DNA of 64,000 nucleotides from Gammaproteobacteria bacterium (GTDB lineage Bacteria > Pseudomonadota > Gammaproteobacteria > 21-64-14). The first letter of the stretch is position 1, and the number at the start of each line of letters is the position of its first letter. The notes below the pieces were generated by a model. The model ran no database searches. It saw nothing but the letters and a program-made list of their open reading frames with translations, and was not told the DNA's origin. Both the position numbers and the translations under genes were made by a program. This document shows, in pieces, positions 1-64,000 of the stretch. The stretch spans positions 38,499 to 102,498 of the forward strand of contig JALUXX010000060.1 of NCBI GenBank assembly GCA_027013145.1, in the 5' to 3' direction.

Positions 1-627
1 GATGCGTGCCGGCACCCCCGCCAACGCGAGTACGTCGACCGCCCGCTCCCACTTGGCGAGCGCCGACGGGTGCGGTCCGAGCAGCAGGGCGGTGTTGTGG
101 TCCGGCCGCGTCTGGTTGAGGCGCACGATCAGCGCGCTGACCAGGGTATCGACGTCGGCGCTGTGGGCGCGGGCGGCCGCGACCAGAGCGCGGGCGGCCT
201 CGAGCTCCGGCCCGTGCAGCCGGACCTCGGCGGGCGCCGGCGGCGGCGTGGTGCGTGCCGCCCGTTGTGCGGCGGGCCGGCGCGCGATCAGGGCGCGATA
301 ATAGAGGACCTGTCGGCCCTTGGCGGAGCGGATCGACCACGTGGCCTCGCGGTTTCCGTCCTCGCGCGGACCGGTGGTCAGGCCGTATCCGCGGGTGAGG
401 AAGTTCTCGTCGAGGATACGGAAGCGGTCCGAGGACTGCGGGAGCAGGAGGTTGAGCTTGACCGGGCTGCCGGTTCCGTCGAAGACGAGGCGCGCCTCGA
501 TGTTCCAGACCTCGGAGCGAGTGGTTGGCGTGAGGGGGAACCCGAGGACCAGATATTTGTACAGGAACAGGCCGAGTCCGATCGCCGCGAGCAGGCCCGC
601 GACGAGATACACCTGGCGCGGGTTCAT
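1..627 (-). CDS. Inactive transglutaminase / 7TM-domain family membrane protein, 5' part (runs off the left edge)
   Basis: Minus-strand translation from ATG 627 (MNPRQVYLVAGLLAAIGLGLFLYKYLVLGFPLTP...WNIEARLVF...ILDENFLTRGYG...ATWSIR) fits the N-terminus of this family. ATGA overlap with the upstream protease gene, its usual neighbour. Not in the ORF track because the stop lies outside the window. Confidence 0.75.
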   Translation of the reverse strand, partial: MNPRQVYLVAGLLAAIGLGLFLYKYLVLGFPLTPTTRSEVWNIEARLVFDGTGSPVKLNLLLPQSSDRFRILDENFLTRGYGLTTGPREDGNREATWSIRSAKGRQVLYYRALIARRPAAQRAARTTPPPAPAEVRLHGPELEAARALVAAARAHSADVDTLVSALIVRLNQTRPDHNTALLLGPHPSALAKWERAVDVLALAGVPARI

Positions 628-1163
628 CGCGGTCCGATTCCCTTGCATTCCGGGGGATGCAGGAATTTCCGCGCCGGATCGACGATGACGCGGTGCTCCA
701 TGAATCGGCGGCCGATCAGGAGTCGGTAGCGGAAGCGGGCGCGGTCCACGAGATTGACTTCGGTCTCGCGGTAGACGTCGCCGATGCAGATTCCGAGCCG
801 GACGACGGGTCGCCGCTGCGAGGCATGCGAGTGGCGCTTGATCCGGGCCATGCGCACGACCGGGCGCTCGAGGGTCACGGTGCGCCCCCGATTGCTGGTG
901 ACCGTGAAGCGAATCCAGCGTTCGCCGTCGCGGCGGAAAAATACCGCATCGCGCGCATCAAGGGAGGAGACGTCGGCGCCGGTGTCGAGCTTGGCCTCGA
1001 GGAGGAAGGCGCCCGGGTAGATCCGGGCCTCCTCGATCCAACCGGCCTCGAGCCTCGCGTCCCCGGTGTCCGCCGCCGGAGTCGCCCGGGCTGCGGGCGA
1101 CGCGAATGCGATGAGCAGACCGGCGATCGCCGCCGCCGGAACGCCCGTCCTTTGTCTGTGCAT
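624..1163 (-). CDS. Retropepsin-like protease of the RimK-associated family (often annotated putative ATP-dependent zinc protease), with signal peptide
   Basis: AKLDTGADVSSLDA and EVNLVDR..FRYRLLIGRRFM motifs; hydrophobic N-terminus ending AARA. Confidence 0.85.
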   Translation of the reverse strand: MHRQRTGVPAAAIAGLLIAFASPAARATPAADTGDARLEAGWIEEARIYPGAFLLEAKLDTGADVSSLDARDAVFFRRDGERWIRFTVTSNRGRTVTLERPVVRMARIKRHSHASQRRPVVRLGICIGDVYRETEVNLVDRARFRYRLLIGRRFMEHRVIVDPARKFLHPPECKGIGPR

Positions 1164-1332
1164 ATGGCCCCTCCCGCCCCCCCTGGCCGGCGTGGCAAGT
1201 ATACTTTCGGTATCGGTCGCCGACCACACGGCGCGGATCCGGGCGGGCCGCGGCTAAGGATTACGGCGCGGCGGCCGCTCAGGGAGGGAGGTGGCGGGGT
1301 GTCCCGCCGCAGGGAGCGACCGGAAGGTGGGA

Positions 1333-2793
1333 ATGAGTCCCGCGGGTGGCGAGCAGTCGGGCGGCGGAGGGGCCGGTTCGGAACCGCCGGCGGCGAACGT
1401 CTCGGGTACGGCGCACAAGGCGCTGCGCATCAATCTCGATACCGAGACCTACGGGACGATCGCCGAGATCGGCGCCGGGCAGGAGACGGCGCGCTGGTTC
1501 TTCCGGGTCGGCGGGGCGGCCGGGACGTTGGCCAAGGCCATGTCCGCCTACGACATGGTGTTCAGCGACTCGATCTATGGGTCAGCCCAGCGCTATGTCA
1601 GCCGTGAGCGCCTCGAGACCATGCTCGACCACGAGTACGGGCTGCTGGTCGAACGCCTGAACGCACGCCGCGGGGAAGGTACCCGCTTCTTCGCATTCGC
1701 CGACACGGTCGCGGCGCACAGTTTCAAGCACCGCCTGGACGGCCACGGCTGGCTGGGTGTGCGCTTCCAGACCCACCCCCGGCAGCCCCCCTCCCAGATC
1801 GTCCTGCACGTTCGCATGTGGGACAAGGAGAACGTGCAGCAGCAGGAGGCGTTGGGGATCCTCGGCGTCAACCTGATCCACGGGGCGCTGTACACCTGGG
1901 AGACCCCGGCCGTGCTGCTCGACGCGCTGGTGGAGGACGTGACCGCGGCGCGCGTCGAGGTCGACATGATCGAGTTCCAGGGGCCGGCGTTCGAGGGGAT
2001 CGACAACCGCCTCATGGCGCTGCGCCTGGTTCAGGACGGACTCACCAACGCGGCGATGTTCACGGCGGACGGGCGCGTGATCCAGCCCGCCGATGCCCTG
2101 TACAAGAAGGCGGTCCTGGTGGAGCGCGGAAAGTTCCACCCGGTCACGCGCGCGGATATGGACATGCTGCACTCGGCCCATGAGCGCTTCGTGCAGGAGG
2201 CGCAGGTCCAGGGGGAGAGCGTGATCACGCTGCTCGAGATGACCCTCAACAGCCTGACCAACGGCGACGGAAAGAGCATCGACCCCCACGATTTTCTGGA
2301 GCGCGTCGATACGCTGGGCACGCTTGGGCAGACGGTCCTCATCTCGAACTATGGGGAATACCACCGGCTTGCCGCCTACCTCTTCCGCTATACCCACAAA
2401 ATGGTCGGTCTGGCGATGCGCGCGGCCTCGCTCAAGGCCGTGTTCGACGAAAAGTACTATGCCGATCTTGCGGGCGGCATTCTGGAGTCGTTCGGGCGCC
2501 TGTTCAAGAACGACCTCAAGATCTACGTCTATCCGCTGCAGGATCCCGAGAGCGGCGAGCGGATCGGCGCCGAGACCCTCCAGGTCGCCCCGAACCTGAA
2601 GCACCTGTACGCCTATCTCCTGGAGAACGACTATATAGAAGGCCTGGAGGACGTGGATCCCGACTGTCTGTCGATCTCCGGGCGCGCGGTGCTCGAGTGC
2701 ATCCGCGACGGCAATCCGAACTGGGAGCGGATGGTGCCCGAGCCCGCGGCGGCGCTGATCAAGGCGCGCGGGCTGTTCGGATATCGGGGCTAG
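1333..2793 (+). CDS. Uncharacterised CinA-like / nucleotidyltransferase-like protein
   Basis: KALRINL..TYGTIAEIGAGQE.ARWFF.VGGAAGT.AK.MSAYDM.FSD.IYG N-terminus. C-terminal ERGKFHPVT and WERMVP..AAALIKARGLFG resemble a NadD-like fold. Coding-like codon use. Confidence 0.7.
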   Translation: MSPAGGEQSGGGGAGSEPPAANVSGTAHKALRINLDTETYGTIAEIGAGQETARWFFRVGGAAGTLAKAMSAYDMVFSDSIYGSAQRYVSRERLETMLDHEYGLLVERLNARRGEGTRFFAFADTVAAHSFKHRLDGHGWLGVRFQTHPRQPPSQIVLHVRMWDKENVQQQEALGILGVNLIHGALYTWETPAVLLDALVEDVTAARVEVDMIEFQGPAFEGIDNRLMALRLVQDGLTNAAMFTADGRVIQPADALYKKAVLVERGKFHPVTRADMDMLHSAHERFVQEAQVQGESVITLLEMTLNSLTNGDGKSIDPHDFLERVDTLGTLGQTVLISNYGEYHRLAAYLFRYTHKMVGLAMRAASLKAVFDEKYYADLAGGILESFGRLFKNDLKIYVYPLQDPESGERIGAETLQVAPNLKHLYAYLLENDYIEGLEDVDPDCLSISGRAVLECIRDGNPNWERMVPEPAAALIKARGLFGYRG

Positions 2794-4042
2794 AGGGTGC
2801 GCGCGCGGGGCCCGTGATGGAGGCCATGAGCGGCGCGAAGATCCATTTCGAGGCGAGTCCCCAGTAGCGCCGCGCATCGGCGTCTGCGGCGCCGAGCGCA
2901 CGCCCCTGGCGCACGAACACCAGATCGAGGCTCGGGACCACCAGGAGGATCTGGTGTCCCGCACCCTCGGCGGCGATCGCATCGCGCGGGAGCGACGGCC
3001 AGGCGCCGTCGGTGTTCAGCCACCACCCGCCGCTGGGAACCGGGCGGCCCCGCGGATCCGGATCCGGCCGGTAGGGCGGCGCTCGGGTTCCCGCCAACAT
3101 CTGTCGCAGCCAATAGGGGCTCACGACCGTGCGCCCGTTCCAGCGGCCGTTCCGGAGGATCATCTCACCGATGCGGGCTTCGGCGCGGGCGGTGAGGTCC
3201 GCGCCGCTGCCCATGGCATACAGGGTCAGGCCGTCGGCGCGATAGGACTTCCCGTAACTGATCTGCCAGTCCCGTTGCGGGATCCCGAGCGGGCGCATGA
3301 TGCGGTCCCGCAACAGCGAACGGATATCGGGATCGGCTGTTCCCTGGAGCGCGACCGTCAAGGCATACGCGAGCGCGTAGTATCCGATCCCACTGTACCG
3401 GTAGTGCGTTCCGGGGGTGAACAGGAGTGGGACGCGGTCGATGGCGAGGCGGAAGCGCTCGGCGGGATGGCGGTAATAGGTCTTGCGCCAGCCGCGCAGC
3501 ATGCCGGTCTGACCGCGGAAGAAGTCGACGTCGGCGAGTCCCGAGGTGTGGAAGGCGAGATCGCGGATGCGGATTCGGGAGCGCAACGGATCGTGCCGCC
3601 ACTGCGGGAGGAATTTCCAGGCCGGCTCGTCCAGGCGCAACCGGCCCTCGGTCAGCGCGGCGAGCAACGCCATGCTGCCGATCGCCCCCTTGGCGAGGGC
3701 GGCGGTGTAGTGCGGCTGGTCCGGTCCCGCCCGCAGTGCATACCATTCATAGACGAGTCGCCCGCCGCGCACTACCAGCAGCGCCGTGGTACCGTGCGCG
3801 GCGAGCCCCTGCCGTATGGTCGCGAGCGCGGCCGGATCGATTCCCTCATCCCCGGGGGCGGCCGTCGGGTAGGTGATGTCGGGAGGCTCGAAGTGATGCG
3901 CAAGGTCGAGCACGAAGGATTCGATCGGCCAGGCGCGGTGAGTGAGTTTGAGGGCGGCGAGGGCGAGAGCTAGGGCGAACAGGAGTACGCTCAGGCGCAG
4001 GCGCCGCCGGTGACGGTCGGAAGACCTTTCCGGTGCGCTCAT
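2759..4042 (-). CDS. Beta-lactamase / serine hydrolase fold protein, membrane-anchored, with SxxK read as ALAK
   Basis: ALLVVRGGRLVYEWY, IRIRDLAFHTSGL, PGTHYRYS, LRDRIMRPLG and GAGHQILLVVPSLDLV motifs; starts 7 bp after the ferritin-like gene. Confidence 0.85.
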   Translation of the reverse strand: MSAPERSSDRHRRRLRLSVLLFALALALAALKLTHRAWPIESFVLDLAHHFEPPDITYPTAAPGDEGIDPAALATIRQGLAAHGTTALLVVRGGRLVYEWYALRAGPDQPHYTAALAKGAIGSMALLAALTEGRLRLDEPAWKFLPQWRHDPLRSRIRIRDLAFHTSGLADVDFFRGQTGMLRGWRKTYYRHPAERFRLAIDRVPLLFTPGTHYRYSGIGYYALAYALTVALQGTADPDIRSLLRDRIMRPLGIPQRDWQISYGKSYRADGLTLYAMGSGADLTARAEARIGEMILRNGRWNGRTVVSPYWLRQMLAGTRAPPYRPDPDPRGRPVPSGGWWLNTDGAWPSLPRDAIAAEGAGHQILLVVPSLDLVFVRQGRALGAADADARRYWGLASKWIFAPLMASITGPARAPSSPDIRTARAP

Positions 4043-4048
4043 GGGGCC

Positions 4049-4882
4049 CTACGCCCGTGCGCCGCGCGGCAGTATCCGCAGCGCCAGGCGCGCGATACCG
4101 GGCGCGAAACGCGGGCGGAGCAGGCGCCGGTCGTAGCGGTCGAAGCGGCGCTCGTTCTCCTCCAGGCACAACTCCATGAAGCGACGCGGCGTGACGTCGG
4201 CGTCGATCTCCTCGTGCCCTTTCATGGTGAAGTTTTCGCCCTCGTTCATGCCGCGAGCGGTCTTGATCCGGCTCCAGACCTGGCGCGCCATGACCCATGC
4301 GCAACGCAGCCGAAACAGCGGCCGGTGCCACCACGGGAGTTGCGCGCGCCGGTAGGCCACCCAGTTGACGAAGAACAGGATATGCCGCGCCTCCTCCTGC
4401 ATGATCGGCTCGAAGATGTCGATCAGCTCGCGGGAGAAAAAGCCGGAGTCGCGGGCGATGCGGAACAGTCCGAAGGCGAAGAAGGAGTCGAAACATTCCC
4501 CGAATCCCGCGTGCAGGAATGCGCGCTCGACATCTCCGTCCTCCGGCTCCTCCTTGAGGGGCGGCAGTCGGATGTCGTAGAAGTGTACGAGGGCGCTGAG
4601 CAGGCGTGAGTGACGGCCTTCCTCCTCGCCCTGCAGGGCGAGCGCCTCCCGGACCACCGGGTCGGGCTCGCGTTCGGCGGCCCGCTGGACGGTGCGCGCG
4701 GTGACGTGTTCGGTCGAGACCGCCTCGCCCCAGAACGGAAGCGTCGTCAGGCGGTCGCGGGCGCTGCCTTCGAGCTGCGGCCAGGGCATGGCCTCGGGAT
4801 CGAAACGCAGATGCGATTCGACGAAGAAGCGGCAGAAAAGGTCGCGATGTTCGGCGGAGCCGACGCGCAAGGCAGCCACCAT
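4049..4882 (-). CDS. Ferritin-like di-iron protein in the hopanoid operon
   Basis: Two ExxH motifs (EEEGRH, QEEARH) with helical-bundle spacing; GGGAGG RBS before ATG 4882. Confidence 0.8.
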
Positions 4883-4973
4883 CCGTATCCCTCCCCAGGG
4901 TTGTGGCACGACCCGGGATTCTAACGGCAGAACGCGGACGCGGTCCATGCCCGGTCTGCGGTACGGAGCGCAC

Positions 4974-6011
4974 CTACTCCGTGGTGCGCGCCTGCCGGCG
5001 CAGGCGCAGGCCTTCCATCCATTGCCAGGACAGCAGCATGGGAACACCGTAGCCGACCTGTCGCAGGCGACGGGTCAGCGAAAGCGCCAGTGCGAGGTCG
5101 GGCGTCAGTCCGGTGGCCGCACCGAACAGGACGAAGGCCCCCTCCTGGACGCCGAGTCCGGCCGGCACGATGAACGACGCGCTCTGTACCGCCTGCGCCA
5201 GGCTCTCCAGGAGAACGGCCTCAAGCAGGCTGGGCGGGTGGCCGAGCAGATAGAGGGAGAACCACAGCTCGGCGGCGCCGGCCATGAGCCCCGCAAACTG
5301 CCACCAGGCACAGACCAGGACGCGGGTGCGGTCGCGGTACAGGCTTTGGATGGCGCCGTCGAGGTGTGCCGGGTCGCCGATCAGTGCGAGCACCTCGCGT
5401 CCGGTGATCGCCTGCAGTATGCGCTCGAGGATCTGAAAGAGTCCCCAGCGATGCTGAAGAAGGAAGAACACGATCAGGATCGGCAGCGTCGCGAGCAGTC
5501 CGATGATGAGCATCCGGGCCGCGGTGTTGTCGCGCAAGTAATAGAGCAGGAGGATCAGCCCCGCCAGCGTGAACAGAAACTGCATCGCCAGCGTTACGGT
5601 GATCTCGACGATGACACTGGCGCCGGCGCGGCCGCCCGCAATCCCGCGCAGCATCAGCAGGCGCACGCCGACCATCTCGCCGCCGATCCTCGCAACCGGA
5701 AGCAGGGTGTTGATCGAGTCGCGTACGGACGCCGCCCAGGTCAGAAAGACCATGCCGACGCGCCGTTCCCCCCTTAGCAGCGTGTGCCAGCCGGCGGCGT
5801 CGAGCGCCAGCGGGACGATGTGCACGGGTACGACCCACAGCAGGGTCCAACCGGCGAGGTCGAGAATGTGCAGGATGTCGCCCAGGCCGCTGTGCACGAG
5901 CAGCGCAATGCCCAGGCCCAGGCCCGCAATACCCGAGAGCACGATCGCGGTCCGCAGCCCGCGCGAAATGCGAGGTCCAGGAACGGGAGGCGGGGGCGCG
6001 GCCGCGGTCAC
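4974..6011 (-). CDS. hpnL: HpnL-like flippase-domain membrane protein (LPG synthase TM family)
   Basis: Multi-TM; [10 protein letters not shown] and [14 protein letters not shown] motifs; GTGA overlap with the hpnN stop. Confidence 0.8.
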
Positions 6012-8701
6012 CGGTCCGAGCCCTTGCCGGGGGCGCCCTTGTGCGGTCGGGGTGGACCGCGCAGCACGAGCAGCGCGGGCAGCAGGGTCAGGATGCACAA
6101 CAGGACGGCGGCGAGAGAGATCGAAAGGGTCTGTCCGAGGATCGACATGCCGGGATCGGTGGCCACGGCGAGGCTGCCGAAGGAGCTCATCGTGGTCAGG
6201 GCGCTGAACAGGACCGCGGCGGGCGTGCTGCTGCGCAGGAGATTGGGAACCGCGACCCCGCCGCGCCAGCGGGTCACGAGATAGATTCCGAAGGCCACCC
6301 CGAGCCCGATCAGCAGCGGCAGCACGATGATGTTCGCCAGATTGAAGGAGATTCCGATCAGGTGCATGACCGCCACCGTCAGCAGCGCGGCGAGGCCGAG
6401 CGGGGCGAGGGCGGTGAGGGTGTCGCGGATGCTGCGCAGCGCGAGCAGGAGCAAGGCCGTGATCCCCAGAAGCGAGAGCGACGTGGCCTTGCGGAAGGCG
6501 TGCACCACCGCCTCCCCGCCTTCGACCAGCATGACCGGTGCACCGGAGGCATCCGGTGCCACCGTCTGCACCGACTTCACGAAACGGCGCATGTTGCGGT
6601 TGCTGCTGAGATCGAGAGTCGACAGGACCTCGACCCGCGCCGCGCCGTCGGGGGCCAGGTAACGGGCGCGCAGCGACGCGGGCAGCGTGGTCAACGAGAC
6701 CCGACGCGCATTCAGCGCCAAGCCGAGGTCGCGTACCTGATCGAGGAGGCCGGCGAGCACGCGTTCCTGGAGGATCGCGAGCGCCTTGGGGTGATCTCCG
6801 AACCGCTTGAGATAACGGCGTGTCTCCCGGGCCAGGGCTTCGGCCTCACGGCGGAGTTGCGCGCGGTCGGCGGGGGCATGGAACGCCGCGAGCCGGTTCG
6901 CGAAGTCTTCCAGAGACCGGCGGATGGCCGCCGGGCTCGGTGTCGGCACCTGGGTCGGAATCAGCGCGAACGGGGGCAGCAGCAGCGCCATCTGCTGGAT
7001 GATGGCGAGTTTCTTGGATTGGTCGTCCGGGACGTAGCTCGCGAGCGTCAGCGCATGGGCGACGGTCTTGAGCTTCTCCAGGCGTGCGGCCACCCGCTGC
7101 GCCTGGGCCAGGGTGGGCTCGAGGATGTCGATCGTGTAGGGGGAGGTCTTGCTGTGCTTGAGCAGATAATGAAAGGTCGCAACCGCTTCGCTGCGGGGGT
7201 CCTGGAGGTGCAGCGGATTGAAGTCGAAACGCGCCTGCAGGACCAGGGGCATGCTGGCCACGGCCAGGGCGGCGGCGGTGATGACGATGCCGCGGGCGTG
7301 GCGTTCGACGGGCGGGCGGGCGGTCGCGGACGCCTTCCGCGCCCGCGGCGCGCGGCGTCGAGGGGGGAACAGGGTCAGCAGGGCCGGAAGCACGGTGAGA
7401 TTCGCCACCAGGGCGATGAACATGCTGGTACCGGAGATGATGCCGAGGTCGACGATGCCGGCGTACTCGGTGGGCACGAAGGAATAGAAGCTCACGGCCG
7501 CAGACGTGGCCGCCAGGCACAGCGCCCCGCCGATGCCCCACCCGGTCAGGCGCAGGGCGTGGTCATGCGGGGCGCCGCCGTCGTACTCCTCGCGGTAGCG
7601 CATGCTGAACTGGATCCCGAAGTCCACCCCGAGACCGACGAAGAGCACTGCAAATGCCACCGACATCAGATTCAGGGGACCGATCGCGAACAGGGCGAAG
7701 GCCGCGGTCCAGGCGAGCCCCATGAACAGCGTCAGCAGCGCCGCCGCCACCATGCGCGCCGAGCGCAGGGCGAGCACCAGCAGCAACAGGACGAGGGCGA
7801 TCGAGAGGACCGTCGCGATGCCGGCGCCCTGCGAGACGGTCTTGAGCTGGGCGTTGTCGAGCGCCGCCGACCCGGTCAGGCGCACCCGCAGGCCGTGCGC
7901 GGGATCCAGGTGCAGACTGCGGGCCGCGGCGCGGATCGCGTCCAGAGCCCCCAGCGCCGGCTGCATCCGGCTGTAGTCGAAGCGCGGTTTCACGATCACG
8001 AAGGCGCGGCGATCCTCTTCGCTCTGCCGGGTTCCCCCGATAAGCTCGCCCCAGGGAATCTGATAGAACCGGCCGCGCTCCTGCGCCTGCATGGCCGCGC
8101 GCAGTTGCGCGAGGACGGTGGCGAGGTCCGAGAGTTGCGGACCCGTTCCGCCGGCCCGCTCCAGACCCTGTTCGAGCAGCGAGAGCAGACCCGGAAGCGT
8201 CGGATCCCGGGCCAGTTGCGAGAGGAGGGGTTGGGCCTCGGAGAGGCGGTTCGAGAGCGCCCAGAGCTGTTTCTCGCTGAGGTAGAGCAGCCCGTTGCGG
8301 CGGAAGAACGCCCCGCCCCCGGGGATGTAGACCTCCTGGATCCACCGCTGCCGGCCGCGCAGGTATCGGGCGAGCCGTCGGGCGGCACTCCGCGCCAGAT
8401 CGGCGGTCTGCCCGTCGATCACCACCAGGACGGTGTCGCTGAGCTGCGGAAACTCGCGGTCTAGGCGCTCCTGCACCTGCTGAAACGGGAGATCGCGCGA
8501 GAGCGCGTCGCGCATATCCGTGTTGATGCCGAAGTGGGTCAGGGTGTAGTAGATCGCCGCAGCCGTCAGGGCCAGCGCCAGCAGTACGACCGCACCGGCC
8601 GCGCGCCGCGAACCGTCTACCAGCGTCACCAGGACGCGGACGACCATTCGTCCCAACCGCTCGAGGAGCGAGTCACTCGGATCGGGTTCAGACCAGTTCA
8701 C
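6008..8701 (-). CDS. hpnN: Hopanoid RND/MMPL transporter
   Basis: 897 aa with two MMPL repeats; LFVGLGVDFGIQF and LLIGLGVAFGIY motifs; hpn context. Confidence 0.93.
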   Translation of the reverse strand: MNWSEPDPSDSLLERLGRMVVRVLVTLVDGSRRAAGAVVLLALALTAAAIYYTLTHFGINTDMRDALSRDLPFQQVQERLDREFPQLSDTVLVVIDGQTADLARSAARRLARYLRGRQRWIQEVYIPGGGAFFRRNGLLYLSEKQLWALSNRLSEAQPLLSQLARDPTLPGLLSLLEQGLERAGGTGPQLSDLATVLAQLRAAMQAQERGRFYQIPWGELIGGTRQSEEDRRAFVIVKPRFDYSRMQPALGALDAIRAAARSLHLDPAHGLRVRLTGSAALDNAQLKTVSQGAGIATVLSIALVLLLLVLALRSARMVAAALLTLFMGLAWTAAFALFAIGPLNLMSVAFAVLFVGLGVDFGIQFSMRYREEYDGGAPHDHALRLTGWGIGGALCLAATSAAVSFYSFVPTEYAGIVDLGIISGTSMFIALVANLTVLPALLTLFPPRRRAPRARKASATARPPVERHARGIVITAAALAVASMPLVLQARFDFNPLHLQDPRSEAVATFHYLLKHSKTSPYTIDILEPTLAQAQRVAARLEKLKTVAHALTLASYVPDDQSKKLAIIQQMALLLPPFALIPTQVPTPSPAAIRRSLEDFANRLAAFHAPADRAQLRREAEALARETRRYLKRFGDHPKALAILQERVLAGLLDQVRDLGLALNARRVSLTTLPASLRARYLAPDGAARVEVLSTLDLSSNRNMRRFVKSVQTVAPDASGAPVMLVEGGEAVVHAFRKATSLSLLGITALLLLALRSIRDTLTALAPLGLAALLTVAVMHLIGISFNLANIIVLPLLIGLGVAFGIYLVTRWRGGVAVPNLLRSSTPAAVLFSALTTMSSFGSLAVATDPGMSILGQTLSISLAAVLLCILTLLPALLVLRGPPRPHKGAPGKGSDR

Positions 8702-9560
8702 CGAAACCTACCGGGTCGATCTCCGCATGAAGGATGGCCGCGCGCACGCGCGGGCTGACGAGGGCGCGATACTCGGCCTCATGGCGCGCGACCGGCATGG
8801 GCAGGGGGGCGCGCCCCGGTGTCGCCGGCGCTTGCGATTTCGCCGGATGGAAGTACATCTCCGACACGCCTTCGGGCAGGCAGTCGAGGATGCGCAGCAC
8901 GGTCTCCTCGGTCATGTGGCCGGTGGTGCTCAGCCCGAACAGAAAGCGATTGAACTTCACGCCCGCGCGCCGCAGACGTCGGCGCATCAGCGCCGTCCAG
9001 GGCGCCAGGAACAGGCTCCATGCGACGCGGGAGGCGAGGCGCCCCGGATCGATGCAGCGGGCGCTTTGCAGGGGTTCGTACGGCAGACGTACCGCCGGGA
9101 TGCCGTAATCGCGGCCGATGCGCAGGATGAGCCCGAGCACGGTGGGATGGAGATGCATGTGCTTGTGGGCGTTCACATGGTCCAGTTCCAGGCCGGTGGC
9201 GCGGAAGGCCTCGAACTGGGCGCGGATCTCGGCCGCGAGCTGCCGGCGGACGCGGGGCAGGAAAAAGAAGCGTGTGCCGTTGCGGAACATCCCGGCGCGG
9301 AAACGGCCCGCGCCGTCGACGAGATCGGGGATGCGATCGGGCGCGAGTGCGGGCCGGGCGTCGACCAGGGCCACATGCAGACCCACGCGCAGGTCGGGCA
9401 GACGCCGCGCACGCTCGACCGCGTCCGCTGCTGCGGGTGCGGCGACCATCAGGCTGGCGCAGGCGAGAACGCCGTCGCGGTGGGCGGCCTCGACGGCCAC
9501 GTTGACCGGGACCGCGAGCCCGAAGTCGTCCGCGGTGACGATGAGCCGCCGTCGTCCCAC
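8688..9560 (-). CDS. hpnK: Hopanoid-associated YdjC-family deacetylase
   Basis: LIVTADDFGL, VGLH, DHVNAHKHMHLHP and EMYFHPA motifs. Confidence 0.93.
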   Translation of the reverse strand: MGRRRLIVTADDFGLAVPVNVAVEAAHRDGVLACASLMVAAPAAADAVERARRLPDLRVGLHVALVDARPALAPDRIPDLVDGAGRFRAGMFRNGTRFFFLPRVRRQLAAEIRAQFEAFRATGLELDHVNAHKHMHLHPTVLGLILRIGRDYGIPAVRLPYEPLQSARCIDPGRLASRVAWSLFLAPWTALMRRRLRRAGVKFNRFLFGLSTTGHMTEETVLRILDCLPEGVSEMYFHPAKSQAPATPGRAPLPMPVARHEAEYRALVSPRVRAAILHAEIDPVGFGELV

Positions 9561-9578
9561 GGCTGTCTTCCGGACCGG

Positions 9579-10997
9579 TCAGCGCTGGCGGAAGAACCGC
9601 ATGAACTCCACACCCTCCCGAAGGCGGCGGCGCATCATCTGGGGGCTGCGCAACATCTCGCCGGTCATCTCGGCGATCTTTCCCGCCCGGAAGTAGAACC
9701 GTTTGTAGAAGGTCTCCACGGAGTCGAAGATCTCGGTGTGGTTGAGGTGCGGATAGCTCAGCGGGCTGAGTTGGACGCCGCGCTCGTTGACCAGATGTTC
9801 CTGATCCTCCTCGTGCAGCCATCCGTTCTCGATCGCCTGCTTGTACAAGAACGTCCCCGGGTAGGGCGCGGCGAGCGAGACCTGGATCGTGTGCGGGTTG
9901 ATCTCCTGGGCGTAACGGATGGTCTCCTCGATCGTCTCGCGCGTCTCACCCGGCAGGCCGAGGATGAAGGTGCCGTGGATGACGATCCCGAGCCGACGGC
10001 AGTCGCGCGTAAAGCGCCGCGCGATGTCCAGGCGCAGCCCCTTCTTGATGTTGTTGAGGATCTGCTGGTTGCCGGATTCGTAGCCGACGAGGAGCAGGCG
10101 CAGGCCGTTGTCCTTCAGGACCTTGAGGGTCTCGTAGGGCACGTTGGCCTTGGCGTTGCAGGACCAGGTGATCCCCAGCTTTCCGAGCTCGCGCGCGATC
10201 GCCTCGGCGCGGACGGTGTCGTCGGTGAAGGTGTCGTCGTCGAAGAAGACCTCTTCGACCTGGGAGAAGTAGCGCTGGATCAGCTTCACTTCCTCGACGA
10301 CATGGGCCGGACTGCGGGTGCGGTAGCGGTGCCCGCCCACGGTCTGCGGCCAGAGGCAGAAGGTGCAATGGGACTTGCATCCGCGTCCGGTGTAGAACGA
10401 CACGTAGGGGTGCTTGAGATAACCGATGAAATAGTCCTCGACCCGCAGGTCGCGCTTGTAGACCTCCGTGACGAACGGCAGCTCGTCCATGTTCTCGAGG
10501 ATCGCGCGGTCCGGGTTGTGGACTACCGTGCCGCGGGCGTCCTTATAGGTGAGGCCGTCGACTTCGCTGAGGGGCCGCCCTTCGGCGACTTCCTTGATGG
10601 TGAAATCGAACTCCTCGCGGCCGACGAAGTCGATCGCCGGCGACGCCTGGACCGATCCGGCCGGATCGACGGCCACTTTGGCGCCGACCAGCCCGATGAG
10701 CAGGTTCGGGTTGGACTGCTTGAGCGCCTCGGCCACCTTGACGTCGGAGGCGAACGAGGGCGAGCTGGTGTGGAGGATGGCGAGTTCGTGCTCGCGCGCC
10801 AGCGGCAGCACCTCGTCGAGGCCGAGCCCGGCGGCCGGTGCATCGACCAGCTTGCTCCCTGGGATCAGGGCGGCGGGCTGCGCCAGCCAGGTCGGGTACC
10901 AGAACGAGCGGACCTCGCGCTTGGCCTGGTAACGGGAGCCGGCCCCGCCGTCGAAACCGTCGAAGGACGGCGGGTGCAGGAAGAGGGTCTTCATCAT
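9579..10997 (-). CDS. hpnJ: Hopanoid radical SAM protein
   Basis: MKTLFLHPPSFDGFDGGAGSRYQA N-terminus; GRGCKSHCTFCLWPQT CxxxCxxC motif. Confidence 0.96.
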   Translation of the reverse strand: MMKTLFLHPPSFDGFDGGAGSRYQAKREVRSFWYPTWLAQPAALIPGSKLVDAPAAGLGLDEVLPLAREHELAILHTSSPSFASDVKVAEALKQSNPNLLIGLVGAKVAVDPAGSVQASPAIDFVGREEFDFTIKEVAEGRPLSEVDGLTYKDARGTVVHNPDRAILENMDELPFVTEVYKRDLRVEDYFIGYLKHPYVSFYTGRGCKSHCTFCLWPQTVGGHRYRTRSPAHVVEEVKLIQRYFSQVEEVFFDDDTFTDDTVRAEAIARELGKLGITWSCNAKANVPYETLKVLKDNGLRLLLVGYESGNQQILNNIKKGLRLDIARRFTRDCRRLGIVIHGTFILGLPGETRETIEETIRYAQEINPHTIQVSLAAPYPGTFLYKQAIENGWLHEEDQEHLVNERGVQLSPLSYPHLNHTEIFDSVETFYKRFYFRAGKIAEMTGEMLRSPQMMRRRLREGVEFMRFFRQR

Positions 10998-12151
10998 TGG
11001 ACGGACTCCTTGTTGGCCCGCATGCGCCCGTCGGAGGCGACCGCGAAGTCGCTGCGCCGCCACCGCACGTTGCGCCCGAGGAAGCTGGCGGCCCACACCG
11101 CGAAGGACAGAAGGTCCCGCAAGGGCACGAGCAACACATCGCCCCGGGCCCCCGGGCCCAGGCTCGCACCAGCCGCGTAATGTAGCATAAGGCGCCCGCC
11201 GAGGGCCAGGAGCGGGAGGACGAGCGACCACGGGGCGGCGCCGGCCAGGGCGACGCCGAACAGCGACACCGGAAGCGCCTGGGTGATCACCGAGAAGGCG
11301 TGCCCCCAGGGGCGCAGCGCCCGGATCGTACGCGACCAGCGCAGTTCATGATGGAAGAGGCTCGTGCCGTCGGGTTCGTGCGTCACGGTCTCGACGAGGT
11401 AGGGCGAGAGGACGGTGCGCAGGCCGCGGCGGCGGGTCAGCTCCCCGAGCATGTAGTCGTCGGCCAGATGCTCGGCGAGGGCGCCGAAGCCGCCGACCCG
11501 CTCGAGGCTCTCGCGGCGCACCGCGAGCGTGGATCCGAACCCGAAGGCCTCCGAGCCCAGGGCCCGGGCCACCAGGACGGAGGGCAGAAAGGACTCGTTG
11601 ACCGCCATCGCCCCGAGCCGCGACCACAGCGAACGGTCCGGGCGCGCGCGGTACGGACACGTGACCAGACCCACACCGGGATCGAGCAGTGGGCCCACGA
11701 TCGCCCGCAGGTAATCCGGCCCGACCCGGATGTCGCTGTCGGCGATGACGACGAGGTCGTGTTTCGCCTGCGGCAGCATATTGGCGAGGTTGCTGACCTT
11801 GCGGTTGCTGCCGATCAGTCGCCGGTCGACCACCACCCGGATGTCGAGGTGCGGCCACTCGTGCTGCAGGCGCCGGACGGCGGCGAGCGCGGGATCGTCG
11901 GGGTCCTGTACCCCGAAGACGATCTGGAAGGTCGGATACTCCTGTTCGCAGAAGCTTCTCAGGTTCTCGTAGAGTTCGGGCTCCGATCCGCACAGCGGTT
12001 TGAGGATCGTGACCGGGGGGCGGACGGCGGCCGCCGGGACCGCGCGGCGCGCCCAGCGGCGCAACTGGACGATCGCGCCGGCGAGGTAGACGAGCGACGC
12101 CGCGCTCGCGCCGACGCCGATCGCTGCGGTCACGAAGGCCGCGTCAACCAC
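10994..12151 (-). CDS. hpnI: Bacteriohopanetetrol glucosamine glycosyltransferase
   Basis: VTILKPLCG, NRKVSNL, IADSDIRV, LADDY and RWSRTIR (GT2, ceramide glucosyltransferase-like). Confidence 0.93.
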   Translation of the reverse strand: MVDAAFVTAAIGVGASAASLVYLAGAIVQLRRWARRAVPAAAVRPPVTILKPLCGSEPELYENLRSFCEQEYPTFQIVFGVQDPDDPALAAVRRLQHEWPHLDIRVVVDRRLIGSNRKVSNLANMLPQAKHDLVVIADSDIRVGPDYLRAIVGPLLDPGVGLVTCPYRARPDRSLWSRLGAMAVNESFLPSVLVARALGSEAFGFGSTLAVRRESLERVGGFGALAEHLADDYMLGELTRRRGLRTVLSPYLVETVTHEPDGTSLFHHELRWSRTIRALRPWGHAFSVITQALPVSLFGVALAGAAPWSLVLPLLALGGRLMLHYAAGASLGPGARGDVLLVPLRDLLSFAVWAASFLGRNVRWRRSDFAVASDGRMRANKESVQ

Positions 12152-13175
12152 CGGCGGAACCCGAGGATCGCGCCGTCGTGTCGCGCTCGAGGTAGCCGTG
12201 TTCGCGGAACCACCGCAGGGCGTCCCGCAGGGCGTCCTGGGCGGGACGGGGTTCGTAGCCGAGTTCCCGGCGCGCCTTTTCCGAGGAGAAGAACATCCAC
12301 TTCTTCGACATGCGCAATTCGTCGACCGTCACCAGCGGCCGGCCGCGCCCGCGCACGCGGACCCAGCCTTCCGCGGCGCGGGCGATTGGATACAGCGCCG
12401 CGTGCGGCAGGCGGATGCGCGGCGGCGCATGGCCCGACAGCGCGGCGATGCGGCTGAAGATCTCCTTCAGCGAGAGGTTCTCCCCGCCGAGCACGTAGCG
12501 CTCGCCCGGGCGCCCCCGTTGGAAAGCCAGCCAGTGGCCCTCGGCGACGTCGTCCACATGCACGATGTTCAGTCCCGTGTCCACGTAGGCCGGCGTACGC
12601 CCGCGGGCGGCGTCCAGAATCATGCGCCCCGTAGGCGTGGGCTTCACGTCGCGCGGCCCGACCGGAGTGGAAGGGTTGACGATCACCGCCGGCAGTCCTT
12701 CCTCGCGCACCAGTGTGCGCACCGCCTGTTCGGCGAGGAACTTGGATCGCTTGTAATGGCCGATCATCTCCTCCAGGCTGACCGGGGTGTCCTCGTCCGC
12801 CGGACGCCGGTCGGGATGCAGGCCCAGGGTGGCCACGCTGCTCGTGTAGACGATCCGTTCGACGCCGACGTCGAGTGCCGCACGCATCAGCGCCGCGGTT
12901 CCGTCCACGTTCACCGCGTACATGGGCCGCGGATCCGGTACCCAGAGACGGTAGTCGGCGGCCACGTGAAACAGCGCGCGGCAGCCCGTGAGCGCCGAAC
13001 GCAGGCTTGCGGGGTCGGCGAGGTCCCCGGTGACGGGTGTGACCGCGAGCCCTTCGAGATTCCGGCGGTCGCTGCCGGGCCTGACCAGCACCCGCACGTC
13101 GTGGCCGGCGGCGAGCAGCCGGCGCAGCACGGCGGAGCCGACGAAGCCCGAGGCCCCGGTCAGCAGCGTCGTCAT
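12144..13175 (-). CDS. hpnA: Hopanoid-associated NAD-dependent epimerase/dehydratase
   Basis: TGASGFVG, FHVAADYRLW, YKRSK and PRDVKPTPTG motifs. Confidence 0.93.
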   Translation of the reverse strand: MTTLLTGASGFVGSAVLRRLLAAGHDVRVLVRPGSDRRNLEGLAVTPVTGDLADPASLRSALTGCRALFHVAADYRLWVPDPRPMYAVNVDGTAALMRAALDVGVERIVYTSSVATLGLHPDRRPADEDTPVSLEEMIGHYKRSKFLAEQAVRTLVREEGLPAVIVNPSTPVGPRDVKPTPTGRMILDAARGRTPAYVDTGLNIVHVDDVAEGHWLAFQRGRPGERYVLGGENLSLKEIFSRIAALSGHAPPRIRLPHAALYPIARAAEGWVRVRGRGRPLVTVDELRMSKKWMFFSSEKARRELGYEPRPAQDALRDALRWFREHGYLERDTTARSSGSAGG

Positions 13176-13425
13176 CGGTCCCTCCGCAGCGTGGTCCCGG
13201 CGGGGTCGGTCGGTCGGCGGAAGGTCCGGTTGCGATGGATCATGGGCGCGGCGGCCAAAGGGGGCGAAGCGGCCATTGTAGAGCGAGCGGGCGCGACTGT
13301 CCCGGCCCGGGGCGCCTGTCCGTCGACCGGAAATCGGCTATCATGGGCCCCGGCGCGCGCGGGCGGCGGGCTCCTTCCCCGCAGCGTATATAAGGTTATC
13401 CGACCCGAGGGGTTTGCGGAAGGCG

Positions 13426-14661
13426 ATGAGCGCGAATGCGGCGGGAGTGAAACGCCGGTCCACGGTGGCCGTACGGGTGGGCGGCGTGACCATCGGGGGT
13501 GGCGCCCCGATTGCGGTCCAGTCCATGACCAATACGGATACGGCCGATGTCGCGGGCACCGTCGAGCAGGTGGCTGCACTGGCGCGTGCCGGCTCCGAGC
13601 TGGTTCGCGTCACGGTCAATACGGTGGAGGCCGCGGCGGCGGTTCCGCGCATCCGGGACGAACTCGACGCGCGGGGGATCTCCGTCCCGCTGATCGGGGA
13701 CTTCCACTTCAACGGGCACAAACTCCTTGCGGGCGATCCGGGCTGCGCCGAGGCGTTGGCCAAGTACCGCATCAACCCCGGCAACGTCGGGCGCGGGAGC
13801 AAACGGGACGCGCAGTTCGCGCAGATGATCGAGCTGGCCTGCCGTTACGGGCGCCCCGTGCGTATCGGCGTGAACTGGGGCAGCCTGGACCCGGCGTTGG
13901 CCGCGCGCATGATGGACGAGAATGCGCGCCGCGCCGAACCGCTCGAGGCAGTCGAGGTGCTGCGCGAGGCGATGGTGGTATCGGCCCTGGAAAATGCCGC
14001 GCGCGCCCGGGAACTGGGGCTGGGTGCGGACCGGATCGTGCTCTCGTGCAAGATGAGCGGGGTGCAGGATCTGATCGCCGTGTACCGGGCCCTCGCGGCG
14101 CGCTGCGACTACCCGCTGCACCTGGGGCTGACCGAGGCGGGGATGGGGAGCAAGGGGATCGTCGCCTCGACGGCGGCGCTGGCGGTCCTGCTTCAGGAGG
14201 GGATCGGCGATACGATCCGCATTTCCCTGACGCCGGAACCGGGCGGCGACCGCACGCGTGAGGTCGTGGTGGCCCAGGAGATCCTGCAGACCATGGGACT
14301 GCGGGCGTTCGCCCCGATGGTCGTCGCCTGCCCCGGCTGCGGGCGTACGACCAGCACCTACTTTCAGGAACTCGCGCAGAAGATCCAGCACTACCTGCGC
14401 GAGCAGATGCCGGAGTGGCGCAGCCGCTACGCCGGGGTCGAGTCCATGAGCGTGGCGGTGATGGGGTGCGTGGTGAACGGTCCGGGGGAGAGCAAGCATG
14501 CCAATATCGGCATCAGCCTCCCCGGCACCGGTGAAAACCCCGTCGCGCCGGTCTACATCGACGGGGAGAAGGACGTGACGCTGAAAGGCGAGCGCATCGC
14601 CGAGGAGTTCCAGCAGATCGTCGAGCGCTACGTGCGCGAACACTACGGCGCCGGCGCGTAG
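13426..14661 (+). CDS. ispG: HMBPP synthase (MEP pathway)
   Basis: [32 protein letters not shown] and [10 protein letters not shown] motifs. Confidence 0.97.
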
Positions 14662-14992
14662 GGCGGGGCGTGCCCCGCCGACGCGGTCTGATCCCGACCG
14701 CATCGTTCCATTCGCGTCGTCGGCCGGGCAAGCCCGGCCCTACGGCCGGTTCGGAAGGGCCCCCTCGGGCGGGCCTTGGTCCGCCGGCGAGGTTTGATCC
14801 CGACCGCATCGTTCCATTCGCGTCCCCGGCCGGGCAAGCCCGGCCCTACCCCGGTTCGGGCGGGCACCCGTGCCCCGCCGATGACATTTGATCTCAACCG
14901 CATGGTCGGATTCGCGTCGTCGGCCGGGCAGGCCCGCCCCTACGGCATCCGATGTCGCGGGGGGCGCCTGTAGGGCGGGCCTTGGCCCGCCG
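14658..14992. repeat. Cluster of GTAG-type REP doublets (REPIN-like): three tandem units plus a solo REP
   Basis: GTAGGGCGGGGCGTGCCCCGCCG (14658) and GTAGGGCGGGCCTTGGCCCGCCG (14970). Inverted CGGCCGGGCAAGCCCGGCCCTAC at 14721 and 14827, variant at 14921. Internal TGATCCCGACCGCATCGTTCCATTCGCGTC is duplicated. Lies between convergent genes. Confidence 0.85.
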
Positions 14993-15052
14993 ACAACGCC
15001 GGGCGTAACGCCCCGGCTTCTGCGAACCGCGGGATCCCACCCACAATACGCG

Positions 15053-15835
15053 TCAATGCGCTCCGGAACCGGCGGGTTTCGGCTTCGCGCGCTTTGCGGG
15101 CGCCGGGGCCGGGGCCAGCCCTCCGGGGCCGAAGTCGTTGAACAGTTGCACCGGCGGATGCCCGTTGTAGATCAGGAAGCGGCGGTGCTGCAGGTAGGCC
15201 TCACGCATGAAGACGTAGGGATCCAGGGCCTGGCGGACCATTTCGATCTGGGCTGCGGCATTGGCGCGCTTGTTGATCAGCGCGACGGCGCCCAGTGGCA
15301 TCGTGATCTTGGCGGTGTTGACGTAGAAAAACGGGTTGGTCAGCGCGCTGGCGACGAGGTTGGGGAGGTTGCGCAGCGTGTCGGGCCCGATGAACGGCAG
15401 CACCAGATACGGTCCCTGTCCCACGCCCCAGACCGCGAGCGTCTGCCCCAGGTCCTTGTCGTGGCGCGGCAGACCGAAGCGCGTGGCCGGGTCGAACAAC
15501 CCCCCGACCCCGACTACGATGTTGACCACAAAACGGCCGGTATCCTGGAAGCCCTCCCGGAACCGGCCCTCCAGGAATTGATTGAGTATCGTATTGGGGT
15601 ATTCGACGTTATCGAAGAAGTTGGTGACCGAGGCGCGCACCAGTTTGGGCGTGAACCGCACATAGGTCCTCGCGACCGGCTGCAAAATCCAGCGATCGAG
15701 GTGATCGTTGAATACGAACATCTTGCGGTTGAACGGTTCGAGCGGGTCGCCGCGATCATGGTAGGCGGTCGACGCGCAGCCGCCGACGAGCGCCAGCAGC
15801 GGAAGCAGCAGGAGCAGGGCGGACAGGGCCCGCAC
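15053..15835 (-). CDS. mlaA: MlaA/VacJ family lipoprotein
   Basis: Lipobox VGGC; DPLEPFNR and DLGQTLAVWGVGQGPYLVLPFIGP motifs. Confidence 0.9.
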   Translation of the reverse strand: MRALSALLLLLPLLALVGGCASTAYHDRGDPLEPFNRKMFVFNDHLDRWILQPVARTYVRFTPKLVRASVTNFFDNVEYPNTILNQFLEGRFREGFQDTGRFVVNIVVGVGGLFDPATRFGLPRHDKDLGQTLAVWGVGQGPYLVLPFIGPDTLRNLPNLVASALTNPFFYVNTAKITMPLGAVALINKRANAAAQIEMVRQALDPYVFMREAYLQHRRFLIYNGHPPVQLFNDFGPGGLAPAPAPAKRAKPKPAGSGAH

Positions 15836-15854
15836 ACGCCGGTATCGCGGCGAT

Positions 15855-16514
15855 TCAGGACGCAGCGGCCGCATTCGCGCCCTTGCGGGAATATTCGGCG
15901 ATCTTGTCCTTGAGTTTCGCCACAAGTGCCTTGAATCCGTGGCTGCGGATCACGCTGGTGTATTCCGCGCGTTTCAGGGCGAGGTCGCTCACCCCGTTGG
16001 CGATGATGTTGATGATGCGCCAGTGTCCGTCGATCCTGCGCAGTTGATAATCGAACTGGACCTTGCTCCCGTCGGGGCTGCGGAGCTGGGATTCGACCAA
16101 GACGTCGCCGCCCCCGAGCTTGCGCTCGGTGGGTTTCGTGAAGGTCTCGCCGCCGTAGGCGTCGAATCGCGCGGCGTAGGTGGCGATGCTCAGGCGCGTG
16201 AAGGTCTTGACGAATTCCGAGCGCTGGGTCGCCGTGAGCCGGCCCCAGTACTGTCCGAGGGCGATCTGCGCGATGATCGGCAGGTCGTGCGTCGCGGTCA
16301 CCACGGGTGCGAGTTGGGCGTAGCGCCCGCGGTAGCCGAGGGTCTTGGCCTTCTTCATCACGGCGATCAGAGTGTCCTGAAATCGGGTGATGACGCCGAC
16401 CGGCCCCGCAACGACGTGGTTGCCGGTCGCGGTGACGGCATCGGCGGCGAGGACGGGGGTCGCGAGGAACCCGGGAGCGATCAGGATCAGAATCAACAGC
16501 GTTCGTTGCAGCAT
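15855..16514 (-). CDS. hpnM: HpnM / MlaC(Ttg2D)-family periplasmic hopanoid-binding protein
   Basis: Signal peptide; WRIINIIANGVSDLALKRAEY motif; hpn context. Confidence 0.85.
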   Translation of the reverse strand: MLQRTLLILILIAPGFLATPVLAADAVTATGNHVVAGPVGVITRFQDTLIAVMKKAKTLGYRGRYAQLAPVVTATHDLPIIAQIALGQYWGRLTATQRSEFVKTFTRLSIATYAARFDAYGGETFTKPTERKLGGGDVLVESQLRSPDGSKVQFDYQLRRIDGHWRIINIIANGVSDLALKRAEYTSVIRSHGFKALVAKLKDKIAEYSRKGANAAAAS

Positions 16515-16590
16515 ATCGGGTCCCGCACAGGTGCAAGTGGAGTCCTAGTATAAGCAACGCCGTCCGTGGATGGAAAACCGGCGGCGGCGA

Positions 16591-17742
16591 TCAGCGGCGG
16601 GTGTGCGGGCCGCCGCCGGCGGGCACCCGGAGATAGGTCCGGTCCTTCCACCGCGAGCGATCGCCGCGCCAGTAGCGCAGTGCCGAGGTCCAAGTCATCG
16701 CCAGATACAACACGCCGACGACGGGCAGCGCCAAACCCCACAGCGGGGAACGCCCGTAGAAGCGCAGCGTCGGGAGATAGCTCAGCCACATCCCGAGGAT
16801 GGCGGCGGCCGCCAACGCGCGCGCGCTTCCCGCGGACGCGGCGAGCGCAGCCGGCGGGACTGCGAAGGCCAGGATCAGGGCGGCCGAGCACAGCAGCAGC
16901 AGGACGGTCGAATAGCGCAACTGCGTGAACGCGGTTCGTGCGACCATGTTCCAGATGGTGCGGAAGTCGTGTTCCCGCACCATGCGCGCGGCGTGGGTGA
17001 GACCGATCCAGGTGCGCCCGCCGTGGGACTTGATCGCGGCGGCCAGGGCGCAGTCGTCGATGATGCGCCCGCGAATCGTCGCGAACCCGCCGATGCGTTG
17101 CAGCCACGCCGTCTCCAGCAGGACGCAGCCGCCGGCGGCCGCGGCGACGAACCGCGACGGGGAATTGGCGAGGCGGAAAGGGTAGAGGAGTTTGAAGAAG
17201 TAGATGAACGCGGGCATCAGGAGCCTTTCCCAGAGACCCTGCAGCCCGGGCGCGGCCATCAGCGATACCATCTGCAGCCCGTCCGCCCGCAGGCGGTTGC
17301 GCAGGGCGCCGAGCGTGCCGGGCGCCAGGGCGATGTCCGCGTCGAGCAGCAGCACGAGGGGCGTGTCGACCCCGCGACGACCCTGCTCCAGCGCCCAGAG
17401 TTTCCCGGTCCAGCCCGGCGGCAGCGGGGCCCCGTGCAGGACGGTCAGGTTCGGCAGGCCGCTTGCGCGCGCGGCCGCAGCGGTGCCGTCGGTCGAATCG
17501 TCGTCGATGACGACGGTGCGCAGACCGCTCCCCTGGCCGGACAGCCCCGCCAGGGTCCGGCCGATGGTCGCCGCCTCGTTGCGCGCGGGAATCAGGACCG
17601 TGATGTCGTCGAGGCTGCACCCAGCGACCTCTTCCGGGTCGAGGCGCTCGCGCGTGCCCCAGGGAAGCCAGGGGAGCGCCAGCAGCAGCCACCAAAGGGA
17701 GGCGGCGGCCGCGGCGGCGACCGTCCACAGGGAGGCGGTCAC
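16591..17742 (-). CDS. hpnB: Hopene-associated glycosyltransferase
   Basis: LIPARNEA, GWTGKLWAL, DAD, IIDDCALA and IWNMVARTAFTQL motifs. Confidence 0.9.
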   Translation of the reverse strand: MTASLWTVAAAAAASLWWLLLALPWLPWGTRERLDPEEVAGCSLDDITVLIPARNEAATIGRTLAGLSGQGSGLRTVVIDDDSTDGTAAAARASGLPNLTVLHGAPLPPGWTGKLWALEQGRRGVDTPLVLLLDADIALAPGTLGALRNRLRADGLQMVSLMAAPGLQGLWERLLMPAFIYFFKLLYPFRLANSPSRFVAAAAGGCVLLETAWLQRIGGFATIRGRIIDDCALAAAIKSHGGRTWIGLTHAARMVREHDFRTIWNMVARTAFTQLRYSTVLLLLCSAALILAFAVPPAALAASAGSARALAAAAILGMWLSYLPTLRFYGRSPLWGLALPVVGVLYLAMTWTSALRYWRGDRSRWKDRTYLRVPAGGGPHTRR

Positions 17743-17776
17743 GGGGCGGGATCTGCGGCGGGTGGGCCGGGCGGCC

Positions 17777-18898
17777 TCAGCCGGCGCCTTCGCGCTTGGC
17801 CAGATCGCCGACCTCGACCCGGTGCGCGGCATCCGGACCGGACACGTAGCGGGTCGGAAGCTCCGGCGCCATGGGACCCTCGGTACGCGGGCCGCGGAGG
17901 AACACCTTGAGCGCCTTCAGGGGATGGGCGACGGTGTCGTCGACCGCCGTCCCTTCGTAGCCGCAGTGAGCCATGCAGTTGTCGCACTTGCGATTGCGCC
18001 CGGTGCCGAAACCGTCCCAGTCGGTCTCCTCCATGAGGGCGCGGAAGCTCGGCGCGTAACCCTCGTCCACCAGCAGGTAGCAGGGGCGCTGCCAGCCGAA
18101 CACGTTGCGCGTCGGGTTGCTCCACGGGGTGCACTGGTAGGTCTGATTCCCGGCGAGGAAATCCAGGAACAGACTCGACTGGTTGAAGCGCCACTTGCGC
18201 CGGCGCTCGCGCCCGATCCGGAATATGTTGCGGAACAGCTCCTTGCTCTGCGTACGCTTGAGAAACACGTCCTTGCGCGGGGCGTGCTCGTAGCTGTAGC
18301 CGGGGGAGATGGTGATGCCCTCGACCCCGAGATTGGTCACGAAATCGAAGAAATCGGCGACCTCGACCGGGTCCTCCCCCTGGAACAGCGTGCAGTTGAC
18401 CGTCACCCGGAAGCCGCGATCGCGCGCCAGGCGTATGGCCTCCACCGCCTTGTCGAACACCCCGCTGCGACAGACCGAGGCGTCGTGGCGCTCGCGGTTT
18501 CCGTCCAGGTGTACGGAGAAGGTGAAGTAGGGCGACGGCGAGTAGTCGCCGATGCGCTTGGTGAGCAGCAGGGCGTTGGTGCACAGGTAGACGAACTTCT
18601 TGCGTGCCACCAGCGCGGCGACGATCTGCGGCATCTCCTTGTGGATCAGCGGCTCACCGCCGGGTATCGACACGATCGGCGCCCCGCACTCGTCCACGGC
18701 CGCAATGCACTCCTCGAGGCTCAGGCGTCGGTTCAGTATCTCCTCAGGGTAGTCGATCTTGCCGCACCCCGCGCACTCGAGATTGCAGCGGAACAGCGGC
18801 TCGAGCATCAGTACCAGCGGATAGCGCCGGCGCCCGCTCAACTTCTGGCGCAGGATGTAGGAACCGACGCGGATCTGCTGGTGCAGCGGTACGCTCAT
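17777..18898 (-). CDS. hpnH: Adenosylhopane-forming radical SAM enzyme
   Basis: [27 protein letters not shown] and [11 protein letters not shown] motifs; ATGA overlap with the ispH stop. Confidence 0.96.
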
Positions 18899-19878
18899 GA
18901 GCGACTCCTGGCGGGCTGGCGATCCTTCCCGGATGTGCGGGCGGTCTGCGCGGCCTTTTTGAGCAGGGCCGCGGGGAGGCGGAACGTGGTGGTCTCCCGC
19001 GCCGAATCCATCTCCCGGACCTGATCGACCCCGTAGCTGCGCAGGCGCTCGAGCACGGCCTGCACCAGGACTTCGGGAGCGGAGGCCCCGGCGGTGAGCC
19101 CGACGCGGATGCCGGGGGTGAACCAGGCCGCTTCCAGTTCCGCCGCATCCTGAACCAGGTGCGCGCGCACGCCCGCCTGCTCGCCGACCTCGCGCAGCCG
19201 GTTCGAGTTGGAACTGTTGCGTGCCCCCACGACCAGCAGCAGGTCGACCTCGGCGGCGAGGCTCCGCACGGCGTTCTGGCGGTTCTGCGTGGCATAGCAG
19301 ATTCCATCGAGGTCGGGGCCCTGGATGGTCGGGAAGCGCGCCTTTAGGGCGGCGATCACGTCCCGCGTGTCGTCCACGCTCAGGGTCGTCTGGGTGACGT
19401 AGGCGAGGCGCTCTGGATCCTTGACCTGCAGGCGCGGAATGTCGTCGCAGTCGGAGACGACATGTACCGGGCCGGTGACGCGTCCGCGGGTGCCCTCGAC
19501 TTCGGGGTGGCCGGGATGTCCGATGATCACCACTTCGAAGCCGCGCAGGCTGTAGCGCTGTGCCTGGAGGTGGACCTTGGTCACCAGCGGGCAGGTCGCA
19601 TCGATGACCTCGAGGCTGCGCGCGGCCGCCTGTTCCACCATCGCCGTGGCGACCCCGTGCGCGCTGAAGATCGTGACCGCCCCTTCCGGAACCTCCGCGA
19701 GATTCTCCACGAAGATCGCCCCGCGGGTGCGCAGGTCGTCGACGACGTGGTGGTTGTGCACGATCTCGTGCAGGACGTAGACGGGGGGACCGTAGACCTC
19801 GAGGGCGCGCTCCACGATCTCGATCGCACGAACGACACCGGCGCAGAAGCCCCGCGGTTGTGCCAGTATGACGTCCAT
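18895..19878 (-). CDS. ispH: HMBPP reductase (MEP pathway)
   Basis: [35 protein letters not shown] and NSSNSNRL motifs. Confidence 0.97.
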
Positions 19879-20211
19879 CACGCCCGCTCCTCGCTTCGTC
19901 TGTATGAGTTGGGAAGGGCGGAGATGCGAGCCCTTCGGCCGACCGTTCGCCTTTTGAACGACAGTGCCGCCCCAAGTTCCCGGCGCGGCCTTGGGAGGAC
20001 GCCCGGTATCCGCGCAATTAAAACATACACGCGCCACGGCCTCCAACTCGCGCGACCGGGCGAATGAACGGTCCGCCCGCCCGCGGGTCTTTGAAGAGAC
20101 CCGTGGGAAGACCTCCGGCCGGGACCCCGGGGTGCTGTGGCCGCGGTCACGTGTCCCGCGGCCGCGTCGGGTGGGGCTGTCGCCGGTGGGCGACGACGGC
20201 GGGAGCCCATG

Positions 20212-20240
20212 CTGACAAGCCGGATGGGGTGGGCTATATT
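20212..20240 (+). promoter_or_regulatory. Candidate sigma70 promoter for dxs-sqs-shc-hpnG
   Basis: CTGACA-N17-TATATT in the ispH/dxs divergent intergenic region. Confidence 0.45.
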
Positions 20241-20519
20241 CGATGACGACTTTCAAGGCCCCGGGGGTCGTCGGGTCGACGACGGACCAGCCGGGCGGGG
20301 GGGCGTAGCAGGGGGGGGGCGCCAAAAACAAGGCGGGCAGGCGGGGGTTGCGGAGTGGCCCGACGGCCGCCCCGGGAGACCGGAGGCTCCGAAGACCGGT
20401 ACCGGGAGCGCGGTCGGAGGGGTGGCGCCGGGACCTTGCGGGGCCGCAGGGTCCGTAGTTCGGTGGGAACCGGTTGCGCTTGGGCGCAGTCACAGAGTCG
20501 GAGCATCGAACAGCGACCA

Positions 20520-22427
20520 ATGGACGCCAAGACCCCCTATCCGCTGTTGAGCCGGATCGATTCCCCCGCCGAGCTGCGCCGGCTCCCCGCCTCGCTGCTC
20601 GAGCCGGTCGCCGCGCAGTTGCGTGATTACCTGATCGCGACCGTTTCGCGGTGCGGCGGTCACTTCGCCGCCGGTCTGGGCGCGGTCGAACTCACGGTGG
20701 CGCTGCACTACGTCTTCGACACCCCTGCCGACCGGCTGGTGTGGGACGTCGGCCACCAGGCCTATCCCCACAAGGTTCTGACCGGGCGGCGCGCCCAGCT
20801 GGCCGGTATCCGCAAGAAGGGCGGCCTGTCCGGGTTCCCCAGGCGCGGCGAGAGCCCGTACGACACCTTCGGAGTCGGACACGCCGGCACCTCGGTCGGG
20901 GCGGCGCTGGGGATGGCCCTCGCGGCGCGGGCCCGCGGGGAGGAACGCCGCATCGTCGCGATCATCGGGGACGGCGCGTTGACGGCCGGAATGGCGTTCG
21001 AGGCACTGGACCACGCCGGCGAGTTGGGTGCCGATCTGCTGGTCGTGCTCAACGACAATCGCATGTCGATCTCTCCGAACGTGGGTGCGCTCTCGAACTA
21101 CCTGACCCGGATCCTCTCCAATCGCCTGCTCGGGGACGTAAAGGACGGCGGCAAGCGGATCCTGGAGCACGTGCCCCCGATGCGCGAGTTCGCGCATCGG
21201 GCCGAGGAGCATGTCAAGGGAATGATGGGCCCGGGCACGCTTTTCGAAGAGCTTGGATTCAACTATTACGGACCCATCGACGGACACGACATCGGGACGC
21301 TCGTGGCCACCTTGCGCAATCTCGCGCAGCGCCGCGGGCCGCGTCTCCTGCACGTGGTCACGCGCAAGGGCAAGGGATATGCCCCGGCGGAAGAGGACCC
21401 CGTGCGCTATCACGGCGTGGGGCCGTTCGATCCGGCCGCCGGGCTTCCGGCCGGCGGGAAGAAGTCGGCGCCGACCTACACCGAGGTCTTCGGTGAGTGG
21501 CTTTGCGATATGGCCGCGCGCGACGCGCGCCTGATCGGGATCACGCCGGCGATGCGCGAGGGCTCTGGCCTGGTCGAGTTCGCCGCCCGGTTCCCGGAGC
21601 GTTATTTCGACGTGGGTATCGCCGAGCAGCATGCGGTGACCCTGGCGGCCGGATTCGCCTGCGAGGGGCTGAAGCCCGTCGTGGCGATCTATTCGACCTT
21701 CCTGCAGCGCGCGTACGATCAGCTCATCCACGACGTGGCCATCCAGAATCTTCCCGTCCTGTTCGCGATCGATCGGGCCGGGGTGGTGGGCCCCGACGGG
21801 GCGACCCACGCGGGCAGCTTCGACCTCAGCTACCTGCGCTGCGTACCCAACCTGGTGGTGATGGCGCCCGCGGACGAGGATGAATGCCGGCAGATGCTCT
21901 ATACCGGATTCCGGCACGACGGCCCGGCCGCGGTCCGCTATCCGCGCGGGCGCGGTCCCGGCACGCCGGTGCGTGCCGAGATGAGCGCCCTGGAGTTGGG
22001 TCGGGGCGAGATACGGTGCCGGGGCGCGGGAACGGCGATCCTCGCGTTCGGCAGCCCGTTGGCCGCCGCCCTTGAGGCCGGCGAGGCGCTCGGGGCGACG
22101 GTCGCCAACATGCGTTTCGTCAAACCCCTCGACGAGGCGCTGGTGGCGGAACTGGCCGCGAGTCACGAGTTGCTGGTCACGGTCGAGGACAACGTCGTCG
22201 CCGGCGGGGCCGGAAGCGCGGTGAACGAGTGTCTCGCGGCTCGCGGACTGCGGGCGCCGGTCCTGAATCTCGGCCTTCCGGACCGGTTCCTCGAACACGA
22301 CAGCCGCGAGGGATTGCTGGCCGCCTGCGGGCTTGACCGGGATGGTATACTTGCCGCGGTCCGGGGCCGGTATAGGGAGGTCTCCGCCGCGCACCCGGCG
22401 CCGGTCCACCGCCTCCAGGCGCGCTGA
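20520..22427 (+). CDS. dxs: 1-deoxy-D-xylulose-5-phosphate synthase
   Basis: [25 protein letters not shown]...[24 protein letters not shown] and DRAG..GPDG.TH motifs. Confidence 0.97.
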
Positions 22428-22497
22428 GGCCGCGGGCGGCGGTGGTTGGGCGGCGTGCGCCGCCACGGGATCCATTCGGGACGGCCAAGCATACGGG

Positions 22498-23607
22498 ATG
22501 TCGAGTCTTCCAGCCGCCAGCGCCGGCCGGACGCGGGTCGCCGCGAGCGATCGCGCGACCGCCTCCGATGACGCCGTTCAGGACCACCTGCTCCAGGGGG
22601 TCTCGCGCACCTTTGCGCTGACCATCCCGCAGTTGCCCCCGACGCTCGCGCGCACGGTGGGCAATGCCTATCTGCTCTGCCGTATCGTCGATACCATCGA
22701 AGACGAGCCGGCGCTGGATGCGCCCACCAAGCGCCGCTACTGCGAGCGGTTCACGGCGGTGGTCGAGGGCGATGCCGACGCCGACGCGTTCGCCGCCGAC
22801 CTGCACCCGCTCCTGTCCGCCGCAACGCTGCCCGCAGAGCGCGAACTGATCGAGCGCACGCCGCTGGTGATGCGCATCTTCCGCAGCTTCAGCGGGCCCC
22901 AGCGCGGGGCCCTGGAGACCTGCGTGCGGATCATGGCCGCGGGCATGGCCGACTTCCAGGAGAACCGCAGCGCGCGCGGGCTGCAGGCGCTGGCCGACCT
23001 CGACCGTTACTGCTATTACGTGGCCGGCGTGGTGGGCGAGATGCTCACGCGTCTGTTCTGCGACTATTCCCCGGCGATCGCCCGCAACGGCGACCGGCTG
23101 ATGGAGCTGGCCGTCTCTTTCGGTCAGGGGCTGCAGATGACCAACATCCTCAAGGACGTCTGGGACGACTACGCGCGCGGGGCATGCTGGCTGCCGCGCG
23201 AGGTCTTCGAGCCGCTCGGCTTCGACCTCGCCGAGCTGCATCCGGACCGCTATCGCCCCGCGTTGGGCGCGGGTCTCGGTGAACTGATCGCGATCGCCCA
23301 CGGGCACTTGCGCAACGCGCTCGCCTATACGCTGCTCATCCCCCGCGAGGAGACCGGCATCCGCAACTTCTGCCTGTGGGCGCTGGGGATGGCGGTGCTG
23401 ACCCTGCGCAAGCTCAACCGGCATCGCGACTTTCGCAACGGCACGGAGGTCAAGATTTCCCGTCGCAGCGTAAAGGCCACGATCCTGGCGACGCGGTTCA
23501 CCGTGCGCCACGATCGCGCGCTGCGTTCGCTGTTCTACCTGGCCGGGCGCGGTCTGCCGGACGGGACCGCATCGGTCGCGCCGGCTCCGGGCGTGGGGAG
23601 GGGCTGA
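22498..23607 (+). CDS. Squalene synthase (single-enzyme FPP farnesyltransferase type)
   Basis: VSRTFAL, YLLCRIVDTIEDE, YCYYVAGVVG and GLQMTNILKD motifs; directly upstream of shc. Confidence 0.88.
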   Translation: MSSLPAASAGRTRVAASDRATASDDAVQDHLLQGVSRTFALTIPQLPPTLARTVGNAYLLCRIVDTIEDEPALDAPTKRRYCERFTAVVEGDADADAFAADLHPLLSAATLPAERELIERTPLVMRIFRSFSGPQRGALETCVRIMAAGMADFQENRSARGLQALADLDRYCYYVAGVVGEMLTRLFCDYSPAIARNGDRLMELAVSFGQGLQMTNILKDVWDDYARGACWLPREVFEPLGFDLAELHPDRYRPALGAGLGELIAIAHGHLRNALAYTLLIPREETGIRNFCLWALGMAVLTLRKLNRHRDFRNGTEVKISRRSVKATILATRFTVRHDRALRSLFYLAGRGLPDGTASVAPAPGVGRG

Positions 23608-23608
23608 G

Positions 23609-25552
23609 ATGGCCGCGCGATCTCCGGGTCCGGGCGAGGTCCTGCAGTGGCCGGCGGGTAGCGGCGCCGACGCGGTCGGCGCCGCGGTCGCGCGCGCGCG
23701 CCAGGGACTCGTGGCGGCGCAGCAGGCCGACGGCTACTGGTGCTACGAGCTCGAGGCCGACTGCACCATTCCCGCCGAATACATTCTGATGATGCACTAC
23801 ATGGACGAGATCGACTGCGAGCTCGAGTCCCGGCTCGCCGTTTATCTGCGCGCGCATCAGCAGGAAGACGGCGGCTGGCCGCTCTACTATGGCGGCGATT
23901 TCGATATCAGTTGTTCGGTCAAGGCCTATTACGCGCTCAAGCTCGCGGGCGATTCGCCCGACGCCGAGCACATGGTGCGGGCGCGCGAACGGATCCTGGC
24001 TTACGGCGGGGCCGCGCGCGCCAACGTGTTTACACGTATCGCACTCGCCATGTTCGGGCAGATCCCGTGGCGCGGCGTGCCGTTCATGCCGGTGGAACTG
24101 GTGCTGTTGCCGAAATGGTTCCCGTTCCATCTGAGCAAAGTCTCCTATTGGTCGCGCACGGTGATGGTGCCGTTGTTGATCCTGTGCACGCTCAAGCGCC
24201 CGGCCCGCAATCCGCGCGGTATCGGTGTGCGCGAGTTGTTCACCGTCGATCCGCAGCACGAACGGCACTATTTTCCCGTCCGCTCGCGCCTCAACCGGCT
24301 GGTGCTCATGCTGGAGCGCTTCGGGCGGATCCTCGAGCCGCTGATCCCTGGGTTCGTGCGCCGGCGGGCGATGCGTGCGGCGGAGGCGTGGTTCGTGGAG
24401 CGCCTCAACGGCTCGGGCGGCCTCGGCGCGATTTTCCCCGCCATGGTCAATGCCTACGAGGCCCTGGCGCATCTGGGCTACCCCCCGGACCATCCCTATC
24501 GCGTGACGGCGATGGATGCGATCCGTAGGCTCCTGGTCGTGGGACAGGATTCCGCGTACTGTCAGCCGTGCGTGTCGCCGGTCTGGGATACCGGGCTCGC
24601 GTGCCTGGCTCTCGAGGAGGCCGACGGCGCCGTGACCCGCGACGAGACGCGCCGGGGACTGGACTGGCTCCTTCCGCTGCAGCTCTGCGAAGCGCCCGGT
24701 GACTGGCGCGAGTACCGCCCGCAACTGCCGGGCGGCGGCTGGCCGTTCCAGTTCCAGAACGGGCACTATCCGGATCTCGACGATACGGCGGTCGTCGCCT
24801 GGGCCATGCATCGGACGGGGGACGAGCGCTATGCCGGGGCGGTGCGGCGCGCGGCCGACTGGCTCTGCGGGATGCAGTCCGAGAACGGCGGCTTCGCCGC
24901 CTTCGACGCGGACAACACCCGTTATTACCTCAACGAGATCCCCTTCGCCGACCACGGGGCGTTGCTCGACCCGCCGACCAGCGACGTAACGGCCCGGGTC
25001 GTCACCTTGCTCTCGCGGCTGCTCCCGGAGCATCCGCAGTATGGCCCGGCGCTGCAGCGCGCCCTGGGCTTCCTACGCTCCGAGCAGGAGGCGAGCGGGG
25101 CTTGGTTCGGACGCTGGGGCACGAACTACATCTACGGGACGTGGTCGGTACTGGTCGCCTTCGAGGCGGCGGGGGTGGCGCGGGACGACCCCGCCGTGCG
25201 CCGCGCCGCGGCCTGGCTGCGCTCGGTGCAGCGTGAGGACGGCGGCTGGGGCGAGAGCAACGACACCTACGCCGATCCCGCCGGCGCGGGTCGCGGGCCC
25301 GTCGCCACCGCCTGCCAGACCGCCTGGGCGATGCTCGGCCTGATGGCGGCCGGAGAGGAGGGCGACTCCGAGGCGCTGCGCCGGGGCGCGGACTATCTCA
25401 TCCGTACGCAGGAGGCGGACGGGCTGTGGCGCGACGAGTGGTTCAACGCGCCCGGCTTCCCGCGCGTCTTCTATTTGAAGTACCACGGCTACTCAGCCTA
25501 CTTTCCGCTCTGGGCCCTGGCGCGCTATCGCCATCTGCGGGCGTCGGGTTGA
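23609..25552 (+). CDS. shc: Squalene-hopene cyclase
   Basis: QW repeats (QQADGYW, QQEDGGW), YPDLDDTA (DxDD), SPVWDT, GRWGTNYIYGTW and GFPRVFYLKYHGY motifs. Confidence 0.98.
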   Translation: MAARSPGPGEVLQWPAGSGADAVGAAVARARQGLVAAQQADGYWCYELEADCTIPAEYILMMHYMDEIDCELESRLAVYLRAHQQEDGGWPLYYGGDFDISCSVKAYYALKLAGDSPDAEHMVRARERILAYGGAARANVFTRIALAMFGQIPWRGVPFMPVELVLLPKWFPFHLSKVSYWSRTVMVPLLILCTLKRPARNPRGIGVRELFTVDPQHERHYFPVRSRLNRLVLMLERFGRILEPLIPGFVRRRAMRAAEAWFVERLNGSGGLGAIFPAMVNAYEALAHLGYPPDHPYRVTAMDAIRRLLVVGQDSAYCQPCVSPVWDTGLACLALEEADGAVTRDETRRGLDWLLPLQLCEAPGDWREYRPQLPGGGWPFQFQNGHYPDLDDTAVVAWAMHRTGDERYAGAVRRAADWLCGMQSENGGFAAFDADNTRYYLNEIPFADHGALLDPPTSDVTARVVTLLSRLLPEHPQYGPALQRALGFLRSEQEASGAWFGRWGTNYIYGTWSVLVAFEAAGVARDDPAVRRAAAWLRSVQREDGGWGESNDTYADPAGAGRGPVATACQTAWAMLGLMAAGEEGDSEALRRGADYLIRTQEADGLWRDEWFNAPGFPRVFYLKYHGYSAYFPLWALARYRHLRASG

Positions 25553-26319
25553 GGCGCCGCGCGCCCGGCGACCCGACGACGGACACGCCCCCCTCCCGCA
25601 ACCCGGTGCTGGGTATCGTGGCGGCGCTCCCGGCGGAGGCGCGCACGCTCGGGCACCGCAGGCTGCGGGTGCGCGCGGTGGTACCGATCGCCCCGGGCGT
25701 GCAGTGTTGCGTATCCGGTGCCGGTGCTGCGGCGGCCCACGGTGCGGCACACACGCTCCTCGCGGCGGGGGCCGGCGCCCTCCTGAGCTGGGGTACCGCC
25801 GGGGCTCTGGTCGACGACCTGGAGCCCGGGGGCCTGCTGCTACCCGAACGGGTGCGCAGCGGCGATCGCGAATTCGGCGTGGATACGGGTTGGCGTGGGG
25901 CGCTCGTGCGGCGTCTGGCCGGGCGCGGACTCCGCGGCGGGGTGTTATTACAGGGCGCACAGGTCCTGGGCGACCCGGATGCGAAGCGCGAGGCGGGACG
26001 CCGCCACGGCGCCGTGGCCGTCGACATGGAGAGCGGTGCTTTGGCCGCCGCCGCGGCCGATGCCGGGGTCCCGTTCCTGGCGGTGCGCGCGATCGTCGAT
26101 CCGCTGGCGTGGACGTTGCCGGCGGCTGTAAGTGCAGCCTTCGATGCGTCGGGCGACGTCCGCGTCGATCGCGTGCTCGGCGCGGCGCTGACCCACCCGA
26201 GTCTGTGGCCCGATCTGCTGCGGCTCGCACGCGCCTTCGCGGCCGCGCGCCGGACGCTTGCTGCCGTGGCATGCACGGCGGCGCCGCGTTTCGCTCTGGA
26301 CGATCGGGGGCGGTGCTGA
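25549..26319 (+). CDS. hpnG: Hopanoid-associated nucleoside phosphorylase (start uncertain)
   Basis: GIVAALPAEA, LSWGTAGAL, AVDMES and VRAIVDP motifs; follows shc. Confidence 0.85.
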   Translation: MRRRAPGDPTTDTPPSRNPVLGIVAALPAEARTLGHRRLRVRAVVPIAPGVQCCVSGAGAAAAHGAAHTLLAAGAGALLSWGTAGALVDDLEPGGLLLPERVRSGDREFGVDTGWRGALVRRLAGRGLRGGVLLQGAQVLGDPDAKREAGRRHGAVAVDMESGALAAAAADAGVPFLAVRAIVDPLAWTLPAAVSAAFDASGDVRVDRVLGAALTHPSLWPDLLRLARAFAAARRTLAAVACTAAPRFALDDRGRC

Positions 26320-26379
26320 GACTCGCGCAAACGGTTGACGGTCTTCCCCCGTAGCGCGGTGCAGGCCGCCATCCGGGGA

Positions 26380-27255
26380 TCACGGTTCCGGCGCGTTTCC
26401 CGATTCGGTGTCGGACCGCATCGCGCGCAGGCGCCGGTCGAGACCTGGGAGTCGGGGATCCAGGCGTGCCGCGGTGCGGTACGCGTCGCGGGCTGCCCCG
26501 CGATACCCGGCGCCGCGATAGGCGTCGCCCAGACGCATCCGGGCCTGTGCATCGTCCGCATCCAGGCCGACCTGCCGTCGCAGCCGTACGATGGCCTCGG
26601 CGTAGCGGCCGCGCTCGAGCAGGAATACGCCGTAATCCCCGAAGAGCTCCGCAGCGTGGCGCGGATCCCCGTCGCCGGCCTCGTGCTCGAGCGCGCGATA
26701 GATCGATTCGGCCGCCGCCGCGCGCCCGGCCCGCAGATGAATCCTGGCCATCAACAGGCGTCCGCGGAACGGATCACGGACCAGGATCTCCCGCGCCTCA
26801 CGACGTGCGTGCTCGATCCCGCCGCCGAGCAATGACGGCGCCTCGAGATAATAGCCGGCGAGCCCCATGCGCGCGTCGAGGTGGTCGGGATCCAGGGTCA
26901 CGGCGCGCTCCAACTCCCGCCGCACGCGCACCGCCAACCATGCCTGGCGCAGCGGGCCCGCGGTGCGTGCGTCCGCCCCGTAGGCCCGCGCCAGCCAGTA
27001 GTGCACCCGTGCCTCCTTCGGCGCGCGGCGGGCGGCGGTTTCGAGCTGCTTCAGGGCGCAGTCGAGGTCGCGTAGTTCGAAACAGGTCCGGCCGAGGTAG
27101 TAATGGAGATGCGGGGCATCCGGGTCCGCACGCAGTTCCGCCTCGAGCGCAGTGCGCGCCTGCGCGTACCGCCCCTGCTCGAACAGCGCGGCGCCCCCGG
27201 CCGCCGCGGCCGCGGCCGCGAGGAGCAACGAGCACCCAAGCACGCAACGGAGCAT
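26380..27255 (-). CDS. Exported tetratricopeptide-repeat protein
   Basis: Signal-like N-terminus; repeated TPR helices (HYYLGRT, HYWLARAYG, RMRLGDAY); YYLEAPSLLGGG. Confidence 0.8.
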   Translation of the reverse strand: MLRCVLGCSLLLAAAAAAAGGAALFEQGRYAQARTALEAELRADPDAPHLHYYLGRTCFELRDLDCALKQLETAARRAPKEARVHYWLARAYGADARTAGPLRQAWLAVRVRRELERAVTLDPDHLDARMGLAGYYLEAPSLLGGGIEHARREAREILVRDPFRGRLLMARIHLRAGRAAAAESIYRALEHEAGDGDPRHAAELFGDYGVFLLERGRYAEAIVRLRRQVGLDADDAQARMRLGDAYRGAGYRGAARDAYRTAARLDPRLPGLDRRLRAMRSDTESGNAPEP

Positions 27256-27369
27256 CCGCCCTTTCACGGCACGGAGCGTACCAGGGCGCACGCCGCAGAT
27301 CACCCCCGCGCGGGCGGGGATCGGGTGTGTGCCCCGGGGGCCGCAGGATGTCGGAGAGGGACTCGGGGC

Positions 27370-27777
27370 TCAGGCCGCCGGGGCCCCTGAGAGCGTCTCG
27401 ACGATCGGGCAGGGCTGCGCCGCGACACCGGTCCGGCAGGCGTCGATCAGGCGATCGAGCGTCTCCTGCATCGCTGCCAGATCGCGGATCTGGGCCTCGA
27501 TCTGGCGGCGCTTCTGCTCGGCGCGGGAGCGGACATCCGTGCAGCTTCCTTCGCTCAGTGACAGCAGCTCGGCGATCTCCTGAAGGTGGAACCCGAGTCG
27601 CTGGGCGCGCTTGATGAAGCGGATCCGGTCGGCGGCATCGCGCGGATAGTGCCGGTATCCGTGAGCCGGCTTGGCCGGTTCTTCCAGGAGCCCGATGCGC
27701 TGATAGTAGCGAACGGTCTCGACGTTGACGCCGGCGCTCCTGGCGAGCTGACCGATGGTGAAGGGTCTGGTGGTCAT
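27370..27777 (-). CDS. MerR-family metal-responsive regulator with three Hg-MerR-type Cys
   Basis: TIGQLARSAGVNVETVRYYQRIGLL HTH; FIKRAQRLGF; Cys in GSCTDV, DACRT and PCPIV. Confidence 0.9.
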   Translation of the reverse strand: MTTRPFTIGQLARSAGVNVETVRYYQRIGLLEEPAKPAHGYRHYPRDAADRIRFIKRAQRLGFHLQEIAELLSLSEGSCTDVRSRAEQKRRQIEAQIRDLAAMQETLDRLIDACRTGVAAQPCPIVETLSGAPAA

Positions 27778-27805
27778 GATGGCTGCACCCTTTGGTTGAT
27801 GGTGG

Positions 27806-28240
27806 TTAGATGTGGTCCGAATGCGCGGGGTCTGGGGGCGGGCGCCGGTCGAGGCTCAGCAGTGTGTCCTCGCGGCGCAGGACGAACAGCGCCACGAACG
27901 CTGCGAGCACCGGTACGCCGGCGATGAACAGGTGATTGCGGCCGAAGGGGGAGAGGAGTTCCCGGTACGTCGACAGCGTCGATACGGTGTGAAGCAGCAG
28001 TGCCAGTCCGTAGGTTCCGGTCTTCCACCAGCCGGCGAGAAAGGCCGCGCTCAAGAGCAGCTCGGCGACGCCGATGACGCGCGCGGCGGTGGCCGGGATG
28101 TGGAGCCCGTAGAAGTGGGAGAAGATATGGACCGTCCCCTGAGACTGGACCAGCTTGTCGACACTCCACAATGCCAGGAATACCCCCAGCCCCAGCCGCA
28201 ACACGAGCAGCGCGACGCGCAACCTTCCGGTTTCGTTCAT
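27806..28240 (-). CDS. DoxX-family membrane protein
   Basis: LRLGLGVFLALWSVDKL...GVAELL; four hydrophobic segments; GGAGG RBS. Confidence 0.8.
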   Translation of the reverse strand: MNETGRLRVALLVLRLGLGVFLALWSVDKLVQSQGTVHIFSHFYGLHIPATAARVIGVAELLLSAAFLAGWWKTGTYGLALLLHTVSTLSTYRELLSPFGRNHLFIAGVPVLAAFVALFVLRREDTLLSLDRRPPPDPAHSDHI

Positions 28241-28301
28241 GGCTTCCGCTCCTCCCGTCCCCGTGGGTGCCCGTAGGGCGAGTCCGGCGCCCGGACCAAT
28301 A

Positions 28302-28328
28302 GTCGGTCGGTGGGGGGTAGAACTTACA
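28302..28328 (-). promoter_or_regulatory. ECF-type promoter for doxX-merR-TPR
   Basis: Minus strand TGTAAG-N17-CGAC(TA), about 60 bp upstream of the DoxX ATG; the motif recurs four more times in the island. Confidence 0.75.
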
Positions 28329-28400
28329 TTCGCTCCGGGGCCATAAAAGATGATACAATTCAATATGTTAAATGTACGTTTTCGGTCGGGCACCCGCAGA

Positions 28401-28596
28401 GCGGGCCTCGGCCCGCCGACGACGCATCGTCCCAACGAGGTCGGCTCGATCCCACGGTGTCGGTCGGGCAAGCCCGGCCCTACCGACACGTCTCGCGCCG
28501 CCGCGGGTCGCCCGCAGGGCGGGCCTCGGCCCGCCGACGACGCATCCTTCCAACGGGGTCGGTTCGATCCCACGGTGTCGGCCCGGCAAGCCGGGA
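28401..28596. repeat. Two tandem REP doublets of the same family as the 14.7 kb cluster
   Basis: GCGGGCCTCGGCCCGCCGACGACGCATC...GATCCCACGGTGTCGG twice; the first unit ends CGGGCAAGCCCGGCCCTAC. Confidence 0.8.
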
Positions 28597-28624
28597 CCCT
28601 CGGCACCTTCCAGCCGCGGCGCGC

Positions 28625-28651
28625 TGTAAGAAAACGATCCGCCACGGCGAC
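28625..28651 (+). promoter_or_regulatory. ECF-type promoter for the Met-rich lipoprotein-cupredoxin pair
   Basis: TGTAAG-N17-CGAC(TC). Confidence 0.75.
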
Positions 28652-28829
28652 TCTTGCAGCGGGTTTCGTGCGCCCGTGTCCGGCTGCAGAGTCCGTACAC
28701 GCACAACGGTGTCGGCGCGCGGAACGATGATGATCGCGGTTCGCGGCGTTGCGTTGCGCGCCCTGGATCAGGTGCCGGCTACCGGACACCGCGCCCGCGT
28801 ATCCAACACCCTTGCAGGAGATCTCGCGC

Positions 28830-29861
28830 ATGAAACCGAAACTGACAATCGAAGACAGCCGTGTGCGGCGACGTCCGGGCCGGCGATACCTGCTCCTGGG
28901 CGTGCTCGCGGGAGCGACCGCATTGTCGGGTTGTGCCGCCACCCAGAATGCGATGATGAAGATGATGCCCGCGAGCATGAAGCAGAAGATGATGGCGAAG
29001 ATGACGCGGGAGATGCAGGCCCAGGATCCATGGAAGGGCTACCTCGCCGCCCATCGGGGCGAGACCAAGCCCCTCGGGCTGCTCGGCGGACCGGTCCGCG
29101 TGAGCATCCGACAGGAGGGCGGGGGCGTTTTCGTGGCACTGCCCGACTACCGGCGCCTGGACCCCGACGTCTTCGGCACGCCCAAGCTGCCGCGCGCCTA
29201 CGGCGGTACCCCGGGCATCAGCGGCGTGCCCCCCATGGCGCGCGCCGAGGACGACGGCCATTACACCAAGCTCAAGATGCTCAGCCCGTTCGGCGACAAG
29301 TACACGGTGATGGCGGACGGGCGCCTGAAGCTTTCCGCGCTCGATGCCACCGCGACCGACGCCGCGCGTACGCGCGACTGGACGCATATGACGGCGAGCT
29401 GGAAGGACAAGGCGGGCAACGTCTATGAAGTGAAGTGCTGCCGGATGATGGCCGCGCACGGGCTCGAGTTCCCGACCTTCGGCGGCGTGGCGACGAACCT
29501 CATCCTGCACGGGTCATCGCGGATCGGAACGCCGCTGATGCCGACGGAATACACCTACTTCGCTTTCTGGGGTGTCGGCAGCGTGATGAAGAACGGCGAG
29601 GTCGTCGATCCACATCGCCTGATCCACGGCATGCTCACGGAGTATGTGCGCACCACCGGTTACCGCCTGGGCTTCGATAAGGACATCACGCCCACGCGCC
29701 TGCAGTTCCATCTGATGGTGGCGCCGTTCAAGCCCGACATGAAGACGGGTCACTTCGACCCGGCCCCCGTGAAGACGGGGTTCCGCCTCCCGAACGGCAT
29801 GCCGCTGCCCTTCTGGCATGTCATGTTCGAGAACCTGAAGATCGAGGCGCGCCGTGGCTGA
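28830..29861 (+). CDS. Uncharacterised Met-rich, putative Tat-exported lipoprotein
   Basis: AGGAG RBS; RRRPGRRYLLL twin-Arg-like signal; LSGC lipobox; MMKMMPASMKQKMMAKMTREM; strong coding bias. Confidence 0.8.
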   Translation: MKPKLTIEDSRVRRRPGRRYLLLGVLAGATALSGCAATQNAMMKMMPASMKQKMMAKMTREMQAQDPWKGYLAAHRGETKPLGLLGGPVRVSIRQEGGGVFVALPDYRRLDPDVFGTPKLPRAYGGTPGISGVPPMARAEDDGHYTKLKMLSPFGDKYTVMADGRLKLSALDATATDAARTRDWTHMTASWKDKAGNVYEVKCCRMMAAHGLEFPTFGGVATNLILHGSSRIGTPLMPTEYTYFAFWGVGSVMKNGEVVDPHRLIHGMLTEYVRTTGYRLGFDKDITPTRLQFHLMVAPFKPDMKTGHFDPAPVKTGFRLPNGMPLPFWHVMFENLKIEARRG

Positions 29862-30294
29862 GCGGGCGGATAGCGTACGCGCCCGGGCGGGCGTACTGGC
29901 GATGGTCATCCTTGGGGCGGTTTTTGCCGGCGCGCCGTTCGGCGCGCCGGCAGCCGCCGTCGCGTCGGCGCCGGGCGCTGTGATCCGCCTGACGAACACG
30001 CTCGCCTTCGAGCCGAAGGCGGTGACCGTCCACGTGGGCCAGGCGGTCGAGTGGCGCAACGGCTCGCTGCTCGTGCATACGGTGACGGCCGACCCGGCCC
30101 TGGCGGCGAACGCGAAGGACGTCGCCCTCCCGGCCGGGGCCAAGCCGTTCAACTCCGGCGATCTGAAGCCGGGCGCGACCTATCGACATATCTTTGCGGT
30201 TCCGGGTCGCTACCGGTATTTCTGTATCCCGCACGAAGGCGCAGGTATGGTCGGGGAGGTGGTGGTGCTCCCCGCGCAAGTCGGGGTCCGCTGA
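29854..30294 (+). CDS. Plastocyanin/azurin-family blue copper protein
   Basis: Signal peptide; FEPKAVTV..G..VEW.N, VHTVT and YFCIPHEGAGMVG (His/Cys/His/Met type 1 ligands). Confidence 0.93.
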   Translation: MAERADSVRARAGVLAMVILGAVFAGAPFGAPAAAVASAPGAVIRLTNTLAFEPKAVTVHVGQAVEWRNGSLLVHTVTADPALAANAKDVALPAGAKPFNSGDLKPGATYRHIFAVPGRYRYFCIPHEGAGMVGEVVVLPAQVGVR

Positions 30295-30446
30295 AGGTGG
30301 ATCGATGGGTATGGTCGCGTCCGCTCCGCCGTCGTCGCACCCGAAGCGTCGATTGGTCGGATGGGGCGACGAGCAGTGCCGGACGACGTCCACACAACGA
30401 AACATATAGAACGGTTAGCACTACGCGTAGTTGGACGACGTTCAAA

Positions 30447-30464
30447 CTGTGACTCGATTCACAG
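30447..30464. promoter_or_regulatory. CRP-family binding site
   Basis: CTGTGA-CTCGAT-TCACAG, a perfect TGTGA-N6-TCACA, about 290 bp upstream of the multicopper pair. Confidence 0.6.
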
Positions 30465-30749
30465 CTACACGCTACGGCGGCCCCCAGAATCCGTTACCGC
30501 TTGTGTTTGAGATCCGGCTGGTGCGCGGGGTCGGTCCGTCGAGGTGCCTGGAGGCCGGCGGCGGATCCGTCCGGATCCGGTGGAGTACCCGGGGGTGCGG
30601 TCGGAAAAGTCGTCGATCTCCGAAGTTTCTGAACGGTGGGAGTTCGCTCGTGTCCCGGTATAGGGCGGGACCGGAATCAATGGGGCCGGTACGGTCTTCC
30701 CCGGCGAACATGGAATGGAGGACCAACACCAAGAACAAGGGAGAGCGCG

Positions 30750-31751
30750 ATGGAGAGACGGAAATTCCTGAAGATCGGGAGCGCGGGAATCGCCGGTGCG
30801 CTTGTTGCTGGTTCCGGGCTGATAACCTGGAGTAAGCGGGCACACGCAGCGACGATCAACAAGACCTTCTACATCACCGATGGAACTCTTGTTCAGCCCG
30901 ACGGGGTCGGCGTCTATTTCCGAGGGTTCAGTGACGCGGCCAACGGCCTGAACGTGCCTGGAGCTGCCCTAATCGTACAGCAGGGGGACACCGTAAACAT
31001 TACGGTGGTGAACACCCTGTCTACGACGCACAGTTTCGTGATCGACGGCGTTGTGGATAGCGGGCCCATTGCAGGAGGAACCCAGGCAGTGGTGAGCTTT
31101 TCCGCGGAAACGCCTGGGACCTACGCGTACTATGACTCTCAAAATCCGCCCTACAATCGCCTGTTGGGCTTGCACGGGGGGCTCGCGGTAATGCCTTCCG
31201 GTTCCACGAATACGCTGTATGCCGGGAGCCCGACGTTCGTCAAGCAGTATTTCTGGGTGTTCAATGATATTGACCCGGTATGGCATAACGCCCTTGCGGG
31301 GGGTGCGAACCCCACCACACCGTTTTTTCCGCGTTACTTTACGATAAACGGCCTGAGTTCGCGTCCGCCGGGTGCGCCCGGGAACGGTGATCCCTCGGTG
31401 GACGCAAACGCCGACCCGCGGTCGCTCCTCGTCGGCAGTATCGGGGACCGCTCTCTGGTGCGTATGATCAATATGAGCCTATGCACGCATTCCATGCATG
31501 TGCATGCCAACCATATGGAGTGGCTTACGCTTAATGGGGCCATTCGGTCGGATATCTGGAAGAAGGACATTCTCCCACTGTACGGCAACATGGGGAGGGT
31601 GGATGCCATTTACCCGTTTGAGGCTCCACCAGACGCGTATCCGCCGGTGACGACCGGAAACTATCCGATGCATCTGCATGATGAGATGACTCAGACGGCC
31701 GGGGGAGGGCTGTATCTGTTCGGTACCATGACCGAGATTCACTTCGTTTGA
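30750..31751 (+). CDS. Tat-exported two-domain multicopper-oxidase-like protein A (copper motifs only in domain 2)
   Basis: MERRKFLK Tat signal ending AHA; cupredoxin patterns (VQQGDTVNITVVN, PGTY); HSMHVH and MHLH in domain 2. Confidence 0.85.
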   Translation: MERRKFLKIGSAGIAGALVAGSGLITWSKRAHAATINKTFYITDGTLVQPDGVGVYFRGFSDAANGLNVPGAALIVQQGDTVNITVVNTLSTTHSFVIDGVVDSGPIAGGTQAVVSFSAETPGTYAYYDSQNPPYNRLLGLHGGLAVMPSGSTNTLYAGSPTFVKQYFWVFNDIDPVWHNALAGGANPTTPFFPRYFTINGLSSRPPGAPGNGDPSVDANADPRSLLVGSIGDRSLVRMINMSLCTHSMHVHANHMEWLTLNGAIRSDIWKKDILPLYGNMGRVDAIYPFEAPPDAYPPVTTGNYPMHLHDEMTQTAGGGLYLFGTMTEIHFV

Positions 31752-31778
31752 CCACCGAAAAAAGCGAGGAGGGAACTC

Positions 31779-32768
31779 ATGAGCAGCGGAGGAATGTGCG
31801 GCGGCGTCGCCAACGCCTGCTATGTATATCCCGGCGCGCCGGCGACACCCGGAATTGTTACCCCGGACATTTCTTTCAGTCGTGGTATCTATATGGACGG
31901 TTCCATCACCATGGATGACGGTAAGGTCATTACCATCTGGGGATTTACGGACTTGGCTGTGAACAACGGAATGGCCAGACCGTTTCCCTCACCGACGATT
32001 CGGGTGACGGAAGGGCAGATCGTGCATACGAGTCTTGCTGTTCCCGGCGATATGTGGGTGCACACGATCCATCACCATGGTATCGAGCCCGCGTGGCAAA
32101 ATGACGGTGTCGGACATATTTCCTGGGATGTCCAGGGAACTTACATCTACCAATGGCGGCCGCAGCATGCGGGTACTTATTTTTATCATTGCCATACCAA
32201 TACCGTGTTGCACGCGGAAATGGGGATGTACGGCGCCTTGATCGTAGACCCGGTGCCGGATCCGAATGACCCGCCGGGCACCAAGCGGGTATTCGCCGGC
32301 GGACCGGCATACGACGTGGAGGCTGTGTGGGCATGCGACGAGATCGCCTCGTCATGGCACACACTGTGTTGGGACGCGGGGACCTGCGGGGGAGATGCGG
32401 GTCTGAACCGGTTGGAGGCGGATTATTTCATCATTACCGGCGTCGACGGTGCGAAGTCCGCCCTGACCGATCCGCGGGTGGCGGTCAACATGAGTTTGGG
32501 TCAGACTCTTCTGGTCCGTTATATCGCGGCGGGATATTACCCGCAACGGATTACGTTTGGCGGACTTACCGCTACCGTTGTGGCGTCGGATGGTCGGCCT
32601 CTCCCGAATCCCGTGTCGATGACTTCGATCCATGCGGTGGCCGCGGAGCGCTATGACTGCATATTTACCCCGACGGCGACGGGGGTCTATGACGTAACAG
32701 TCGAATTTCTCGACTGGGTGACAGGGAACACGCTGGGCACTGCGCGCACGCGCATCACGGTGTCCTGA
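31779..32768 (+). CDS. Two-domain multicopper-oxidase-like protein B (copper motifs only in domain 1, no signal peptide)
   Basis: GAGGAGG RBS; FPSPTIRVTEG, HTIHHHG, GTYFYHCHTNTVLHAEMGMYG and VVASDGRPL...AERYD. Confidence 0.9.
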   Translation: MSSGGMCGGVANACYVYPGAPATPGIVTPDISFSRGIYMDGSITMDDGKVITIWGFTDLAVNNGMARPFPSPTIRVTEGQIVHTSLAVPGDMWVHTIHHHGIEPAWQNDGVGHISWDVQGTYIYQWRPQHAGTYFYHCHTNTVLHAEMGMYGALIVDPVPDPNDPPGTKRVFAGGPAYDVEAVWACDEIASSWHTLCWDAGTCGGDAGLNRLEADYFIITGVDGAKSALTDPRVAVNMSLGQTLLVRYIAAGYYPQRITFGGLTATVVASDGRPLPNPVSMTSIHAVAAERYDCIFTPTATGVYDVTVEFLDWVTGNTLGTARTRITVS

Positions 32769-32797
32769 CGGGCCAGCGTTTCGGTTCCTTGCTGAAG

Positions 32798-32839
32798 GGA
32801 GCGGGAGTGGGCGGCATTTCTCCGCTCCCGCTCCGTTTT
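32798..32839 (+). terminator. Rho-independent terminator after the multicopper pair
   Basis: GGAGCGGGAG...CTCCCGCTCC stem followed by GTTTT. Confidence 0.7.
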
Positions 32840-33012
32840 CTGTCGGGGTCGCACACGGCGCGGGATCCACTCGTCATTCGTGGAGTGGTCCCGCCGTTCT
32901 TTTTGCTTGATAGCCAGTTGGTGGTTACTCGTGGTGCGATTGCCCTGGCACGCGGGCGCGTGTCCGGCGTGCGGTTTCCTCGCGGGTCGGGCGGCGGTCA
33001 TTGCGAAGGGGA

Positions 33013-33039
33013 TGTAAGAACGAGCGGAGTCGAGGCGAC
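33013..33039 (+). promoter_or_regulatory. ECF-type promoter upstream of the TVP38-oxidoreductase gene
   Basis: TGTAAG-N17-CGAC(CA). Confidence 0.7.
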
Positions 33040-33379
33040 CATAATTCAGTACGTGTAGCGCGGTGGATACCGGAAGAAGCCTAGATGCTATTTTAAAGCG
33101 GGCTCAGCCGCTCGGCAGCGTTGCGGGACCTGTCGCGACGGTCAGTTACTGAAGTATGAACGGCGCCGCTCGTAGGGCCTGCGTCTTGCTTGGAGGCCGG
33201 ACCTGAAGTTGAGGTCCGTCTGCGTTCCGGGCGTTCGCCCGCTAATTGGCGCATCGCCGATCGAACCTGGCCTGCTACACTCTGTGGACGGTCGGCGACT
33301 TTCAATCCGAGAACTTGTCGGTCGGGGCGACGGCGGAGTGGCCGAAAGGTCTCCGAAAGGACATCGGCAGGGCACGGGG

Positions 33380-35512
33380 ATGACAAAAGGACGAATCCTG
33401 CTTCTGCTGCTGGTCGCCGCGGCGATCTACGCGTTCTTCGCCTTCCATCTCGGGGACTACCTGAGTCTGGAATACCTCAAGTCGCGGCAGGCCGACGTGC
33501 AGGCGTATTTCGTGCAGCATCCGTGGTCCACGGGCGGGGCGTTCGCGGCCGGATACATCGCGGTGACAGCCCTGTCGCTGCCGGGGGCGACGATCATGAC
33601 GCTCGCGGCGGGGGCGGTCTTCGGGTTGCTGTGGGGTACGGTCATCGTCTCGTTCGCATCCAGTATCGGTGCGACGCTGGCGTTTCTGGTTTCGCGGTTT
33701 CTCCTGCGCGATGCCGTCCAGCGGCGGTTCGGCGCCAGCCTCGCCGCCGTCAATGCCGGCGTGGAGCGGGACGGGGCCTTCTATCTATTTACCTTGCGCC
33801 TGGTGCCGGCGTTTCCGTTCTTCGTGATCAACCTGGTCATGGGGCTGACGCCGATGAGTGCCCGCACGTTCTATCTGGTAAGCCAGATCGGGATGCTCGC
33901 GGGGACCATCGTGTACGTGAATGCGGGTACGCAGCTCGCGGCGATCCGTTCGCTGGACGGCCTTCTGTCGCCTGGGCTGATCGCCTCGTTCACGCTGCTC
34001 GGCCTCTTCCCCCTGCTGGCGAAGAAGCTCGTCGACGCCCTGCGCCGGCGCAAGGTCTACCGCGGTCATCGCCGGCCGCGGCGCTTCGATCGCAACCTGG
34101 TCGTGATCGGCGCCGGGTCCGCCGGACTGGTCGCGGCCTATATCGGCGCTGCGGTGCGGGCGCGGGTGACGCTCATCGAGCGCGACCGCATGGGCGGCGA
34201 CTGCCTCAATACCGGTTGCGTGCCGTCCAAGGCGCTGATCAGCACGACGCGCCTGCTCGACCGGATGCGCCGGGCGCGGGAGTATGGTCTGCGCTCGGCC
34301 GCCGCGGAGTTCGACTTCGCGGAGGTGATGGAACGGGTCCAGCGGGTCATCCGTCAGGTCGCCCCGCACGACTCGGTCGAGCGCTACACAGCCCTCGGGG
34401 TCGAGTGCGTACAGGGACAGGCGCGCATCACCTCCCCCTTCACCGTCGAGGTCGGCGGGCGCACCCTAAACACGCGTAACATCGTGATCGCCACCGGCGG
34501 CCGCCCGCACGTCCCTGCGATCCCGGGCCTGCGCGAGGCCGGTTTCCGGACCTCGGACACGATCTGGGACCTGCGCAGCCGGCCCGGTACGCTGGCCGTG
34601 CTGGGCGGGGGACCGATCGGAAGCGAGCTGGCGCAGTGCTTCGCGCGCCTGGGCAGCCGCGTCGTCCAGATCCACCGGCGCGACCGACTGCTCCCGCGCG
34701 AGGACCCGGAGATCGCGCGGCTGGTCATGGACCGCTTCCGCGACGAGGGTATCGACCTGCGTCTCGAACACGATCCGCGCGAGGTGCGGATCGAGGACGG
34801 GCGCAAGGTGATCGTGTGCGCCCATGGCGGCGGGGAGGTCCGCATCCCCTGCGACGAGATCCTGGTCGCGACCGGGCGGCAGGCCAACACGGAAGGACTG
34901 GGGCTCGAAGAACTCGGTATCCCTTTGACCGACCGGGGGACGGTGGCGGTCGACGAGTACCTGCGCACCTCCTTCCCGAACATCTACGCCTGTGGTGACG
35001 TCGCCGGGCCCTATCAGTTCACCCACACCGCTGCCCATCAGGCCTGGTACGCGGCGGTCAACGCCTTGTTCGGCCGGTTCCGCCGCTTCAAGGCGGACTA
35101 TTCGGTCATCCCCTGGGCCACGTTCACCGAGCCGGAGGTGGCGCGGGTCGGTCTCAACGAGCAGGACGCCAAAGCGCAGGGGGTCGTCTACGAGGTGACG
35201 ACCTTCCCCCTGGAGGAACTCGACCGGGCGATCGCCGACGGCGAGGCCCACGGCCTGGTCAAGGTGCTCACCGTCCCGGGGCGCGATCGCATCCTCGGGG
35301 TGACCATCGCCGGGGAGCACGCCGGCGACGTCATCGTCGAGTTCATCGCCGCGATGCGCCACGGGCTCGGCCTGAACAAGATCCTCTCGACCATCCACAT
35401 CTACCCCACACTCGCCGAAGCCAACAAGTACGCGGCGGGAGCGTGGAAACGCGCCCACGCCCCGGAACGGGTGCTGGGCTGGCTCGCGCGTTACCACCGC
35501 TGGCAGTTATAA
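33380..35512 (+). CDS. TVP38/TMEM64 (DedA-like) membrane domain fused to a pyridine nucleotide-disulfide oxidoreductase (LpdA/MerA-like)
   Basis: ALSLPGA and LRLVPAFPFFVINL in the membrane part; GAGSAG, GGDCLNTGCVPSK, GGGPIG, ACGDV and HIYPTLAE in the enzyme part. Confidence 0.92.
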   Translation: MTKGRILLLLLVAAAIYAFFAFHLGDYLSLEYLKSRQADVQAYFVQHPWSTGGAFAAGYIAVTALSLPGATIMTLAAGAVFGLLWGTVIVSFASSIGATLAFLVSRFLLRDAVQRRFGASLAAVNAGVERDGAFYLFTLRLVPAFPFFVINLVMGLTPMSARTFYLVSQIGMLAGTIVYVNAGTQLAAIRSLDGLLSPGLIASFTLLGLFPLLAKKLVDALRRRKVYRGHRRPRRFDRNLVVIGAGSAGLVAAYIGAAVRARVTLIERDRMGGDCLNTGCVPSKALISTTRLLDRMRRAREYGLRSAAAEFDFAEVMERVQRVIRQVAPHDSVERYTALGVECVQGQARITSPFTVEVGGRTLNTRNIVIATGGRPHVPAIPGLREAGFRTSDTIWDLRSRPGTLAVLGGGPIGSELAQCFARLGSRVVQIHRRDRLLPREDPEIARLVMDRFRDEGIDLRLEHDPREVRIEDGRKVIVCAHGGGEVRIPCDEILVATGRQANTEGLGLEELGIPLTDRGTVAVDEYLRTSFPNIYACGDVAGPYQFTHTAAHQAWYAAVNALFGRFRRFKADYSVIPWATFTEPEVARVGLNEQDAKAQGVVYEVTTFPLEELDRAIADGEAHGLVKVLTVPGRDRILGVTIAGEHAGDVIVEFIAAMRHGLGLNKILSTIHIYPTLAEANKYAAGAWKRAHAPERVLGWLARYHRWQL

Positions 35513-35546
35513 GGGCGCAGGCGGTCCCGGGCGGAAGTTCGCGAAG

Positions 35547-35828
35547 CTACGGCTCGCGGGTGTCGAGGGAGCGGTGCAGGTGTTTCCGCGCCGCCTCGTC
35601 GAGGGCCTTGCGGCGGGCGGCTTCGCGGATCCAGCGCAACTGGTGCGCATAGCGGCGACAGGCCCCGCAGATCAAGAGGTGAATGCGCAGCAGCAGCCAT
35701 TGCCAGCGCGGCAGCCGGTGCTCGCACTCCTCGGACAGCAGGCGTGCGGCATCCCGGCACACGAGGCCCGGCATCGGCAGGCGGCGGCGCGGCCGCGGTT
35801 GCCCGGACGGAGGTGCGCGGTCGTTCAT
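35547..35828 (-). CDS. zf-HC2 zinc-finger anti-sigma-like protein (copy 2)
   Basis: CRDAARLLS...LRIHLLICGACRRY (HxxxCxxC); ATGA overlap with the DUF2063 gene. Confidence 0.85.
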   Translation of the reverse strand: MNDRAPPSGQPRPRRRLPMPGLVCRDAARLLSEECEHRLPRWQWLLLRIHLLICGACRRYAHQLRWIREAARRKALDEAARKHLHRSLDTREP

Positions 35829-36598
35829 GTCAGCTCCCATCCGGTCAGGTTCGCCGCGGCCACCTGGGCGTGCAGCCAGGCGCTGACGTCGGCGTCGGGA
35901 TCGACCGCGAGCGCCCGGTCGCAGGCGGCGCCGAAGGGTTCTCCGCGCTGCAGGGCGGCCAGCAGTTCGAACTGGCCCGGGGTGACCGTGGCGATCTCGA
36001 CGTGTGCGCCCGGGCGCGCGACGACGAGGCAGTCGGCGCCCGCGGCGAGATCGACGCGCTCGTCCGCCGCCGCCGGGTCGGTGCAGATCCGGCGGATCCG
36101 GAACAGGGGGTAGGGCGAGCGCAGCAGCCGCAGCGCGGGGTGTACCTCGAAGCGGATGCGCGGGTAGTCCGCCGGGTCGACGGCGGCCAGTGCGGTGAAA
36201 TCGCCGGGTTCCGGATCGGGGGCGAGCAATGATTCGTGGCAGGCCCAATCGAGGCGCGCGGCGTCGGGCAGATAGACGAGCGACGCGGCGGGCGCGAAGT
36301 CCCGGAGGAATTCGGGAAATCCGGCGCCGTAGTCGTTGAGGTCGCCGGAGACCGACGGGGTCCGACGCGCGTAGCACTCCGCGGCGTGGTCGAAGAACTC
36401 GGGGCCGACGAGGGCGTGCACGGTCTCGAAGACATCGGCCAGGGCGTCGCGGAGATTGCCGAGGACGTTGTTCCGGTAGACCGAAAGGCGGTCGGGGGCG
36501 GGGATGCCGCGTGCGCGGATGAGGCCGGCGACCGCGGCCTCGTCCCCTTCGAAGACGGCGCGCGCGAACGCGCGCTGCAGTTCACGCAGAGACGGCAC
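35825..36598 (-). CDS. bufC: DUF2063 MNIO partner protein (BufC/HvfC-like)
   Basis: LRELQRAFARAV, RLSVYRNN, SGDLNDYGAGFPEFL and YLPDAARLDWA motifs; follows DUF692. Confidence 0.87.
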   Translation of the reverse strand: MPSLRELQRAFARAVFEGDEAAVAGLIRARGIPAPDRLSVYRNNVLGNLRDALADVFETVHALVGPEFFDHAAECYARRTPSVSGDLNDYGAGFPEFLRDFAPAASLVYLPDAARLDWACHESLLAPDPEPGDFTALAAVDPADYPRIRFEVHPALRLLRSPYPLFRIRRICTDPAAADERVDLAAGADCLVVARPGAHVEIATVTPGQFELLAALQRGEPFGAACDRALAVDPDADVSAWLHAQVAAANLTGWELT

Positions 36599-37454
36599 GG
36601 CTCGGCTCCAGGAGGCGGTCGGCACGGCGGGCCTCGCCGAGCAGGGTCTCGATGGGCGGGATGTCGGCGTCCCACTCGATCAGGACGGGGACGGGCCCGA
36701 AGCGTTCGATCGCGCGGTGGTACAGGTCCCAGACGGGCTCGGCCACCGGGCGGCTGTGGGTGTCGATGAGCAGTTCGCGGCCGGCGATGCGCTCGCGGCT
36801 GTGACCGGCCAGATGGATCTCGCGCACGCGCGCCAGCGGGATCGCCTCCAGGTAGGCGAGGGGGTCGAAACCATGGTTGACCGCATTTACGTAGAGGTTG
36901 TTGACGTCGAGCAGGGCGCCGCAGTCGGCGCGCTCGAGGACCTCGACGAGGAATTCCCACTCGGGGAATTCCGACTGGGTGTACTCGAGATAGCTCGAGA
37001 CGTTTTCGATCAGTATCTCGCGCCCGAGGTAGTCCCGGACGCGACGGATGCGGTCGGCGACGTGGATCACGGCGGCACGCGTGCACGGCAATGGGAGCAG
37101 GTCGTGCAGGTAGCGCCCGTCGACGGAACTCCAGGACAGATGCTCGGAGACCAAGCCGGGTTCGAGCCGGCGCACGCGTTCGCGCAGTCGTGCGAGGTGG
37201 CGGGCGTCGAGCGGGTCGGCGGAGCCGAGCGAGAGGCCGACGCCGTGGAAGCTCAGCGGATAGTCGGCGCGGATGCGCTCGACGTCGTGCAACGGGAAGC
37301 CGCCGGCGCAGAAGACGTTTTCGCTGTGGACCTCGAACCAAGCCACCGGCGGGTGTCGGTCGAGGATCTCCTTATAATGAGGCGCGCGCAGGCCGACCCC
37401 GGCCCGTGCCGGGATCGGCCCGCGGCCTGCCTCGCGCGTCGGCGCCCCGCTCAT
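36582..37454 (-). CDS. bufB: DUF692 multinuclear non-heme iron oxidase (MNIO, BufB-like)
   Basis: GVGLRAPH, FEVHSEN, HGVGLSLGS, SEHLSW, IENVSSY, LLDVNNLYVN, EIHLAGH, IDTH and LIEWD motifs. Confidence 0.96.
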   Translation of the reverse strand: MSGAPTREAGRGPIPARAGVGLRAPHYKEILDRHPPVAWFEVHSENVFCAGGFPLHDVERIRADYPLSFHGVGLSLGSADPLDARHLARLRERVRRLEPGLVSEHLSWSSVDGRYLHDLLPLPCTRAAVIHVADRIRRVRDYLGREILIENVSSYLEYTQSEFPEWEFLVEVLERADCGALLDVNNLYVNAVNHGFDPLAYLEAIPLARVREIHLAGHSRERIAGRELLIDTHSRPVAEPVWDLYHRAIERFGPVPVLIEWDADIPPIETLLGEARRADRLLEPSRAVSA

Positions 37455-37463
37455 GGGCCCCCG

Positions 37464-37727
37464 CTACTTGCCGGGGGTCGTGCTGCCGCCCGCAATCTTG
37501 GCGCACACCCCTTTGGGGAGCAGGACGAAGGAGTCGGGGTCCCGGCTCTTGCTCGCCTGCCCCTTGCAGGCATGGTCGGCGCTGGCGCAGTCGTTCTGGT
37601 GCGCCTTGTTGATGCCGTAACATTTCTGCATCGCCGGGGCGGCCGTCGCGGTGGTGGCGAGGCCGACGGCGGACAGGGCCACCAGGGCGCCGATGGCGCT
37701 GCGTACAACGGTGTGGGTGGTTCGCAT
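37464..37727 (-). CDS. bufA: Bufferin-type (DUF2282) RiPP precursor, copy 2
   Basis: Signal peptide, then KCYGINKAHQNDC...HACKGQ...LPKGVCAKIAGG (four Cys); AGGAG RBS. Confidence 0.92.
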   Translation of the reverse strand: MRTTHTVVRSAIGALVALSAVGLATTATAAPAMQKCYGINKAHQNDCASADHACKGQASKSRDPDSFVLLPKGVCAKIAGGSTTPGK

Positions 37728-37798
37728 CTCGTGCTCTCCTGTGCAGTTGCGATTACGATGACGAGGAGCGGTGATCGGCCGGCCGGCGCCTGCGCGGG

Positions 37799-38074
37799 TC
37801 ACCCGTGTGCACCGCCGGGGGTGAGACTGCCGCCCTCGATGCGTTTGCAGGCCCCTCTGGGAACCAGGACGAAGGCGTCGGGGTCGCGGTCCTTGGTGGC
37901 CTGGCCGGCGCAGGCGTTGCTGCCGGTGGCGCAGTCGTTCATGTGGGCCTTGTTGATGCCGTAGCACGGGACCATCGGCGGCGGTTTCGCCGCGGCCTGC
38001 TGCGCGAACGCAACGGTCCCGGACGCCAGCAGGGCCGCGAGTGCGGTGCGGGAGACCAGACGACTGTCCTTCAT
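37799..38074 (-). CDS. bufA: Bufferin-type (DUF2282) RiPP precursor, copy 1
   Basis: Signal peptide, then PCYGINKAHMNDC...NACAGQ...VPRGACKRIEGG (four Cys); GGAGG RBS. Confidence 0.92.
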   Translation of the reverse strand: MKDSRLVSRTALAALLASGTVAFAQQAAAKPPPMVPCYGINKAHMNDCATGSNACAGQATKDRDPDAFVLVPRGACKRIEGGSLTPGGAHG

Positions 38075-38133
38075 GACGTACCTCCGGGGAAAAGGGGCGG
38101 TTGGAGACACTTGCGGAAGAAACCGCCCTTGAA

Positions 38134-38159
38134 GTAAGTTGGGTTTCAAACTCGCCGAC
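38134..38159 (+). promoter_or_regulatory. ECF-type autoregulatory promoter of the sigma/anti-sigma pair
   Basis: GTAAG-N17-CGAC(AC). Confidence 0.7.
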
Positions 38160-38190
38160 ACGGAGTCCGCCCGCGCGGCTTGGCGGATTA

Positions 38191-38216
38191 GTCGGGGGGG
38201 CTTGGGAATCCTTACA
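38191..38216 (-). promoter_or_regulatory. ECF-type promoter of the bufferin operon
   Basis: Minus strand TGTAAG-N16-CGAC(TAA). Confidence 0.75.
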
Positions 38217-38305
38217 AGAAGGGCCGACCCGCAAGAAGAGCCGACGGGCGAAGCGCGCTGGCGGATCGGCGATACGGTCGGCGCGACGACGGGAGCGGAG
38301 GGCGG

Positions 38306-38881
38306 ATGGATCTGAAGCCGGAGGAGTGGCTGGAGGCGCACGGCGACGCCTTGTATCGCTATGCCCTGGTCCGGACCGGGCAGCGCGATGTGGCCGAAGA
38401 CCTGGTGCAGGAGACGCTGCTCGCCGCGTGGCGCGGGCGCGACGGGTTCCGCGCCGCCTCCGGCGAGCGTACCTGGCTCTTCGGCATCATGAAGCATAAG
38501 ATCGACGACCACTTCCGGCGCACGGCGCGCACGGGCGGCGTGCTGCCGGCGCCGGACGAGGATACGGCGGTCGACGAGGAATCGCTGGAGTTCGGCGAGG
38601 ACGGGAGCTGGCGCACCCGGCCCGGGGTCTGGGGCGGCGACCCCCTGGGTCAGGCCGAGGCCGAGGAGTTCTGGCAGGAACTGCACCGGTGCCTGGAGCG
38701 GCTGCCCGTGCGTCTGCGCGAAGGTTTCGTGCTACGCGAGCTGTCGGGGCTGGAGAGCCGTCAGATCTGCGAGGTGCTGGAGATCTCGGAAAACAACCTC
38801 TACGTGCTGTTGCATCGGGCGCGCCTGCGCGTGCGCTCGTGCCTCGAGCGGAGCTGGTTCGGCGGCGGGGAGCGGCCGTGA
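38306..38881 (+). CDS. ECF sigma-70 family factor
   Basis: AEDLVQETLLAAW, RTWLFGIMKHKIDD and FVLRELSGL...ICEVLEISENNLYVLLHRARLR. Confidence 0.95.
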   Translation: MDLKPEEWLEAHGDALYRYALVRTGQRDVAEDLVQETLLAAWRGRDGFRAASGERTWLFGIMKHKIDDHFRRTARTGGVLPAPDEDTAVDEESLEFGEDGSWRTRPGVWGGDPLGQAEAEEFWQELHRCLERLPVRLREGFVLRELSGLESRQICEVLEISENNLYVLLHRARLRVRSCLERSWFGGGERP

Positions 38882-39153
38882 TCGGACCGGACTGCCACGA
38901 CGTGGCCTACCTGCTCTCGCGTGCGCGCGAGTCGCGGCTTACCCGGCGCGAGCGCTGGGCGGTACGCATGCACCTGCTGATCTGCGTCTATTGCCGCCGC
39001 TACGCGCGTCAGCTGCGCTGGCTCGAGCAGGCGCTCGCGCGCGTTCGGGGCTCGGGCCGTACCGGCCGTCTCGACGAGGAGGCGCGTGCGCGGATCCGCG
39101 CGCGCCTGGATACGCGCGAGGAAACACGCCCCAATCCGCCGGCGGACCGTTAG
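38878..39153 (+). CDS. zf-HC2 anti-sigma factor (cognate, copy 1)
   Basis: GTGA overlap with the sigma gene; CHDVAYLLS...VRMHLLICVYCRRY. Confidence 0.88.
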   Translation: MIGPDCHDVAYLLSRARESRLTRRERWAVRMHLLICVYCRRYARQLRWLEQALARVRGSGRTGRLDEEARARIRARLDTREETRPNPPADR

Positions 39154-39235
39154 CCGCCGACCGTCGGCGGCGGATGGGGGCCCCGGAGGGTCCGCCGACC
39201 GGGGCAGGTCGCGGGCGGATGACGGGTTTCCGCCC

Positions 39236-41392
39236 TCACGGGCGGGTATCCGCGGGGGAACGCCCGCGGTACTGCTCCAGCAGCGCCACCGTCCGTCCGG
39301 GGAGCGGATAGTGCTCGCCGGAGAGGTAGTAGCGTCCGTCGCTGCGGTGTCCGGTCGCGAAGGAGGTGTCCGCGAGCACCTGCCAGCGCGCGTGCGGCGG
39401 GGTGCGCGGCATCGTGAACGCGACCTCCGCGGCGCCGGCGTTGAGGAGCAGCAGCAGATTGCTGTCCCGGACCGGACGCCCGCGCGGGTCCTCCTCGGAG
39501 AAGCCGTCCCCCGCAAAGAGCAGGCCGAGATGGCGCAGGTTCGGGCGCTGCCAGTCCGCGGGCGTCATCTCGGTGCCTTCCGAGGTGAGCCAGGTCAGGT
39601 CCTTGAGCCCCGAGGCGTTGACGCTGCGGCCTTCGAAGAAGCAGCGGCGCCGGAATACCGGATGGCGCCGGCGCAGGGCGATCAGGTCGCGCACGAAGGC
39701 GAGCAGTTCGCGCTGCTCCCCGGCCCGTTCCCAGTCGATCCAGCTCAGCTCGCTGTCCTGGCAGTAGGCGTTGTTGTTCCCCTGCTGGGTGCGGCCGATC
39801 TCGTCGCCGGCCAGCAGCATCGGGACGCCCTGGGAGAGCAGCAGCGTGGCGAGCAGGTTGCGCTTCTGGCGATCGCGCAGCGCGCGGATGTGGCGGTTCT
39901 GGGTCGGTCCTTCGGCTCCGCAGTTCCAGCTTCGGTTGTCGTTCTCGCCGTCGCGGTTGTCCTCCAGATTGGCCTCGTTGTGCTTGCGCTCGTAGCTGAC
40001 CAGATCTTCCAGGGTGAAGCCGTCGTGGCAGGTGACGAAGTTGATGCTGGCGTAGGGGCGGCGCCCGCTGTGTTCGTAGAGGTCGCTCGAGCCGGTGAGC
40101 CGTGAGGCGAACTCGCCCAGCATGCCGCCGTCCCCTTTCCAGTAGGCGCGCACCGCGTCGCGGTAGCGCCCGTTCCACTCGGTCCACCCGACCGGGAAGT
40201 TCCCGACCTGGTAGCCGCCTTCGCCGAGGTCCCAGGGTTCGGCGATGAGCTTGACCTGAGAGAGCACGGGGTCCTGATGAATGATGTCGAAGAACGCACC
40301 GAGCCGGTCGACGGCGTGCAGCTCGCGCGCGAGCGCCGAGGCGAGGTCGAAGCGGAAGCCGTCCACGTGCATCTCCAGGACCCAGTAGCGCAGGCTGTCC
40401 ATGATGAGCTGCAGCACGCGCGGATGCATCATGTTCAAGGTGTTCCCGCAGCCGGTGTAGTCCATGTAGTAGCGCCGATCATCGGCCACGAGGCGGTAAT
40501 AGGAGGCGTTGTCGATGCCGCGGAACGAGAGCGTGGGTCCCAGGTGGTTGCCCTCGGCGGTGTGGTTGTAGACGACGTCGAGGATGACTTCGATCCCCGC
40601 CGAGTGCAGCGTCTTGACCATTGTCTTGAACTCCCCGATGTTTCCGGTCGAGGAGTAGCGCGCGTCCGGGGCGAAGAAGCCGATCGAGTTGTAGCCCCAG
40701 TAGTTGTGCAGGCCCTTCTCGACGAGGTGGCGGTCGTCGACGAAGGCGTGGACCGGCATCAGTTCGACGGCGGTGACGCCGAGGTAACGCAGGTGGTCGA
40801 CCGCCGGCGCGCTCGCGAGGCCGGCATAGGTGCCGCGCAGCCAGGGGGCGACGTCGGGGTGTCGCTTGGTGAAGCCGCGCACGTGCAGTTCATAGATGAC
40901 GGTGTCGTGCCAGGGGGTGCGCGGCGGGCGGTCGTCGCCCCAGGTGAACGCCGGGTCGATCACGCGGCACTTGGGCATTCCTGCGGCGCTGTTGCGGCGG
41001 TCCATCACCGGATTGGTGCCGCCGGCGCCGATGCGGTAGCCGAACAGGGCGTCGCTCCACAGCACAGAGCCGACGATGTCCTTGGCGTAGGGGTCGAGCA
41101 GCAGCTTGTTGGGATTGAAATGGTGGCCCTCGGAGGGCGCGTAGCGTCCGTATACACGGTAGCCGTAGAGCAGACCGGGGCGCGCCTGCGGCAGGTAGCA
41201 GTGCCACACCTGGTTGGTGCGCCAGCGCATGGGGATGCGCTCGACCTCGCGCCGGCCGCGGCGGTCGAACAGGCACAGTTCGACCTTCTCGGCATGCTCG
41301 GAGAACAAGGCGAAGTTGACGCCTTCGCCGTCCCAGGTCGCGCCGAGGGGGTAGGGCTGGCCCGGCCATACGGTGGTCGTGTGCGTGGACAT
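39236..41392 (-). CDS. glgX: Glycogen debranching enzyme
   Basis: [40 protein letters not shown] and CHDGFTL motifs. Confidence 0.97.
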
Positions 41393-41623
41393 CCTTGAAT
41401 GCTCCCGTTTCGACCCCATTTAAACACGAGGCGGCGCGGGCGAGTAGCGCGGGGCGTGTGCGTTGCGCCGTACCCGGCGGGCGGGGCGTGCAGGCGTATA
41501 CTGGGTTGCACCGGTTTCGGGCGCCGCGACGGGCTCGGCCGGGAAGCGGAGCGGGTATCGACCGGTCGGGGACCATGAGTCCGGTCGTGTTCGTTGTTCA
41601 GATCAGGTATGGAGGGCATCGAA

Positions 41624-41887
41624 ATGGAGGCACAGGAAGAGAAGGGCTTCGAGCGGGAGCATCCGACCACCGAGCGCGTCGCCGGGGTCGCCCATCAGAC
41701 GGTCGACCGGCTGGCCGAACGTGCCGCGCACGCCGAAGAGCGGGTGCGGCAGGGTACCGGGCGGGTGGAAGACTACGGACGCGAGACCGTCGATTCGATC
41801 TCGCGCTACGTGCACGAGCATCCGCTGGCGAGCCTCGGGATCGCGGCCGCGGCGGGCTTCGTCCTCTCGTCGCTGCTGCGGCGCTGA
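41624..41887 (+). CDS. ElaB/YqjD (DUF883)-like protein
   Basis: YVHEHPLASLGIAAAAGFVLSSLLRR C-terminal anchor. Confidence 0.8.
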   Translation: MEAQEEKGFEREHPTTERVAGVAHQTVDRLAERAAHAEERVRQGTGRVEDYGRETVDSISRYVHEHPLASLGIAAAAGFVLSSLLRR

Positions 41888-41891
41888 TCTC

Positions 41892-42317
41892 GTGACGGCG
41901 CCGGCGGCGCGGGAGGACGCCGGCACGCCGCCCGGAGGCGCCGAGGGCGCGGCCGAGGCCGGCGGGGTGGTCGCCGCGTTCCTCGACGTCGTTCGTGACG
42001 GCTTCGCGCTGGCGGCGGCCGAGGCGCGGCGTGCGGGTGTCGGACTGGCGGTGATGATCGCGCTGGCCCTGGCGGCCGCACTGCTGCTGGTGACGGTGTG
42101 GCTGTTGCTCGCCGCCGCCGCGGTCGTGGCGCTCACCGGGCTTGGGGTGCCGACCCCGGGGGCGTTGCTCATCGTTGCCGGCGCAAACCTCGCGGGGGCG
42201 GCGGCCCTGGGGTTCGGGGTCCTGTGGTGGAGCCGGCGATTGCTGTTCACCGCTACGCGCCGGCAGTTGGCCGGCGGGCGAAGGAGGCGCGACGATGGCC
42301 CGGCGACGGATCGCTGA
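41892..42317 (+). CDS. YqjE-like membrane protein
   Basis: Two TM segments; FALAAAEARR and FTATRRQL; follows the DUF883 gene. Confidence 0.7.
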   Translation: MTAPAAREDAGTPPGGAEGAAEAGGVVAAFLDVVRDGFALAAAEARRAGVGLAVMIALALAAALLLVTVWLLLAAAAVVALTGLGVPTPGALLIVAGANLAGAAALGFGVLWWSRRLLFTATRRQLAGGRRRRDDGPATDR

Positions 42318-42603
42318 ACTCGAAGCGCGACTGGAAGCCGATCGGGCGCGGTTGCGCGCGGGGCTGAGGGCCGTGCGCGGGCGGCTGGCTTCACCGCCGG
42401 CGTTGCTGGCCGCCTTCGGGGGCGGCTTCGCGGCGGCGCGCGCGTGCGGGCGAGGCTCTCCCCGTGGGTCCGGAACCGATTCCGGCGACGCGGAAAACGC
42501 GCGGGATGCGGCACGCGCCCCGCTCCTGCGGTGGCTGCCGTGGGGCTGGCTCCTGCGGCGTGCGTGGCGCTGGCTGACGCGGCCGCCCGGCGCGGGCGAT
42601 TGA
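42295..42603 (+). CDS. YqjK-like small membrane protein
   Basis: Third gene of the yqjD-yqjE-yqjK arrangement; helix plus hydrophobic segment. Confidence 0.5.
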   Translation: MARRRIAELEARLEADRARLRAGLRAVRGRLASPPALLAAFGGGFAAARACGRGSPRGSGTDSGDAENARDAARAPLLRWLPWGWLLRRAWRWLTRPPGAGD

Positions 42604-42654
42604 ATCCGACCCGGCGGGACGGGACAATAGCCGCCGGCGTTCACGAGGTCCACC

Positions 42655-43680
42655 ATGCCCGCTGTCCCGCCCGGCCGGTCGCGGCGCATCGCCGTCGCGC
42701 CGATGATGGAATGCACCGACCGCCACTTCCGCTATCTGGCGCGCCTGATCTCCCGGCACACGCTGCTGTACACGGAGATGGTGACGACCGGGGCACTGCT
42801 GCACGGCCGCGGTCGCGAACTGGCCTACGATCCCGCGGAGCACCCGCTCGCGCTCCAGCTCGGCGGCAGCGAGCCGGAGGATTTGGCCCGTTGCGCGCGC
42901 CGCGCCGCCGCGGCCGGTTTCGACGAGATCAACCTCAATGTCGGCTGCCCGAGCGATCGCGTGCGGGCTGGCCGCTTCGGCGCCTGCCTGATGGCGGAGC
43001 CGCACCGGGTGGCGGCGTGCGTGGGCGCGATGCGCGCGGCGGTCGATCTCCCCGTGACGGTGAAGACCCGCATCGGCATCGACGATCGGGATTCCTACGA
43101 CATGCTGGCGGAGTTCGTCGCCACCGTGGCGCGGGCGGGGTGCGAGACCTTCATCGTCCACGCCCGCAAGGCGTGGCTGCGCGGGCTCAGCCCGAAGGAG
43201 AATCGTGAGGTTCCCCCGCTGCGACACGACGTCGTCTATCGCCTGAAGACGGATTTTCCGGAGCTCGAGATCGTCCTGAACGGGGGTCTGCGGACACTGG
43301 ACGAGGCGGCCGCGGCGCTCGAGCGCGTCGACGGGGTGATGATCGGACGCGCGGCCTATGAAGACCCGTGGCTGCTGGCGGCGGTCGATCGGCGTCTGTT
43401 CGGCGATCCCCGGCCACCGGCGCAACGCGACGCCGTGCTGGCCGGCTATGTGGAGTATGCCCGCGATCAGCGGCGGCTCGGGGTCCCGCTCAGCGTGCTG
43501 CGGCGCCCCCTGATGGGCCTGTTTCGCGGCCTGCCCGGCGCGCGGCGCTGGCGGCGGGCCCTGACCTGCGGCGCCGCTGCGGAAGCGGCCGGATTCGACG
43601 GCATCCGCGCGCTGGCGGCGTCCCTGGAGAGGGCCGGGCGCGTCGCCGGCGAGGCCGGCCGCATCGCGCCGCCGGTTTGA
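42655..43680 (+). CDS. dusA: tRNA-dihydrouridine synthase A
   Basis: VAPMM..TDRHFRY, LQLGGS, EINLNVGCPSDRV and HARKAWL.GLSPKENREVPPL motifs. Confidence 0.95.
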   Translation: MPAVPPGRSRRIAVAPMMECTDRHFRYLARLISRHTLLYTEMVTTGALLHGRGRELAYDPAEHPLALQLGGSEPEDLARCARRAAAAGFDEINLNVGCPSDRVRAGRFGACLMAEPHRVAACVGAMRAAVDLPVTVKTRIGIDDRDSYDMLAEFVATVARAGCETFIVHARKAWLRGLSPKENREVPPLRHDVVYRLKTDFPELEIVLNGGLRTLDEAAAALERVDGVMIGRAAYEDPWLLAAVDRRLFGDPRPPAQRDAVLAGYVEYARDQRRLGVPLSVLRRPLMGLFRGLPGARRWRRALTCGAAAEAAGFDGIRALAASLERAGRVAGEAGRIAPPV

Positions 43681-43756
43681 CCGCGATCATGGCCGGGGCG
43701 CGGATGCGGCGGCAGACTCGCGTGAGGCCCTGGGGCGTGGGAGGGAGCGGGAGCGG

Positions 43757-44470
43757 ATGAAGACGGTGGTTGCGGTGCGTCACGTCGCGTTCGAGGACCT
43801 GGGAAGCTTCGCTCCGGTCCTCGAGGAGGCGGGTTACGCGCTCCGTTACCTGGAGGCGGGCGTGGACGACGTGTCCGCGCTCGCGGCGGAGCCGCCGGAT
43901 CTGTTGGTGGTGCTCGGCGGACCGATCGGAGCCGGTGACGAGGAGGATTATCCCTTTCTCGCGCAGGAGCGCGCAGTGCTCGCGCAACGGCTGGCGCAGT
44001 CGCGTCCGACGCTGGGCATCTGTCTGGGCGCGCAGCTGATGGCGCGCGCGCTCGGCGCACGCGTCTATGCGGCGACACGAAAGGAGATCGGCTGGTCGAC
44101 CCTGAGCCTGACCGCGGCCGGGCAGGCGGGGTGTCTGGCCGAGTTGGGCCCCGACCGTACGCCCGTGCTGCACTGGCACGGCGACACCTTCGATCTGCCC
44201 GCGGGGGCCGAGCGCCTCGCGTCGACGGAGGTCTGTCCCAATCAGGCGTTTCGTTACGGGCGTCACGCGCTGGCGCTGCAGTTTCATCCGGAGGTGACCG
44301 AACACGGCCTGGAACGCTGGTTCATCGGCCACGCCTGCGAGATCGCCGCCACCGAGGGCATCACCGTCGAACGCCTGCGCCGCGACACGCGGCGCTGGGC
44401 GCCGGCGCTGGAGCGCTGCGGGCGGCGCTGCCTGCAACGGTGGCTGCAGGACCTGGAAGCGACCTGCTGA
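43757..44470 (+). CDS. Class I glutamine amidotransferase
   Basis: [19 protein letters not shown] and LQFHPE motifs. Confidence 0.92.
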
Positions 44471-44606
44471 CGCGGCGTGCGCCCCCTCGCGGGGCCGACC
44501 GCGGTACGGTTGCGCGCTACAGTCGCGCCTGTGGTATGGTGTGCGCGCCCTGCCGCAGGGTGCACGGCATCGCCCCCCGGAACCGCATTTGAGGAACCCC
44601 GCTGTT

Positions 44607-45143
<537 letters not shown>

Positions 45144-45147
45144 GACG

Positions 45148-45672
45148 GTGCGCCGGGGCGGTCCCGCGCCTGCGCCGCGCGCGAGCGATCCTTCGGGCCC
45201 GCCGGTCGGCGCGCCGGCGCCGGAGTTCGAACTCCCGGACCAGAACGGACGCGTACGATCGCTTGCGGAATTGCGCGGGCAGTGGGTGGTCCTCTACTTT
45301 TACCCAAAGGACGACACCACCGGATGTACGCGGGAGGCGTGCGCGTTGCGGGACCGTTTCGTCGCCTTCCGGGAGGCGGGGGTGCAGGTGATCGGCGTGA
45401 GCCTGGACCGGGTCAAGTCGCACGAGCGGTTCGCGCGCAAGCACGCGCTCCCGTTTCCGATCCTGTCGGATCGCGGCGGATGGGTGGCGCTCGCCTACGG
45501 GGTGCGCGGCGGGATCGGGCCGCTGAAGTACGCCAAGCGCGTGACCTTTCTGATCGACCCGCAGGGGCGCATCGCGCGCGTCTACCGCAAGGTCAAGCCC
45601 GCCGCCCACGCCGACGAGCTGCTGGCGGACGTGCATGCCCTCCAGTCCCCGGCCGGAGCCGGCCACGGGTGA
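45148..45672 (+). CDS. bcp: Peroxiredoxin, BCP/PrxQ family (start uncertain)
   Basis: VLYFYPKDDTTGCTREAC and RVTFLIDPQG motifs. Confidence 0.88.
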   Translation: MRRGGPAPAPRASDPSGPPVGAPAPEFELPDQNGRVRSLAELRGQWVVLYFYPKDDTTGCTREACALRDRFVAFREAGVQVIGVSLDRVKSHERFARKHALPFPILSDRGGWVALAYGVRGGIGPLKYAKRVTFLIDPQGRIARVYRKVKPAAHADELLADVHALQSPAGAGHG

Positions 45673-45776
45673 GGCGAGGGCGGGGCTAATCCCGTTCGAT
45701 CTCCCGGGTTGACCCCGGCGCGGTCCGGCATTCTCATGGGTGTCGGTAACCGCTGAACACTCAGGAATCCGCCGAT

Positions 45777-46067
45777 ATGGATCAGGAAGCGTTGAACCGC
45801 CGCTGCGTGGAACTCATGCAACACCCCCGGGTCAAGCTGCAGATGTGGCACCCGCGCATGTTCTGGTACGTGAACCGCGACAACCCGAAACCCGAATCCC
45901 TCAAGCGCCCGAAGGTGAACCTCGAGGAACTGGAGGTGATGCTCTCGGCGGCCGCGCTGGAGCCCTCCCAGGCCGCGGCGGCGCTCGAGGCGCGCCTTCC
46001 GGGGCGCGCCGACTTCATCGTGCGCGCCGTGCGCAGCGGGCAGCGGCCGCTGCTGGCGCCCGCCTGA
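45777..46067 (+). CDS. Small hypothetical protein
   Basis: AGGA RBS, GC3-biased codons, protein-like composition (MWHPRMFW). Confidence 0.7.
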   Translation: MDQEALNRRCVELMQHPRVKLQMWHPRMFWYVNRDNPKPESLKRPKVNLEELEVMLSAAALEPSQAAAALEARLPGRADFIVRAVRSGQRPLLAPA

Positions 46068-46075
46068 GCGCGGCC

Positions 46076-46630
46076 TCAGACGCGGCGCAACAGGACGTAG
46101 AGCGCCCCGGTACCCCCGTCCACCGGGCGGGCGGAACAGAACGCCAGCACGTCCCGGCGCTGCCGCAGCCAGGCGTTGACCTTGCGCTTCAGGACCGGGC
46201 CGCCGCTGCGCGAGCCGCGGCCCTTTCCGTGGACGATCCGTGCGCAGCGCACGTCGCGCTCGTGGCAGGCGGCGAGGAAACGGGCCAGCTCCGCCCGTGC
46301 GACGGCGGCGGTCATGCCGTGGAGATCGATTTCGGCCCCGGTCGCGAAACGGCCGCGGCGCAGCTTGCGCAGCAGGCGATGCTGCAGTCCCGGGCGCGCG
46401 TACCACAGCTCCTCGCCGGTCTCCAGCTCGGCGGCATCGTCGGGTCCGGCGACCAGTTCCTCCAGCACCTCGCGTTCGTCACGCCGCGTCTGGCGGGGAT
46501 AGGGCGCCGGGCGTCGCGGCGCCGGTTCGACCCGGCCGGCGACGAGCGGGCGCGCGTCCGCCACCGCCTGGCGGAAGAGGTCGCGGTCGCTTTCGCTGAG
46601 CGCGGGTCGGAACGGGGGCTTGCGGCTCAT
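46076..46630 (-). CDS. Smr-domain endonuclease (SmrA/B-like)
   Basis: LRKLRRG, IDLHGMT, IVHGKG and DGGTGALYVLL motifs. Confidence 0.92.
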   Translation of the reverse strand: MSRKPPFRPALSESDRDLFRQAVADARPLVAGRVEPAPRRPAPYPRQTRRDEREVLEELVAGPDDAAELETGEELWYARPGLQHRLLRKLRRGRFATGAEIDLHGMTAAVARAELARFLAACHERDVRCARIVHGKGRGSRSGGPVLKRKVNAWLRQRRDVLAFCSARPVDGGTGALYVLLRRV

Positions 46631-46917
46631 CGTGCACTCCCGGGTCGGTATGTTTCCCAGTATACCGGCCGCGCGCCGCATCGGTGCGGGGCCGGGCGAG
46701 TGGGCCGGGCGCGCGGATTCCAGTATAGTGGTGCGTCGAGCGCCGGCGGGGCGCCGGGGCGGGTCCGGAAGCCCCGGGGGAGTTCCGGGAACGTTCCGGG
46801 CCGTGCGATTGCGCACGGTGCGCGACCGCGTACGCGCGCGTGCCCCCGCGCGGCGTGAGAAACGAGCTCCGGGACCGGCGGCATCGATCCCCGGTCGGCG
46901 GTCGGAATATCCGTCCC

Positions 46918-47664
46918 ATGCGTATCCTGATCAGCAACGACGACGGCGTGCAGGCGCCCGGCATCGCGTGTCTCGCCCGCGCACTCGCCGGCATCGCCGA
47001 GATCACCGTGGTGGCGCCGGACCGCGATCGCAGCGGTGCCAGCAACTCCCTGACCCTCGACAGTCCGCTGCGCGCGAGCGTGCGCGAAGACGGATTCATC
47101 TCCGTCGAGGGGACCCCGACCGACTGCGTGCACCTGGCGATCACGGGGCTGCTCGATCAGGAGCCGGACATGGTGGTCTCGGGCATCAACGCCGGCGCCA
47201 ACCTCGGCGACGACGTGCTCTACTCGGGCACCGTGGCGGCGGCGACCGAGGGCCGTTTCCTCGGCCTGCCCGCGATCGCCATCTCCCTCGTCGGCGCCGC
47301 CGCGCTGCACTACGACACCGCGGCGCGGGTGGCGCTGTATCTGGTCGAACGCCTGCGGGCCGATCCGCTGCCCGCCGATACGATTCTCAATGTGAACGTG
47401 CCGGACCGCCCGTGGGAGGAACTCGCCGGTTTCCAGGCCACGCGCCTCGGTCATCGTCACAAATCGGCCCCGGTGGTACGCGCCAGCGATCCGCGCGGGC
47501 GTCCGATCTACTGGGTGGGGCCGCCGGGCGAAGGCCAGGACGCGGGTCCGGGGACCGATTTCCACGCGGTCGCCGGCGGGCATGTGTCGATCACGCCGTT
47601 GCAGGTCGACATGACGCGCTACGCGGCATTGGAGAAGGTCGCCGGCTGGCTCGGGACGCGGTGA
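46918..47664 (+). CDS. surE: 5'/3'-nucleotidase SurE
   Basis: [17 protein letters not shown] and [18 protein letters not shown] motifs. Confidence 0.97.
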
Positions 47665-47668
47665 CCGG

Positions 47669-48328
47669 GTGGACGGTTCGCGCGGCATCGGCATGACGTC
47701 GCAGCGGACCCGCGACCGGCTCGTGCGCCGGCTGCGGGCCGAGGGCATCGCGGACGCGCGGGTCCTCGATGCGATCGCGCGCACGCCGCGCCACCTGTTC
47801 GTCGACGAGGCCCTCGCCAGCCGCGCCTACGAGGACACCGCGCTTCCGATCGGCTACGGTCAGACCATCTCCCAGCCCTACATCGTGGCGCGCATGACCG
47901 AGGCGATCATGGCCGCGCCGGCGCCGGAGAAGGTGCTCGAGATCGGCACCGGCTGCGGCTACCAGACCGCGGTGCTGGCGTCGCTGGTCCCCAAGGTCTA
48001 CACGGTGGAGCGCATCGGTGCGCTCCTCGAGCAGGCGCGGCGCCGGCTGCGGGCCCTGGGCGTGCGCAACGTGCGCTACCGCCACGGCGACGGGGCGCAG
48101 GGGTGGCCCGAGCAGGCGCCGTTCGACGCCATCCTGGTGGCGGCGGCCCCGGACGAGATCCCGCCCGCCCTGCTGGAGCAGCTCGCCCCGGGCGGGCGGC
48201 TGGTGATTCCCACCGGTCCCCCCGGCGGCCAGTGGCTCCTGGAGGTGGTGCGCACGGCGGAGGGCTTCGAGCAGCGCACCCTCGGGGCGGTGAGCTTCGT
48301 GCCGCTGCGCGGGGGTGCCGAGCCGTGA
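47669..48328 (+). CDS. pcm: Protein-L-isoaspartate O-methyltransferase
   Basis: [19 protein letters not shown] and APFDAI motifs. Confidence 0.96.
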
Positions 48329-48903
48329 CGCCGTTTCGCAGCCTCTACGACCGGGTGATGGCCTGGGCCGCGCATCGGCACGCGCCCCGTTACCTGGCGG
48401 CGGTGAGCTTTGCGGAGGCCTCGTTCTTTCTGGTTCCTCCCGATGTCATGTTGGCGCCCATGGCAATGGCGCGGCCCGCGCGCTGGTGGCGCCTGGCGCT
48501 GTTGACGACGGTCGCCTCGGTCCTCGGCGCGTTGCTGGGGTATCTGATCGGCCACTTCGCGATCGACGCGGCGGCGCCGTGGATCCACCGCCTGGGGTAT
48601 TGGCCGGCGTATCTGCGCGTGCAGGGGTGGTTCGCGCACTGGGGTTTCTGGGCGGTGCTGCTGGCCGGGTTCTCGCCGGTCCCGTACAAGCTGTTCACGA
48701 TCGCGGCCGGCGCGGTGGGCATGCCGCTCGCCCCCTTCGTCGTCGCCTCGCTGGTGAGCCGCGGGGCGCGATTTTTCCTGGTCGCGGGGCTGATGGCGCG
48801 GGGCGGTGCGCGTATGCAGCGTGTGATCCGCGATTCCGTCGAGGGCGTGGGCTGGCTGCTCCTCGGGGTGGGGGTGCTGGCCTATCTGCTGTTGCGCGCC
48901 TGA
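48325..48903 (+). CDS. YqaA/DedA-family membrane protein
   Basis: [12 protein letters not shown] and [11 protein letters not shown] motifs; usual position between pcm and nlpD. Confidence 0.9.
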
Positions 48904-49604
48904 TGTCGCGCGCGCGCACGGTGGGGAGGGCGTGGCCGCGGTGGCTCGCGGCGACGTTGCTCGTGCTGGTATCCGGCTGCGCGGCCCCGGCCGGTTATCA
49001 CTCCCTCGGGTATCTCGAGCGCCCCGGCGTCTACGTGGTGCGCCGCGGGGATACCCTGTATTCCATCGCCTGGCGCTACGATCTGGACTATCGCGCCGTC
49101 GCCGCCTGGAACGGGATCCGCAGGCCCTACCGGATCTTTCCGGGCGAGCGGCTGCGCCTGACCGCACCGGCGCGGCGGCGTTCCCGTCCCGCTCGGCGGG
49201 CGGGCGCCCCGCCGCCCCCCGCGGCGAACGCGCGGCGGGCCCCGCGCTGGCGGTGGCCCACGGCCGGGCGCGTGGTGGGGGCGTTTGGTGCCGGCGGTGC
49301 GGGGGGGATCGACGTGCGCGGACGCCTCGGCCAGCCGGTCGATGCGGCCGCCGCCGGGCGGGTCGTCTACGCCGGGAGTGGACTCCCCGGCTACGGCAAG
49401 CTTATCATCATCAAGCACAACGACAATTATCTCAGTGCGTACGGCTACAACCGGCGCCTGCTGGTCGGTGAGGGGCAGCGGGTGAGGGCGGGGCAGCCGA
49501 TCGCGGAGATGGGCGCCGTAGGCGGGCAGGGGCCGCTCCTGCACTTCGAGATCCGCCGCGACGGCCGGCCGGTCGATCCGCTGCGGCTGCTGCCGCGGCG
49601 GTGA
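48903..49604 (+). CDS. nlpD: LysM + M23 lipoprotein (NlpD-like)
   Basis: VSGC lipobox; [14 protein letters not shown]; [10 protein letters not shown]...LHFEIR. Confidence 0.88.
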
Positions 49605-49663
49605 GGTCGTTCCCGGTGCCGCGGGTGTGCGGTAACGGGAGCGGGGGCGGAGGAGGCGAAGCG

Positions 49664-50656
49664 ATGCGTCGCTACGATCCGTTCGACGGGTGCCGCACGG
49701 GCGGCGCGCCCGGGCCCGGCCGCAACCGGCGGCGGGCCGGGCAGCGCACGGCCGCGGAAGCCGACCGGCCCGACACCGTGGAGGAAGGCGTCGAGGAGCC
49801 CGTCGTTCCCGCGGCGCCCGAAGGTCCCACCGTCGATGCCACGCAACTCTACCTCAGCAAGATCGGCTTCTCGCCGCTGCTCAGCGCCGAGGAGGAAGTG
49901 CGCTACGCGCGTCTTGCGCAGCGCGGGGACGAGGCCGCACGCCGGCGCATGATCGAGAGCAATCTGCGGCTCGTGGTCAAGATCGCCAAGCGCTACATGA
50001 ACCGCGGCCTGCCGCTGCTCGACCTGATCGAGGAGGGCAACCTCGGCCTGATACACGCCGTCGAGAAGTTCGACCCGGAGCGCGGCTTCCGTTTCTCCAC
50101 CTATGCGACGTGGTGGATCCGCCAGGGGATCGAGCGGGCGCTGATGAACCAGACCCGCACCATCCGTCTGCCCATCCACGTGGTCAAGGAGATCAACCTC
50201 TACCTGCGCGCCGCGCGCCATCTGGCCCAGCGTCTCGACCGCGAACCGACCCCGCAGGAGATCGCCGAGTTGCTGGATCGCCCGGCGCAGGAGGTGCAGC
50301 GTGCCCTGGGACTCAACGAGCGCACGGCCTCCGTCGACTCCCCGGTCGGCGACGACATGGAGCGCTCGTTGCTCGACACCCTGCCCGACGAGAACAACCC
50401 GGACCCCTGCGAGCTGATCGAGGACGAAGATGTCCTCGTCAACCTGGATCAGTGGATGCGCACCCTGGACGCACGTCAGCGCGAGGTCGTCACGCGCCGC
50501 TTCGGCCTGCTCGGTTACGAGAAGGCGACGCTCGAGGAGGTCGGCCGGGAGATCGGCCTGACGCGCGAGCGCGTGCGCCAGATCGAACTCGAGGCCCTGC
50601 AACGGCTGCGCCGACTGCTCGAGAACGCGGGGATCTCCTCGGCGGTGCTGCGCTGA
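49664..50656 (+). CDS. rpoS: RNA polymerase sigma factor RpoS (start uncertain)
   Basis: [34 protein letters not shown] and TRERVRQI motifs; synteny. Confidence 0.93.
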
Positions 50657-50667
50657 GTCCGCGGCCC

Positions 50668-51039
50668 TCAGATCATCAGCAGCGCGGCCACCACGCGCCG
50701 CCCTTCGGCGCTGAGGATATTGAAGGTGCGGCAGGCCGCCGGGGTATCCATGATCTCGATCCCGATCCCGCGGGCGTGGACGGCGGCCAGCACCTGCGGG
50801 TGCGGGAAGCGCTGGCGCGCACCGGTGCCGAGCAGCACGATCTCCGGGTCCAGCGCGAGCAGGGGTTCGACGGCCGGCGCCGCGAGGTCCTCGAAGCGCT
50901 CCGGCGGCCAGTCCGGGATGATACGGTCGGGGCTGAGGATCAGACTGCGGGTGAACACACGGTCGCCGACGGTAATCCGCCCCGGGTCGTAGGCGCGCAC
51001 CCGATGAGTCCCGTCGCCGGTCTCGAGACTGAGCTGCAT
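50668..51039 (-). CDS. Mth938-like (DUF498) protein
   Basis: EIVLLGTG and MDTPAACRTFNILSAEGRRV motifs. Confidence 0.9.
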   Translation of the reverse strand: MQLSLETGDGTHRVRAYDPGRITVGDRVFTRSLILSPDRIIPDWPPERFEDLAAPAVEPLLALDPEIVLLGTGARQRFPHPQVLAAVHARGIGIEIMDTPAACRTFNILSAEGRRVVAALLMI

Positions 51040-51101
51040 CCGTTCCCTTCCCTCCGCGCCGGATAGTATAACGCCGGTGTCGGCCGTCGCCGGCGGGCGC
51101 A

Positions 51102-51130
51102 TTGACACGGACCGCGGCGTCTCTTACATT
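51102..51130 (+). promoter_or_regulatory. Sigma70 promoter for alaC-hom-thrC
   Basis: TTGACA-N17-TACATT followed by an AT-rich stretch. Confidence 0.65.
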
Positions 51131-51262
51131 CCCATTTTATTAACAGTCGGTTAGGTCGAACTCCCGGCGGCGGCCGCGGGGGCGTGATCGGGCCGGCGAC
51201 GCGCGGTGTGCGTGACGGGACCCTCCCGGCGGGAGGGCGGAACCTCGGCCCGGACCAATGCC

Positions 51263-52471
51263 TTGCAGGACGACTTCCCCAGGATCAAGCGTCTTCCACC
51301 CTACGTCTTCAACATCGTCAACGAGCTGAAGGCGCAGGCGCGCGCGCGCGGCGAGGACATCGTCGATTTCGGCATGGGCAACCCCGACCGGCCCACGCCG
51401 CGACATATCGTCGAGAAGCTCGTCGAGGTGGCCCGGCGCGAGGATACCCACCGTTACTCGCTCTCGCGCGGCATCCCGCGCCTGCGCCGCGCCATCTGCA
51501 ACTGGTACCGCACCCGCTACGGGGTCGACCTCGACCCCGAGACCGAGGCGATCGTCACCATCGGCTCGAAGGAGGGGCTGGCGCACCTGGCCCTGGCCAC
51601 CGTGGGGCCCGGCGATGCGGTGCTGGTGCCCAACCCGGCCTATCCGATCCATCCCTACGGCTTCGTCATCGCCGGGGCGGACATCCGCCACGTGCCGCTG
51701 GTTCCGGGCGTGGACTTCTTCGCCGAGCTGGAAAAGGCGATCCAGGATTCCTGGCCGCGGCCGAAGATGCTGGTGTTGAACTTCCCCTGCAACCCGACCA
51801 CCCAGTGCGTGGACCTGGAGTTCTTCCGCAAGGTCGTGGCGGTGGCGCGCGAGCACGGGATCTGGGTGATCAACGACCTCGCCTACGCCGATCTGGTCTT
51901 CGACGGCTATACCGCACCGTCCGTCCTGCAGGTGCCGGGGGCGGCGGAGGTGGCGGTGGAGTTCTTCACGCTCTCGAAGAGCTACAATATGCCCGGGTGG
52001 CGCGTGGGCTTCATGTGCGGCAACCGGGAACTGGTGGCGGCGCTCGCGCGCATGAAGTCCTATCTCGACTACGGGATGTTCACCCCCATCCAGGTGGCGG
52101 CGATCGCCGCCCTCGAGGGACCGCAGGAGTGCGTGCGCGAGATCGCCGAGACCTACCGGCGCCGGCGCGACGTGCTCTGCGACGGCCTCAACGCCGCCGG
52201 CTGGGCCGTCGAGCCGCCGCAGGCCACCATGTTCGTGTGGGCGCCGATCCCGGAGCGTTACCGGGCGCTGGGCTCGCTCGAGTTCTCCAAGAAACTCCTT
52301 GCCGAGGCCAAGGTCGCGGTCTCGCCGGGGATCGGCTTCGGCAGCTATGGGGACGACCACGTGCGCTTCGGACTGATCGAAAACGAACACCGGACCCGCC
52401 AGGCGGTGCGCTGCATCCGCGACATGTTCCGCGCCGACGGGCGGCGCGCCGCGGCCGGGGGCGGGGCGTGA
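51263..52471 (+). CDS. alaC: PLP-dependent alanine transaminase (class I/II)
   Basis: [29 protein letters not shown] and [14 protein letters not shown] motifs; TTG start inferred. Confidence 0.92.
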
Positions 52472-53781
52472 AGCCGGTCAACGTCGGTCTCCTGGGACTG
52501 GGGACGGTGGGCGGGGGCACGGTGAATGTGCTGCAGCGCAACGCCCACGAGATCACCCGCCGCGCCGGGCGCGGGATCCGCGTGAGCTGCGCGGCGGCGC
52601 GCGACCTCAACCGCCCGCGTCATTGCAACACGGAGGGGATCCGGCTCAGCGTCGATCCGTACTCCGTAGTCGACGATCCCGAGGTGCAGATCGTCGTCGA
52701 GCTGATCGGCGGCGTGGAGCTGGCGCGCGAGCTGATCCTGCGGGCGATCGCCAACGGCCGTCACGTGGTGACCGCCAACAAGGCGCTCATCGCACTCCAC
52801 GGCAACGAGCTGTTCGCCGCGGCGCGCGAGCGCGGTGTCATGGTCGCCTTCGAGGCGGCGGTCGCCGGCGGCATCCCGATCATCAAGGCCGTGCGCGAGG
52901 GGCTCGCGGGCAACCGCATCGAGTGGCTGGCCGGGATCATCAACGGCACCTGCAACTACGTCCTCACCGCGATGCGCGACGAGGGCCGTGAGTTCGACGA
53001 GGTCCTGGCTGACGCTCAGCGCCTCGGCTACGCCGAGGCCGATCCGGCCTTCGACGTCGACGGCATCGACGCCGCGCACAAGCTCACCATCCTCGCCTCC
53101 ATCGCCTTCGGCATCCCGCTGCAGTTCGAGCGCCTGCATGTGGAGGGGATCCGTCACATCGCCCGCACCGATGTCGTCTACGCGGAGGAACTCGGCTACC
53201 GGATCAAGCACCTGGGCTTCGCGCGCACCACGACGCAGGGAATCGAGCTGCGCGTGCACCCGACGCTGATCCCGTACCGCCGGCTGATCGCCAACGTCGA
53301 CGGGGTCATGAACGCGATCCTGGTCAAGGGCGATGCCGTCGGCCCGACGCTCTACTACGGCGCCGGGGCCGGCGCCGAGCCGACCGCATCGGCGGTGGTG
53401 GCCGATCTGGTCGATGTCGTGCGCGCGCTCACCTCGGACCCCGAGAACCGCGTGCCGCACCTCGCCTTCCAGCCCGACGCCTTGGCCGATACGCCGATCC
53501 TGCCCATGGAGGCGGTGGAGACGGCGTATTATCTGCGCCTGCAGGCGCTCGATCGGCCCGGTGTGCTCGCGGACGTGACCCGCATCCTGGGCGAGCGCGG
53601 GATCAGCATCGAGGCCATGGTGCAGAAGGAGCCGGTCGAGGGACAGGACGACGTCCCGGTGATCCTGCTCACCCAGCGCGTGCGCGAAGGGCAGATGAAC
53701 GACGCCATCCAGCACATCGAGCGCCTCGACTCGGTCACCGCCCCGGTGACCCGCATCCGGGTGGAGGGGCTCGGGCGCTGA
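52468..53781 (+). CDS. hom: Homoserine dehydrogenase with ACT domain
   Basis: [32 protein letters not shown] and DRPGVLA motifs; GTGA overlap with alaC. Confidence 0.96.
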
Positions 53782-53857
53782 GGCCCGTCGCCCGCGTGAC
53801 CGTCACAATCCGGCGGCGCCGGCGGGGCCGGCGCAGCGCCGCGGAGGAGTGCATACG

Positions 53858-54937
53858 ATGCCGTTTCGTCCCCGCTACACCGGGCTGATCGACAAGTACC
53901 GCGACCGTCTCCCGGTGCGCGACGACACCCGCGTCATCAGCCTCGGCGAGGGCAACACGCCGCTGATCCGCCTCAATCACGTCCCCGGAGACATCGGTTG
54001 CGCGATCGACCTCTACGTCAAGTACGAGGGGCTCAATCCGACCGGTTCCTTCAAGGACCGGGGGATGACGATGGCGGTGACCAAGGCGGTCGAGGAGGGC
54101 AGCCGCGCGGTGATCTGCGCGAGCACCGGCAACACCTCGGCCTCGGCCGCCGCCTACGCCGCGCGCGCCGGCATCCGCGCCTTCGTCCTCATTCCCGAGG
54201 GCAAGATCGCGCTCGGCAAACTGGCGCAGGCGATGATGCACGGGGCGGTGGTGCTGCAGATCCGGGGCAACTTCGACGCCGGGATGCGCCTGGTCAAGGA
54301 GGTCGCCGCCGAGGCCCCGGTGACCATCGTCAATTCGATCAACCCGTTCCGTCTCCAGGGGCAGAAGACCGCCGCCTTCGAGATCATCGAGGAGCTGGAG
54401 TGCGCGCCGGACTACCACTGCCTGCCGGTGGGCAACGCCGGCAACATCAGCGCGCACTGGCTCGGCTATCGCGAGTACTACGAGCACGGTATCGTCAACA
54501 GCCGGCCGGTGATGGTCGGCTATCAGGCGAGCGGCGCCGCGCCGTTCCTGCGCGGGGCGATGGTCGACCATCCGGAGACCGTCGCCACCGCCATCCGCAT
54601 CGGACACCCGCAGTCCTGGGACAAGGCCTGGACGGCGCAGAAGGAGTCCGGCGGCTGGTTCGACGAATGCAGCGACGAGGAGATCCTCGCCGCCCAGCGC
54701 CTGCTCGCCGGGCGCGAGGGGATCTTCTGCGAACCGGCTTCCGCCACCTCGGTGGCCGGCGCGCTGCGCGACGCCCGCGCCGGGCGCATCCCGGCCGGGA
54801 GCAAGGTCGTGTGCACGCTCACGGGCCACGGGCTCAAGGACCCGGACATCGCGATCGCCCAGTGCGGCGATCGCGTGACGACCGTCCCGGCGGAACTCGA
54901 GGCGGTGCGCGGCGCCATCCTCGACCGGCTGGAGTAG
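53858..54937 (+). CDS. thrC: Threonine synthase
   Basis: EGLNPTGSFKDRG, CASTGNTS, PVGNAGN and TGHGLKDP motifs. Confidence 0.95.
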   Translation: MPFRPRYTGLIDKYRDRLPVRDDTRVISLGEGNTPLIRLNHVPGDIGCAIDLYVKYEGLNPTGSFKDRGMTMAVTKAVEEGSRAVICASTGNTSASAAAYAARAGIRAFVLIPEGKIALGKLAQAMMHGAVVLQIRGNFDAGMRLVKEVAAEAPVTIVNSINPFRLQGQKTAAFEIIEELECAPDYHCLPVGNAGNISAHWLGYREYYEHGIVNSRPVMVGYQASGAAPFLRGAMVDHPETVATAIRIGHPQSWDKAWTAQKESGGWFDECSDEEILAAQRLLAGREGIFCEPASATSVAGALRDARAGRIPAGSKVVCTLTGHGLKDPDIAIAQCGDRVTTVPAELEAVRGAILDRLE

Positions 54938-54944
54938 AGGTGCG

Positions 54945-56060
54945 ATGTTCCGGCGGCGCACGCGCGGCGCCGGGACCGGGGCCGGCGCCCCGGTGACCGT
55001 GCTGTTCGTGCCGGGTCTCGCCCGGGGGCCGGCCGCGCTCGGGGACGACCTCTCTCCGCCGGGTCCGGGCGCGGTCCGGGCTTCGACTCCGACGCTGCCC
55101 GCGCTCGGTACCCTATTGGCGGCCGCGACGCCGGTCGCGGTCCCGGTCGCGGGTGAGACGGCGACGCTGCTGCACCTGTTCGGGCTCCCGGACGCCGTGG
55201 CGGGCGCCGCGGCCGGTGCCGCCTACTGCCGGATGGGGGAGGACACGCCTCCCGAATCGGGCTCCCGGGGTTGGTGGCTGCGCGCGGATCCGGTCCACCT
55301 CGAGGCCGACCGCGACGCCCTCGTCCTGCGCCCCGGGGTGGTGCCGACGGCGGCGGAGGCGGGGGCGATGGCGGACGGTCTGAACCGCGAGTTGTTCGGC
55401 CCGGCGGGGATGGCGCTGGAGGTCTGCGCGCCCGGGCGCTGGTACCTGAGCCTGTCCGGCGACCCTCGGATCCGCACGGTGCCGCCGGGCGAGCCGGAGG
55501 CCGCCGCCGCGGCACCGGGCCTGCCGCAGGGGCCGGGGGCCCGGTGCTGGCGCCGGTTGCTCAACGAGGCGCAGATGCTGCTGCATGCGGACCCCGCCAA
55601 TGCGACGCGGGTGCGCAACGGGCTGCCGCCCGTCAACAGCCTGTGGTTTTGGGGGGCGGGGACCGCCGCGGCGCTCCCAGAGCGCAGGGGGCGGGTCTTC
55701 GGTGGCGGTGCGTTGGGGCGGGGCCTTGCCCGCTGCGCCGGGGTGCCTCACCATCCGTCGGTCGCGGCGGCGGCGCACGACGCGCTCGCCACCGACCCGG
55801 GGGAATGGTATCTCATCGTATGCGGCGCGTTGCGGGCGGCATGGGAACGCGGCGACCGGCAGGCGCAGGCCGCGGCACTCGATGCGCTGGAACGGGACTG
55901 GTTCGTGCCGCTGTGCACGCGCCTGCGTGCGGAGCGGGGCCTGCAGGTCCGGTTGTACACGGGCGACGGGCGGGCCTGGGTCCTGGGGCGACCGGGGCGC
56001 TGGCTCCGGGAGGCGGCACGGCGGCGCGCATTGGATGAATTCTTCCTAATTAACCAATGA
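54945..56060 (+). CDS. Phosphoglycerate-mutase-like protein (conserved gene upstream of recJ)
   Basis: LRADPVHL and WRRLLNEAQMLLH...N..R...GLPPVNSLWFWG motifs. Confidence 0.8.
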   Translation: MFRRRTRGAGTGAGAPVTVLFVPGLARGPAALGDDLSPPGPGAVRASTPTLPALGTLLAAATPVAVPVAGETATLLHLFGLPDAVAGAAAGAAYCRMGEDTPPESGSRGWWLRADPVHLEADRDALVLRPGVVPTAAEAGAMADGLNRELFGPAGMALEVCAPGRWYLSLSGDPRIRTVPPGEPEAAAAAPGLPQGPGARCWRRLLNEAQMLLHADPANATRVRNGLPPVNSLWFWGAGTAAALPERRGRVFGGGALGRGLARCAGVPHHPSVAAAAHDALATDPGEWYLIVCGALRAAWERGDRQAQAAALDALERDWFVPLCTRLRAERGLQVRLYTGDGRAWVLGRPGRWLREAARRRALDEFFLINQ

Positions 56061-56105
56061 ATACGTAAAACTGATAATGTTGTACTTAAGAATCTGGGTG
56101 GTCTG

Positions 56106-57836
56106 ATGGCGGGTGCAGGTCCGCGGATCGTGCGGCGCGCATCCGGGCGCGGCGACGCGTTGCCGGACGACCTGCACCCGGTGTTGCGGCGTGTCTATGC
56201 CGCACGCGGCCTGCGCGGCCCCGAGGAACTGAGCCTCTCGCTCGACCGGCTGCTCGCGCCGGAGGCCGTGTACGGAATGGAGGCGGGCGCAGAGCTGCTC
56301 GCCGGGGCCGTGCAGTCGGGCGCCCGCATCCTGCTGGTCGGCGACTTCGACGCCGACGGCGCCACGAGCTGTGCGGTCGGCGTCCTGGGGCTCCGCGCCC
56401 TGGGCGCCGAGACGGTGCATTACCTGGTTCCGAATCGTTTCGAGTACGGGTACGGCTTGAGCCCGGAACTGGTCACGGTCGCCGCCGATTGGCGGCCGGA
56501 CCTGCTGGTGACGGTCGACAACGGCACGGCCAGCCGCGCCGGGGTTCTCGAGGCGCAGCGACGGGGGATCCGGGTGCTGGTGACCGACCATCACCTGCCC
56601 GCGCCCGAATTGCCGCCGGCGGATGCGATCGTCAATCCCAATCTGGTGGAAGGATCGGCCGCGCGCAACCTCGCGGGCGTGGGGGTGATCTTCTACGTCC
56701 TGCTCGCGGTGCGCGCACGCCTGCGCGCGGCGGGCTGGTTCCGGCGCCGCGGCATCGAGCCCCCCAAGCTCGCGGCGTTGCTCGACCTGGTGGCGCTCGG
56801 GACCGTCGCGGATCTCGTCCCGCTCGACTACAACAACCGCATCCTCGTCGCCCAGGGGCTGGCCCGGATCCGTGCGGGGCGCTGCCGCCCGGGGCTGGCG
56901 GCCCTGCTGGATATCGCGGGGCGCCGCCGCCGCGCCGCGGTGGCCGCCGATCTCGCCTTCGCCGCCGCGCCGCGGCTCAACGCCGCCGGGAGACTGGAGG
57001 ACATGGCGCTCGGCATCGAGTGCCTGCTCGCCGCCGATACGGATGCGGCACAGGCGATGGCCGCGCGCCTGGACGCGTTCAACCGCGAGCGCCGCGCGAT
57101 CGAGCACGAGATGCACGCGCAGGCCCTGGAGACGCTCGAGAGCCTGCCGCGCGAGGGACCGGAGGAGGAAGGCCTGCCTGCCGGCCTGTGCCTGTTCGAT
57201 CCGCGCTGGCACCAGGGGGTGATCGGCATCCTCGCCGCGCGCATCCGCGAGCGGTTCCACCGCCCGGTCATCGCGCTGGCGCCGGCGGGGGACCTGCTCA
57301 AGGGGTCGGCGCGCTCGGTGCCCGGCCTCCATATCCGCGACACGCTCGAGGCGGTGGCGGCGCGCAACCCGGGGATCATCGAACGCTTCGGGGGCCACGC
57401 GATGGCCGCGGGACTCACTCTCGCGCCGGATCGGCTCGCGGCGCTGCAGGCGGCGTTCGCCGCCGAGGTCGACCGGCGCCTGGCACCGGAGGATCGCGGC
57501 GGGACCCTGCTTACCGACGGCGCGCTGGCGGCCGCGGAACTCGACCTCGGGACGGCGCAGGCGCTGCGCGAGGCCGGTCCCTGGGGGCAGGGCTTCCCGG
57601 AGCCGCGCTTCGACGGCGAGTTCGAAGTCCTCGACCAGCGGGTGGTCGGTGAGGCGCACCTCAAGCTCACCGTCCGGCCGCTGGACGGCGCGCGCTGCGT
57701 CGACGCCATCGCGTTCCGCACCCCCGCCCCGGAGCGGGCGCTGTGCCGCGTGCGCCTGGCCTATCGGCTGGACGTCAACGAGTACCGCGGAAGCCGCAGC
57801 GCGCAGCTCCTCGTCGAGCGCATCGAGGCGCTGTAG
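56106..57836 (+). CDS. recJ: ssDNA exonuclease RecJ
   Basis: [31 protein letters not shown] and GGHAMAAG motifs. Confidence 0.97.
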
Positions 57837-57918
57837 GCGCGGCGGACGAGTGGTGTATCATGGCGCGCCGGACGCCGGCCGGGCCGCGGCCGCGCGCGGC
57901 CTGGAGATCGCATCCGCC

Positions 57919-59017
57919 ATGCTGGAAGTCAATCCCGTACTGCATCACGTCGAAGACCTGGAAGGACGCCTCGACGTCCTTAGGGGGTATCTTTGACTAC
58001 GATGCGCGGCGCGAGCGCCTGGCGGAGGTCCGGCGCGAACTCGAGCAACCCGAGGTCTGGCAGGACCCGGAACGCGCGCAGGCCCTCGGTCGCGAGCGCG
58101 CGCGCCTCGAAGAGGAGGTCGGCGTCATCGACGAGGTGGGCGCCGGGCTGCGCGAGGCCCGCGAGCTGCTCGAACTGGCGGCCGCCGAGGACGACGGCGA
58201 GACCTTGGAGGCGGTGACGCGCGACCTGGAGCGCGCCGAGGAGCGTGTGGCGGCCCTGGAGTTCCGCCGCATGTTCTCCGGCGAGATGGACGCCAAAAAC
58301 GCCTTCCTCGACATCCAGTCGGGTTCCGGCGGCACCGAGGCGCAGGACTGGGCCGAGATGCTGCTGCGCATGTACCTGCGCTGGGCCGAGCGGCGCGGTT
58401 TCACTACCGAGCTGATCGAGGTCTCGCCGGGCGAGGTCGCGGGCATCAAGAGCGCGACGGTCAAGGTCGAGGGGGCCTATGCCTACGGCTGGCTGCGCAC
58501 CGAGACCGGTGTGCACCGCTTGGTGCGTAAGTCGCCGTTCGATTCGGGCAACCGCCGGCATACCTCGTTCGCGGCGGTGTTCGTCTCGCCCGAGGTGGAC
58601 GACGACCTCGAGGTCGAGATCAACCCGGCCGATCTGCGCATCGACGTCTATCGTGCCAGCGGTGCGGGCGGCCAGCATGTCAACCGCACCGAATCGGCGG
58701 TGCGCATCACCCATCACCCGACCGGGATCGTGGTACAGTGCCAGAACGATCGCTCGCAGCACAAGAACAAGGCGACGGCCATGAAACAGCTCAAGGCCAA
58801 GCTCTACGAGCTGGAGATGCAGAAGCGCCGTGCCGCGCAACAGGCGGTGGAGGACAGCAAGGCCGACATCGGCTGGGGCAGCCAGATCCGCTCCTACGTG
58901 CTCGACCAGTCGCGGATCAAGGACCTGCGCACCGGGGTCGAGACGGGCAATCCGCAGGCGGTGCTCGACGGCGACCTCGACGCCTTCATCGAGGCCAGCC
59001 TGAAGGCGGGGGTATAG
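57919..59017 (+). CDS. prfB: Peptide chain release factor 2, with programmed +1 frameshift
   Basis: 25-codon ORF ends AGGGGG TAT CTT TGA C (57982-57997); the +1 frame continues DYD... with SPF and GGQ motifs. Confidence 0.97.
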
Positions 59018-59051
59018 CGCCCGCGCGCGGCCGGCGGCGGGACGGGGCGTG

Positions 59052-60536
59052 ATGGACGAGAGCGACGACAACCGGCTGATCGCCGAACGGCGGGCGAAGC
59101 TCGCGGCGCTGCGCGCGCGCGGCCCCGCCTTCCCCAACGACTTCCGCCGCGACGCCCTCGCCGCCGACCTGCATCGGGTGTTCGGTGCGATGGACGCCGA
59201 CCGTCTCGAGGTCGAGGCGCCGCGCGTTCAGGTGGCCGGGCGCATGATGGCCAAGCGCGTCATGGGCAAGGCGAGCTTTCTGCACCTGCAGGACATGAGC
59301 GGGCGGATTCAGGCCTTCCTGCAACGCGACGCATTGCCCGAGGGCGTCTACGCCGATTTCAAGACCTGGGACGTGGGTGACATCGTCGGCGTCGAGGGGC
59401 GGCTGTTCCGCACCCGTACCGGGGAGCTGACGGTGCGTGCCGAACGGGCGCGGCTGCTGGTCAAGGCACTGCGTCCGCTGCCGGAGAAATTCCACGGCCT
59501 GACCGATCAGGAGCTGCGCTACCGGCGGCGCTACGTCGACCTGGTCATGAACGAGTCGACGCGCCGTATCTTCCGCCTGCGCAGCGAGATCGTGCGCTTC
59601 CTGCGCCATTTCCTGGATCGGCGCGGTTTCATCGAGGTCGAGACGCCGATGATGCAGGCGGTGCCCGGGGGGGCGACGGCGCGGCCCTTCGTGACCCACC
59701 ACAACGCCCTGGACATGGATCTCTATCTGCGCATCGCCCCCGAGCTGTATCTCAAGCGGCTGGTGGTCGGCGGCCTCGAGAGGGTCTACGAACTCAACCG
59801 CAACTTCCGCAACGAAGGCGTGTCGACGCGGCACAATCCCGAGTTCACGATGCTGGAGTTCTATCAGGCCTACGCCGGCTACGAGGACCTGATGGACCTG
59901 ACCGAGACCTTGCTGCGCGATATGGCCGTCGCCCTGCTCGGGAGCGCCGTGGTGCGTTATCAGGGCCGCGAGTACGACCTCGGCCGCCCGTTCCGGCGCC
60001 TGACGGTGCGGGCGGCGTTGCGGGAGTTCAATCCGGAACTGGCCGGCGCCGCGGTCGACGATGCGCAGGCCCTGCGCGGTCTGTGCGCCCGCCACGGGCT
60101 CCCCATCGACCCCCGTCACGGCGTCGGGCGCATGCAGATGGAATTGTTCGAGAAGACGGTGGAGCCGAATCTCGACGATCCGACCTTCATCACCGCCTAT
60201 CCGACCGAGGTCTCGCCCCTGGCGCGGCGCAACGACGCCGATCCCACGGTCACGGACCGCTTCGAACTCATCGTGGGCGGGCGCGAGATCGCCAACGGCT
60301 TTTCGGAGTTGAACGATCCCGAGGACCAGGCCGAGCGCTTCCGCCTGCAGGCGCAGGAGAAGGCCGCGGGCGACGAGGAGGCGATGCACTACGACGCGGA
60401 CTACATTCGGGCGCTGGAATACGGGTTGCCGCCGACGGCGGGCGAGGGCATCGGTGTCGACCGGCTGGTGATGCTGTTCGCCGACGCACCCTCGATCCGC
60501 GACGTGTTGTTGTTTCCCCATATGCGCCCGGAGTGA
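59052..60536 (+). CDS. lysS: Lysine-tRNA ligase
   Basis: [24 protein letters not shown] and [16 protein letters not shown] motifs. Confidence 0.97.
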
Positions 60537-60619
60537 CCCGGCGGTAGGCGGGCGGCAAGCGGGAGGTGAGCGGGCGGTGGACCGGCGTTCGACCGCGCGG
60601 GAGGCGCCGGGGGGCGGGC

Positions 60620-61459
60620 TCAGGCCTCCAGCAGGCGCTGGACCTCTTCGATCTCCTCGCTGCCCTCGGTGATCTCCACGACGCTCACGTCGGTATCGAT
60701 GCCGAGACGGCGGAAAGCCGGGACGGTGGACCAGTCGACCTGGGAGTGGGGATGGGTGCCGCCGAGATAGCTCTGCAGGTTCGCGACCAGGACGACGTCG
60801 ACGAGGTCCGGCGGCCCGTCGGGGTCGCGCTGCAGGTCCTCGTGCTCGGCGGCGACCGCGACCAGGCTCGGGGGAAACCCCCAGGAGGTGAGGATGTGCG
60901 CGCCGATGCGCGGGTGGTGCTCGGCCACGAGCCGGTCGAGGGTGATCATGTCGCCCAGCAGACGCGGGTCGTCCTCGGCGCGGGTGAGGATCGGCAGCGC
61001 GCCGACGTCGTGCAACAGGCCCGCGAGCATCGCCTGATCCGGCGAGAGGCCAGGGACGCGGGCGGCGAGCACGCGCGCGATGGCCGCGACCTGGACGTTG
61101 TGCTCCCAGAGGGCGCGCAGACGCCGGTCGAGGAAGTCCGTCGTCGCCTGGAACATCTGCTTCATGACCAGGCTGGTGACGAGGTTGCGCACCAGGGCGT
61201 TGCCGAGACGCGAGACCGCCATCGGCAGGCTGTCGATCGGTTTCGAGGCACGGTAGAGCGGCGAGTTCACGACCTGGATCAGGCGCGCGGAGAGCGCGGC
61301 GTCGGTGGCGATGAGGTCGGCGGTCTGACGCGCATTGGTCTTGCCGTTCTCCACTGCGTCGCGGACCCGTAGCGCAACCTCCGGGAGCGTCGGCAGTTCG
61401 AAGCGGTTCTGCTCCAGGTCGGCGACGAGCGAGGAGAGGAAGGATTCCGGGGATGTCAA
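60620..61459 (-). CDS. HDOD-domain protein
   Basis: LPTLPEVA, D.ALSARLIQVVNSP and AGLLHDVG motifs. Confidence 0.9.
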   Translation of the reverse strand: MTSPESFLSSLVADLEQNRFELPTLPEVALRVRDAVENGKTNARQTADLIATDAALSARLIQVVNSPLYRASKPIDSLPMAVSRLGNALVRNLVTSLVMKQMFQATTDFLDRRLRALWEHNVQVAAIARVLAARVPGLSPDQAMLAGLLHDVGALPILTRAEDDPRLLGDMITLDRLVAEHHPRIGAHILTSWGFPPSLVAVAAEHEDLQRDPDGPPDLVDVVLVANLQSYLGGTHPHSQVDWSTVPAFRRLGIDTDVSVVEITEGSEEIEEVQRLLEA

Positions 61460-61546
61460 GCGTTGGTCCTCACGTGCCGGGCGATCTCTGCCTCACCGTA
61501 GCGGCCGGCGCCGCGGATTTTTGAGGGCGGCACCTGAATCGCCCGC

Positions 61547-62608
61547 TCAGGGCGCAGCGGGTCCACCGGCTTCCTCCTCGAGGGGGTAGGGCAGGGGGCG
61601 GGCGAGCAGCAGCGGCCCCGCGGCGTCCCAGAGGCGGACTTCGCCCGCGGCGCTCGCGATCTGCACGACGGCGAGGAGGAGATATCCGCCGTCCGGGGCC
61701 GGCGCCGCGTCGACCACGGCCCCCACGTCGGTCCCGGCGCCGGTATCGGGTGCGAACAGGGGGTCGCCCGGGCGCGGCTCGCGTGCGGCGGCCGCGTGGG
61801 CGAGGATCATGTGGCGCTTGAGCTTGCCCAGATACTGCATCCGGGCGACCACCTCCTGGCCCGGATAGCAGCCCTTGCGGAAGCTCACGCCGTCGACGCG
61901 ATGCAGGTTGGCCATCTGCGGCACGAAGCGCCCGGCGGTCTCGGGATGGACGACGGGCAGCCCGGCCTGGATCTCGAGCAGGCGCCACACCGCGGCTCCC
62001 ACCGGGGCGGCGTGCACGTTCAGGGAATCCCAGATCCCGCGCATTGCCGCGGGCGGCGCGTAGATCTCGAAGCGGGGGTGCACCCCGGGGACCCCCACGA
62101 TCGTCGCTTCACGGCTCTGCAGCACCCGGCCGGCGCCGGACGGCGCGGCGCCTGCCGCCGCCGCCACGAGTTCCTCCGCCCGCGGGCCGCTGACCCCGAC
62201 GCGCGCGAGCTCCGCGTCCACCTCCAGGCTCACGCGCGAGCGCAACACGAAGCGGCGCAGACGATCCACGACGGACTCGGTCAGTGCGCCCGGCAGGCGC
62301 AGCCGGTACTCGTCGCCGCGCCGGAACAGGCGCAGAACGGCCAGCATCCGACCCTTCGGGTCGCAGTAGGCGGCAAGACGCGAGTCCCCGGGGCCCAGTC
62401 CCGCCACGTCGTTGGTCAACTGGGCGTGCAGGAAGGCGCCGGCGTCCTCGCCCCGGGCCGCGATGAGGCCGTAGTGGGAGAGGTCGCAGAACACGTTGCC
62501 GGTGACCGCCATACGGCGTTCCCGCTCGGGGTTGCCGAAGTCGGCCACCGTGCCGTCGTCGAACTCCGCCCCCGCGTCGCGGAGAAAGTCGCGCCAATCC
62601 GCATCCAT
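61547..62608 (-). CDS. ygfZ: Folate-binding Fe-S repair protein YgfZ
   Basis: FLHAQLTND and VSFRKGCYPGQEVVAR motifs. Confidence 0.94.
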   Translation of the reverse strand: MDADWRDFLRDAGAEFDDGTVADFGNPERERRMAVTGNVFCDLSHYGLIAARGEDAGAFLHAQLTNDVAGLGPGDSRLAAYCDPKGRMLAVLRLFRRGDEYRLRLPGALTESVVDRLRRFVLRSRVSLEVDAELARVGVSGPRAEELVAAAAGAAPSGAGRVLQSREATIVGVPGVHPRFEIYAPPAAMRGIWDSLNVHAAPVGAAVWRLLEIQAGLPVVHPETAGRFVPQMANLHRVDGVSFRKGCYPGQEVVARMQYLGKLKRHMILAHAAAAREPRPGDPLFAPDTGAGTDVGAVVDAAPAPDGGYLLLAVVQIASAAGEVRLWDAAGPLLLARPLPYPLEEEAGGPAAP

Positions 62609-62783
62609 CGACCGGGTCGCCTCCAGGTCCGTCGCCGACGCTCCAGTCTACCGCGCGCGGGGTACGACGCAAGGAGCGCGTGTCCGCCCCGTTCTGGACA
62701 GACCGACATGGCAAGGCTTACTGTATCGACAGGCCGCGGTGCCGACCCGAACGGGCGGCCCGTTGCGGAGAGGGACCAGACGC

Positions 62784-63173
62784 GTGCGGAGCGATGATCC
62801 ACGACCGGTGGCGCTGAACCTGTTGCGTATCCGCTTTCCGGCTCCCGCGGTGCTCTCGATCCTCCACCGTATCGCGGGCCTGCTGTTATTCCTCGGGGTC
62901 CCGCTCGCCGTCTATCTGATGGAGCTTTCGCTTTCCGGGCCGGCCGGTTTCGCACGCGCGGAGGCGCTGCTCGCCGCGCCGGCACTGCGGTTCGCGGGAT
63001 TGGTGATTCTCTGGGCCTTCAGCCACCACCTCCTGGCCGGGGTGCGTCATCTGCTGCTGGATCTCGATATCGGGATCTCAAAGGCCGCCGCGCATGCCAG
63101 TGCCTGGTTCGTCAACCTCGCCGCAGCCGGGGTCGTCGTGGCGTATCTGGGATACCTCGGAGGGTTGTGGTGA
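62784..63173 (+). CDS. sdhC: Succinate dehydrogenase cytochrome b556 subunit
   Basis: [15 protein letters not shown] and [13 protein letters not shown] motifs. Confidence 0.93.
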
Positions 63174-63508
63174 GCGCACGCAACCACGGCCTGCGCGGGT
63201 GGGTCCTGCAGCGGCTCACGGCGCTCTATCTGGCGCTGTTCCTGCTGTATCTGCTCGTGCATCTGTCGGTATCCGCACCTGCGACCGTCGCCGAGTGGCG
63301 CGCTTGGGTCGGGGACCCGCTCGTCAACGGCGCCTGGGCGGTATTCTTCGCCGCGCTCCTGATGCACGCGTGGGTGGGTGTGCGCGACGTGATCCTGGAT
63401 TACGTCCGGCCCGCGGGTCTGCGGCTGATCGTCCTGTTCGCGCTCGGACTGTATCTGCTCGCGCTCGGCTACTGGGCGCTGGTGGTGCTGCTGGCGGTCG
63501 CGCCATGA
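63167..63508 (+). CDS. sdhD: Succinate dehydrogenase membrane anchor
   Basis: WVLQRLTA and [13 protein letters not shown] motifs. Confidence 0.93.
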
Positions 63509-64000
63509 GTCTCACGCGGCGCAAGTTCGACACCCTCATCATCGGCGCCGGCGGGGCGGGGCTGCGCGCGGCCCTGCAACTGGCGCGCGCCGAAGCGTCG
63601 GTGGCGGTGGTGTCGAAGGTGTTCCCCACGCGCTCGCATACCGTGGCCGCGCAGGGGGGCGTCAACGCCGCCCTCGCCAACGTCGTGGCGGACAACTGGC
63701 ACTTCCACATGTTCGACACGGTCAAGGGCAGCGATTACCTCGGCGACCAGGACGCGGTGGAGTACATGTGCCGCGCGGCGCCGCGGGTTGTATACGAACT
63801 GGAGCACCTGGGCGTGCCGTTCTCGCGCCTGGACGACGGGCGCATCTATCAGCGCCCGTTCGGCGGCCAGAGTCTGGACTACGGCGGCGACCAGGCCGCG
63901 CGCACCTGTGCGGCGGCCGACCGCACCGGGCATGCCATCCTCCACTCGCTGTACCAGCAGAACATCGCCGCGCGCACGCACTTCTTCGACGAATTCTTCG
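63505..64000 (+). CDS. sdhA: Succinate dehydrogenase flavoprotein, 5' part (runs off the right edge)
   Basis: ATGA overlap with sdhD; [35 protein letters not shown] and DRTGHA motifs. Confidence 0.95.

What the first reader, a model, noticed from the sequence alone, without database searches (positions are those of the whole stretch)
26380..39153. A 13-kb ECF regulon readable from sequence: five GTAAG-N16/17-CGAC promoters link bufferin genes to uncharacterised copper/thiol genes
Seen: the same bipartite motif sits correctly oriented upstream of five units: doxX-merR-TPR (28302-28328, minus), Met-rich lipoprotein-cupredoxin (28625-28651, plus), TVP38-oxidoreductase (33013-33039, plus), sigma/anti-sigma (38134-38159, plus) and bufA-bufA-bufB-bufC-antisigma (38191-38216, minus). 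Other GTAAG/CTTAC hits I checked by eye lack CGAC at this spacing. Known: bufferin/MNIO operons are ECF-controlled metal-stress systems, and from memory the motif resembles the Neisseria sigmaE/MseR promoter (GTAAG...CGTC). Inference: an extended bufferin system with extra envelope copper and redox components that I do not recognise from described operons.
Basis: partly seen in the sequence, partly recalled or inferred. Interest (0 to 1): 0.85.

Follow-up and report, generated by a model that had tools for sequence, protein, structure and literature searches.

The report
Stress sigma regulon around bufferin genes
One alternative sigma factor appears to switch on a copper-binding peptide (bufferin) operon together with several little-known envelope copper and redox genes through a shared promoter motif, which gives those unknown genes a first functional context.

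Summary
GTAAG-N16/17-CGAC occurs exactly five times in the window, at the stated places (shuffles mean 0.47). That is 5 of 24 hits in the 3.28-Mb genome.

Four sites are well supported: upstream of bufA1, doxX-merR, the Met-rich lipoprotein-cupredoxin pair, and TVP38-oxidoreductase. A weight matrix built from 125 sites beside sigma homologues in 80 distant loci ranks them 1st, 4th, 5th and joint 9th genome-wide. A sister-genus genome carries the motif before the same four units, in otherwise diverged spacers. The strict motif is found 6 and 13 times in the two sigma-bearing genomes, but 1 and 0 times in two congeners in which the sigma was not found.

The fifth site, before the sigma gene, scores under 8 bits and is not conserved.

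The system is of the Neisseria sigmaE/MseR kind: a ZAS peptide anti-sigma, the same promoter geometry, and a bufferin-type cluster. Its regulon is larger, and it has two anti-sigma paralogues. Outside the window it reaches a small RNA, a radical-SAM/methyltransferase pair, DUF6789-DUF3179, a second DoxX and a PHO4 transporter.

The lipoprotein belongs to an unnamed, highly conserved family predicted to bind its cupredoxin neighbour. No transcript data exist.

The parts
38306..38881 (+). ECF sigma factor (191 aa), sigma2 + sigma4 only
   Evidence: Pfam Sigma70_r2 55.3 bits and Sigma70_r4_2 51 bits. Best NCBIfam is TIGR02943 at 155 bits, under its cut-off of 162.2. It is the only strong copy of this type in the genome.
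38878..39153 (+). ZAS1: small soluble zinc-finger anti-sigma; its start overlaps the sigma stop by 4 nt
   Evidence: NF052368 'antisigmaE' 60 bits against a cut-off of 50. Pfam zf-HC2 20.5 bits, under its cut-off of 22.2. H-x3-C-x2-C and an upstream Cys are read in the translation.
38191..38215 (-). P_bufA: TGTAAGGATTC-N-CGACTAAT, 16-nt spacer; best site in the genome
   Evidence: PWM 34.1 bits, rank 1 of all genome positions. The orthologous site in L006 at 4336(+) scores 28.4 bits, and the motif blocks align between the two genomes. It lies about 110 nt before the bufA1 start.
37799..38074 (-). bufA1, bufferin precursor (DUF2282, signal peptide, 4 Cys)
   Evidence: PF10048 77 bits; sequence.
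37464..37727 (-). bufA2, second bufferin precursor (DUF2282, 4 Cys)
   Evidence: PF10048 73.1 bits; sequence.
36582..37454 (-). bufB, MNIO (DUF692) modification enzyme
   Evidence: PF05114 367.1 bits.
35825..36625 (-). bufC, DUF2063 partner protein
   Evidence: PF09836 86.4 bits.
35547..35828 (-). ZAS2: second anti-sigma paralogue, last gene of the bufferin operon; its start overlaps the bufC stop
   Evidence: NF052368 57.7 bits against a cut-off of 50. 48% identical to ZAS1. Also present after bufC in L006. These two are the only copies over the cut-off in the genome.
33014..33039 (+). P_tvp38: TGTAAGAACGA-N-CGACCATA, 17-nt spacer
   Evidence: PWM 18.9 bits. L006 has a site at 11811(-), 20.4 bits, 94 nt before the orthologous gene, but at a non-aligned position. 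Here the leader is about 334 nt.
33380..35512 (+). VTT/TVP38(DedA)-pyridine-nucleotide-disulfide oxidoreductase fusion (710 aa)
   Evidence: VTT_dom 78.8 bits, Pyr_redox_2 218.5 bits, Pyr_redox_dim 104.8 bits. NF004991 520 bits; MerA 410 bits, under its cut-off of 454. A full fusion sits beside sigma homologues in 4 of 80 distant loci and in L008. In L043 and L045 the motif lies directly upstream.
28626..28651 (+). P_lipo: TGTAAGAAAAC-N-CGACTCTT, 17-nt spacer
   Evidence: PWM 23.3 bits. The L006 site at 13756(-) scores 21.2 bits and has the same -35 flank, TGTAAGAAAAC.
28830..29861 (+). Met-rich lipoprotein of an unnamed conserved family ('MetLipo'): lipobox, M/K/Q-rich N-terminal stretch, beta-barrel body
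   Evidence: No Pfam or NCBIfam hit. 457 homologues at E<=1e-3; the listed 120 are 57-84% identical, apart from the window's own record. Invariant His, Met and Trp residues in 31 sequences. AF2 model pLDDT 72.3; Foldseek found nothing at E<=1e-3 and the best VIA Z was 6.6.
29854..30294 (+). Plastocyanin-like cupredoxin with signal peptide; overlaps the lipoprotein gene by 8 nt
   Evidence: PF00127 53.5 bits. His, Cys, His and Met copper ligands are invariant in 28 sequences. It lies downstream of the lipoprotein gene in 59 of 70 metagenome loci with room for it. Predicted complex ipSAE 0.75 against a best control of 0.00.
30750..31751 (+). Multicopper-oxidase-like protein 1 with twin-arginine signal, in a lower-GC stretch
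   Evidence: Cu-oxidase_3 26.5 bits, Cu-oxidase_2 23.1 bits. GC is 55-62% here. Absent from L006. No motif of its own, so regulon membership is open.
31779..32768 (+). Multicopper-oxidase-like protein 2, no signal peptide
   Evidence: Cu-oxidase_3 43.6 bits, Cu-oxidase_2 32.3 bits, Cu-oxidase 23.9 bits. Absent from L006.
28302..28327 (-). P_doxX: TGTAAGTTCTA-N-CGACTATT, 17-nt spacer
   Evidence: PWM 23.9 bits. The L006 site at 14041(+) scores 22.1 bits, before the orthologous gene. It lies about 55 nt before the start codon.
27806..28240 (-). DoxX/MauE-like membrane protein (144 aa)
   Evidence: PF07681 27.7 bits against a cut-off of 23.6; MauE 21.6 bits.
27370..27777 (-). MerR-family metal-sensing regulator with Cys79, Cys114 and Cys123
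   Evidence: MerR_1 67.6 bits. TIGR02051 MerR 150.6 bits against a cut-off of 150.85. Cys positions counted on the translation.
26380..27255 (-). Secreted TPR protein, possibly the last gene of the doxX-merR unit
   Evidence: TPR_19 75.1 bits and other TPR families. Same gene order in L006, but there the gap after merR is 320 nt, so co-transcription is uncertain.
38134..38159 (+). Core-motif match before the sigma gene; probably not a promoter of this class
   Evidence: PWM under 8 bits. In L006 the aligned bases read CTGAG and no CGAC follows. It lies inside the predicted bufA leader.
28388..28623 (.). Two tandem 118-nt repeats with a REP-like palindrome, between P_doxX and P_lipo
   Evidence: The two copies are 81% identical.

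Best explanation
The window encodes an ECF sigma factor of the Neisseria sigmaE / Haemophilus RpoE2 kind, with two small cytoplasmic zinc-finger (ZAS) anti-sigma paralogues.

Inferred from the family: at rest the anti-sigmas hold the sigma. Thiol-reactive stress (oxidants such as HOCl or peroxide, or thiophilic metals such as Cu or Hg) disturbs the Zn-Cys site and frees it.

Shown by sequence statistics and conservation, not by transcripts: the freed sigma reads promoters of the form TGTAAG(G/A)(A/T)(A/T)T, then 16-17 nt counted from GTAAG, then CGAC(T/C)AA.

In the window four such promoters drive:
(i) bufA1-bufA2-bufB-bufC-ZAS2
(ii) doxX-like-merR(-TPR)
(iii) the Met-rich lipoprotein-cupredoxin pair, perhaps reading on into two multicopper-oxidase-like genes
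(iv) the TVP38/DedA-flavin disulfide reductase fusion

Because ZAS2 is the last gene of a sigma-dependent operon, induction makes more anti-sigma. This is a negative feedback (inferred). The sigma-ZAS1 operon itself has no convincing promoter of this class, so positive autoregulation is doubtful.

Elsewhere in the genome the same motif, conserved in the sister genus, precedes:
- a ~140-nt small RNA
- a radical-SAM(DUF3641)-methyltransferase pair
- DUF6789-DUF3179
- a canonical DoxX
- a PHO4-type transporter

Taken together this is an envelope defence against copper and thiol stress. Secreted bufferins buffer copper, and the predicted lipoprotein-cupredoxin complex handles copper or electrons in the periplasm. 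A membrane-anchored NAD(P)H reductase and a second metal sensor (MerR) complete the set. These functions are inferred.
For: - Motif count: 5 in the window against 0.47 expected; 5 of 24 in the genome.
- Independent model: in 80 loci around sigma homologues (36-49% identity, many phyla) the core motif occurs 125 times with full flanks, against 17.1 +/- 2.4 in Markov-1 simulations. Its flanks are biased: T before GTAAG in 100 of 125, and A two and three bases after CGAC in 83 and 97 of 125.
- A matrix from those sites ranks the window's four sites 1st, 4th, 5th and joint 9th among all positions of the genome.
- The syntenic locus of a sister genus (sigma 76% identical) has sites of 20.4-28.4 bits before the same four units. 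The intergenic DNA otherwise aligns poorly: 106 of 312, 233 of 725 and 171 of 481 identical columns.
- Strict pattern TGTAAG-N16/17-CGACT: 6 hits in G000 and 13 in G003 (reversed-pattern control 1 each). The congeners G001 and G002, where the sigma was not found at E<=1e-20, have 1 and 0 (controls 0 and 1).
- Five sites outside the window lie before orthologous targets in both genomes. Their gene families recur downstream of sites in distant phyla. Of 74 first genes: sigma 10, PNDR 4 (VTT 3), radical SAM/DUF3641 4, DoxX 3, DUF3179 2.
- Literature, read as passages: Neisseria sigmaE promoters have the same geometry and a mapped start 6 nt after the -10. The gonococcal sigma operon holds DoxX, a periplasmic protein, DUF692, DUF2063, sigma and anti-sigma. 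Haemophilus RpoE2 with its 67-aa ZAS partner activates target promoters in E. coli reporters.
- Both anti-sigmas pass NF052368.
- Lipoprotein-cupredoxin: adjacent in 59 of 70 loci. Predicted complex ipSAE 0.75, best of 3 controls 0.00. That mark was reached by 58 of 80 solved complexes and 2 of 110 mismatched pairs. The three runs agree in at least 98% of contacts, and partner pLDDT is at least 91. My own alignments were used, so these counts hold only roughly.
Against: - There is no transcript, start-site or binding data for this organism; everything is comparative.
- The bare motif is not enriched genome-wide (24 hits, about the chance number).
- Site 3 is about 334 nt from its gene, in a lower-GC stretch, and does not align with the sister-genus site. 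It could have arrived with the inserted oxidase genes or serve something else.
- The window's sites use a 17-nt spacer in 3 of the 4 good sites. By contrast, 106 of the 125 distant sites use 16.
- The sigma scores just under the TIGR02943 cut-off (155 against 162.2). It was never compared directly with the Neisseria or Haemophilus proteins.
- The sigma's own site fails the matrix and the conservation test, so how the sigma gene is expressed is unknown. The sigma-70 scan found no promoter in 26000-39500.
- G001 keeps a good site before the radical-SAM gene although its sigma was not found.
- The inducing signal and all protein functions are inferred.
Confidence: 0.8

Rival explanations
1. All five sites, including 38134-38159, are promoters. 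The sigma-ZAS1 operon would then be positively autoregulated, face to face with P_bufA.
For: The core motif is present and correctly oriented, 147 nt before the sigma start. Autoregulation is common in the family: 10 of 74 first genes downstream of sites in distant loci are the sigma itself. The Neisseria operon is autoregulated.
Against: The score is under 8 bits with the family matrix, because the flanks do not fit (A before GTAAG; CGACACGG). In the sister genus the aligned block keeps GTTGGGxTTCAAACT but reads CTGAG for GTAAG and lacks CGAC, and no site of 8 bits or more lies before its sigma gene. The site lies inside the predicted bufA leader, so the conserved block may serve that transcript.
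Confidence: 0.2
2. The motif cluster is chance or a by-product of repeats, and the units have unrelated promoters.
For: The genome-wide count of the bare motif equals chance. REP-like repeats carry the core motif at three other places, and such repeats lie between two of the sites.
Against: 0 of 100 shuffles reach 5. The spacers of the five sites are unrelated in sequence. Flanks match a matrix built from other phyla. Sites are kept before orthologous genes in diverged spacers. The motif count tracks presence of the sigma.
Confidence: 0.04
3. The sites are real, but they are read by another regulator: a different ECF sigma of the genome, or the neighbouring MerR protein binding a bipartite operator.
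For: The genome has further ECF-like genes, seen as five weaker TIGR02943 matches. A MerR gene sits in one of the units.
Against: The motif follows THIS sigma family across 80 loci from many phyla, most of which lack MerR (2 of 80 have it). Its geometry equals mapped sigmaE promoters. MerR operators are dyads inside a sigma-70 promoter (general knowledge), whereas these sites are asymmetric and always oriented towards the gene.
Confidence: 0.06

Closest known systems
Neisseria meningitidis/gonorrhoeae sigmaE (RpoE, NMB2144/NGO1944) with anti-sigma MseR (NMB2145); placed in ECF group 13 by PMC7907618, a group merged into ECF293 in the 2021 re-classification
   Same: - ECF sigma with a small ZAS peptide anti-sigma encoded just downstream.
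- Promoter -35 GTAAG(G)(T/A)T and a -10 starting CG(T/A)C, at the same distance.
- Control of a DoxX / periplasmic peptide / DUF692 / DUF2063 cluster.
- A sigma-dependent small RNA exists in Neisseria and is predicted here.
   Different: - In Neisseria everything is one autoregulated operon, and the only other direct target found was msrAB. Here sigma-ZAS1 and the bufferin genes are divergent units.
- A second anti-sigma closes the bufferin operon here.
- The -10 reads CGAC, not CGTC.
- At least eight further units carry the motif.
- No msrAB site was looked for specifically; none appeared among the 29 matrix hits above 14 bits, of which I inspected the downstream genes for seven outside the window.
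- No direct sequence comparison was made.
Haemophilus influenzae RpoE2 / HrsE (PMC7907618)
   Same: Same sigma and anti-sigma type. The regulon mixes periplasmic repair or redox enzymes with a DoxX-containing cluster. The system responds to HOCl, H2O2 and paraquat, and there is little autoregulation of rpoE2 (passages).
   Different: Its targets are msrAB, a DMT transporter and mtsZ. No cupredoxin, lipoprotein or TVP38-reductase was reported in the passages read.
Caulobacter SigF/NrsF control of buf1 and buf2 (PMC11626156, PMC3511200)
   Same: An ECF sigma controls DUF2282-MNIO-DUF2063 bufferin operons as part of a copper stress regulon.
   Different: The anti-sigma there is the membrane protein NrsF (PF06532), not a ZAS peptide. 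No NrsF hit appeared among the 18 window proteins scanned. The published survey lists sigma and NrsF genes in Buf1 clusters and says other conserved genes are very rare.
DedA (COG0398)-pyridine nucleotide-disulfide oxidoreductase fusions
   Same: PMC10127716 names this as the commonest domain fusion of COG0398 DedA proteins. The window protein has that architecture.
   Different: No function or regulator is given there. Here the fusion is a recurrent target of one ECF family.

Membership tests
Neisseria-type sigmaE/ZAS anti-sigma system (ECF13 -> ECF293) | Sigma with regions 2 and 4 only | tested here: met
   Sigma70_r2 and Sigma70_r4_2 are the sigma-region Pfam domains found, in a 191-aa protein.
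Neisseria-type sigmaE/ZAS anti-sigma system (ECF13 -> ECF293) | Small soluble anti-sigma with the ZAS motif (C/H-x23-26-H-x3-C-x2-C), co-transcribed downstream | tested here: met
   The motif is read in both ZAS1 and ZAS2. NF052368 scores 60 and 57.7 bits against a cut-off of 50. The ZAS1 start overlaps the sigma stop.
Neisseria-type sigmaE/ZAS anti-sigma system (ECF13 -> ECF293) | Target promoter GTMAGBWTT-N12/13-CGTCTAAH | tested here: met
   The geometry is the same. The -35 fits, and the -10 differs at one base (CGAC) in the window and in 108 of 125 distant sites.
Neisseria-type sigmaE/ZAS anti-sigma system (ECF13 -> ECF293) | Sequence membership of the sigma in the group (ECF Hub model, or direct comparison with NMB2144) | not tested
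   No Neisseria sequence or ECF Hub model was on hand. The nearest NCBIfam model, TIGR02943, scores 155 bits, under its cut-off of 162.2. Whether TIGR02943 corresponds to ECF13 is not known to me.
Neisseria-type sigmaE/ZAS anti-sigma system (ECF13 -> ECF293) | Sigma-dependent transcription and anti-sigma binding | not testable with these tools
   No RNA run was listed.
Bufferin (Buf1) biosynthetic cluster | DUF2282 precursor with Sec signal peptide and four conserved Cys | tested here: met
   Two precursors, PF10048 77 and 73.1 bits. Each has four Cys in the translations.
Bufferin (Buf1) biosynthetic cluster | MNIO (PF05114) followed by a DUF2063 partner | tested here: met
   367.1 and 86.4 bits, adjacent and on the same strand.
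Bufferin (Buf1) biosynthetic cluster | DoxX (BufD) gene in the cluster | tested here: not met
   There is none in the operon. A weak DoxX/MauE-like gene lies 10 kb away and a clear DoxX (61.1 bits) lies on another contig, each behind its own motif. DoxX is not required for bufferin function in Caulobacter.
Mercury-responsive MerR (TIGR02051) | Score over the equivalog cut-off, and the three metal-binding Cys | tested here: inconclusive
   150.6 bits against a cut-off of 150.85. Cys79, Cys114 and Cys123 are present. That these are the Hg ligands of Tn21 MerR is recalled. There is no mer transport or reductase operon nearby.
Mercuric reductase MerA (TIGR02053) | Score over the cut-off, and the C-terminal Cys pair | tested here: not met
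   410 bits against a cut-off of 454.45. The C-terminus read has no Cys pair (this feature is recalled). The best model is the generic FAD oxidoreductase NF004991.
SigF/NrsF bufferin regulation (Caulobacter) | NrsF (PF06532) anti-sigma | tested here: not met
   No PF06532 hit in the 18 proteins scanned.

The most novel reading that the evidence does not exclude
The Met-rich lipoprotein and its cupredoxin would form a previously undescribed, widely distributed periplasmic copper-redox complex. The cupredoxin would dock through its copper-ligand loop. In this lineage the complex has been recruited to a thiol-sensing ECF regulon, together with bufferins, a DedA-flavin reductase and a small RNA. 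The circuit would also replace positive autoregulation with a second anti-sigma encoded at the end of a target operon. That could be a functional equivalent of the promoter-like motif found inside the sigma coding sequence of many relatives.
Probability: 0.4. Interest if true: 0.65.

Novelty: new variant of a known kind. Interest (0 to 1): 0.55.

Why it matters
Bufferins were described only in 2024, and the published survey found almost no conserved accessory genes beyond the core and the sigma/NrsF pair. Here the promoter motif of the other sigma type, the ZAS type, is specific enough to read a regulon from sequence alone.

That places several families without known function in one copper/thiol stress response:
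- an unnamed lipoprotein family with 457 detected homologues
- DedA-reductase fusions
- DUF3641 radical-SAM proteins
- DUF6789
- DUF3179

The motif also offers a way to predict regulons for the more than 2,400 relatives of this sigma. The two-anti-sigma layout is a testable circuit design.

The limits are that the sigma type and its link to bufferin-like clusters are already known, and nothing here has been measured.

Tried and rejected
- RNA evidence: the look-up of sequencing runs for window:28250-38249, kind rna, listed no RNA holder.
- Rfam: no match at E<=0.1 in 26000-39500. Only two sub-threshold rows appeared for the small-RNA loci.
- Sigma-70 scan: 0 promoter-like sites in 26000-39500, against 1.5 expected.
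- BufC against PDB sequences: no hit at E<=1e-3. The link to NGO1945 therefore rests on the shared Pfam family and the paper.
- Lipoprotein fold: Foldseek found no match at E<=1e-3. VIA-align found only generic small beta-barrels, best Z 6.6, rmsd 4.1 over 121 residues. No fold family is claimed. The Atlas named no family; one cluster that also carries Cupredoxin_1 (78% of members) aligns at TM 0.56, which is a lead for a fused form only.
- Lipoprotein family in 401 genomes of the phylum: 21 have matches at E<=1e-30, mostly one family at 34-45% identity.
- Sigma search in 41 relatives: 5 genomes have it, G000 included; it was not found in the two congeners (97% and 96% complete).
- The idea that the MerR protein has an operator in the doxX/lipoprotein spacer: only weak inverted repeats were seen, so it was not pursued.
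- The ECF293 group description and promoter logo sit in supplements of PMC7826278, which were closed. They may already show this motif.
- The Caulobacter SigF promoter was not retrieved, because one search failed on a term format and was not repeated for that paper.
- The downstream-gene tally uses a crude rule (longest ORF starting within 350 nt). It left out the 25 of 100 sites that lie inside the sigma gene, and counted once an ORF that follows two sites.

Full report
**1. Observation**

Shuffles give 0.47 on average, and none of 100 reaches five. The region is about 70% G+C, apart from a 55-62% stretch at 30.3-33.4 kb.

- TPR 26380-27255(-), MerR 27370-27777(-), DoxX/MauE-like 27806-28240(-)
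- A lipoprotein with a lipobox and a Met/Lys/Gln-rich stretch, with no family, 28830-29861(+), overlapping a plastocyanin-like cupredoxin 29854-30294(+)
- A VTT(TVP38/DedA)-flavin disulfide reductase fusion 33380-35512(+)
- bufA1 37799-38074, bufA2 37464-37727, bufB (MNIO) 36582-37454 and bufC (DUF2063) 35825-36625, followed by a small zinc-finger protein 35547-35828, all on the minus strand
- An ECF sigma 38306-38881(+), with a second small zinc-finger protein 38878-39153(+)

**2. Is it more than chance?**

The bare motif occurs 24 times in the 3.28-Mb genome, which is what chance predicts. Three of the hits outside the window lie in a REP-like repeat. So the motif alone is weak evidence. The evidence comes from clustering (5 of 24 hits within 10 kb) and from three independent tests.

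(a) Related sigma genes. An alignment of five sigma homologues retrieved 80 loci from many phyla, 36-49% identical.
- The core motif (CGAC or CGTC) occurs there 125 times with complete flanks, against 17.1 +/- 2.4 in Markov-1 simulations.
- The flanks are strongly biased. The consensus is TGTAAG(G)(A/T)(A/T)T ... CGAC(T/C)AA, with a 16-nt spacer in 106 sites and 17 nt in 19.
- A weight matrix from these sites, which owes nothing to the window's genome, was run over the whole genome. The bufA site is the best position in the genome (34.1 bits). The doxX site (23.9) is 4th, the lipoprotein site (23.3) 5th and the TVP38 site (18.9) joint 9th.
- The site before the sigma gene does not reach 8 bits.

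(b) A sister genus. G003 (sigma 76% identical) has the whole locus in the same order, without the two oxidase-like genes.
- It carries sites of 28.4, 22.1, 21.2 and 20.4 bits before bufA1, doxX, the lipoprotein gene and the TVP38 fusion.
- The spacers otherwise align poorly.
- Before its sigma gene there is no site. The window's fifth site aligns to a conserved block, GTTGGGxTTCAAACT, but GTAAG reads CTGAG there and no CGAC follows.

(c) Presence and absence. The strict pattern TGTAAG-N16/17-CGACT is found 6 times in G000 and 13 times in G003, with 1 hit each for the reversed control. It is found once and not at all in the two congeners where the sigma was not found (97% and 96% complete).

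**3. What the system is**

Both small zinc-finger proteins pass NCBIfam NF052368 'antisigmaE' (60 and 57.7 bits, cut-off 50). Both show the H-x3-C-x2-C motif with an upstream Cys. They are 48% identical to each other and are the only such genes in the genome. Neither has a membrane segment by eye.

The sigma is nearest to TIGR02943, at 155 bits against a cut-off of 162.2.

Passages of Hopman et al. 2010 (PMC2893595) give the neisserial sigmaE consensus. The -35 is GTMAGBWTT and the -10 is CGTCTAAH, 12-13 nt apart, with a mapped start 6 nt after the -10. That is the same geometry as GTAAG-N16/17-CGxC.

Das et al. (PMC2954202, passages) list the gonococcal operon as DoxX, a periplasmic protein, DUF692, DUF2063, the ECF sigma and NGO1943.

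Nasreen et al. (PMC7907618, passages) show the Haemophilus counterpart RpoE2 with a 67-aa ZAS partner, place both in ECF group 13, and report induction by HOCl, H2O2 and paraquat. ECF13 was merged into ECF293 (PMC7826278). The group description is in supplements I could not open.

So the window's system is of this known kind.

**4. How it differs**

- Sigma-ZAS1 and the bufferin genes are divergent units rather than one operon.
- A second anti-sigma, ZAS2, is translationally coupled to the end of the sigma-dependent bufferin operon, here and in G003. This should give negative feedback.
- The sigma operon lacks a convincing promoter of its own class.
- In the distant loci, 25 of 100 TGTAAG sites lie inside the sigma coding sequence, about 100 nt before the anti-sigma gene. 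The window's sigma has no such site. I suggest, as inference only, that an internal promoter and a second anti-sigma gene are two routes to the same feedback.

**5. The regulon**

Inside the window there are four units. Outside it, the matrix and the G003 comparison add five more.

| Place in G000 | Score (bits) | What follows | Support |
|---|---|---|---|
| C42:25185(-) | 32.1 (2nd best in the genome) | About 140 nt that fold into three hairpins ending in an intrinsic terminator (-71.8 kcal/mol, z -6.0) |. Orthologue with its own promoter and a conserved C-rich loop in G003. No Rfam family. |
| C16:257891(-) | 26.1 | Radical-SAM/DUF3641 gene, then a methyltransferase | |
| C9:10853(+) | 21.5 | DUF6789, then DUF3179 | |
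| C3:20530(+) | 18.9 | PHO4-family transporter | |
| C24:3932(+) | 15.2 | A clear DoxX gene | |

G003 has strict-motif sites before the orthologues of all five.

Among the first genes after 74 sites in the distant loci, the same families recur: sigma 10, PNDR 4 (VTT 3), radical SAM/DUF3641 4, DoxX 3, DUF3179 2. The regulon is therefore a mosaic of accessory modules. Only 15 of the 80 distant sigma loci hold an MNIO gene, and 4 hold a full TVP38-reductase fusion.

**6. The unknown lipoprotein**

- It has 457 detected homologues. The 120 listed are 57-84% identical, apart from the window's own record. None carries a Pfam domain, and every name a source gives is 'hypothetical protein'.
- Thirty-one aligned sequences show invariant His75, His227, His266, His294 and His330, invariant Met237, Met268 and Met332, and a Met-rich N-terminal stretch in many members.
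- The AF2 model (pLDDT 72.3) is a beta-barrel with N-terminal helices. No solved structure matches convincingly.
- In 80 metagenome loci a cupredoxin gene follows it in 61 cases, and in 59 of the 70 with at least 600 nt of room. The cupredoxin keeps His, Cys, His and Met type-1 copper ligands in 28 of 28 sequences.
- The complex prediction gives ipSAE 0.75, against 0.00 for the best of three controls. That mark was reached by 58 of 80 solved complexes and 2 of 110 mismatched pairs. The runs agree in at least 98% of contacts, and partner pLDDT is at least 91. My own alignments were used, so these counts hold only roughly. The model supports binding; it does not show it.
- The interface uses cupredoxin residues 125-131, the loop that carries the copper ligands.
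- This pair is mostly independent of the sigma and of bufferins. Only 4 of 64 loci with enough upstream DNA have the motif, 2 of 80 have a close sigma homologue, and 1 of 80 has an MNIO gene. In this lineage it was recruited by gaining a promoter.

**7. Other members**

- The reductase domain scores best with a generic FAD oxidoreductase model. It is below the cut-offs for MerA, lipoamide dehydrogenase and RclA. It has the CxxxxC active-site pair but no C-terminal Cys pair.
- Todor et al. (PMC10127716, passages) note this as the commonest COG0398 DedA fusion, without assigning a function.
- The MerR protein sits 0.25 bits under the mercury-MerR cut-off and has Cys79, Cys114 and Cys123. Its target is unknown.
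- The oxidase-like pair has no motif of its own and is absent from G003. It lies in lower-GC DNA that also contains site 3 and the long TVP38 leader. It may be read through from the lipoprotein promoter, or it may be a recent insertion. A homologous pair sits beside a sigma homologue in locus L081.

**8. Mechanism, with what is shown and what is inferred**

Shown by computation:
- the motif, its conservation and its link to this sigma family
- the gene families
- the predicted lipoprotein-cupredoxin interface

Taken from the literature on relatives:
- ZAS peptides bind and inhibit the sigma, and oxidants induce the system
- bufferins chelate copper (PMC11626156)

Inferred:
- thiol or metal stress releases the sigma here
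- the four window units and five outside units are induced together
- ZAS2 closes a feedback loop
- the envelope proteins act on copper or redox damage

**9. Verdict**

This is a real, sequence-readable ECF regulon of a known sigma type, with an unusually rich and partly uncharacterised membership. Four of the five proposed promoters stand, and the fifth probably does not. It is a new variant of a known kind, of moderate interest mainly for the functional context it gives to unknown families. There are no expression data.

Noticed in passing
G000:C42 about 25010-25186 (-) (locus L194); orthologue G003:C11:15872-16075 (L198/L211): Putative sigma-dependent small RNA of about 140 nt. It follows the second-best promoter match in the genome and folds into three hairpins with an intrinsic terminator. 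A run of seven C in a loop is conserved in the sister genus. No Rfam family matches. It parallels the sigmaE-dependent sRNA reported in Neisseria.
   Followed up: partly
L010-L089, about 445 nt into the sigma genes (e.g. L014:10452, L022:10473, L074:10446): In the distant loci, 25 of 100 TGTAAG-N16/17-CG[AT]C sites lie inside the sigma coding sequence (region 4, coding C-K-x-L...T/S-x-T-N), about 100 nt before the anti-sigma gene. This could be an internal sigma-dependent promoter for the anti-sigma, or only a consequence of protein conservation. The window's sigma lacks it.
   Followed up: partly
window 30300-33400: A stretch of 55-62% G+C in a ~70% genome holds two multicopper-oxidase-like genes. 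The first has a twin-arginine signal and the second has no signal, which suggests export as a pair. The whole stretch is missing from the syntenic locus of the sister genus. A homologous gene pair lies next to a sigma homologue in L081.
   Followed up: partly
window 28388-28623; also G000 C5:97336, C53:151158, C16:228000: Two tandem 118-nt repeats (81% identical) contain a REP-like palindrome, GGCGGGCCTCGGCCCGCC. Copies of this unit elsewhere in the genome happen to carry the core motif and account for 3 of the 19 hits outside the window.
   Followed up: partly
window 38137-38152 and L006 about 4380-4400: A block, GTTGGGxTTCAAACT with a small palindrome GTTTCAAAC, is conserved in the predicted bufA leader of both genomes, although the surrounding spacer has diverged. 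It may be a leader element or an operator.
   Followed up: no
G001:C45:15336-15362 (L210): A congener in which the sigma was not found still has a strict-motif site 42 nt before the orthologous radical-SAM/DUF3641 gene. Either the sigma is on unassembled DNA (the genome is 97% complete) or the site has outlived it.
   Followed up: no
window 23609-26319: Squalene-hopene cyclase (647 aa), followed by an overlapping PNP_UDP_1 phosphorylase-family gene, lies just upstream of the regulon. These are hopanoid-type genes with no motif, and the order is kept in the sister genus.
   Followed up: no
ESM Atlas cluster (structure row 3): A cluster of about 370-aa proteins, 78% of which carry Cupredoxin_1, aligns to the lipoprotein body at TM 0.56. 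This may be a fused lipoprotein-cupredoxin form that would back the predicted complex.
   Followed up: no

Follow-up and report, generated by a model that had tools for sequence, protein, structure and literature searches.

In two-domain multicopper oxidases the trinuclear copper cluster forms where domain 1 of one chain meets domain 2 of its neighbour. In the type-C members, such as the blue copper oxidase of Nitrosomonas europaea (3G5W) and the metagenomic laccase mgLAC (2ZWN), each chain has two cupredoxin domains (~300 aa), a type-1 copper in domain 1 and four HxH motifs, and the chains assemble into homotrimers with three clusters. CueO, PcoA and CopA are Tat-exported periplasmic enzymes made of one three-domain chain (~500–600 aa), encoded beside copper efflux genes and bearing Met-rich segments near the type-1 site. 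Ceruloplasmin and MnxG (from the Bacillus Mnx complex) are six-domain single chains with just one trinuclear cluster, which is located at one domain interface and is common to many cupredoxin domains, some of them metal-free or type-1 only; in Mnx, the small accessory subunits MnxE/F contribute no ligands to the cluster. The fungal heterodimeric laccases of the POXA3 type consist of a large subunit that is itself laccase-like and a small partner protein of unknown function, as described in PMC10443355. The location of the trinuclear site at the subunit interface is reported for a two-domain oxidase in PMC11761707; we considered the "heterotrimer" of the same source as a precedent for the system described below and rejected it, as the term concerns a proteolysed homotrimer. 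Our literature search revealed no paper in which a bacterial multicopper oxidase is described as split or as having four domains.

The locus studied here lies in a 64,000-nt stretch of DNA (hereafter "the window") and consists of two genes on the forward strand, separated by a gap of 27 nt. Gene A (30750..31751) encodes a protein of 333 aa with two cupredoxin domains, preceded by a Shine-Dalgarno-like site AAGGGAGAG (30737..30745) and beginning with a twin-arginine signal peptide (residues 1–33, 30750..30848, ERRKFLK ... AHA/A). Gene B (31779..32768), with its own Shine-Dalgarno site GAGGAGGG (31766..31773) 5 nt 5' of the ATG, encodes a protein of 329 aa, also with two cupredoxin domains and with no signal peptide. 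Both proteins match the Pfam domains Cu-oxidase_3, Cu-oxidase_2 and Cu-oxidase above the gathering score. The best Foldseek matches of their structural models are 2zwn and 3g5w (A: model pLDDT 83.5, residues 1–24 disordered, E 4e-20; B: pLDDT 76.5, E 3e-20), with probability 1.00 against two-domain oxidases, NirK and laccases. At the sequence level B finds 3g5w (E 9e-17) and 2zwn (E 7e-15). Judged by sequence, A and B belong to the type-C two-domain lineage, with the known enzymes of which they have ~20–22% identity; they share with it the chain length, the domain number and (in B) the type-1 copper in domain 1, and differ from it in that the HxH motifs are divided over two paralogs and only one chain has an export signal. 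The models for the longer enzymes score far below their cutoffs (TIGR01480: B 68.3 and A 23.7 bits, cutoff 479; CueO model NF008205: B 29.7 and A 21.8 bits, cutoff 525). We also rejected an identity as NirK, for which TIGR02376 yields 27.3 bits for A and 28.3 bits for B against 296, and the ligands follow the pattern of a trinuclear site. The same genome has two further oxidase-like ORFs of greater length (617 and 642 aa), which may be of the classical type.

The predicted copper ligands are distributed between the two proteins in a complementary manner. Domain 1 of B appears to hold a complete type-1 site and four trinuclear-site His residues: the motif HTIHHHG (residues 95–101, 32061..32081) is predicted to provide H95 to the type-1 copper and H98 and H100 to the cluster, while HCHTNTVLHAEMGM (residues 137–150, 32187..32228), with the pattern HCH-x5-H-x4-M, would contribute H137 and H139 to the cluster and C138, H145 and M150 to the type-1 site. 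Domain 2 of B has no ligands. Domain 1 of A (approximately residues 34–180), with the segments THSFVIDG (93–100) and YAYYDSQ (125–131), has lost every copper ligand. Its domain 2 (approximately residues 185–333) retains four predicted trinuclear-site His residues, namely H250 and H252 in HSMHVHANH (residues 247–255, 31488..31514), which includes HSMHVH (247–252) and a further invariant His, H255, and H308 and H310 in HLH (residues 308–310, 31671..31679). A has no type-1 site, the Cys being replaced by D129 in domain 1 and by L309 in domain 2. The first-pass annotation had reported the motifs lost and kept in A, the Cys-to-Leu replacement, and the two motifs of B domain 1 with none in domain 2, and in all this it proved accurate; one correction is that the first His of HSMHVH is no ligand, because H247 varies across 38 A orthologs and is mostly Q.

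A profile alignment of A with B (probability 98.9%, 24% identity) identifies them as paralogs and matches Y128/D129/S130 of A with H137/C138/H139 of B, N136 of A with H145 of B and L141 of A with M150 of B, as well as T259/G261 in domain 2 of B with H250/H252 of A. According to this alignment each protein is without precisely those ligands that the other has retained, and the four HxH motifs (eight His residues) are complete only in A and B taken jointly. The residues H250, H252, H255, H308, L309 and H310 are invariant across 38 A orthologs, and H95, H98, H100, H137, C138, H139, H145 and M150 across 38 B orthologs; on the strength of these alignments, the invariant split is not due to chance. 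It is also kept in 10 distant A-like proteins (29–38% identity) and 11 distant B-like proteins, so that no ortholog or distant pair has the type-C trait of all four HxH motifs in one chain. The HTIHHHG motif is invariant in the 38 B orthologs, 12 distant B-like proteins and four single-chain fusions (see below). Residue 309 of A is Cys in three of the 10 distant A-like proteins and in two of the four fusions, and M150 of B is Leu in two of the four. An ordinary two-domain oxidase used as a control (L078) has His at the domain-2 positions; it is the sole stand-alone B-like protein that we examined, and is a complete two-domain oxidase with its own signal.

As the motifs are divided between the chains, a homo-oligomer of A or of B could not build the cluster. 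One could propose that there is no shared copper site at all, with B carrying just its type-1 copper and functioning by itself or as a homo-oligomer, and A being a catalytically dead paralog whose role is that of an escort in export, of a copper-binding protein or of a regulator. Pseudo-enzyme paralogs are common, and domain 1 of A does keep invariant residues of its own across the 38 orthologs (D129, Y135, N136, R137 and H142). We regard this explanation as very improbable: B alone has half a trinuclear site, and the five His residues in domain 2 of A show no variation in homologs ranging from 100% to 29% identity, nor in the fusions, which is hard to explain other than by metal binding in that domain. 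The genomic distribution and the complex model described below point in the same direction, as the strict co-occurrence and fusion of the two proteins exceed what an escort would need, and the His residues of A domain 2 lie at the modelled interface with B.

Of 57 ortholog loci, 53 have B immediately after A, and in the remaining four the sequence ends no more than 211 nt past A; wherever enough sequence follows A, B is present (53/53). In a sample of 401 genomes of the class, A was detected in 23, B in 24 and both in 22 (B at E<=1e-20), and in the 23rd genome with A a B-like gene adjoins it. The first-pass annotation had named frequent single occurrence of homologs as a refuting observation, and these counts do not show it. 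One genome (G252) has an A-like gene without a B-like gene in the next 660 nt of the contig, and two B-like genes on a different contig, one of them with its own Tat-lipoprotein signal. The genome of the window encodes one A, one B and no third paralog, and we accordingly rejected the idea of a third subunit. A word-indexed search returned 720 matches to A and 1097 to B, and a profile search 144 clusters at 50% identity (E<=1e-30); judging from these searches, the split arrangement is widespread in bacteria. Its carriers include sulfur- and iron-oxidising chemolithotrophs such as Thiobacillus, Gallionellales, Thiohalophilus and Thiogranum.

Among 13 sequences examined of the 150 listed in the profile search we found at least four single-chain fusions (P0259, P0267, P0271 and P0297), in which an A-like half is followed by a B-like half and both ligand sets are intact; P0259 and P0267 begin with a Tat motif. 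A word-indexed search for longer proteins yielded no close A-B fusion, only matches of 23–32% identity. In a separate family of four-domain proteins (614–645 aa) the HxH motifs, exactly four in number, are confined to domains 2 and 3. At the level of sequence, the fusions argue for a 1:1 stoichiometry of A and B.

The first-pass annotation had suggested multimer modelling of A with B; run at 1:1, such modelling predicts their association, with an ipSAE of 0.95 in three runs compared to 0.00 for the best of three controls, a score that may reflect memory of solved two-domain homotrimers with an interface of the same type, and thus likeness rather than binding. In a benchmark, 116 of 157 solved complexes and two of 215 mismatched pairs attained this score. 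The runs share at least 98% of the contacts and the partner pLDDT is at least 94. On the side of A, 52 of the 53 interface residues belong to domain 2, including H250, H252, H255 and H310 (residues 250 and 252–255 touch B), and residue 51 is the only one in domain 1 to make contact. On the side of B, the interface includes H100 and the segment following H139, and 30 of its 60 residues are in domain 2; H308 of A and H98, H137 and H139 of B are missing from the list of touching residues. Invariant residues are somewhat enriched at the interface compared to the rest of the protein (A: 34% vs 20%; B: 35% vs 28%). The C-terminus of A (residue 329) and the N-terminus of B (residues 15–27) are both at the modelled interface, in keeping with the short linkers that join the halves of the fusions.

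The near absence of contacts of A domain 1 is what would be seen at one interface of a ring, and the solved two-domain oxidases and NirK enzymes matched by A and B are all described as trimers or larger. This raises the question whether A and B assemble into a three-membered ring of two-domain chains (A2B or AB2), or into a mixed oligomer of larger size, instead of a 1:1 four-domain unit; a three-subunit ring would be a ceruloplasmin-like array of six domains with a single complete trinuclear site. We consider such an assembly improbable. The A-to-B fusions fix the ratio at 1:1 in a single chain, and the family of 614–645 aa likewise has four domains with four HxH motifs. The genome with its one A and one B has no third paralog to offer, and the adjoining genes, each with its own ribosome-binding site, give no hint of unequal dosage.

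With half a ligand set in each protein and an export signal on A only, A and B are most likely one exported enzyme of two subunits and four domains. We put the probability of this reading as a whole, two subunits of one exported multicopper oxidase, at roughly 0.6. The heteromer had already been proposed in the first-pass annotation, and the strict linkage, the complementarity in distant homologs, the fusions and the 1:1 complex model all lend support to it. In this reading, domain 2 of A would pack on domain 1 of B, so that the eight His residues would come together at the subunit interface as a single trinuclear copper cluster. Electrons taken up at the type-1 copper of B would travel via the Cys138-His137/His139 bridge to this cluster and there reduce O2 to water. 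The unit is most likely a 1:1 heterodimer of four domains, with the outer two predicted to be metal-free.

The distribution of export signals agrees with the claim that only A has a Tat signal. In the ERRKFLK motif of A, R3, R4 and F6 are invariant in 38 orthologs, and PF10518 is annotated on several A homologs; none of the 38 B orthologs has a hydrophobic N-terminal stretch, and the median of the maximum 12-residue hydropathy is 0.83 for B vs 1.68 for A (signal peptides were assessed by motif and hydropathy). A twin-arginine signal on one subunit only is also a feature of the Tat hitch-hiker enzymes, such as the hydrogenase small and large subunits, DmsAB and NxrAB, in which the partner without a signal is proposed to be exported together with the Tat-signal subunit after cofactor insertion, a principle stated for NxrAB in PMC3578206. 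By analogy, the A/B heterodimer may fold and load copper in the cytoplasm and cross the membrane by means of A's twin-arginine signal, B being carried along as a hitch-hiker. In two distant pairs (L069 and L075), A has no RR and carries a Sec-type signal, and B has, by eye, its own hydrophobic signal-like N-terminus; this covariation of a Sec-type A with a self-signalled B fits Tat hitch-hiking of B elsewhere. That the pair is still kept where both proteins are self-signalled also speaks against A as a mere escort. We found no multicopper oxidase reported as a Tat hitch-hiker in our literature search.

Genes for copper efflux are the most telling neighbours of the pair. A CusB-like gene (heavy-metal-binding domain and CusB barrel-sandwich domain) and a CusA/CzcA gene (TIGR00914, 1214 bits vs cutoff 701) immediately follow the pair, in the same orientation, in 17 of the 45 loci that extend far enough, and also in L021, where the ORFs overlap; the Cus-linked loci are not independent, since they come mostly from related betaproteobacteria. 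Cus-like genes are found elsewhere in five more loci and not at all in 22 of the 45. Most B orthologs have a Gly/Met-rich N-terminus and a Gly/Met-rich loop, which are short in the B protein of the window and recall the Met-rich segments near the type-1 site of CueO, PcoA and CopA. In the window the pair is accompanied by genes for a MerR-family regulator, a DoxX protein, a Met-rich lipoprotein and a plastocyanin-like protein and by a DUF2282/MbnB-like/DUF2063 operon. A and B have a GC content of 0.58–0.59 and a GC3 of 0.67–0.69, compared to a GC3 of 0.84–0.87 in the neighbouring genes, and they were not found in two genomes of the same genus (97% and 96% complete); by these compositional and distributional signs, the A/B cassette looks horizontally acquired, into what appears to be a copper-stress island. 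From the linkage to CusB/CusA, the Gly/Met-rich segments of B and the copper-stress island we tentatively suggest, at slightly less than even odds, that the enzyme is a periplasmic Cu(I) oxidase acting beside CusBA-type efflux in copper defence.

The same heteromer could instead act on another physiological substrate, for instance Fe(II) (the ferroxidase role put forward for PcoA-type oxidases of iron-oxidising organisms), a phenolic compound, Mn(II), a periplasmic electron carrier such as a plastocyanin-like protein, hydroxylamine or nitrite, or it could take part in NO chemistry, as reported for other two-domain oxidases. This is compatible with the carriers being sulfur- and iron-oxidising chemolithotrophs and with the 22 of 45 loci that have no Cus genes, and the closest solved relatives come from nitrifiers; the two-domain oxidase of Nitrosopumilus is reported to oxidise hydroxylamine (PMC11761707). 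In the window a plastocyanin-like gene is located upstream of the pair, and the regulatory context also bears on the matter: upstream elements include a CRP-type box and, in three of 57 loci, a Crp-family gene directly upstream of A instead of a copper sensor, and in L021 (one of 57 loci) genes for NorB and an Rrf2-family protein at the same place. Against this, the Cus genes are the only recurring neighbours that are functionally telling, and the plastocyanin-like gene and the 370-aa lipoprotein gene are not near the pair in 57 other loci, nor is the MerR gene linked to it elsewhere, for which reason we rejected all three as parts of the system. The Crp-family and Rrf2/NorB neighbours are rare, and we therefore did not build a functional reading on them. 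The NirK model gives 27–28 bits vs a cutoff of 296, and the eight conserved His residues favour an O2-reducing trinuclear site over the type-2 site of NirK. A substrate other than Cu(I) for this heteromer thus seems to us unlikely. A survey of 141 of 205 candidate ORFs in the neighbourhoods (those left out include shadow-like or already classified ORFs) found mainly housekeeping genes and no further recurrent partner.

The CRP/FNR-type palindrome TGTGA-N6-TCACA (30448..30463) lies 302 nt 5' of A; the 64 kb window has no second match, and 100 shuffled versions gave none at all. Within 450 nt 5' of A it occurs exactly in eight of 53 upstream regions (the window included) and with one mismatch in three more, compared to no exact and two one-mismatch occurrences in 223 control stretches. 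A regulator of the Crp family may use it as an operator; the conserved palindrome is of the CRP type and not a CueR or CusR site, and no CueR-like operator stood out among the inverted repeats. A sigma-70 scan of 30250–33300 gave no promoter-like sites, and Tandem Repeats Finder detected no repeats in 28200–28800, though the ORF translations there looked repetitive. Downstream of B, a consensus scan identified a hairpin with 16-nt arms (32795..32837, + strand, 27 nt past the stop codon) and a second stem with a T-run (32882–32900), which are likely to mark the end of a two-gene transcription unit.

The predicted A/B enzyme would share with CueO, PcoA and CopA the Tat export, the periplasmic location and the proximity of copper efflux genes, and the same catalytic copper set is proposed for it, whereas those enzymes are one chain of three domains and A and B have two domains each. 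Ceruloplasmin and MnxG likewise differ in having six domains in a single chain, as opposed to two chains of two domains; unlike in the Mnx complex, each chain of A/B is predicted to give half of the cluster. The POXA3-type laccases are heterodimeric multicopper oxidases as well, but A and B would be two half-enzymes. We consider it an even bet that A/B and the fused forms constitute a fourth multicopper oxidase architecture with one central cluster, beside the two-domain homotrimers and the three-domain and six-domain chains, in the order dead domain, cluster-half, cluster-half with type-1 copper, dead domain, and perhaps a surviving evolutionary intermediate. Three natural forms can be recognized among the homologs: a split one that apparently uses Tat hitch-hiking, a split one in which both chains have a Sec signal, and a fused one. 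Homotrimeric two-domain enzymes may have given rise to multi-domain oxidases with a single cluster by way of duplication, reciprocal loss of ligand sets and, last, fusion; the evidence directly supports the four-domain architecture rather than this evolutionary order.

Multicopper oxidases are textbook enzymes whose architectures were thought to be catalogued. If our interpretation is true, an obligate heteromer with half a cluster in each subunit is a new way to build their active site, a natural case in which the products of a duplication have degenerated reciprocally and so become locked to each other as subunits, and the first multicopper oxidase exported by Tat hitch-hiking. Since databases name the proteins only "multicopper oxidase domain-containing protein", a single half, if expressed, would probably be inactive and misjudged. 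The family is found in environmentally important sulfur- and iron-oxidising bacteria, and its split, Sec/Sec and fused forms would provide a comparative series for the co-evolution of copper-cluster assembly, export route and gene fusion.

The gene pair consists of two neighbouring ORFs on the forward strand, A (30750-31751, 333 aa) and B (31779-32768, 329 aa), separated by 27 nt. Each is preceded by a Shine-Dalgarno-like site, and a hairpin with 16-nt arms lies directly 3' of B. Both proteins match Pfam multicopper-oxidase models above the gathering score; in the curated NCBIfam families they fall below every cutoff, and far below those of the CopA/PcoA, CueO, NirK and ascorbate oxidase models, which sets the pair apart from CueO, PcoA/CopA and NirK. 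Source entries for the proteins carry only names such as "multicopper oxidase domain-containing protein". Sequence searches with B identified the type-C two-domain oxidases 3g5w (E 9e-17) and 2zwn (7e-15), whereas those with A yielded nothing but copper nitrite reductases, matched over their N-terminal cupredoxin domains (~1e-9). The AlphaFold models (pLDDT 83.5 for A, 76.5 for B) both have 2zwn and 3g5w as top Foldseek matches (E ~1e-20), and a direct comparison of A with B (hhalign probability 98.9%, 24% identity) marks them as paralogs. On sequence grounds we predict that A and B together act in the manner of a multicopper oxidase and derive from the type-C two-domain lineage, although neither A nor B has the defining feature of that type, a single chain with the complete set of four HxH motifs.

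A locus scan with one genome per species yielded 62 loci, 57 of them with an ortholog of A at 47-72% identity, mostly in sulfur- or iron-oxidising Gamma- and Betaproteobacteria (e.g. Thiobacillus, Gallionellales, Thiohalophilus, Thiogranum, Thiohalobacter). In 53 of the 57 the next gene downstream, on the same strand, is B, and the four remaining contigs stop 133-211 nt past A. Among 401 evenly sampled genomes of the class (E<=1e-20), A-like genes are present in 23, B-like genes in 24 and both in 22; homologs do occur as pairs, a point that the first-pass annotation had set for checking. In G307, the sole A-only genome, the A-like gene is immediately followed by a weaker B-like one (L075). As to the two B-only genomes, G251 (72% complete) has a B-like fragment at a contig end, and the gene of G266 (L078) encodes a complete two-domain oxidase of the ordinary kind, which has a signal of its own and carries His at the domain-2 positions. 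The exception is G252, where an A-like gene (29% identical) is not followed by a B-like gene in the 660 nt up to the contig end; two B-like genes lie on a different contig. The window's own genome (99.9% complete) encodes a single A, a single B and no further paralogous subunit, and contains two unrelated longer oxidase-like ORFs. The A and B genes form one unit. Two copies look damaged or mis-assembled: in L045 (a 2266-nt contig) residues 1-219 of A are followed immediately by residues 154-328 of B, and in L057 A and B are split over several ORFs.

The first-pass annotation had proposed that domain 2 of A and domain 1 of B carry complementary copper ligands and build one site as a heteromer. 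All the motifs that it quoted were found in place. One detail differs: H247, the first His of HSMHVH in A, is replaced by Gln in most orthologs and does not count as a ligand. In an A/B profile alignment the B residues H137-C138-H139, H145 and M150 align with Y128-D129-S130, N136 and L141 of A, and conversely H250 and H252 of A align with T259 and G261 of B. H250, H252, H255, H308, L309 and H310 are invariant in 38 A orthologs, as are H95, H98, H99, H100, H113, H137, C138, H139, H145, M148 and M150 in 38 B orthologs. Ten distant A-like proteins (29-38% identity) all keep H250, H252, H255, H308 and H310, as well as D129, and lack His at the domain-1 ligand positions except for one at position 128 in L074. 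The full domain-1 set is kept in all 12 B-like sequences examined, and among these His occurs in domain 2 of L078 alone, the stand-alone control. Judged from these alignments, the complementary split between A and B is old and maintained. The replacement of the type-1 Cys by Leu in domain 2 of A is a loss, as proposed, with Cys present there in three of the ten distant A-like proteins; these relatives, with HCH, may have a second type-1 site.

Other residues of the pair are conserved as well. In A, D129, Y135, N136, R137 and H142 (31134-31175) are invariant and lie at or beside the former type-1 ligand positions of the metal-free domain 1; D129 is retained in 10/10 distant A-like proteins and in 4/4 natural A-B fusions. 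In B, C14 and C203 (31818-31820 and 32385-32387) are both invariant in the 38 orthologs. Three of four fusions and the nearer of the distant pairs retain them; the more remote pairs have lost them. Residues 15-27 and 200-212 fall within the modelled A/B interface, and a disulfide or an additional metal site is a possible role of the two Cys.

A search of 1.84 billion representative sequences with the A profile gave 2932 matches, 144 of them at E<=1e-30. Four of 13 long sequences selected among the 150 matches listed (P0259, P0267, P0271, P0297) are single chains with an A-like half (31-36% identity) followed by a B-like half (37-45%), joined by linkers of ~30 residues. Both ligand sets are unbroken in all four, and two of them, P0259 and P0267, have a Tat motif at the start. 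The strongest case that the working unit would be a 1:1 assembly of four domains comes from these fusions. A separate family of single chains (614-645 aa; five members examined: P0243, P0244, P0249, P0251, P0253) is built of four cupredoxin-like parts, and its HxH motifs number exactly four: part 2 has HLH and HCH, part 3 HWH and H(T/S)H; it shares the layout of A plus B, but its type-1 Cys sits on the first half instead. The name of one member says Gemmatimonadales. Four further A-like proteins (P0263, P0268, P0277, P0289) have HCH in domain 2 and a membrane-domain-like N-terminal extension of ~150-210 residues with several hydrophobic stretches and an HxAEGGHE-like motif, after which comes an internal RR-type motif.

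We modelled residues 34-333 of A with B at 1:1, each with its own alignment. The ipSAE was 0.95 in three runs, a score that may reflect likeness to solved two-domain oxidase homotrimers, whose clusters lie at this type of interface; the best of three controls scored 0.00. In the tool's calibration, 116 of the 157 solved complexes attained the ipSAE mark of A/B, as did 2 of the 215 mismatched pairs. Contact agreement between runs was at least 98% and partner pLDDT at least 94. In the model, 52 of the 53 interface residues of A belong to domain 2, including H250, H252, H255 and H310, and B contributes 30 residues of domain 1 (including H100, H113 and 141-147) and 30 of domain 2. The C-terminus of A and the N-terminus of B are both at the interface, the position demanded by the short fusion linkers, and invariance is slightly commoner at interface positions than elsewhere. 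For one two-domain oxidase homotrimer, PMC11761707 states that the cluster lies at the same type of interface.

Signals were called by motif and hydropathy. The Tat signal assigned to A is borne out by R3, R4 and F6, invariant in 38 orthologs, and by PF10518, precomputed on several homologs. It is confined to A, as had been claimed: the N-terminus of B is variable and Gly/Met-rich, with a hydrophobic core in 0/38 orthologs. The RR motif is present in 8/10 distant A-like proteins, the partners of which have Gly/Met-rich, non-hydrophobic N-termini; in L069 and L075 the A-like protein lacks it and the B-like one has, judged by eye, its own hydrophobic signal-like N-terminus. Such co-variation is what hitch-hiking of B on A would lead one to expect. 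A copper-loaded, folded A/B heterodimer would use the single Tat signal; on the Sec route the chains would be unfolded and each would need its own. Taken together, the linkage of the two genes, the deep conservation of their reciprocal ligand split, the fusions found in nature, the logic of the signal peptides and the high-scoring complex model support the reading of A and B as a heteromer.

The surroundings of the pair in the window are metal-stress genes. On the reverse strand (27370-28240) lie a MerR-family regulator (150.6 bits on the MerR equivalog model, cutoff 150.85; the CueR and ZntR models also match) and, after it, a DoxX-family membrane protein of 144 aa. They are followed on the forward strand (28749-30294) by a 370-aa ORF and a 146-aa plastocyanin-like protein, with an 8-nt overlap at the start of the latter. 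The 370-aa ORF has no match in Pfam or NCBIfam; translation from an internal Met (MKPKL...) gives a protein with a signal of lipoprotein type (LSGC) and, in addition, a Met-rich segment, MMKMMPASMKQKMMAKM. Neither gene is linked to A/B in the other 57 loci. Downstream of B (33209-35512, forward) a VTT/DedA-type membrane domain is fused to a MerA-like flavoprotein, a class-I pyridine-nucleotide disulfide oxidoreductase (MerA model 410 bits, cutoff 454). Six other A/B loci have an unfused oxidoreductase of the same superfamily (~30% identity): in L004, L025, L033, L054 and L057 it lies 3' of B in the same orientation, in L051 5' of A. Further on, a reverse-strand operon (35825-38074) encodes two tandem DUF2282 precursor-like peptides (37464-37727, 37799-38074), an MbnB/TglH/ChrH-family enzyme (36582-37454) and a DUF2063 protein (35825-36625), divergent from an ECF sigma factor gene (38306-38881, forward); we take this operon to be the gene set of copper-binding "bufferin" RiPPs. 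GC3 is 0.67-0.69 in A and B (GC 0.58-0.59) versus 0.84-0.87 in flanking genes, window GC falls to 0.60-0.62 at 30000-34000 versus ~0.70 elsewhere, and neither gene was found in two same-genus genomes searched. The A/B cassette was probably acquired horizontally.

The only recurrent neighbours of the pair that are functionally telling are copper/silver efflux genes, namely a CusB-like adaptor with a heavy-metal-binding domain and a CusA/CzcA-family pump (TIGR00914, 1214 bits versus cutoff 701). Of the 45 loci with room, 17 have them immediately after B in the same orientation, as has L021, where ORFs overlap; the linked loci are mainly from related betaproteobacteria and hence not independent. 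Five more loci have them elsewhere and 22 have none. In most B orthologs the N-terminus and a loop of domain 1 contain Gly/Met-rich segments of the GGM type; these are short in the window's B. A periplasmic Cu(I) oxidase is the most likely predicted role, at roughly even odds. Some signs point elsewhere. An exact CRP-type palindrome, TGTGA-N6-TCACA (30448-30463), lies 302 nt upstream of A (0/100 shuffles gave a match), and seven other loci (L006, L015, L027, L029, L032, L048, L051) have it too, at 115-312 nt with the window included. L006, L015 and L033 have a gene for a Crp-family regulator immediately upstream, L033 together with a one-mismatch box, and in one Thiobacillus genome (L021, 3541-6535) genes for a quinol-type NorB and an Rrf2-family regulator directly precede A-B-CusB-CusA.

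The first-pass annotation knew of no characterised example of this architecture, and full-text literature searches turned up neither a split nor a heteromeric nor a four-domain bacterial multicopper oxidase. In a paper on Thiobacillus denitrificans, Tbd_1324/1325 go under the name "pcoAB", and they may or may not be an A/B pair. Heterodimeric fungal laccases, which the searches did find, combine an enzyme of laccase type with a small partner whose function is unknown.
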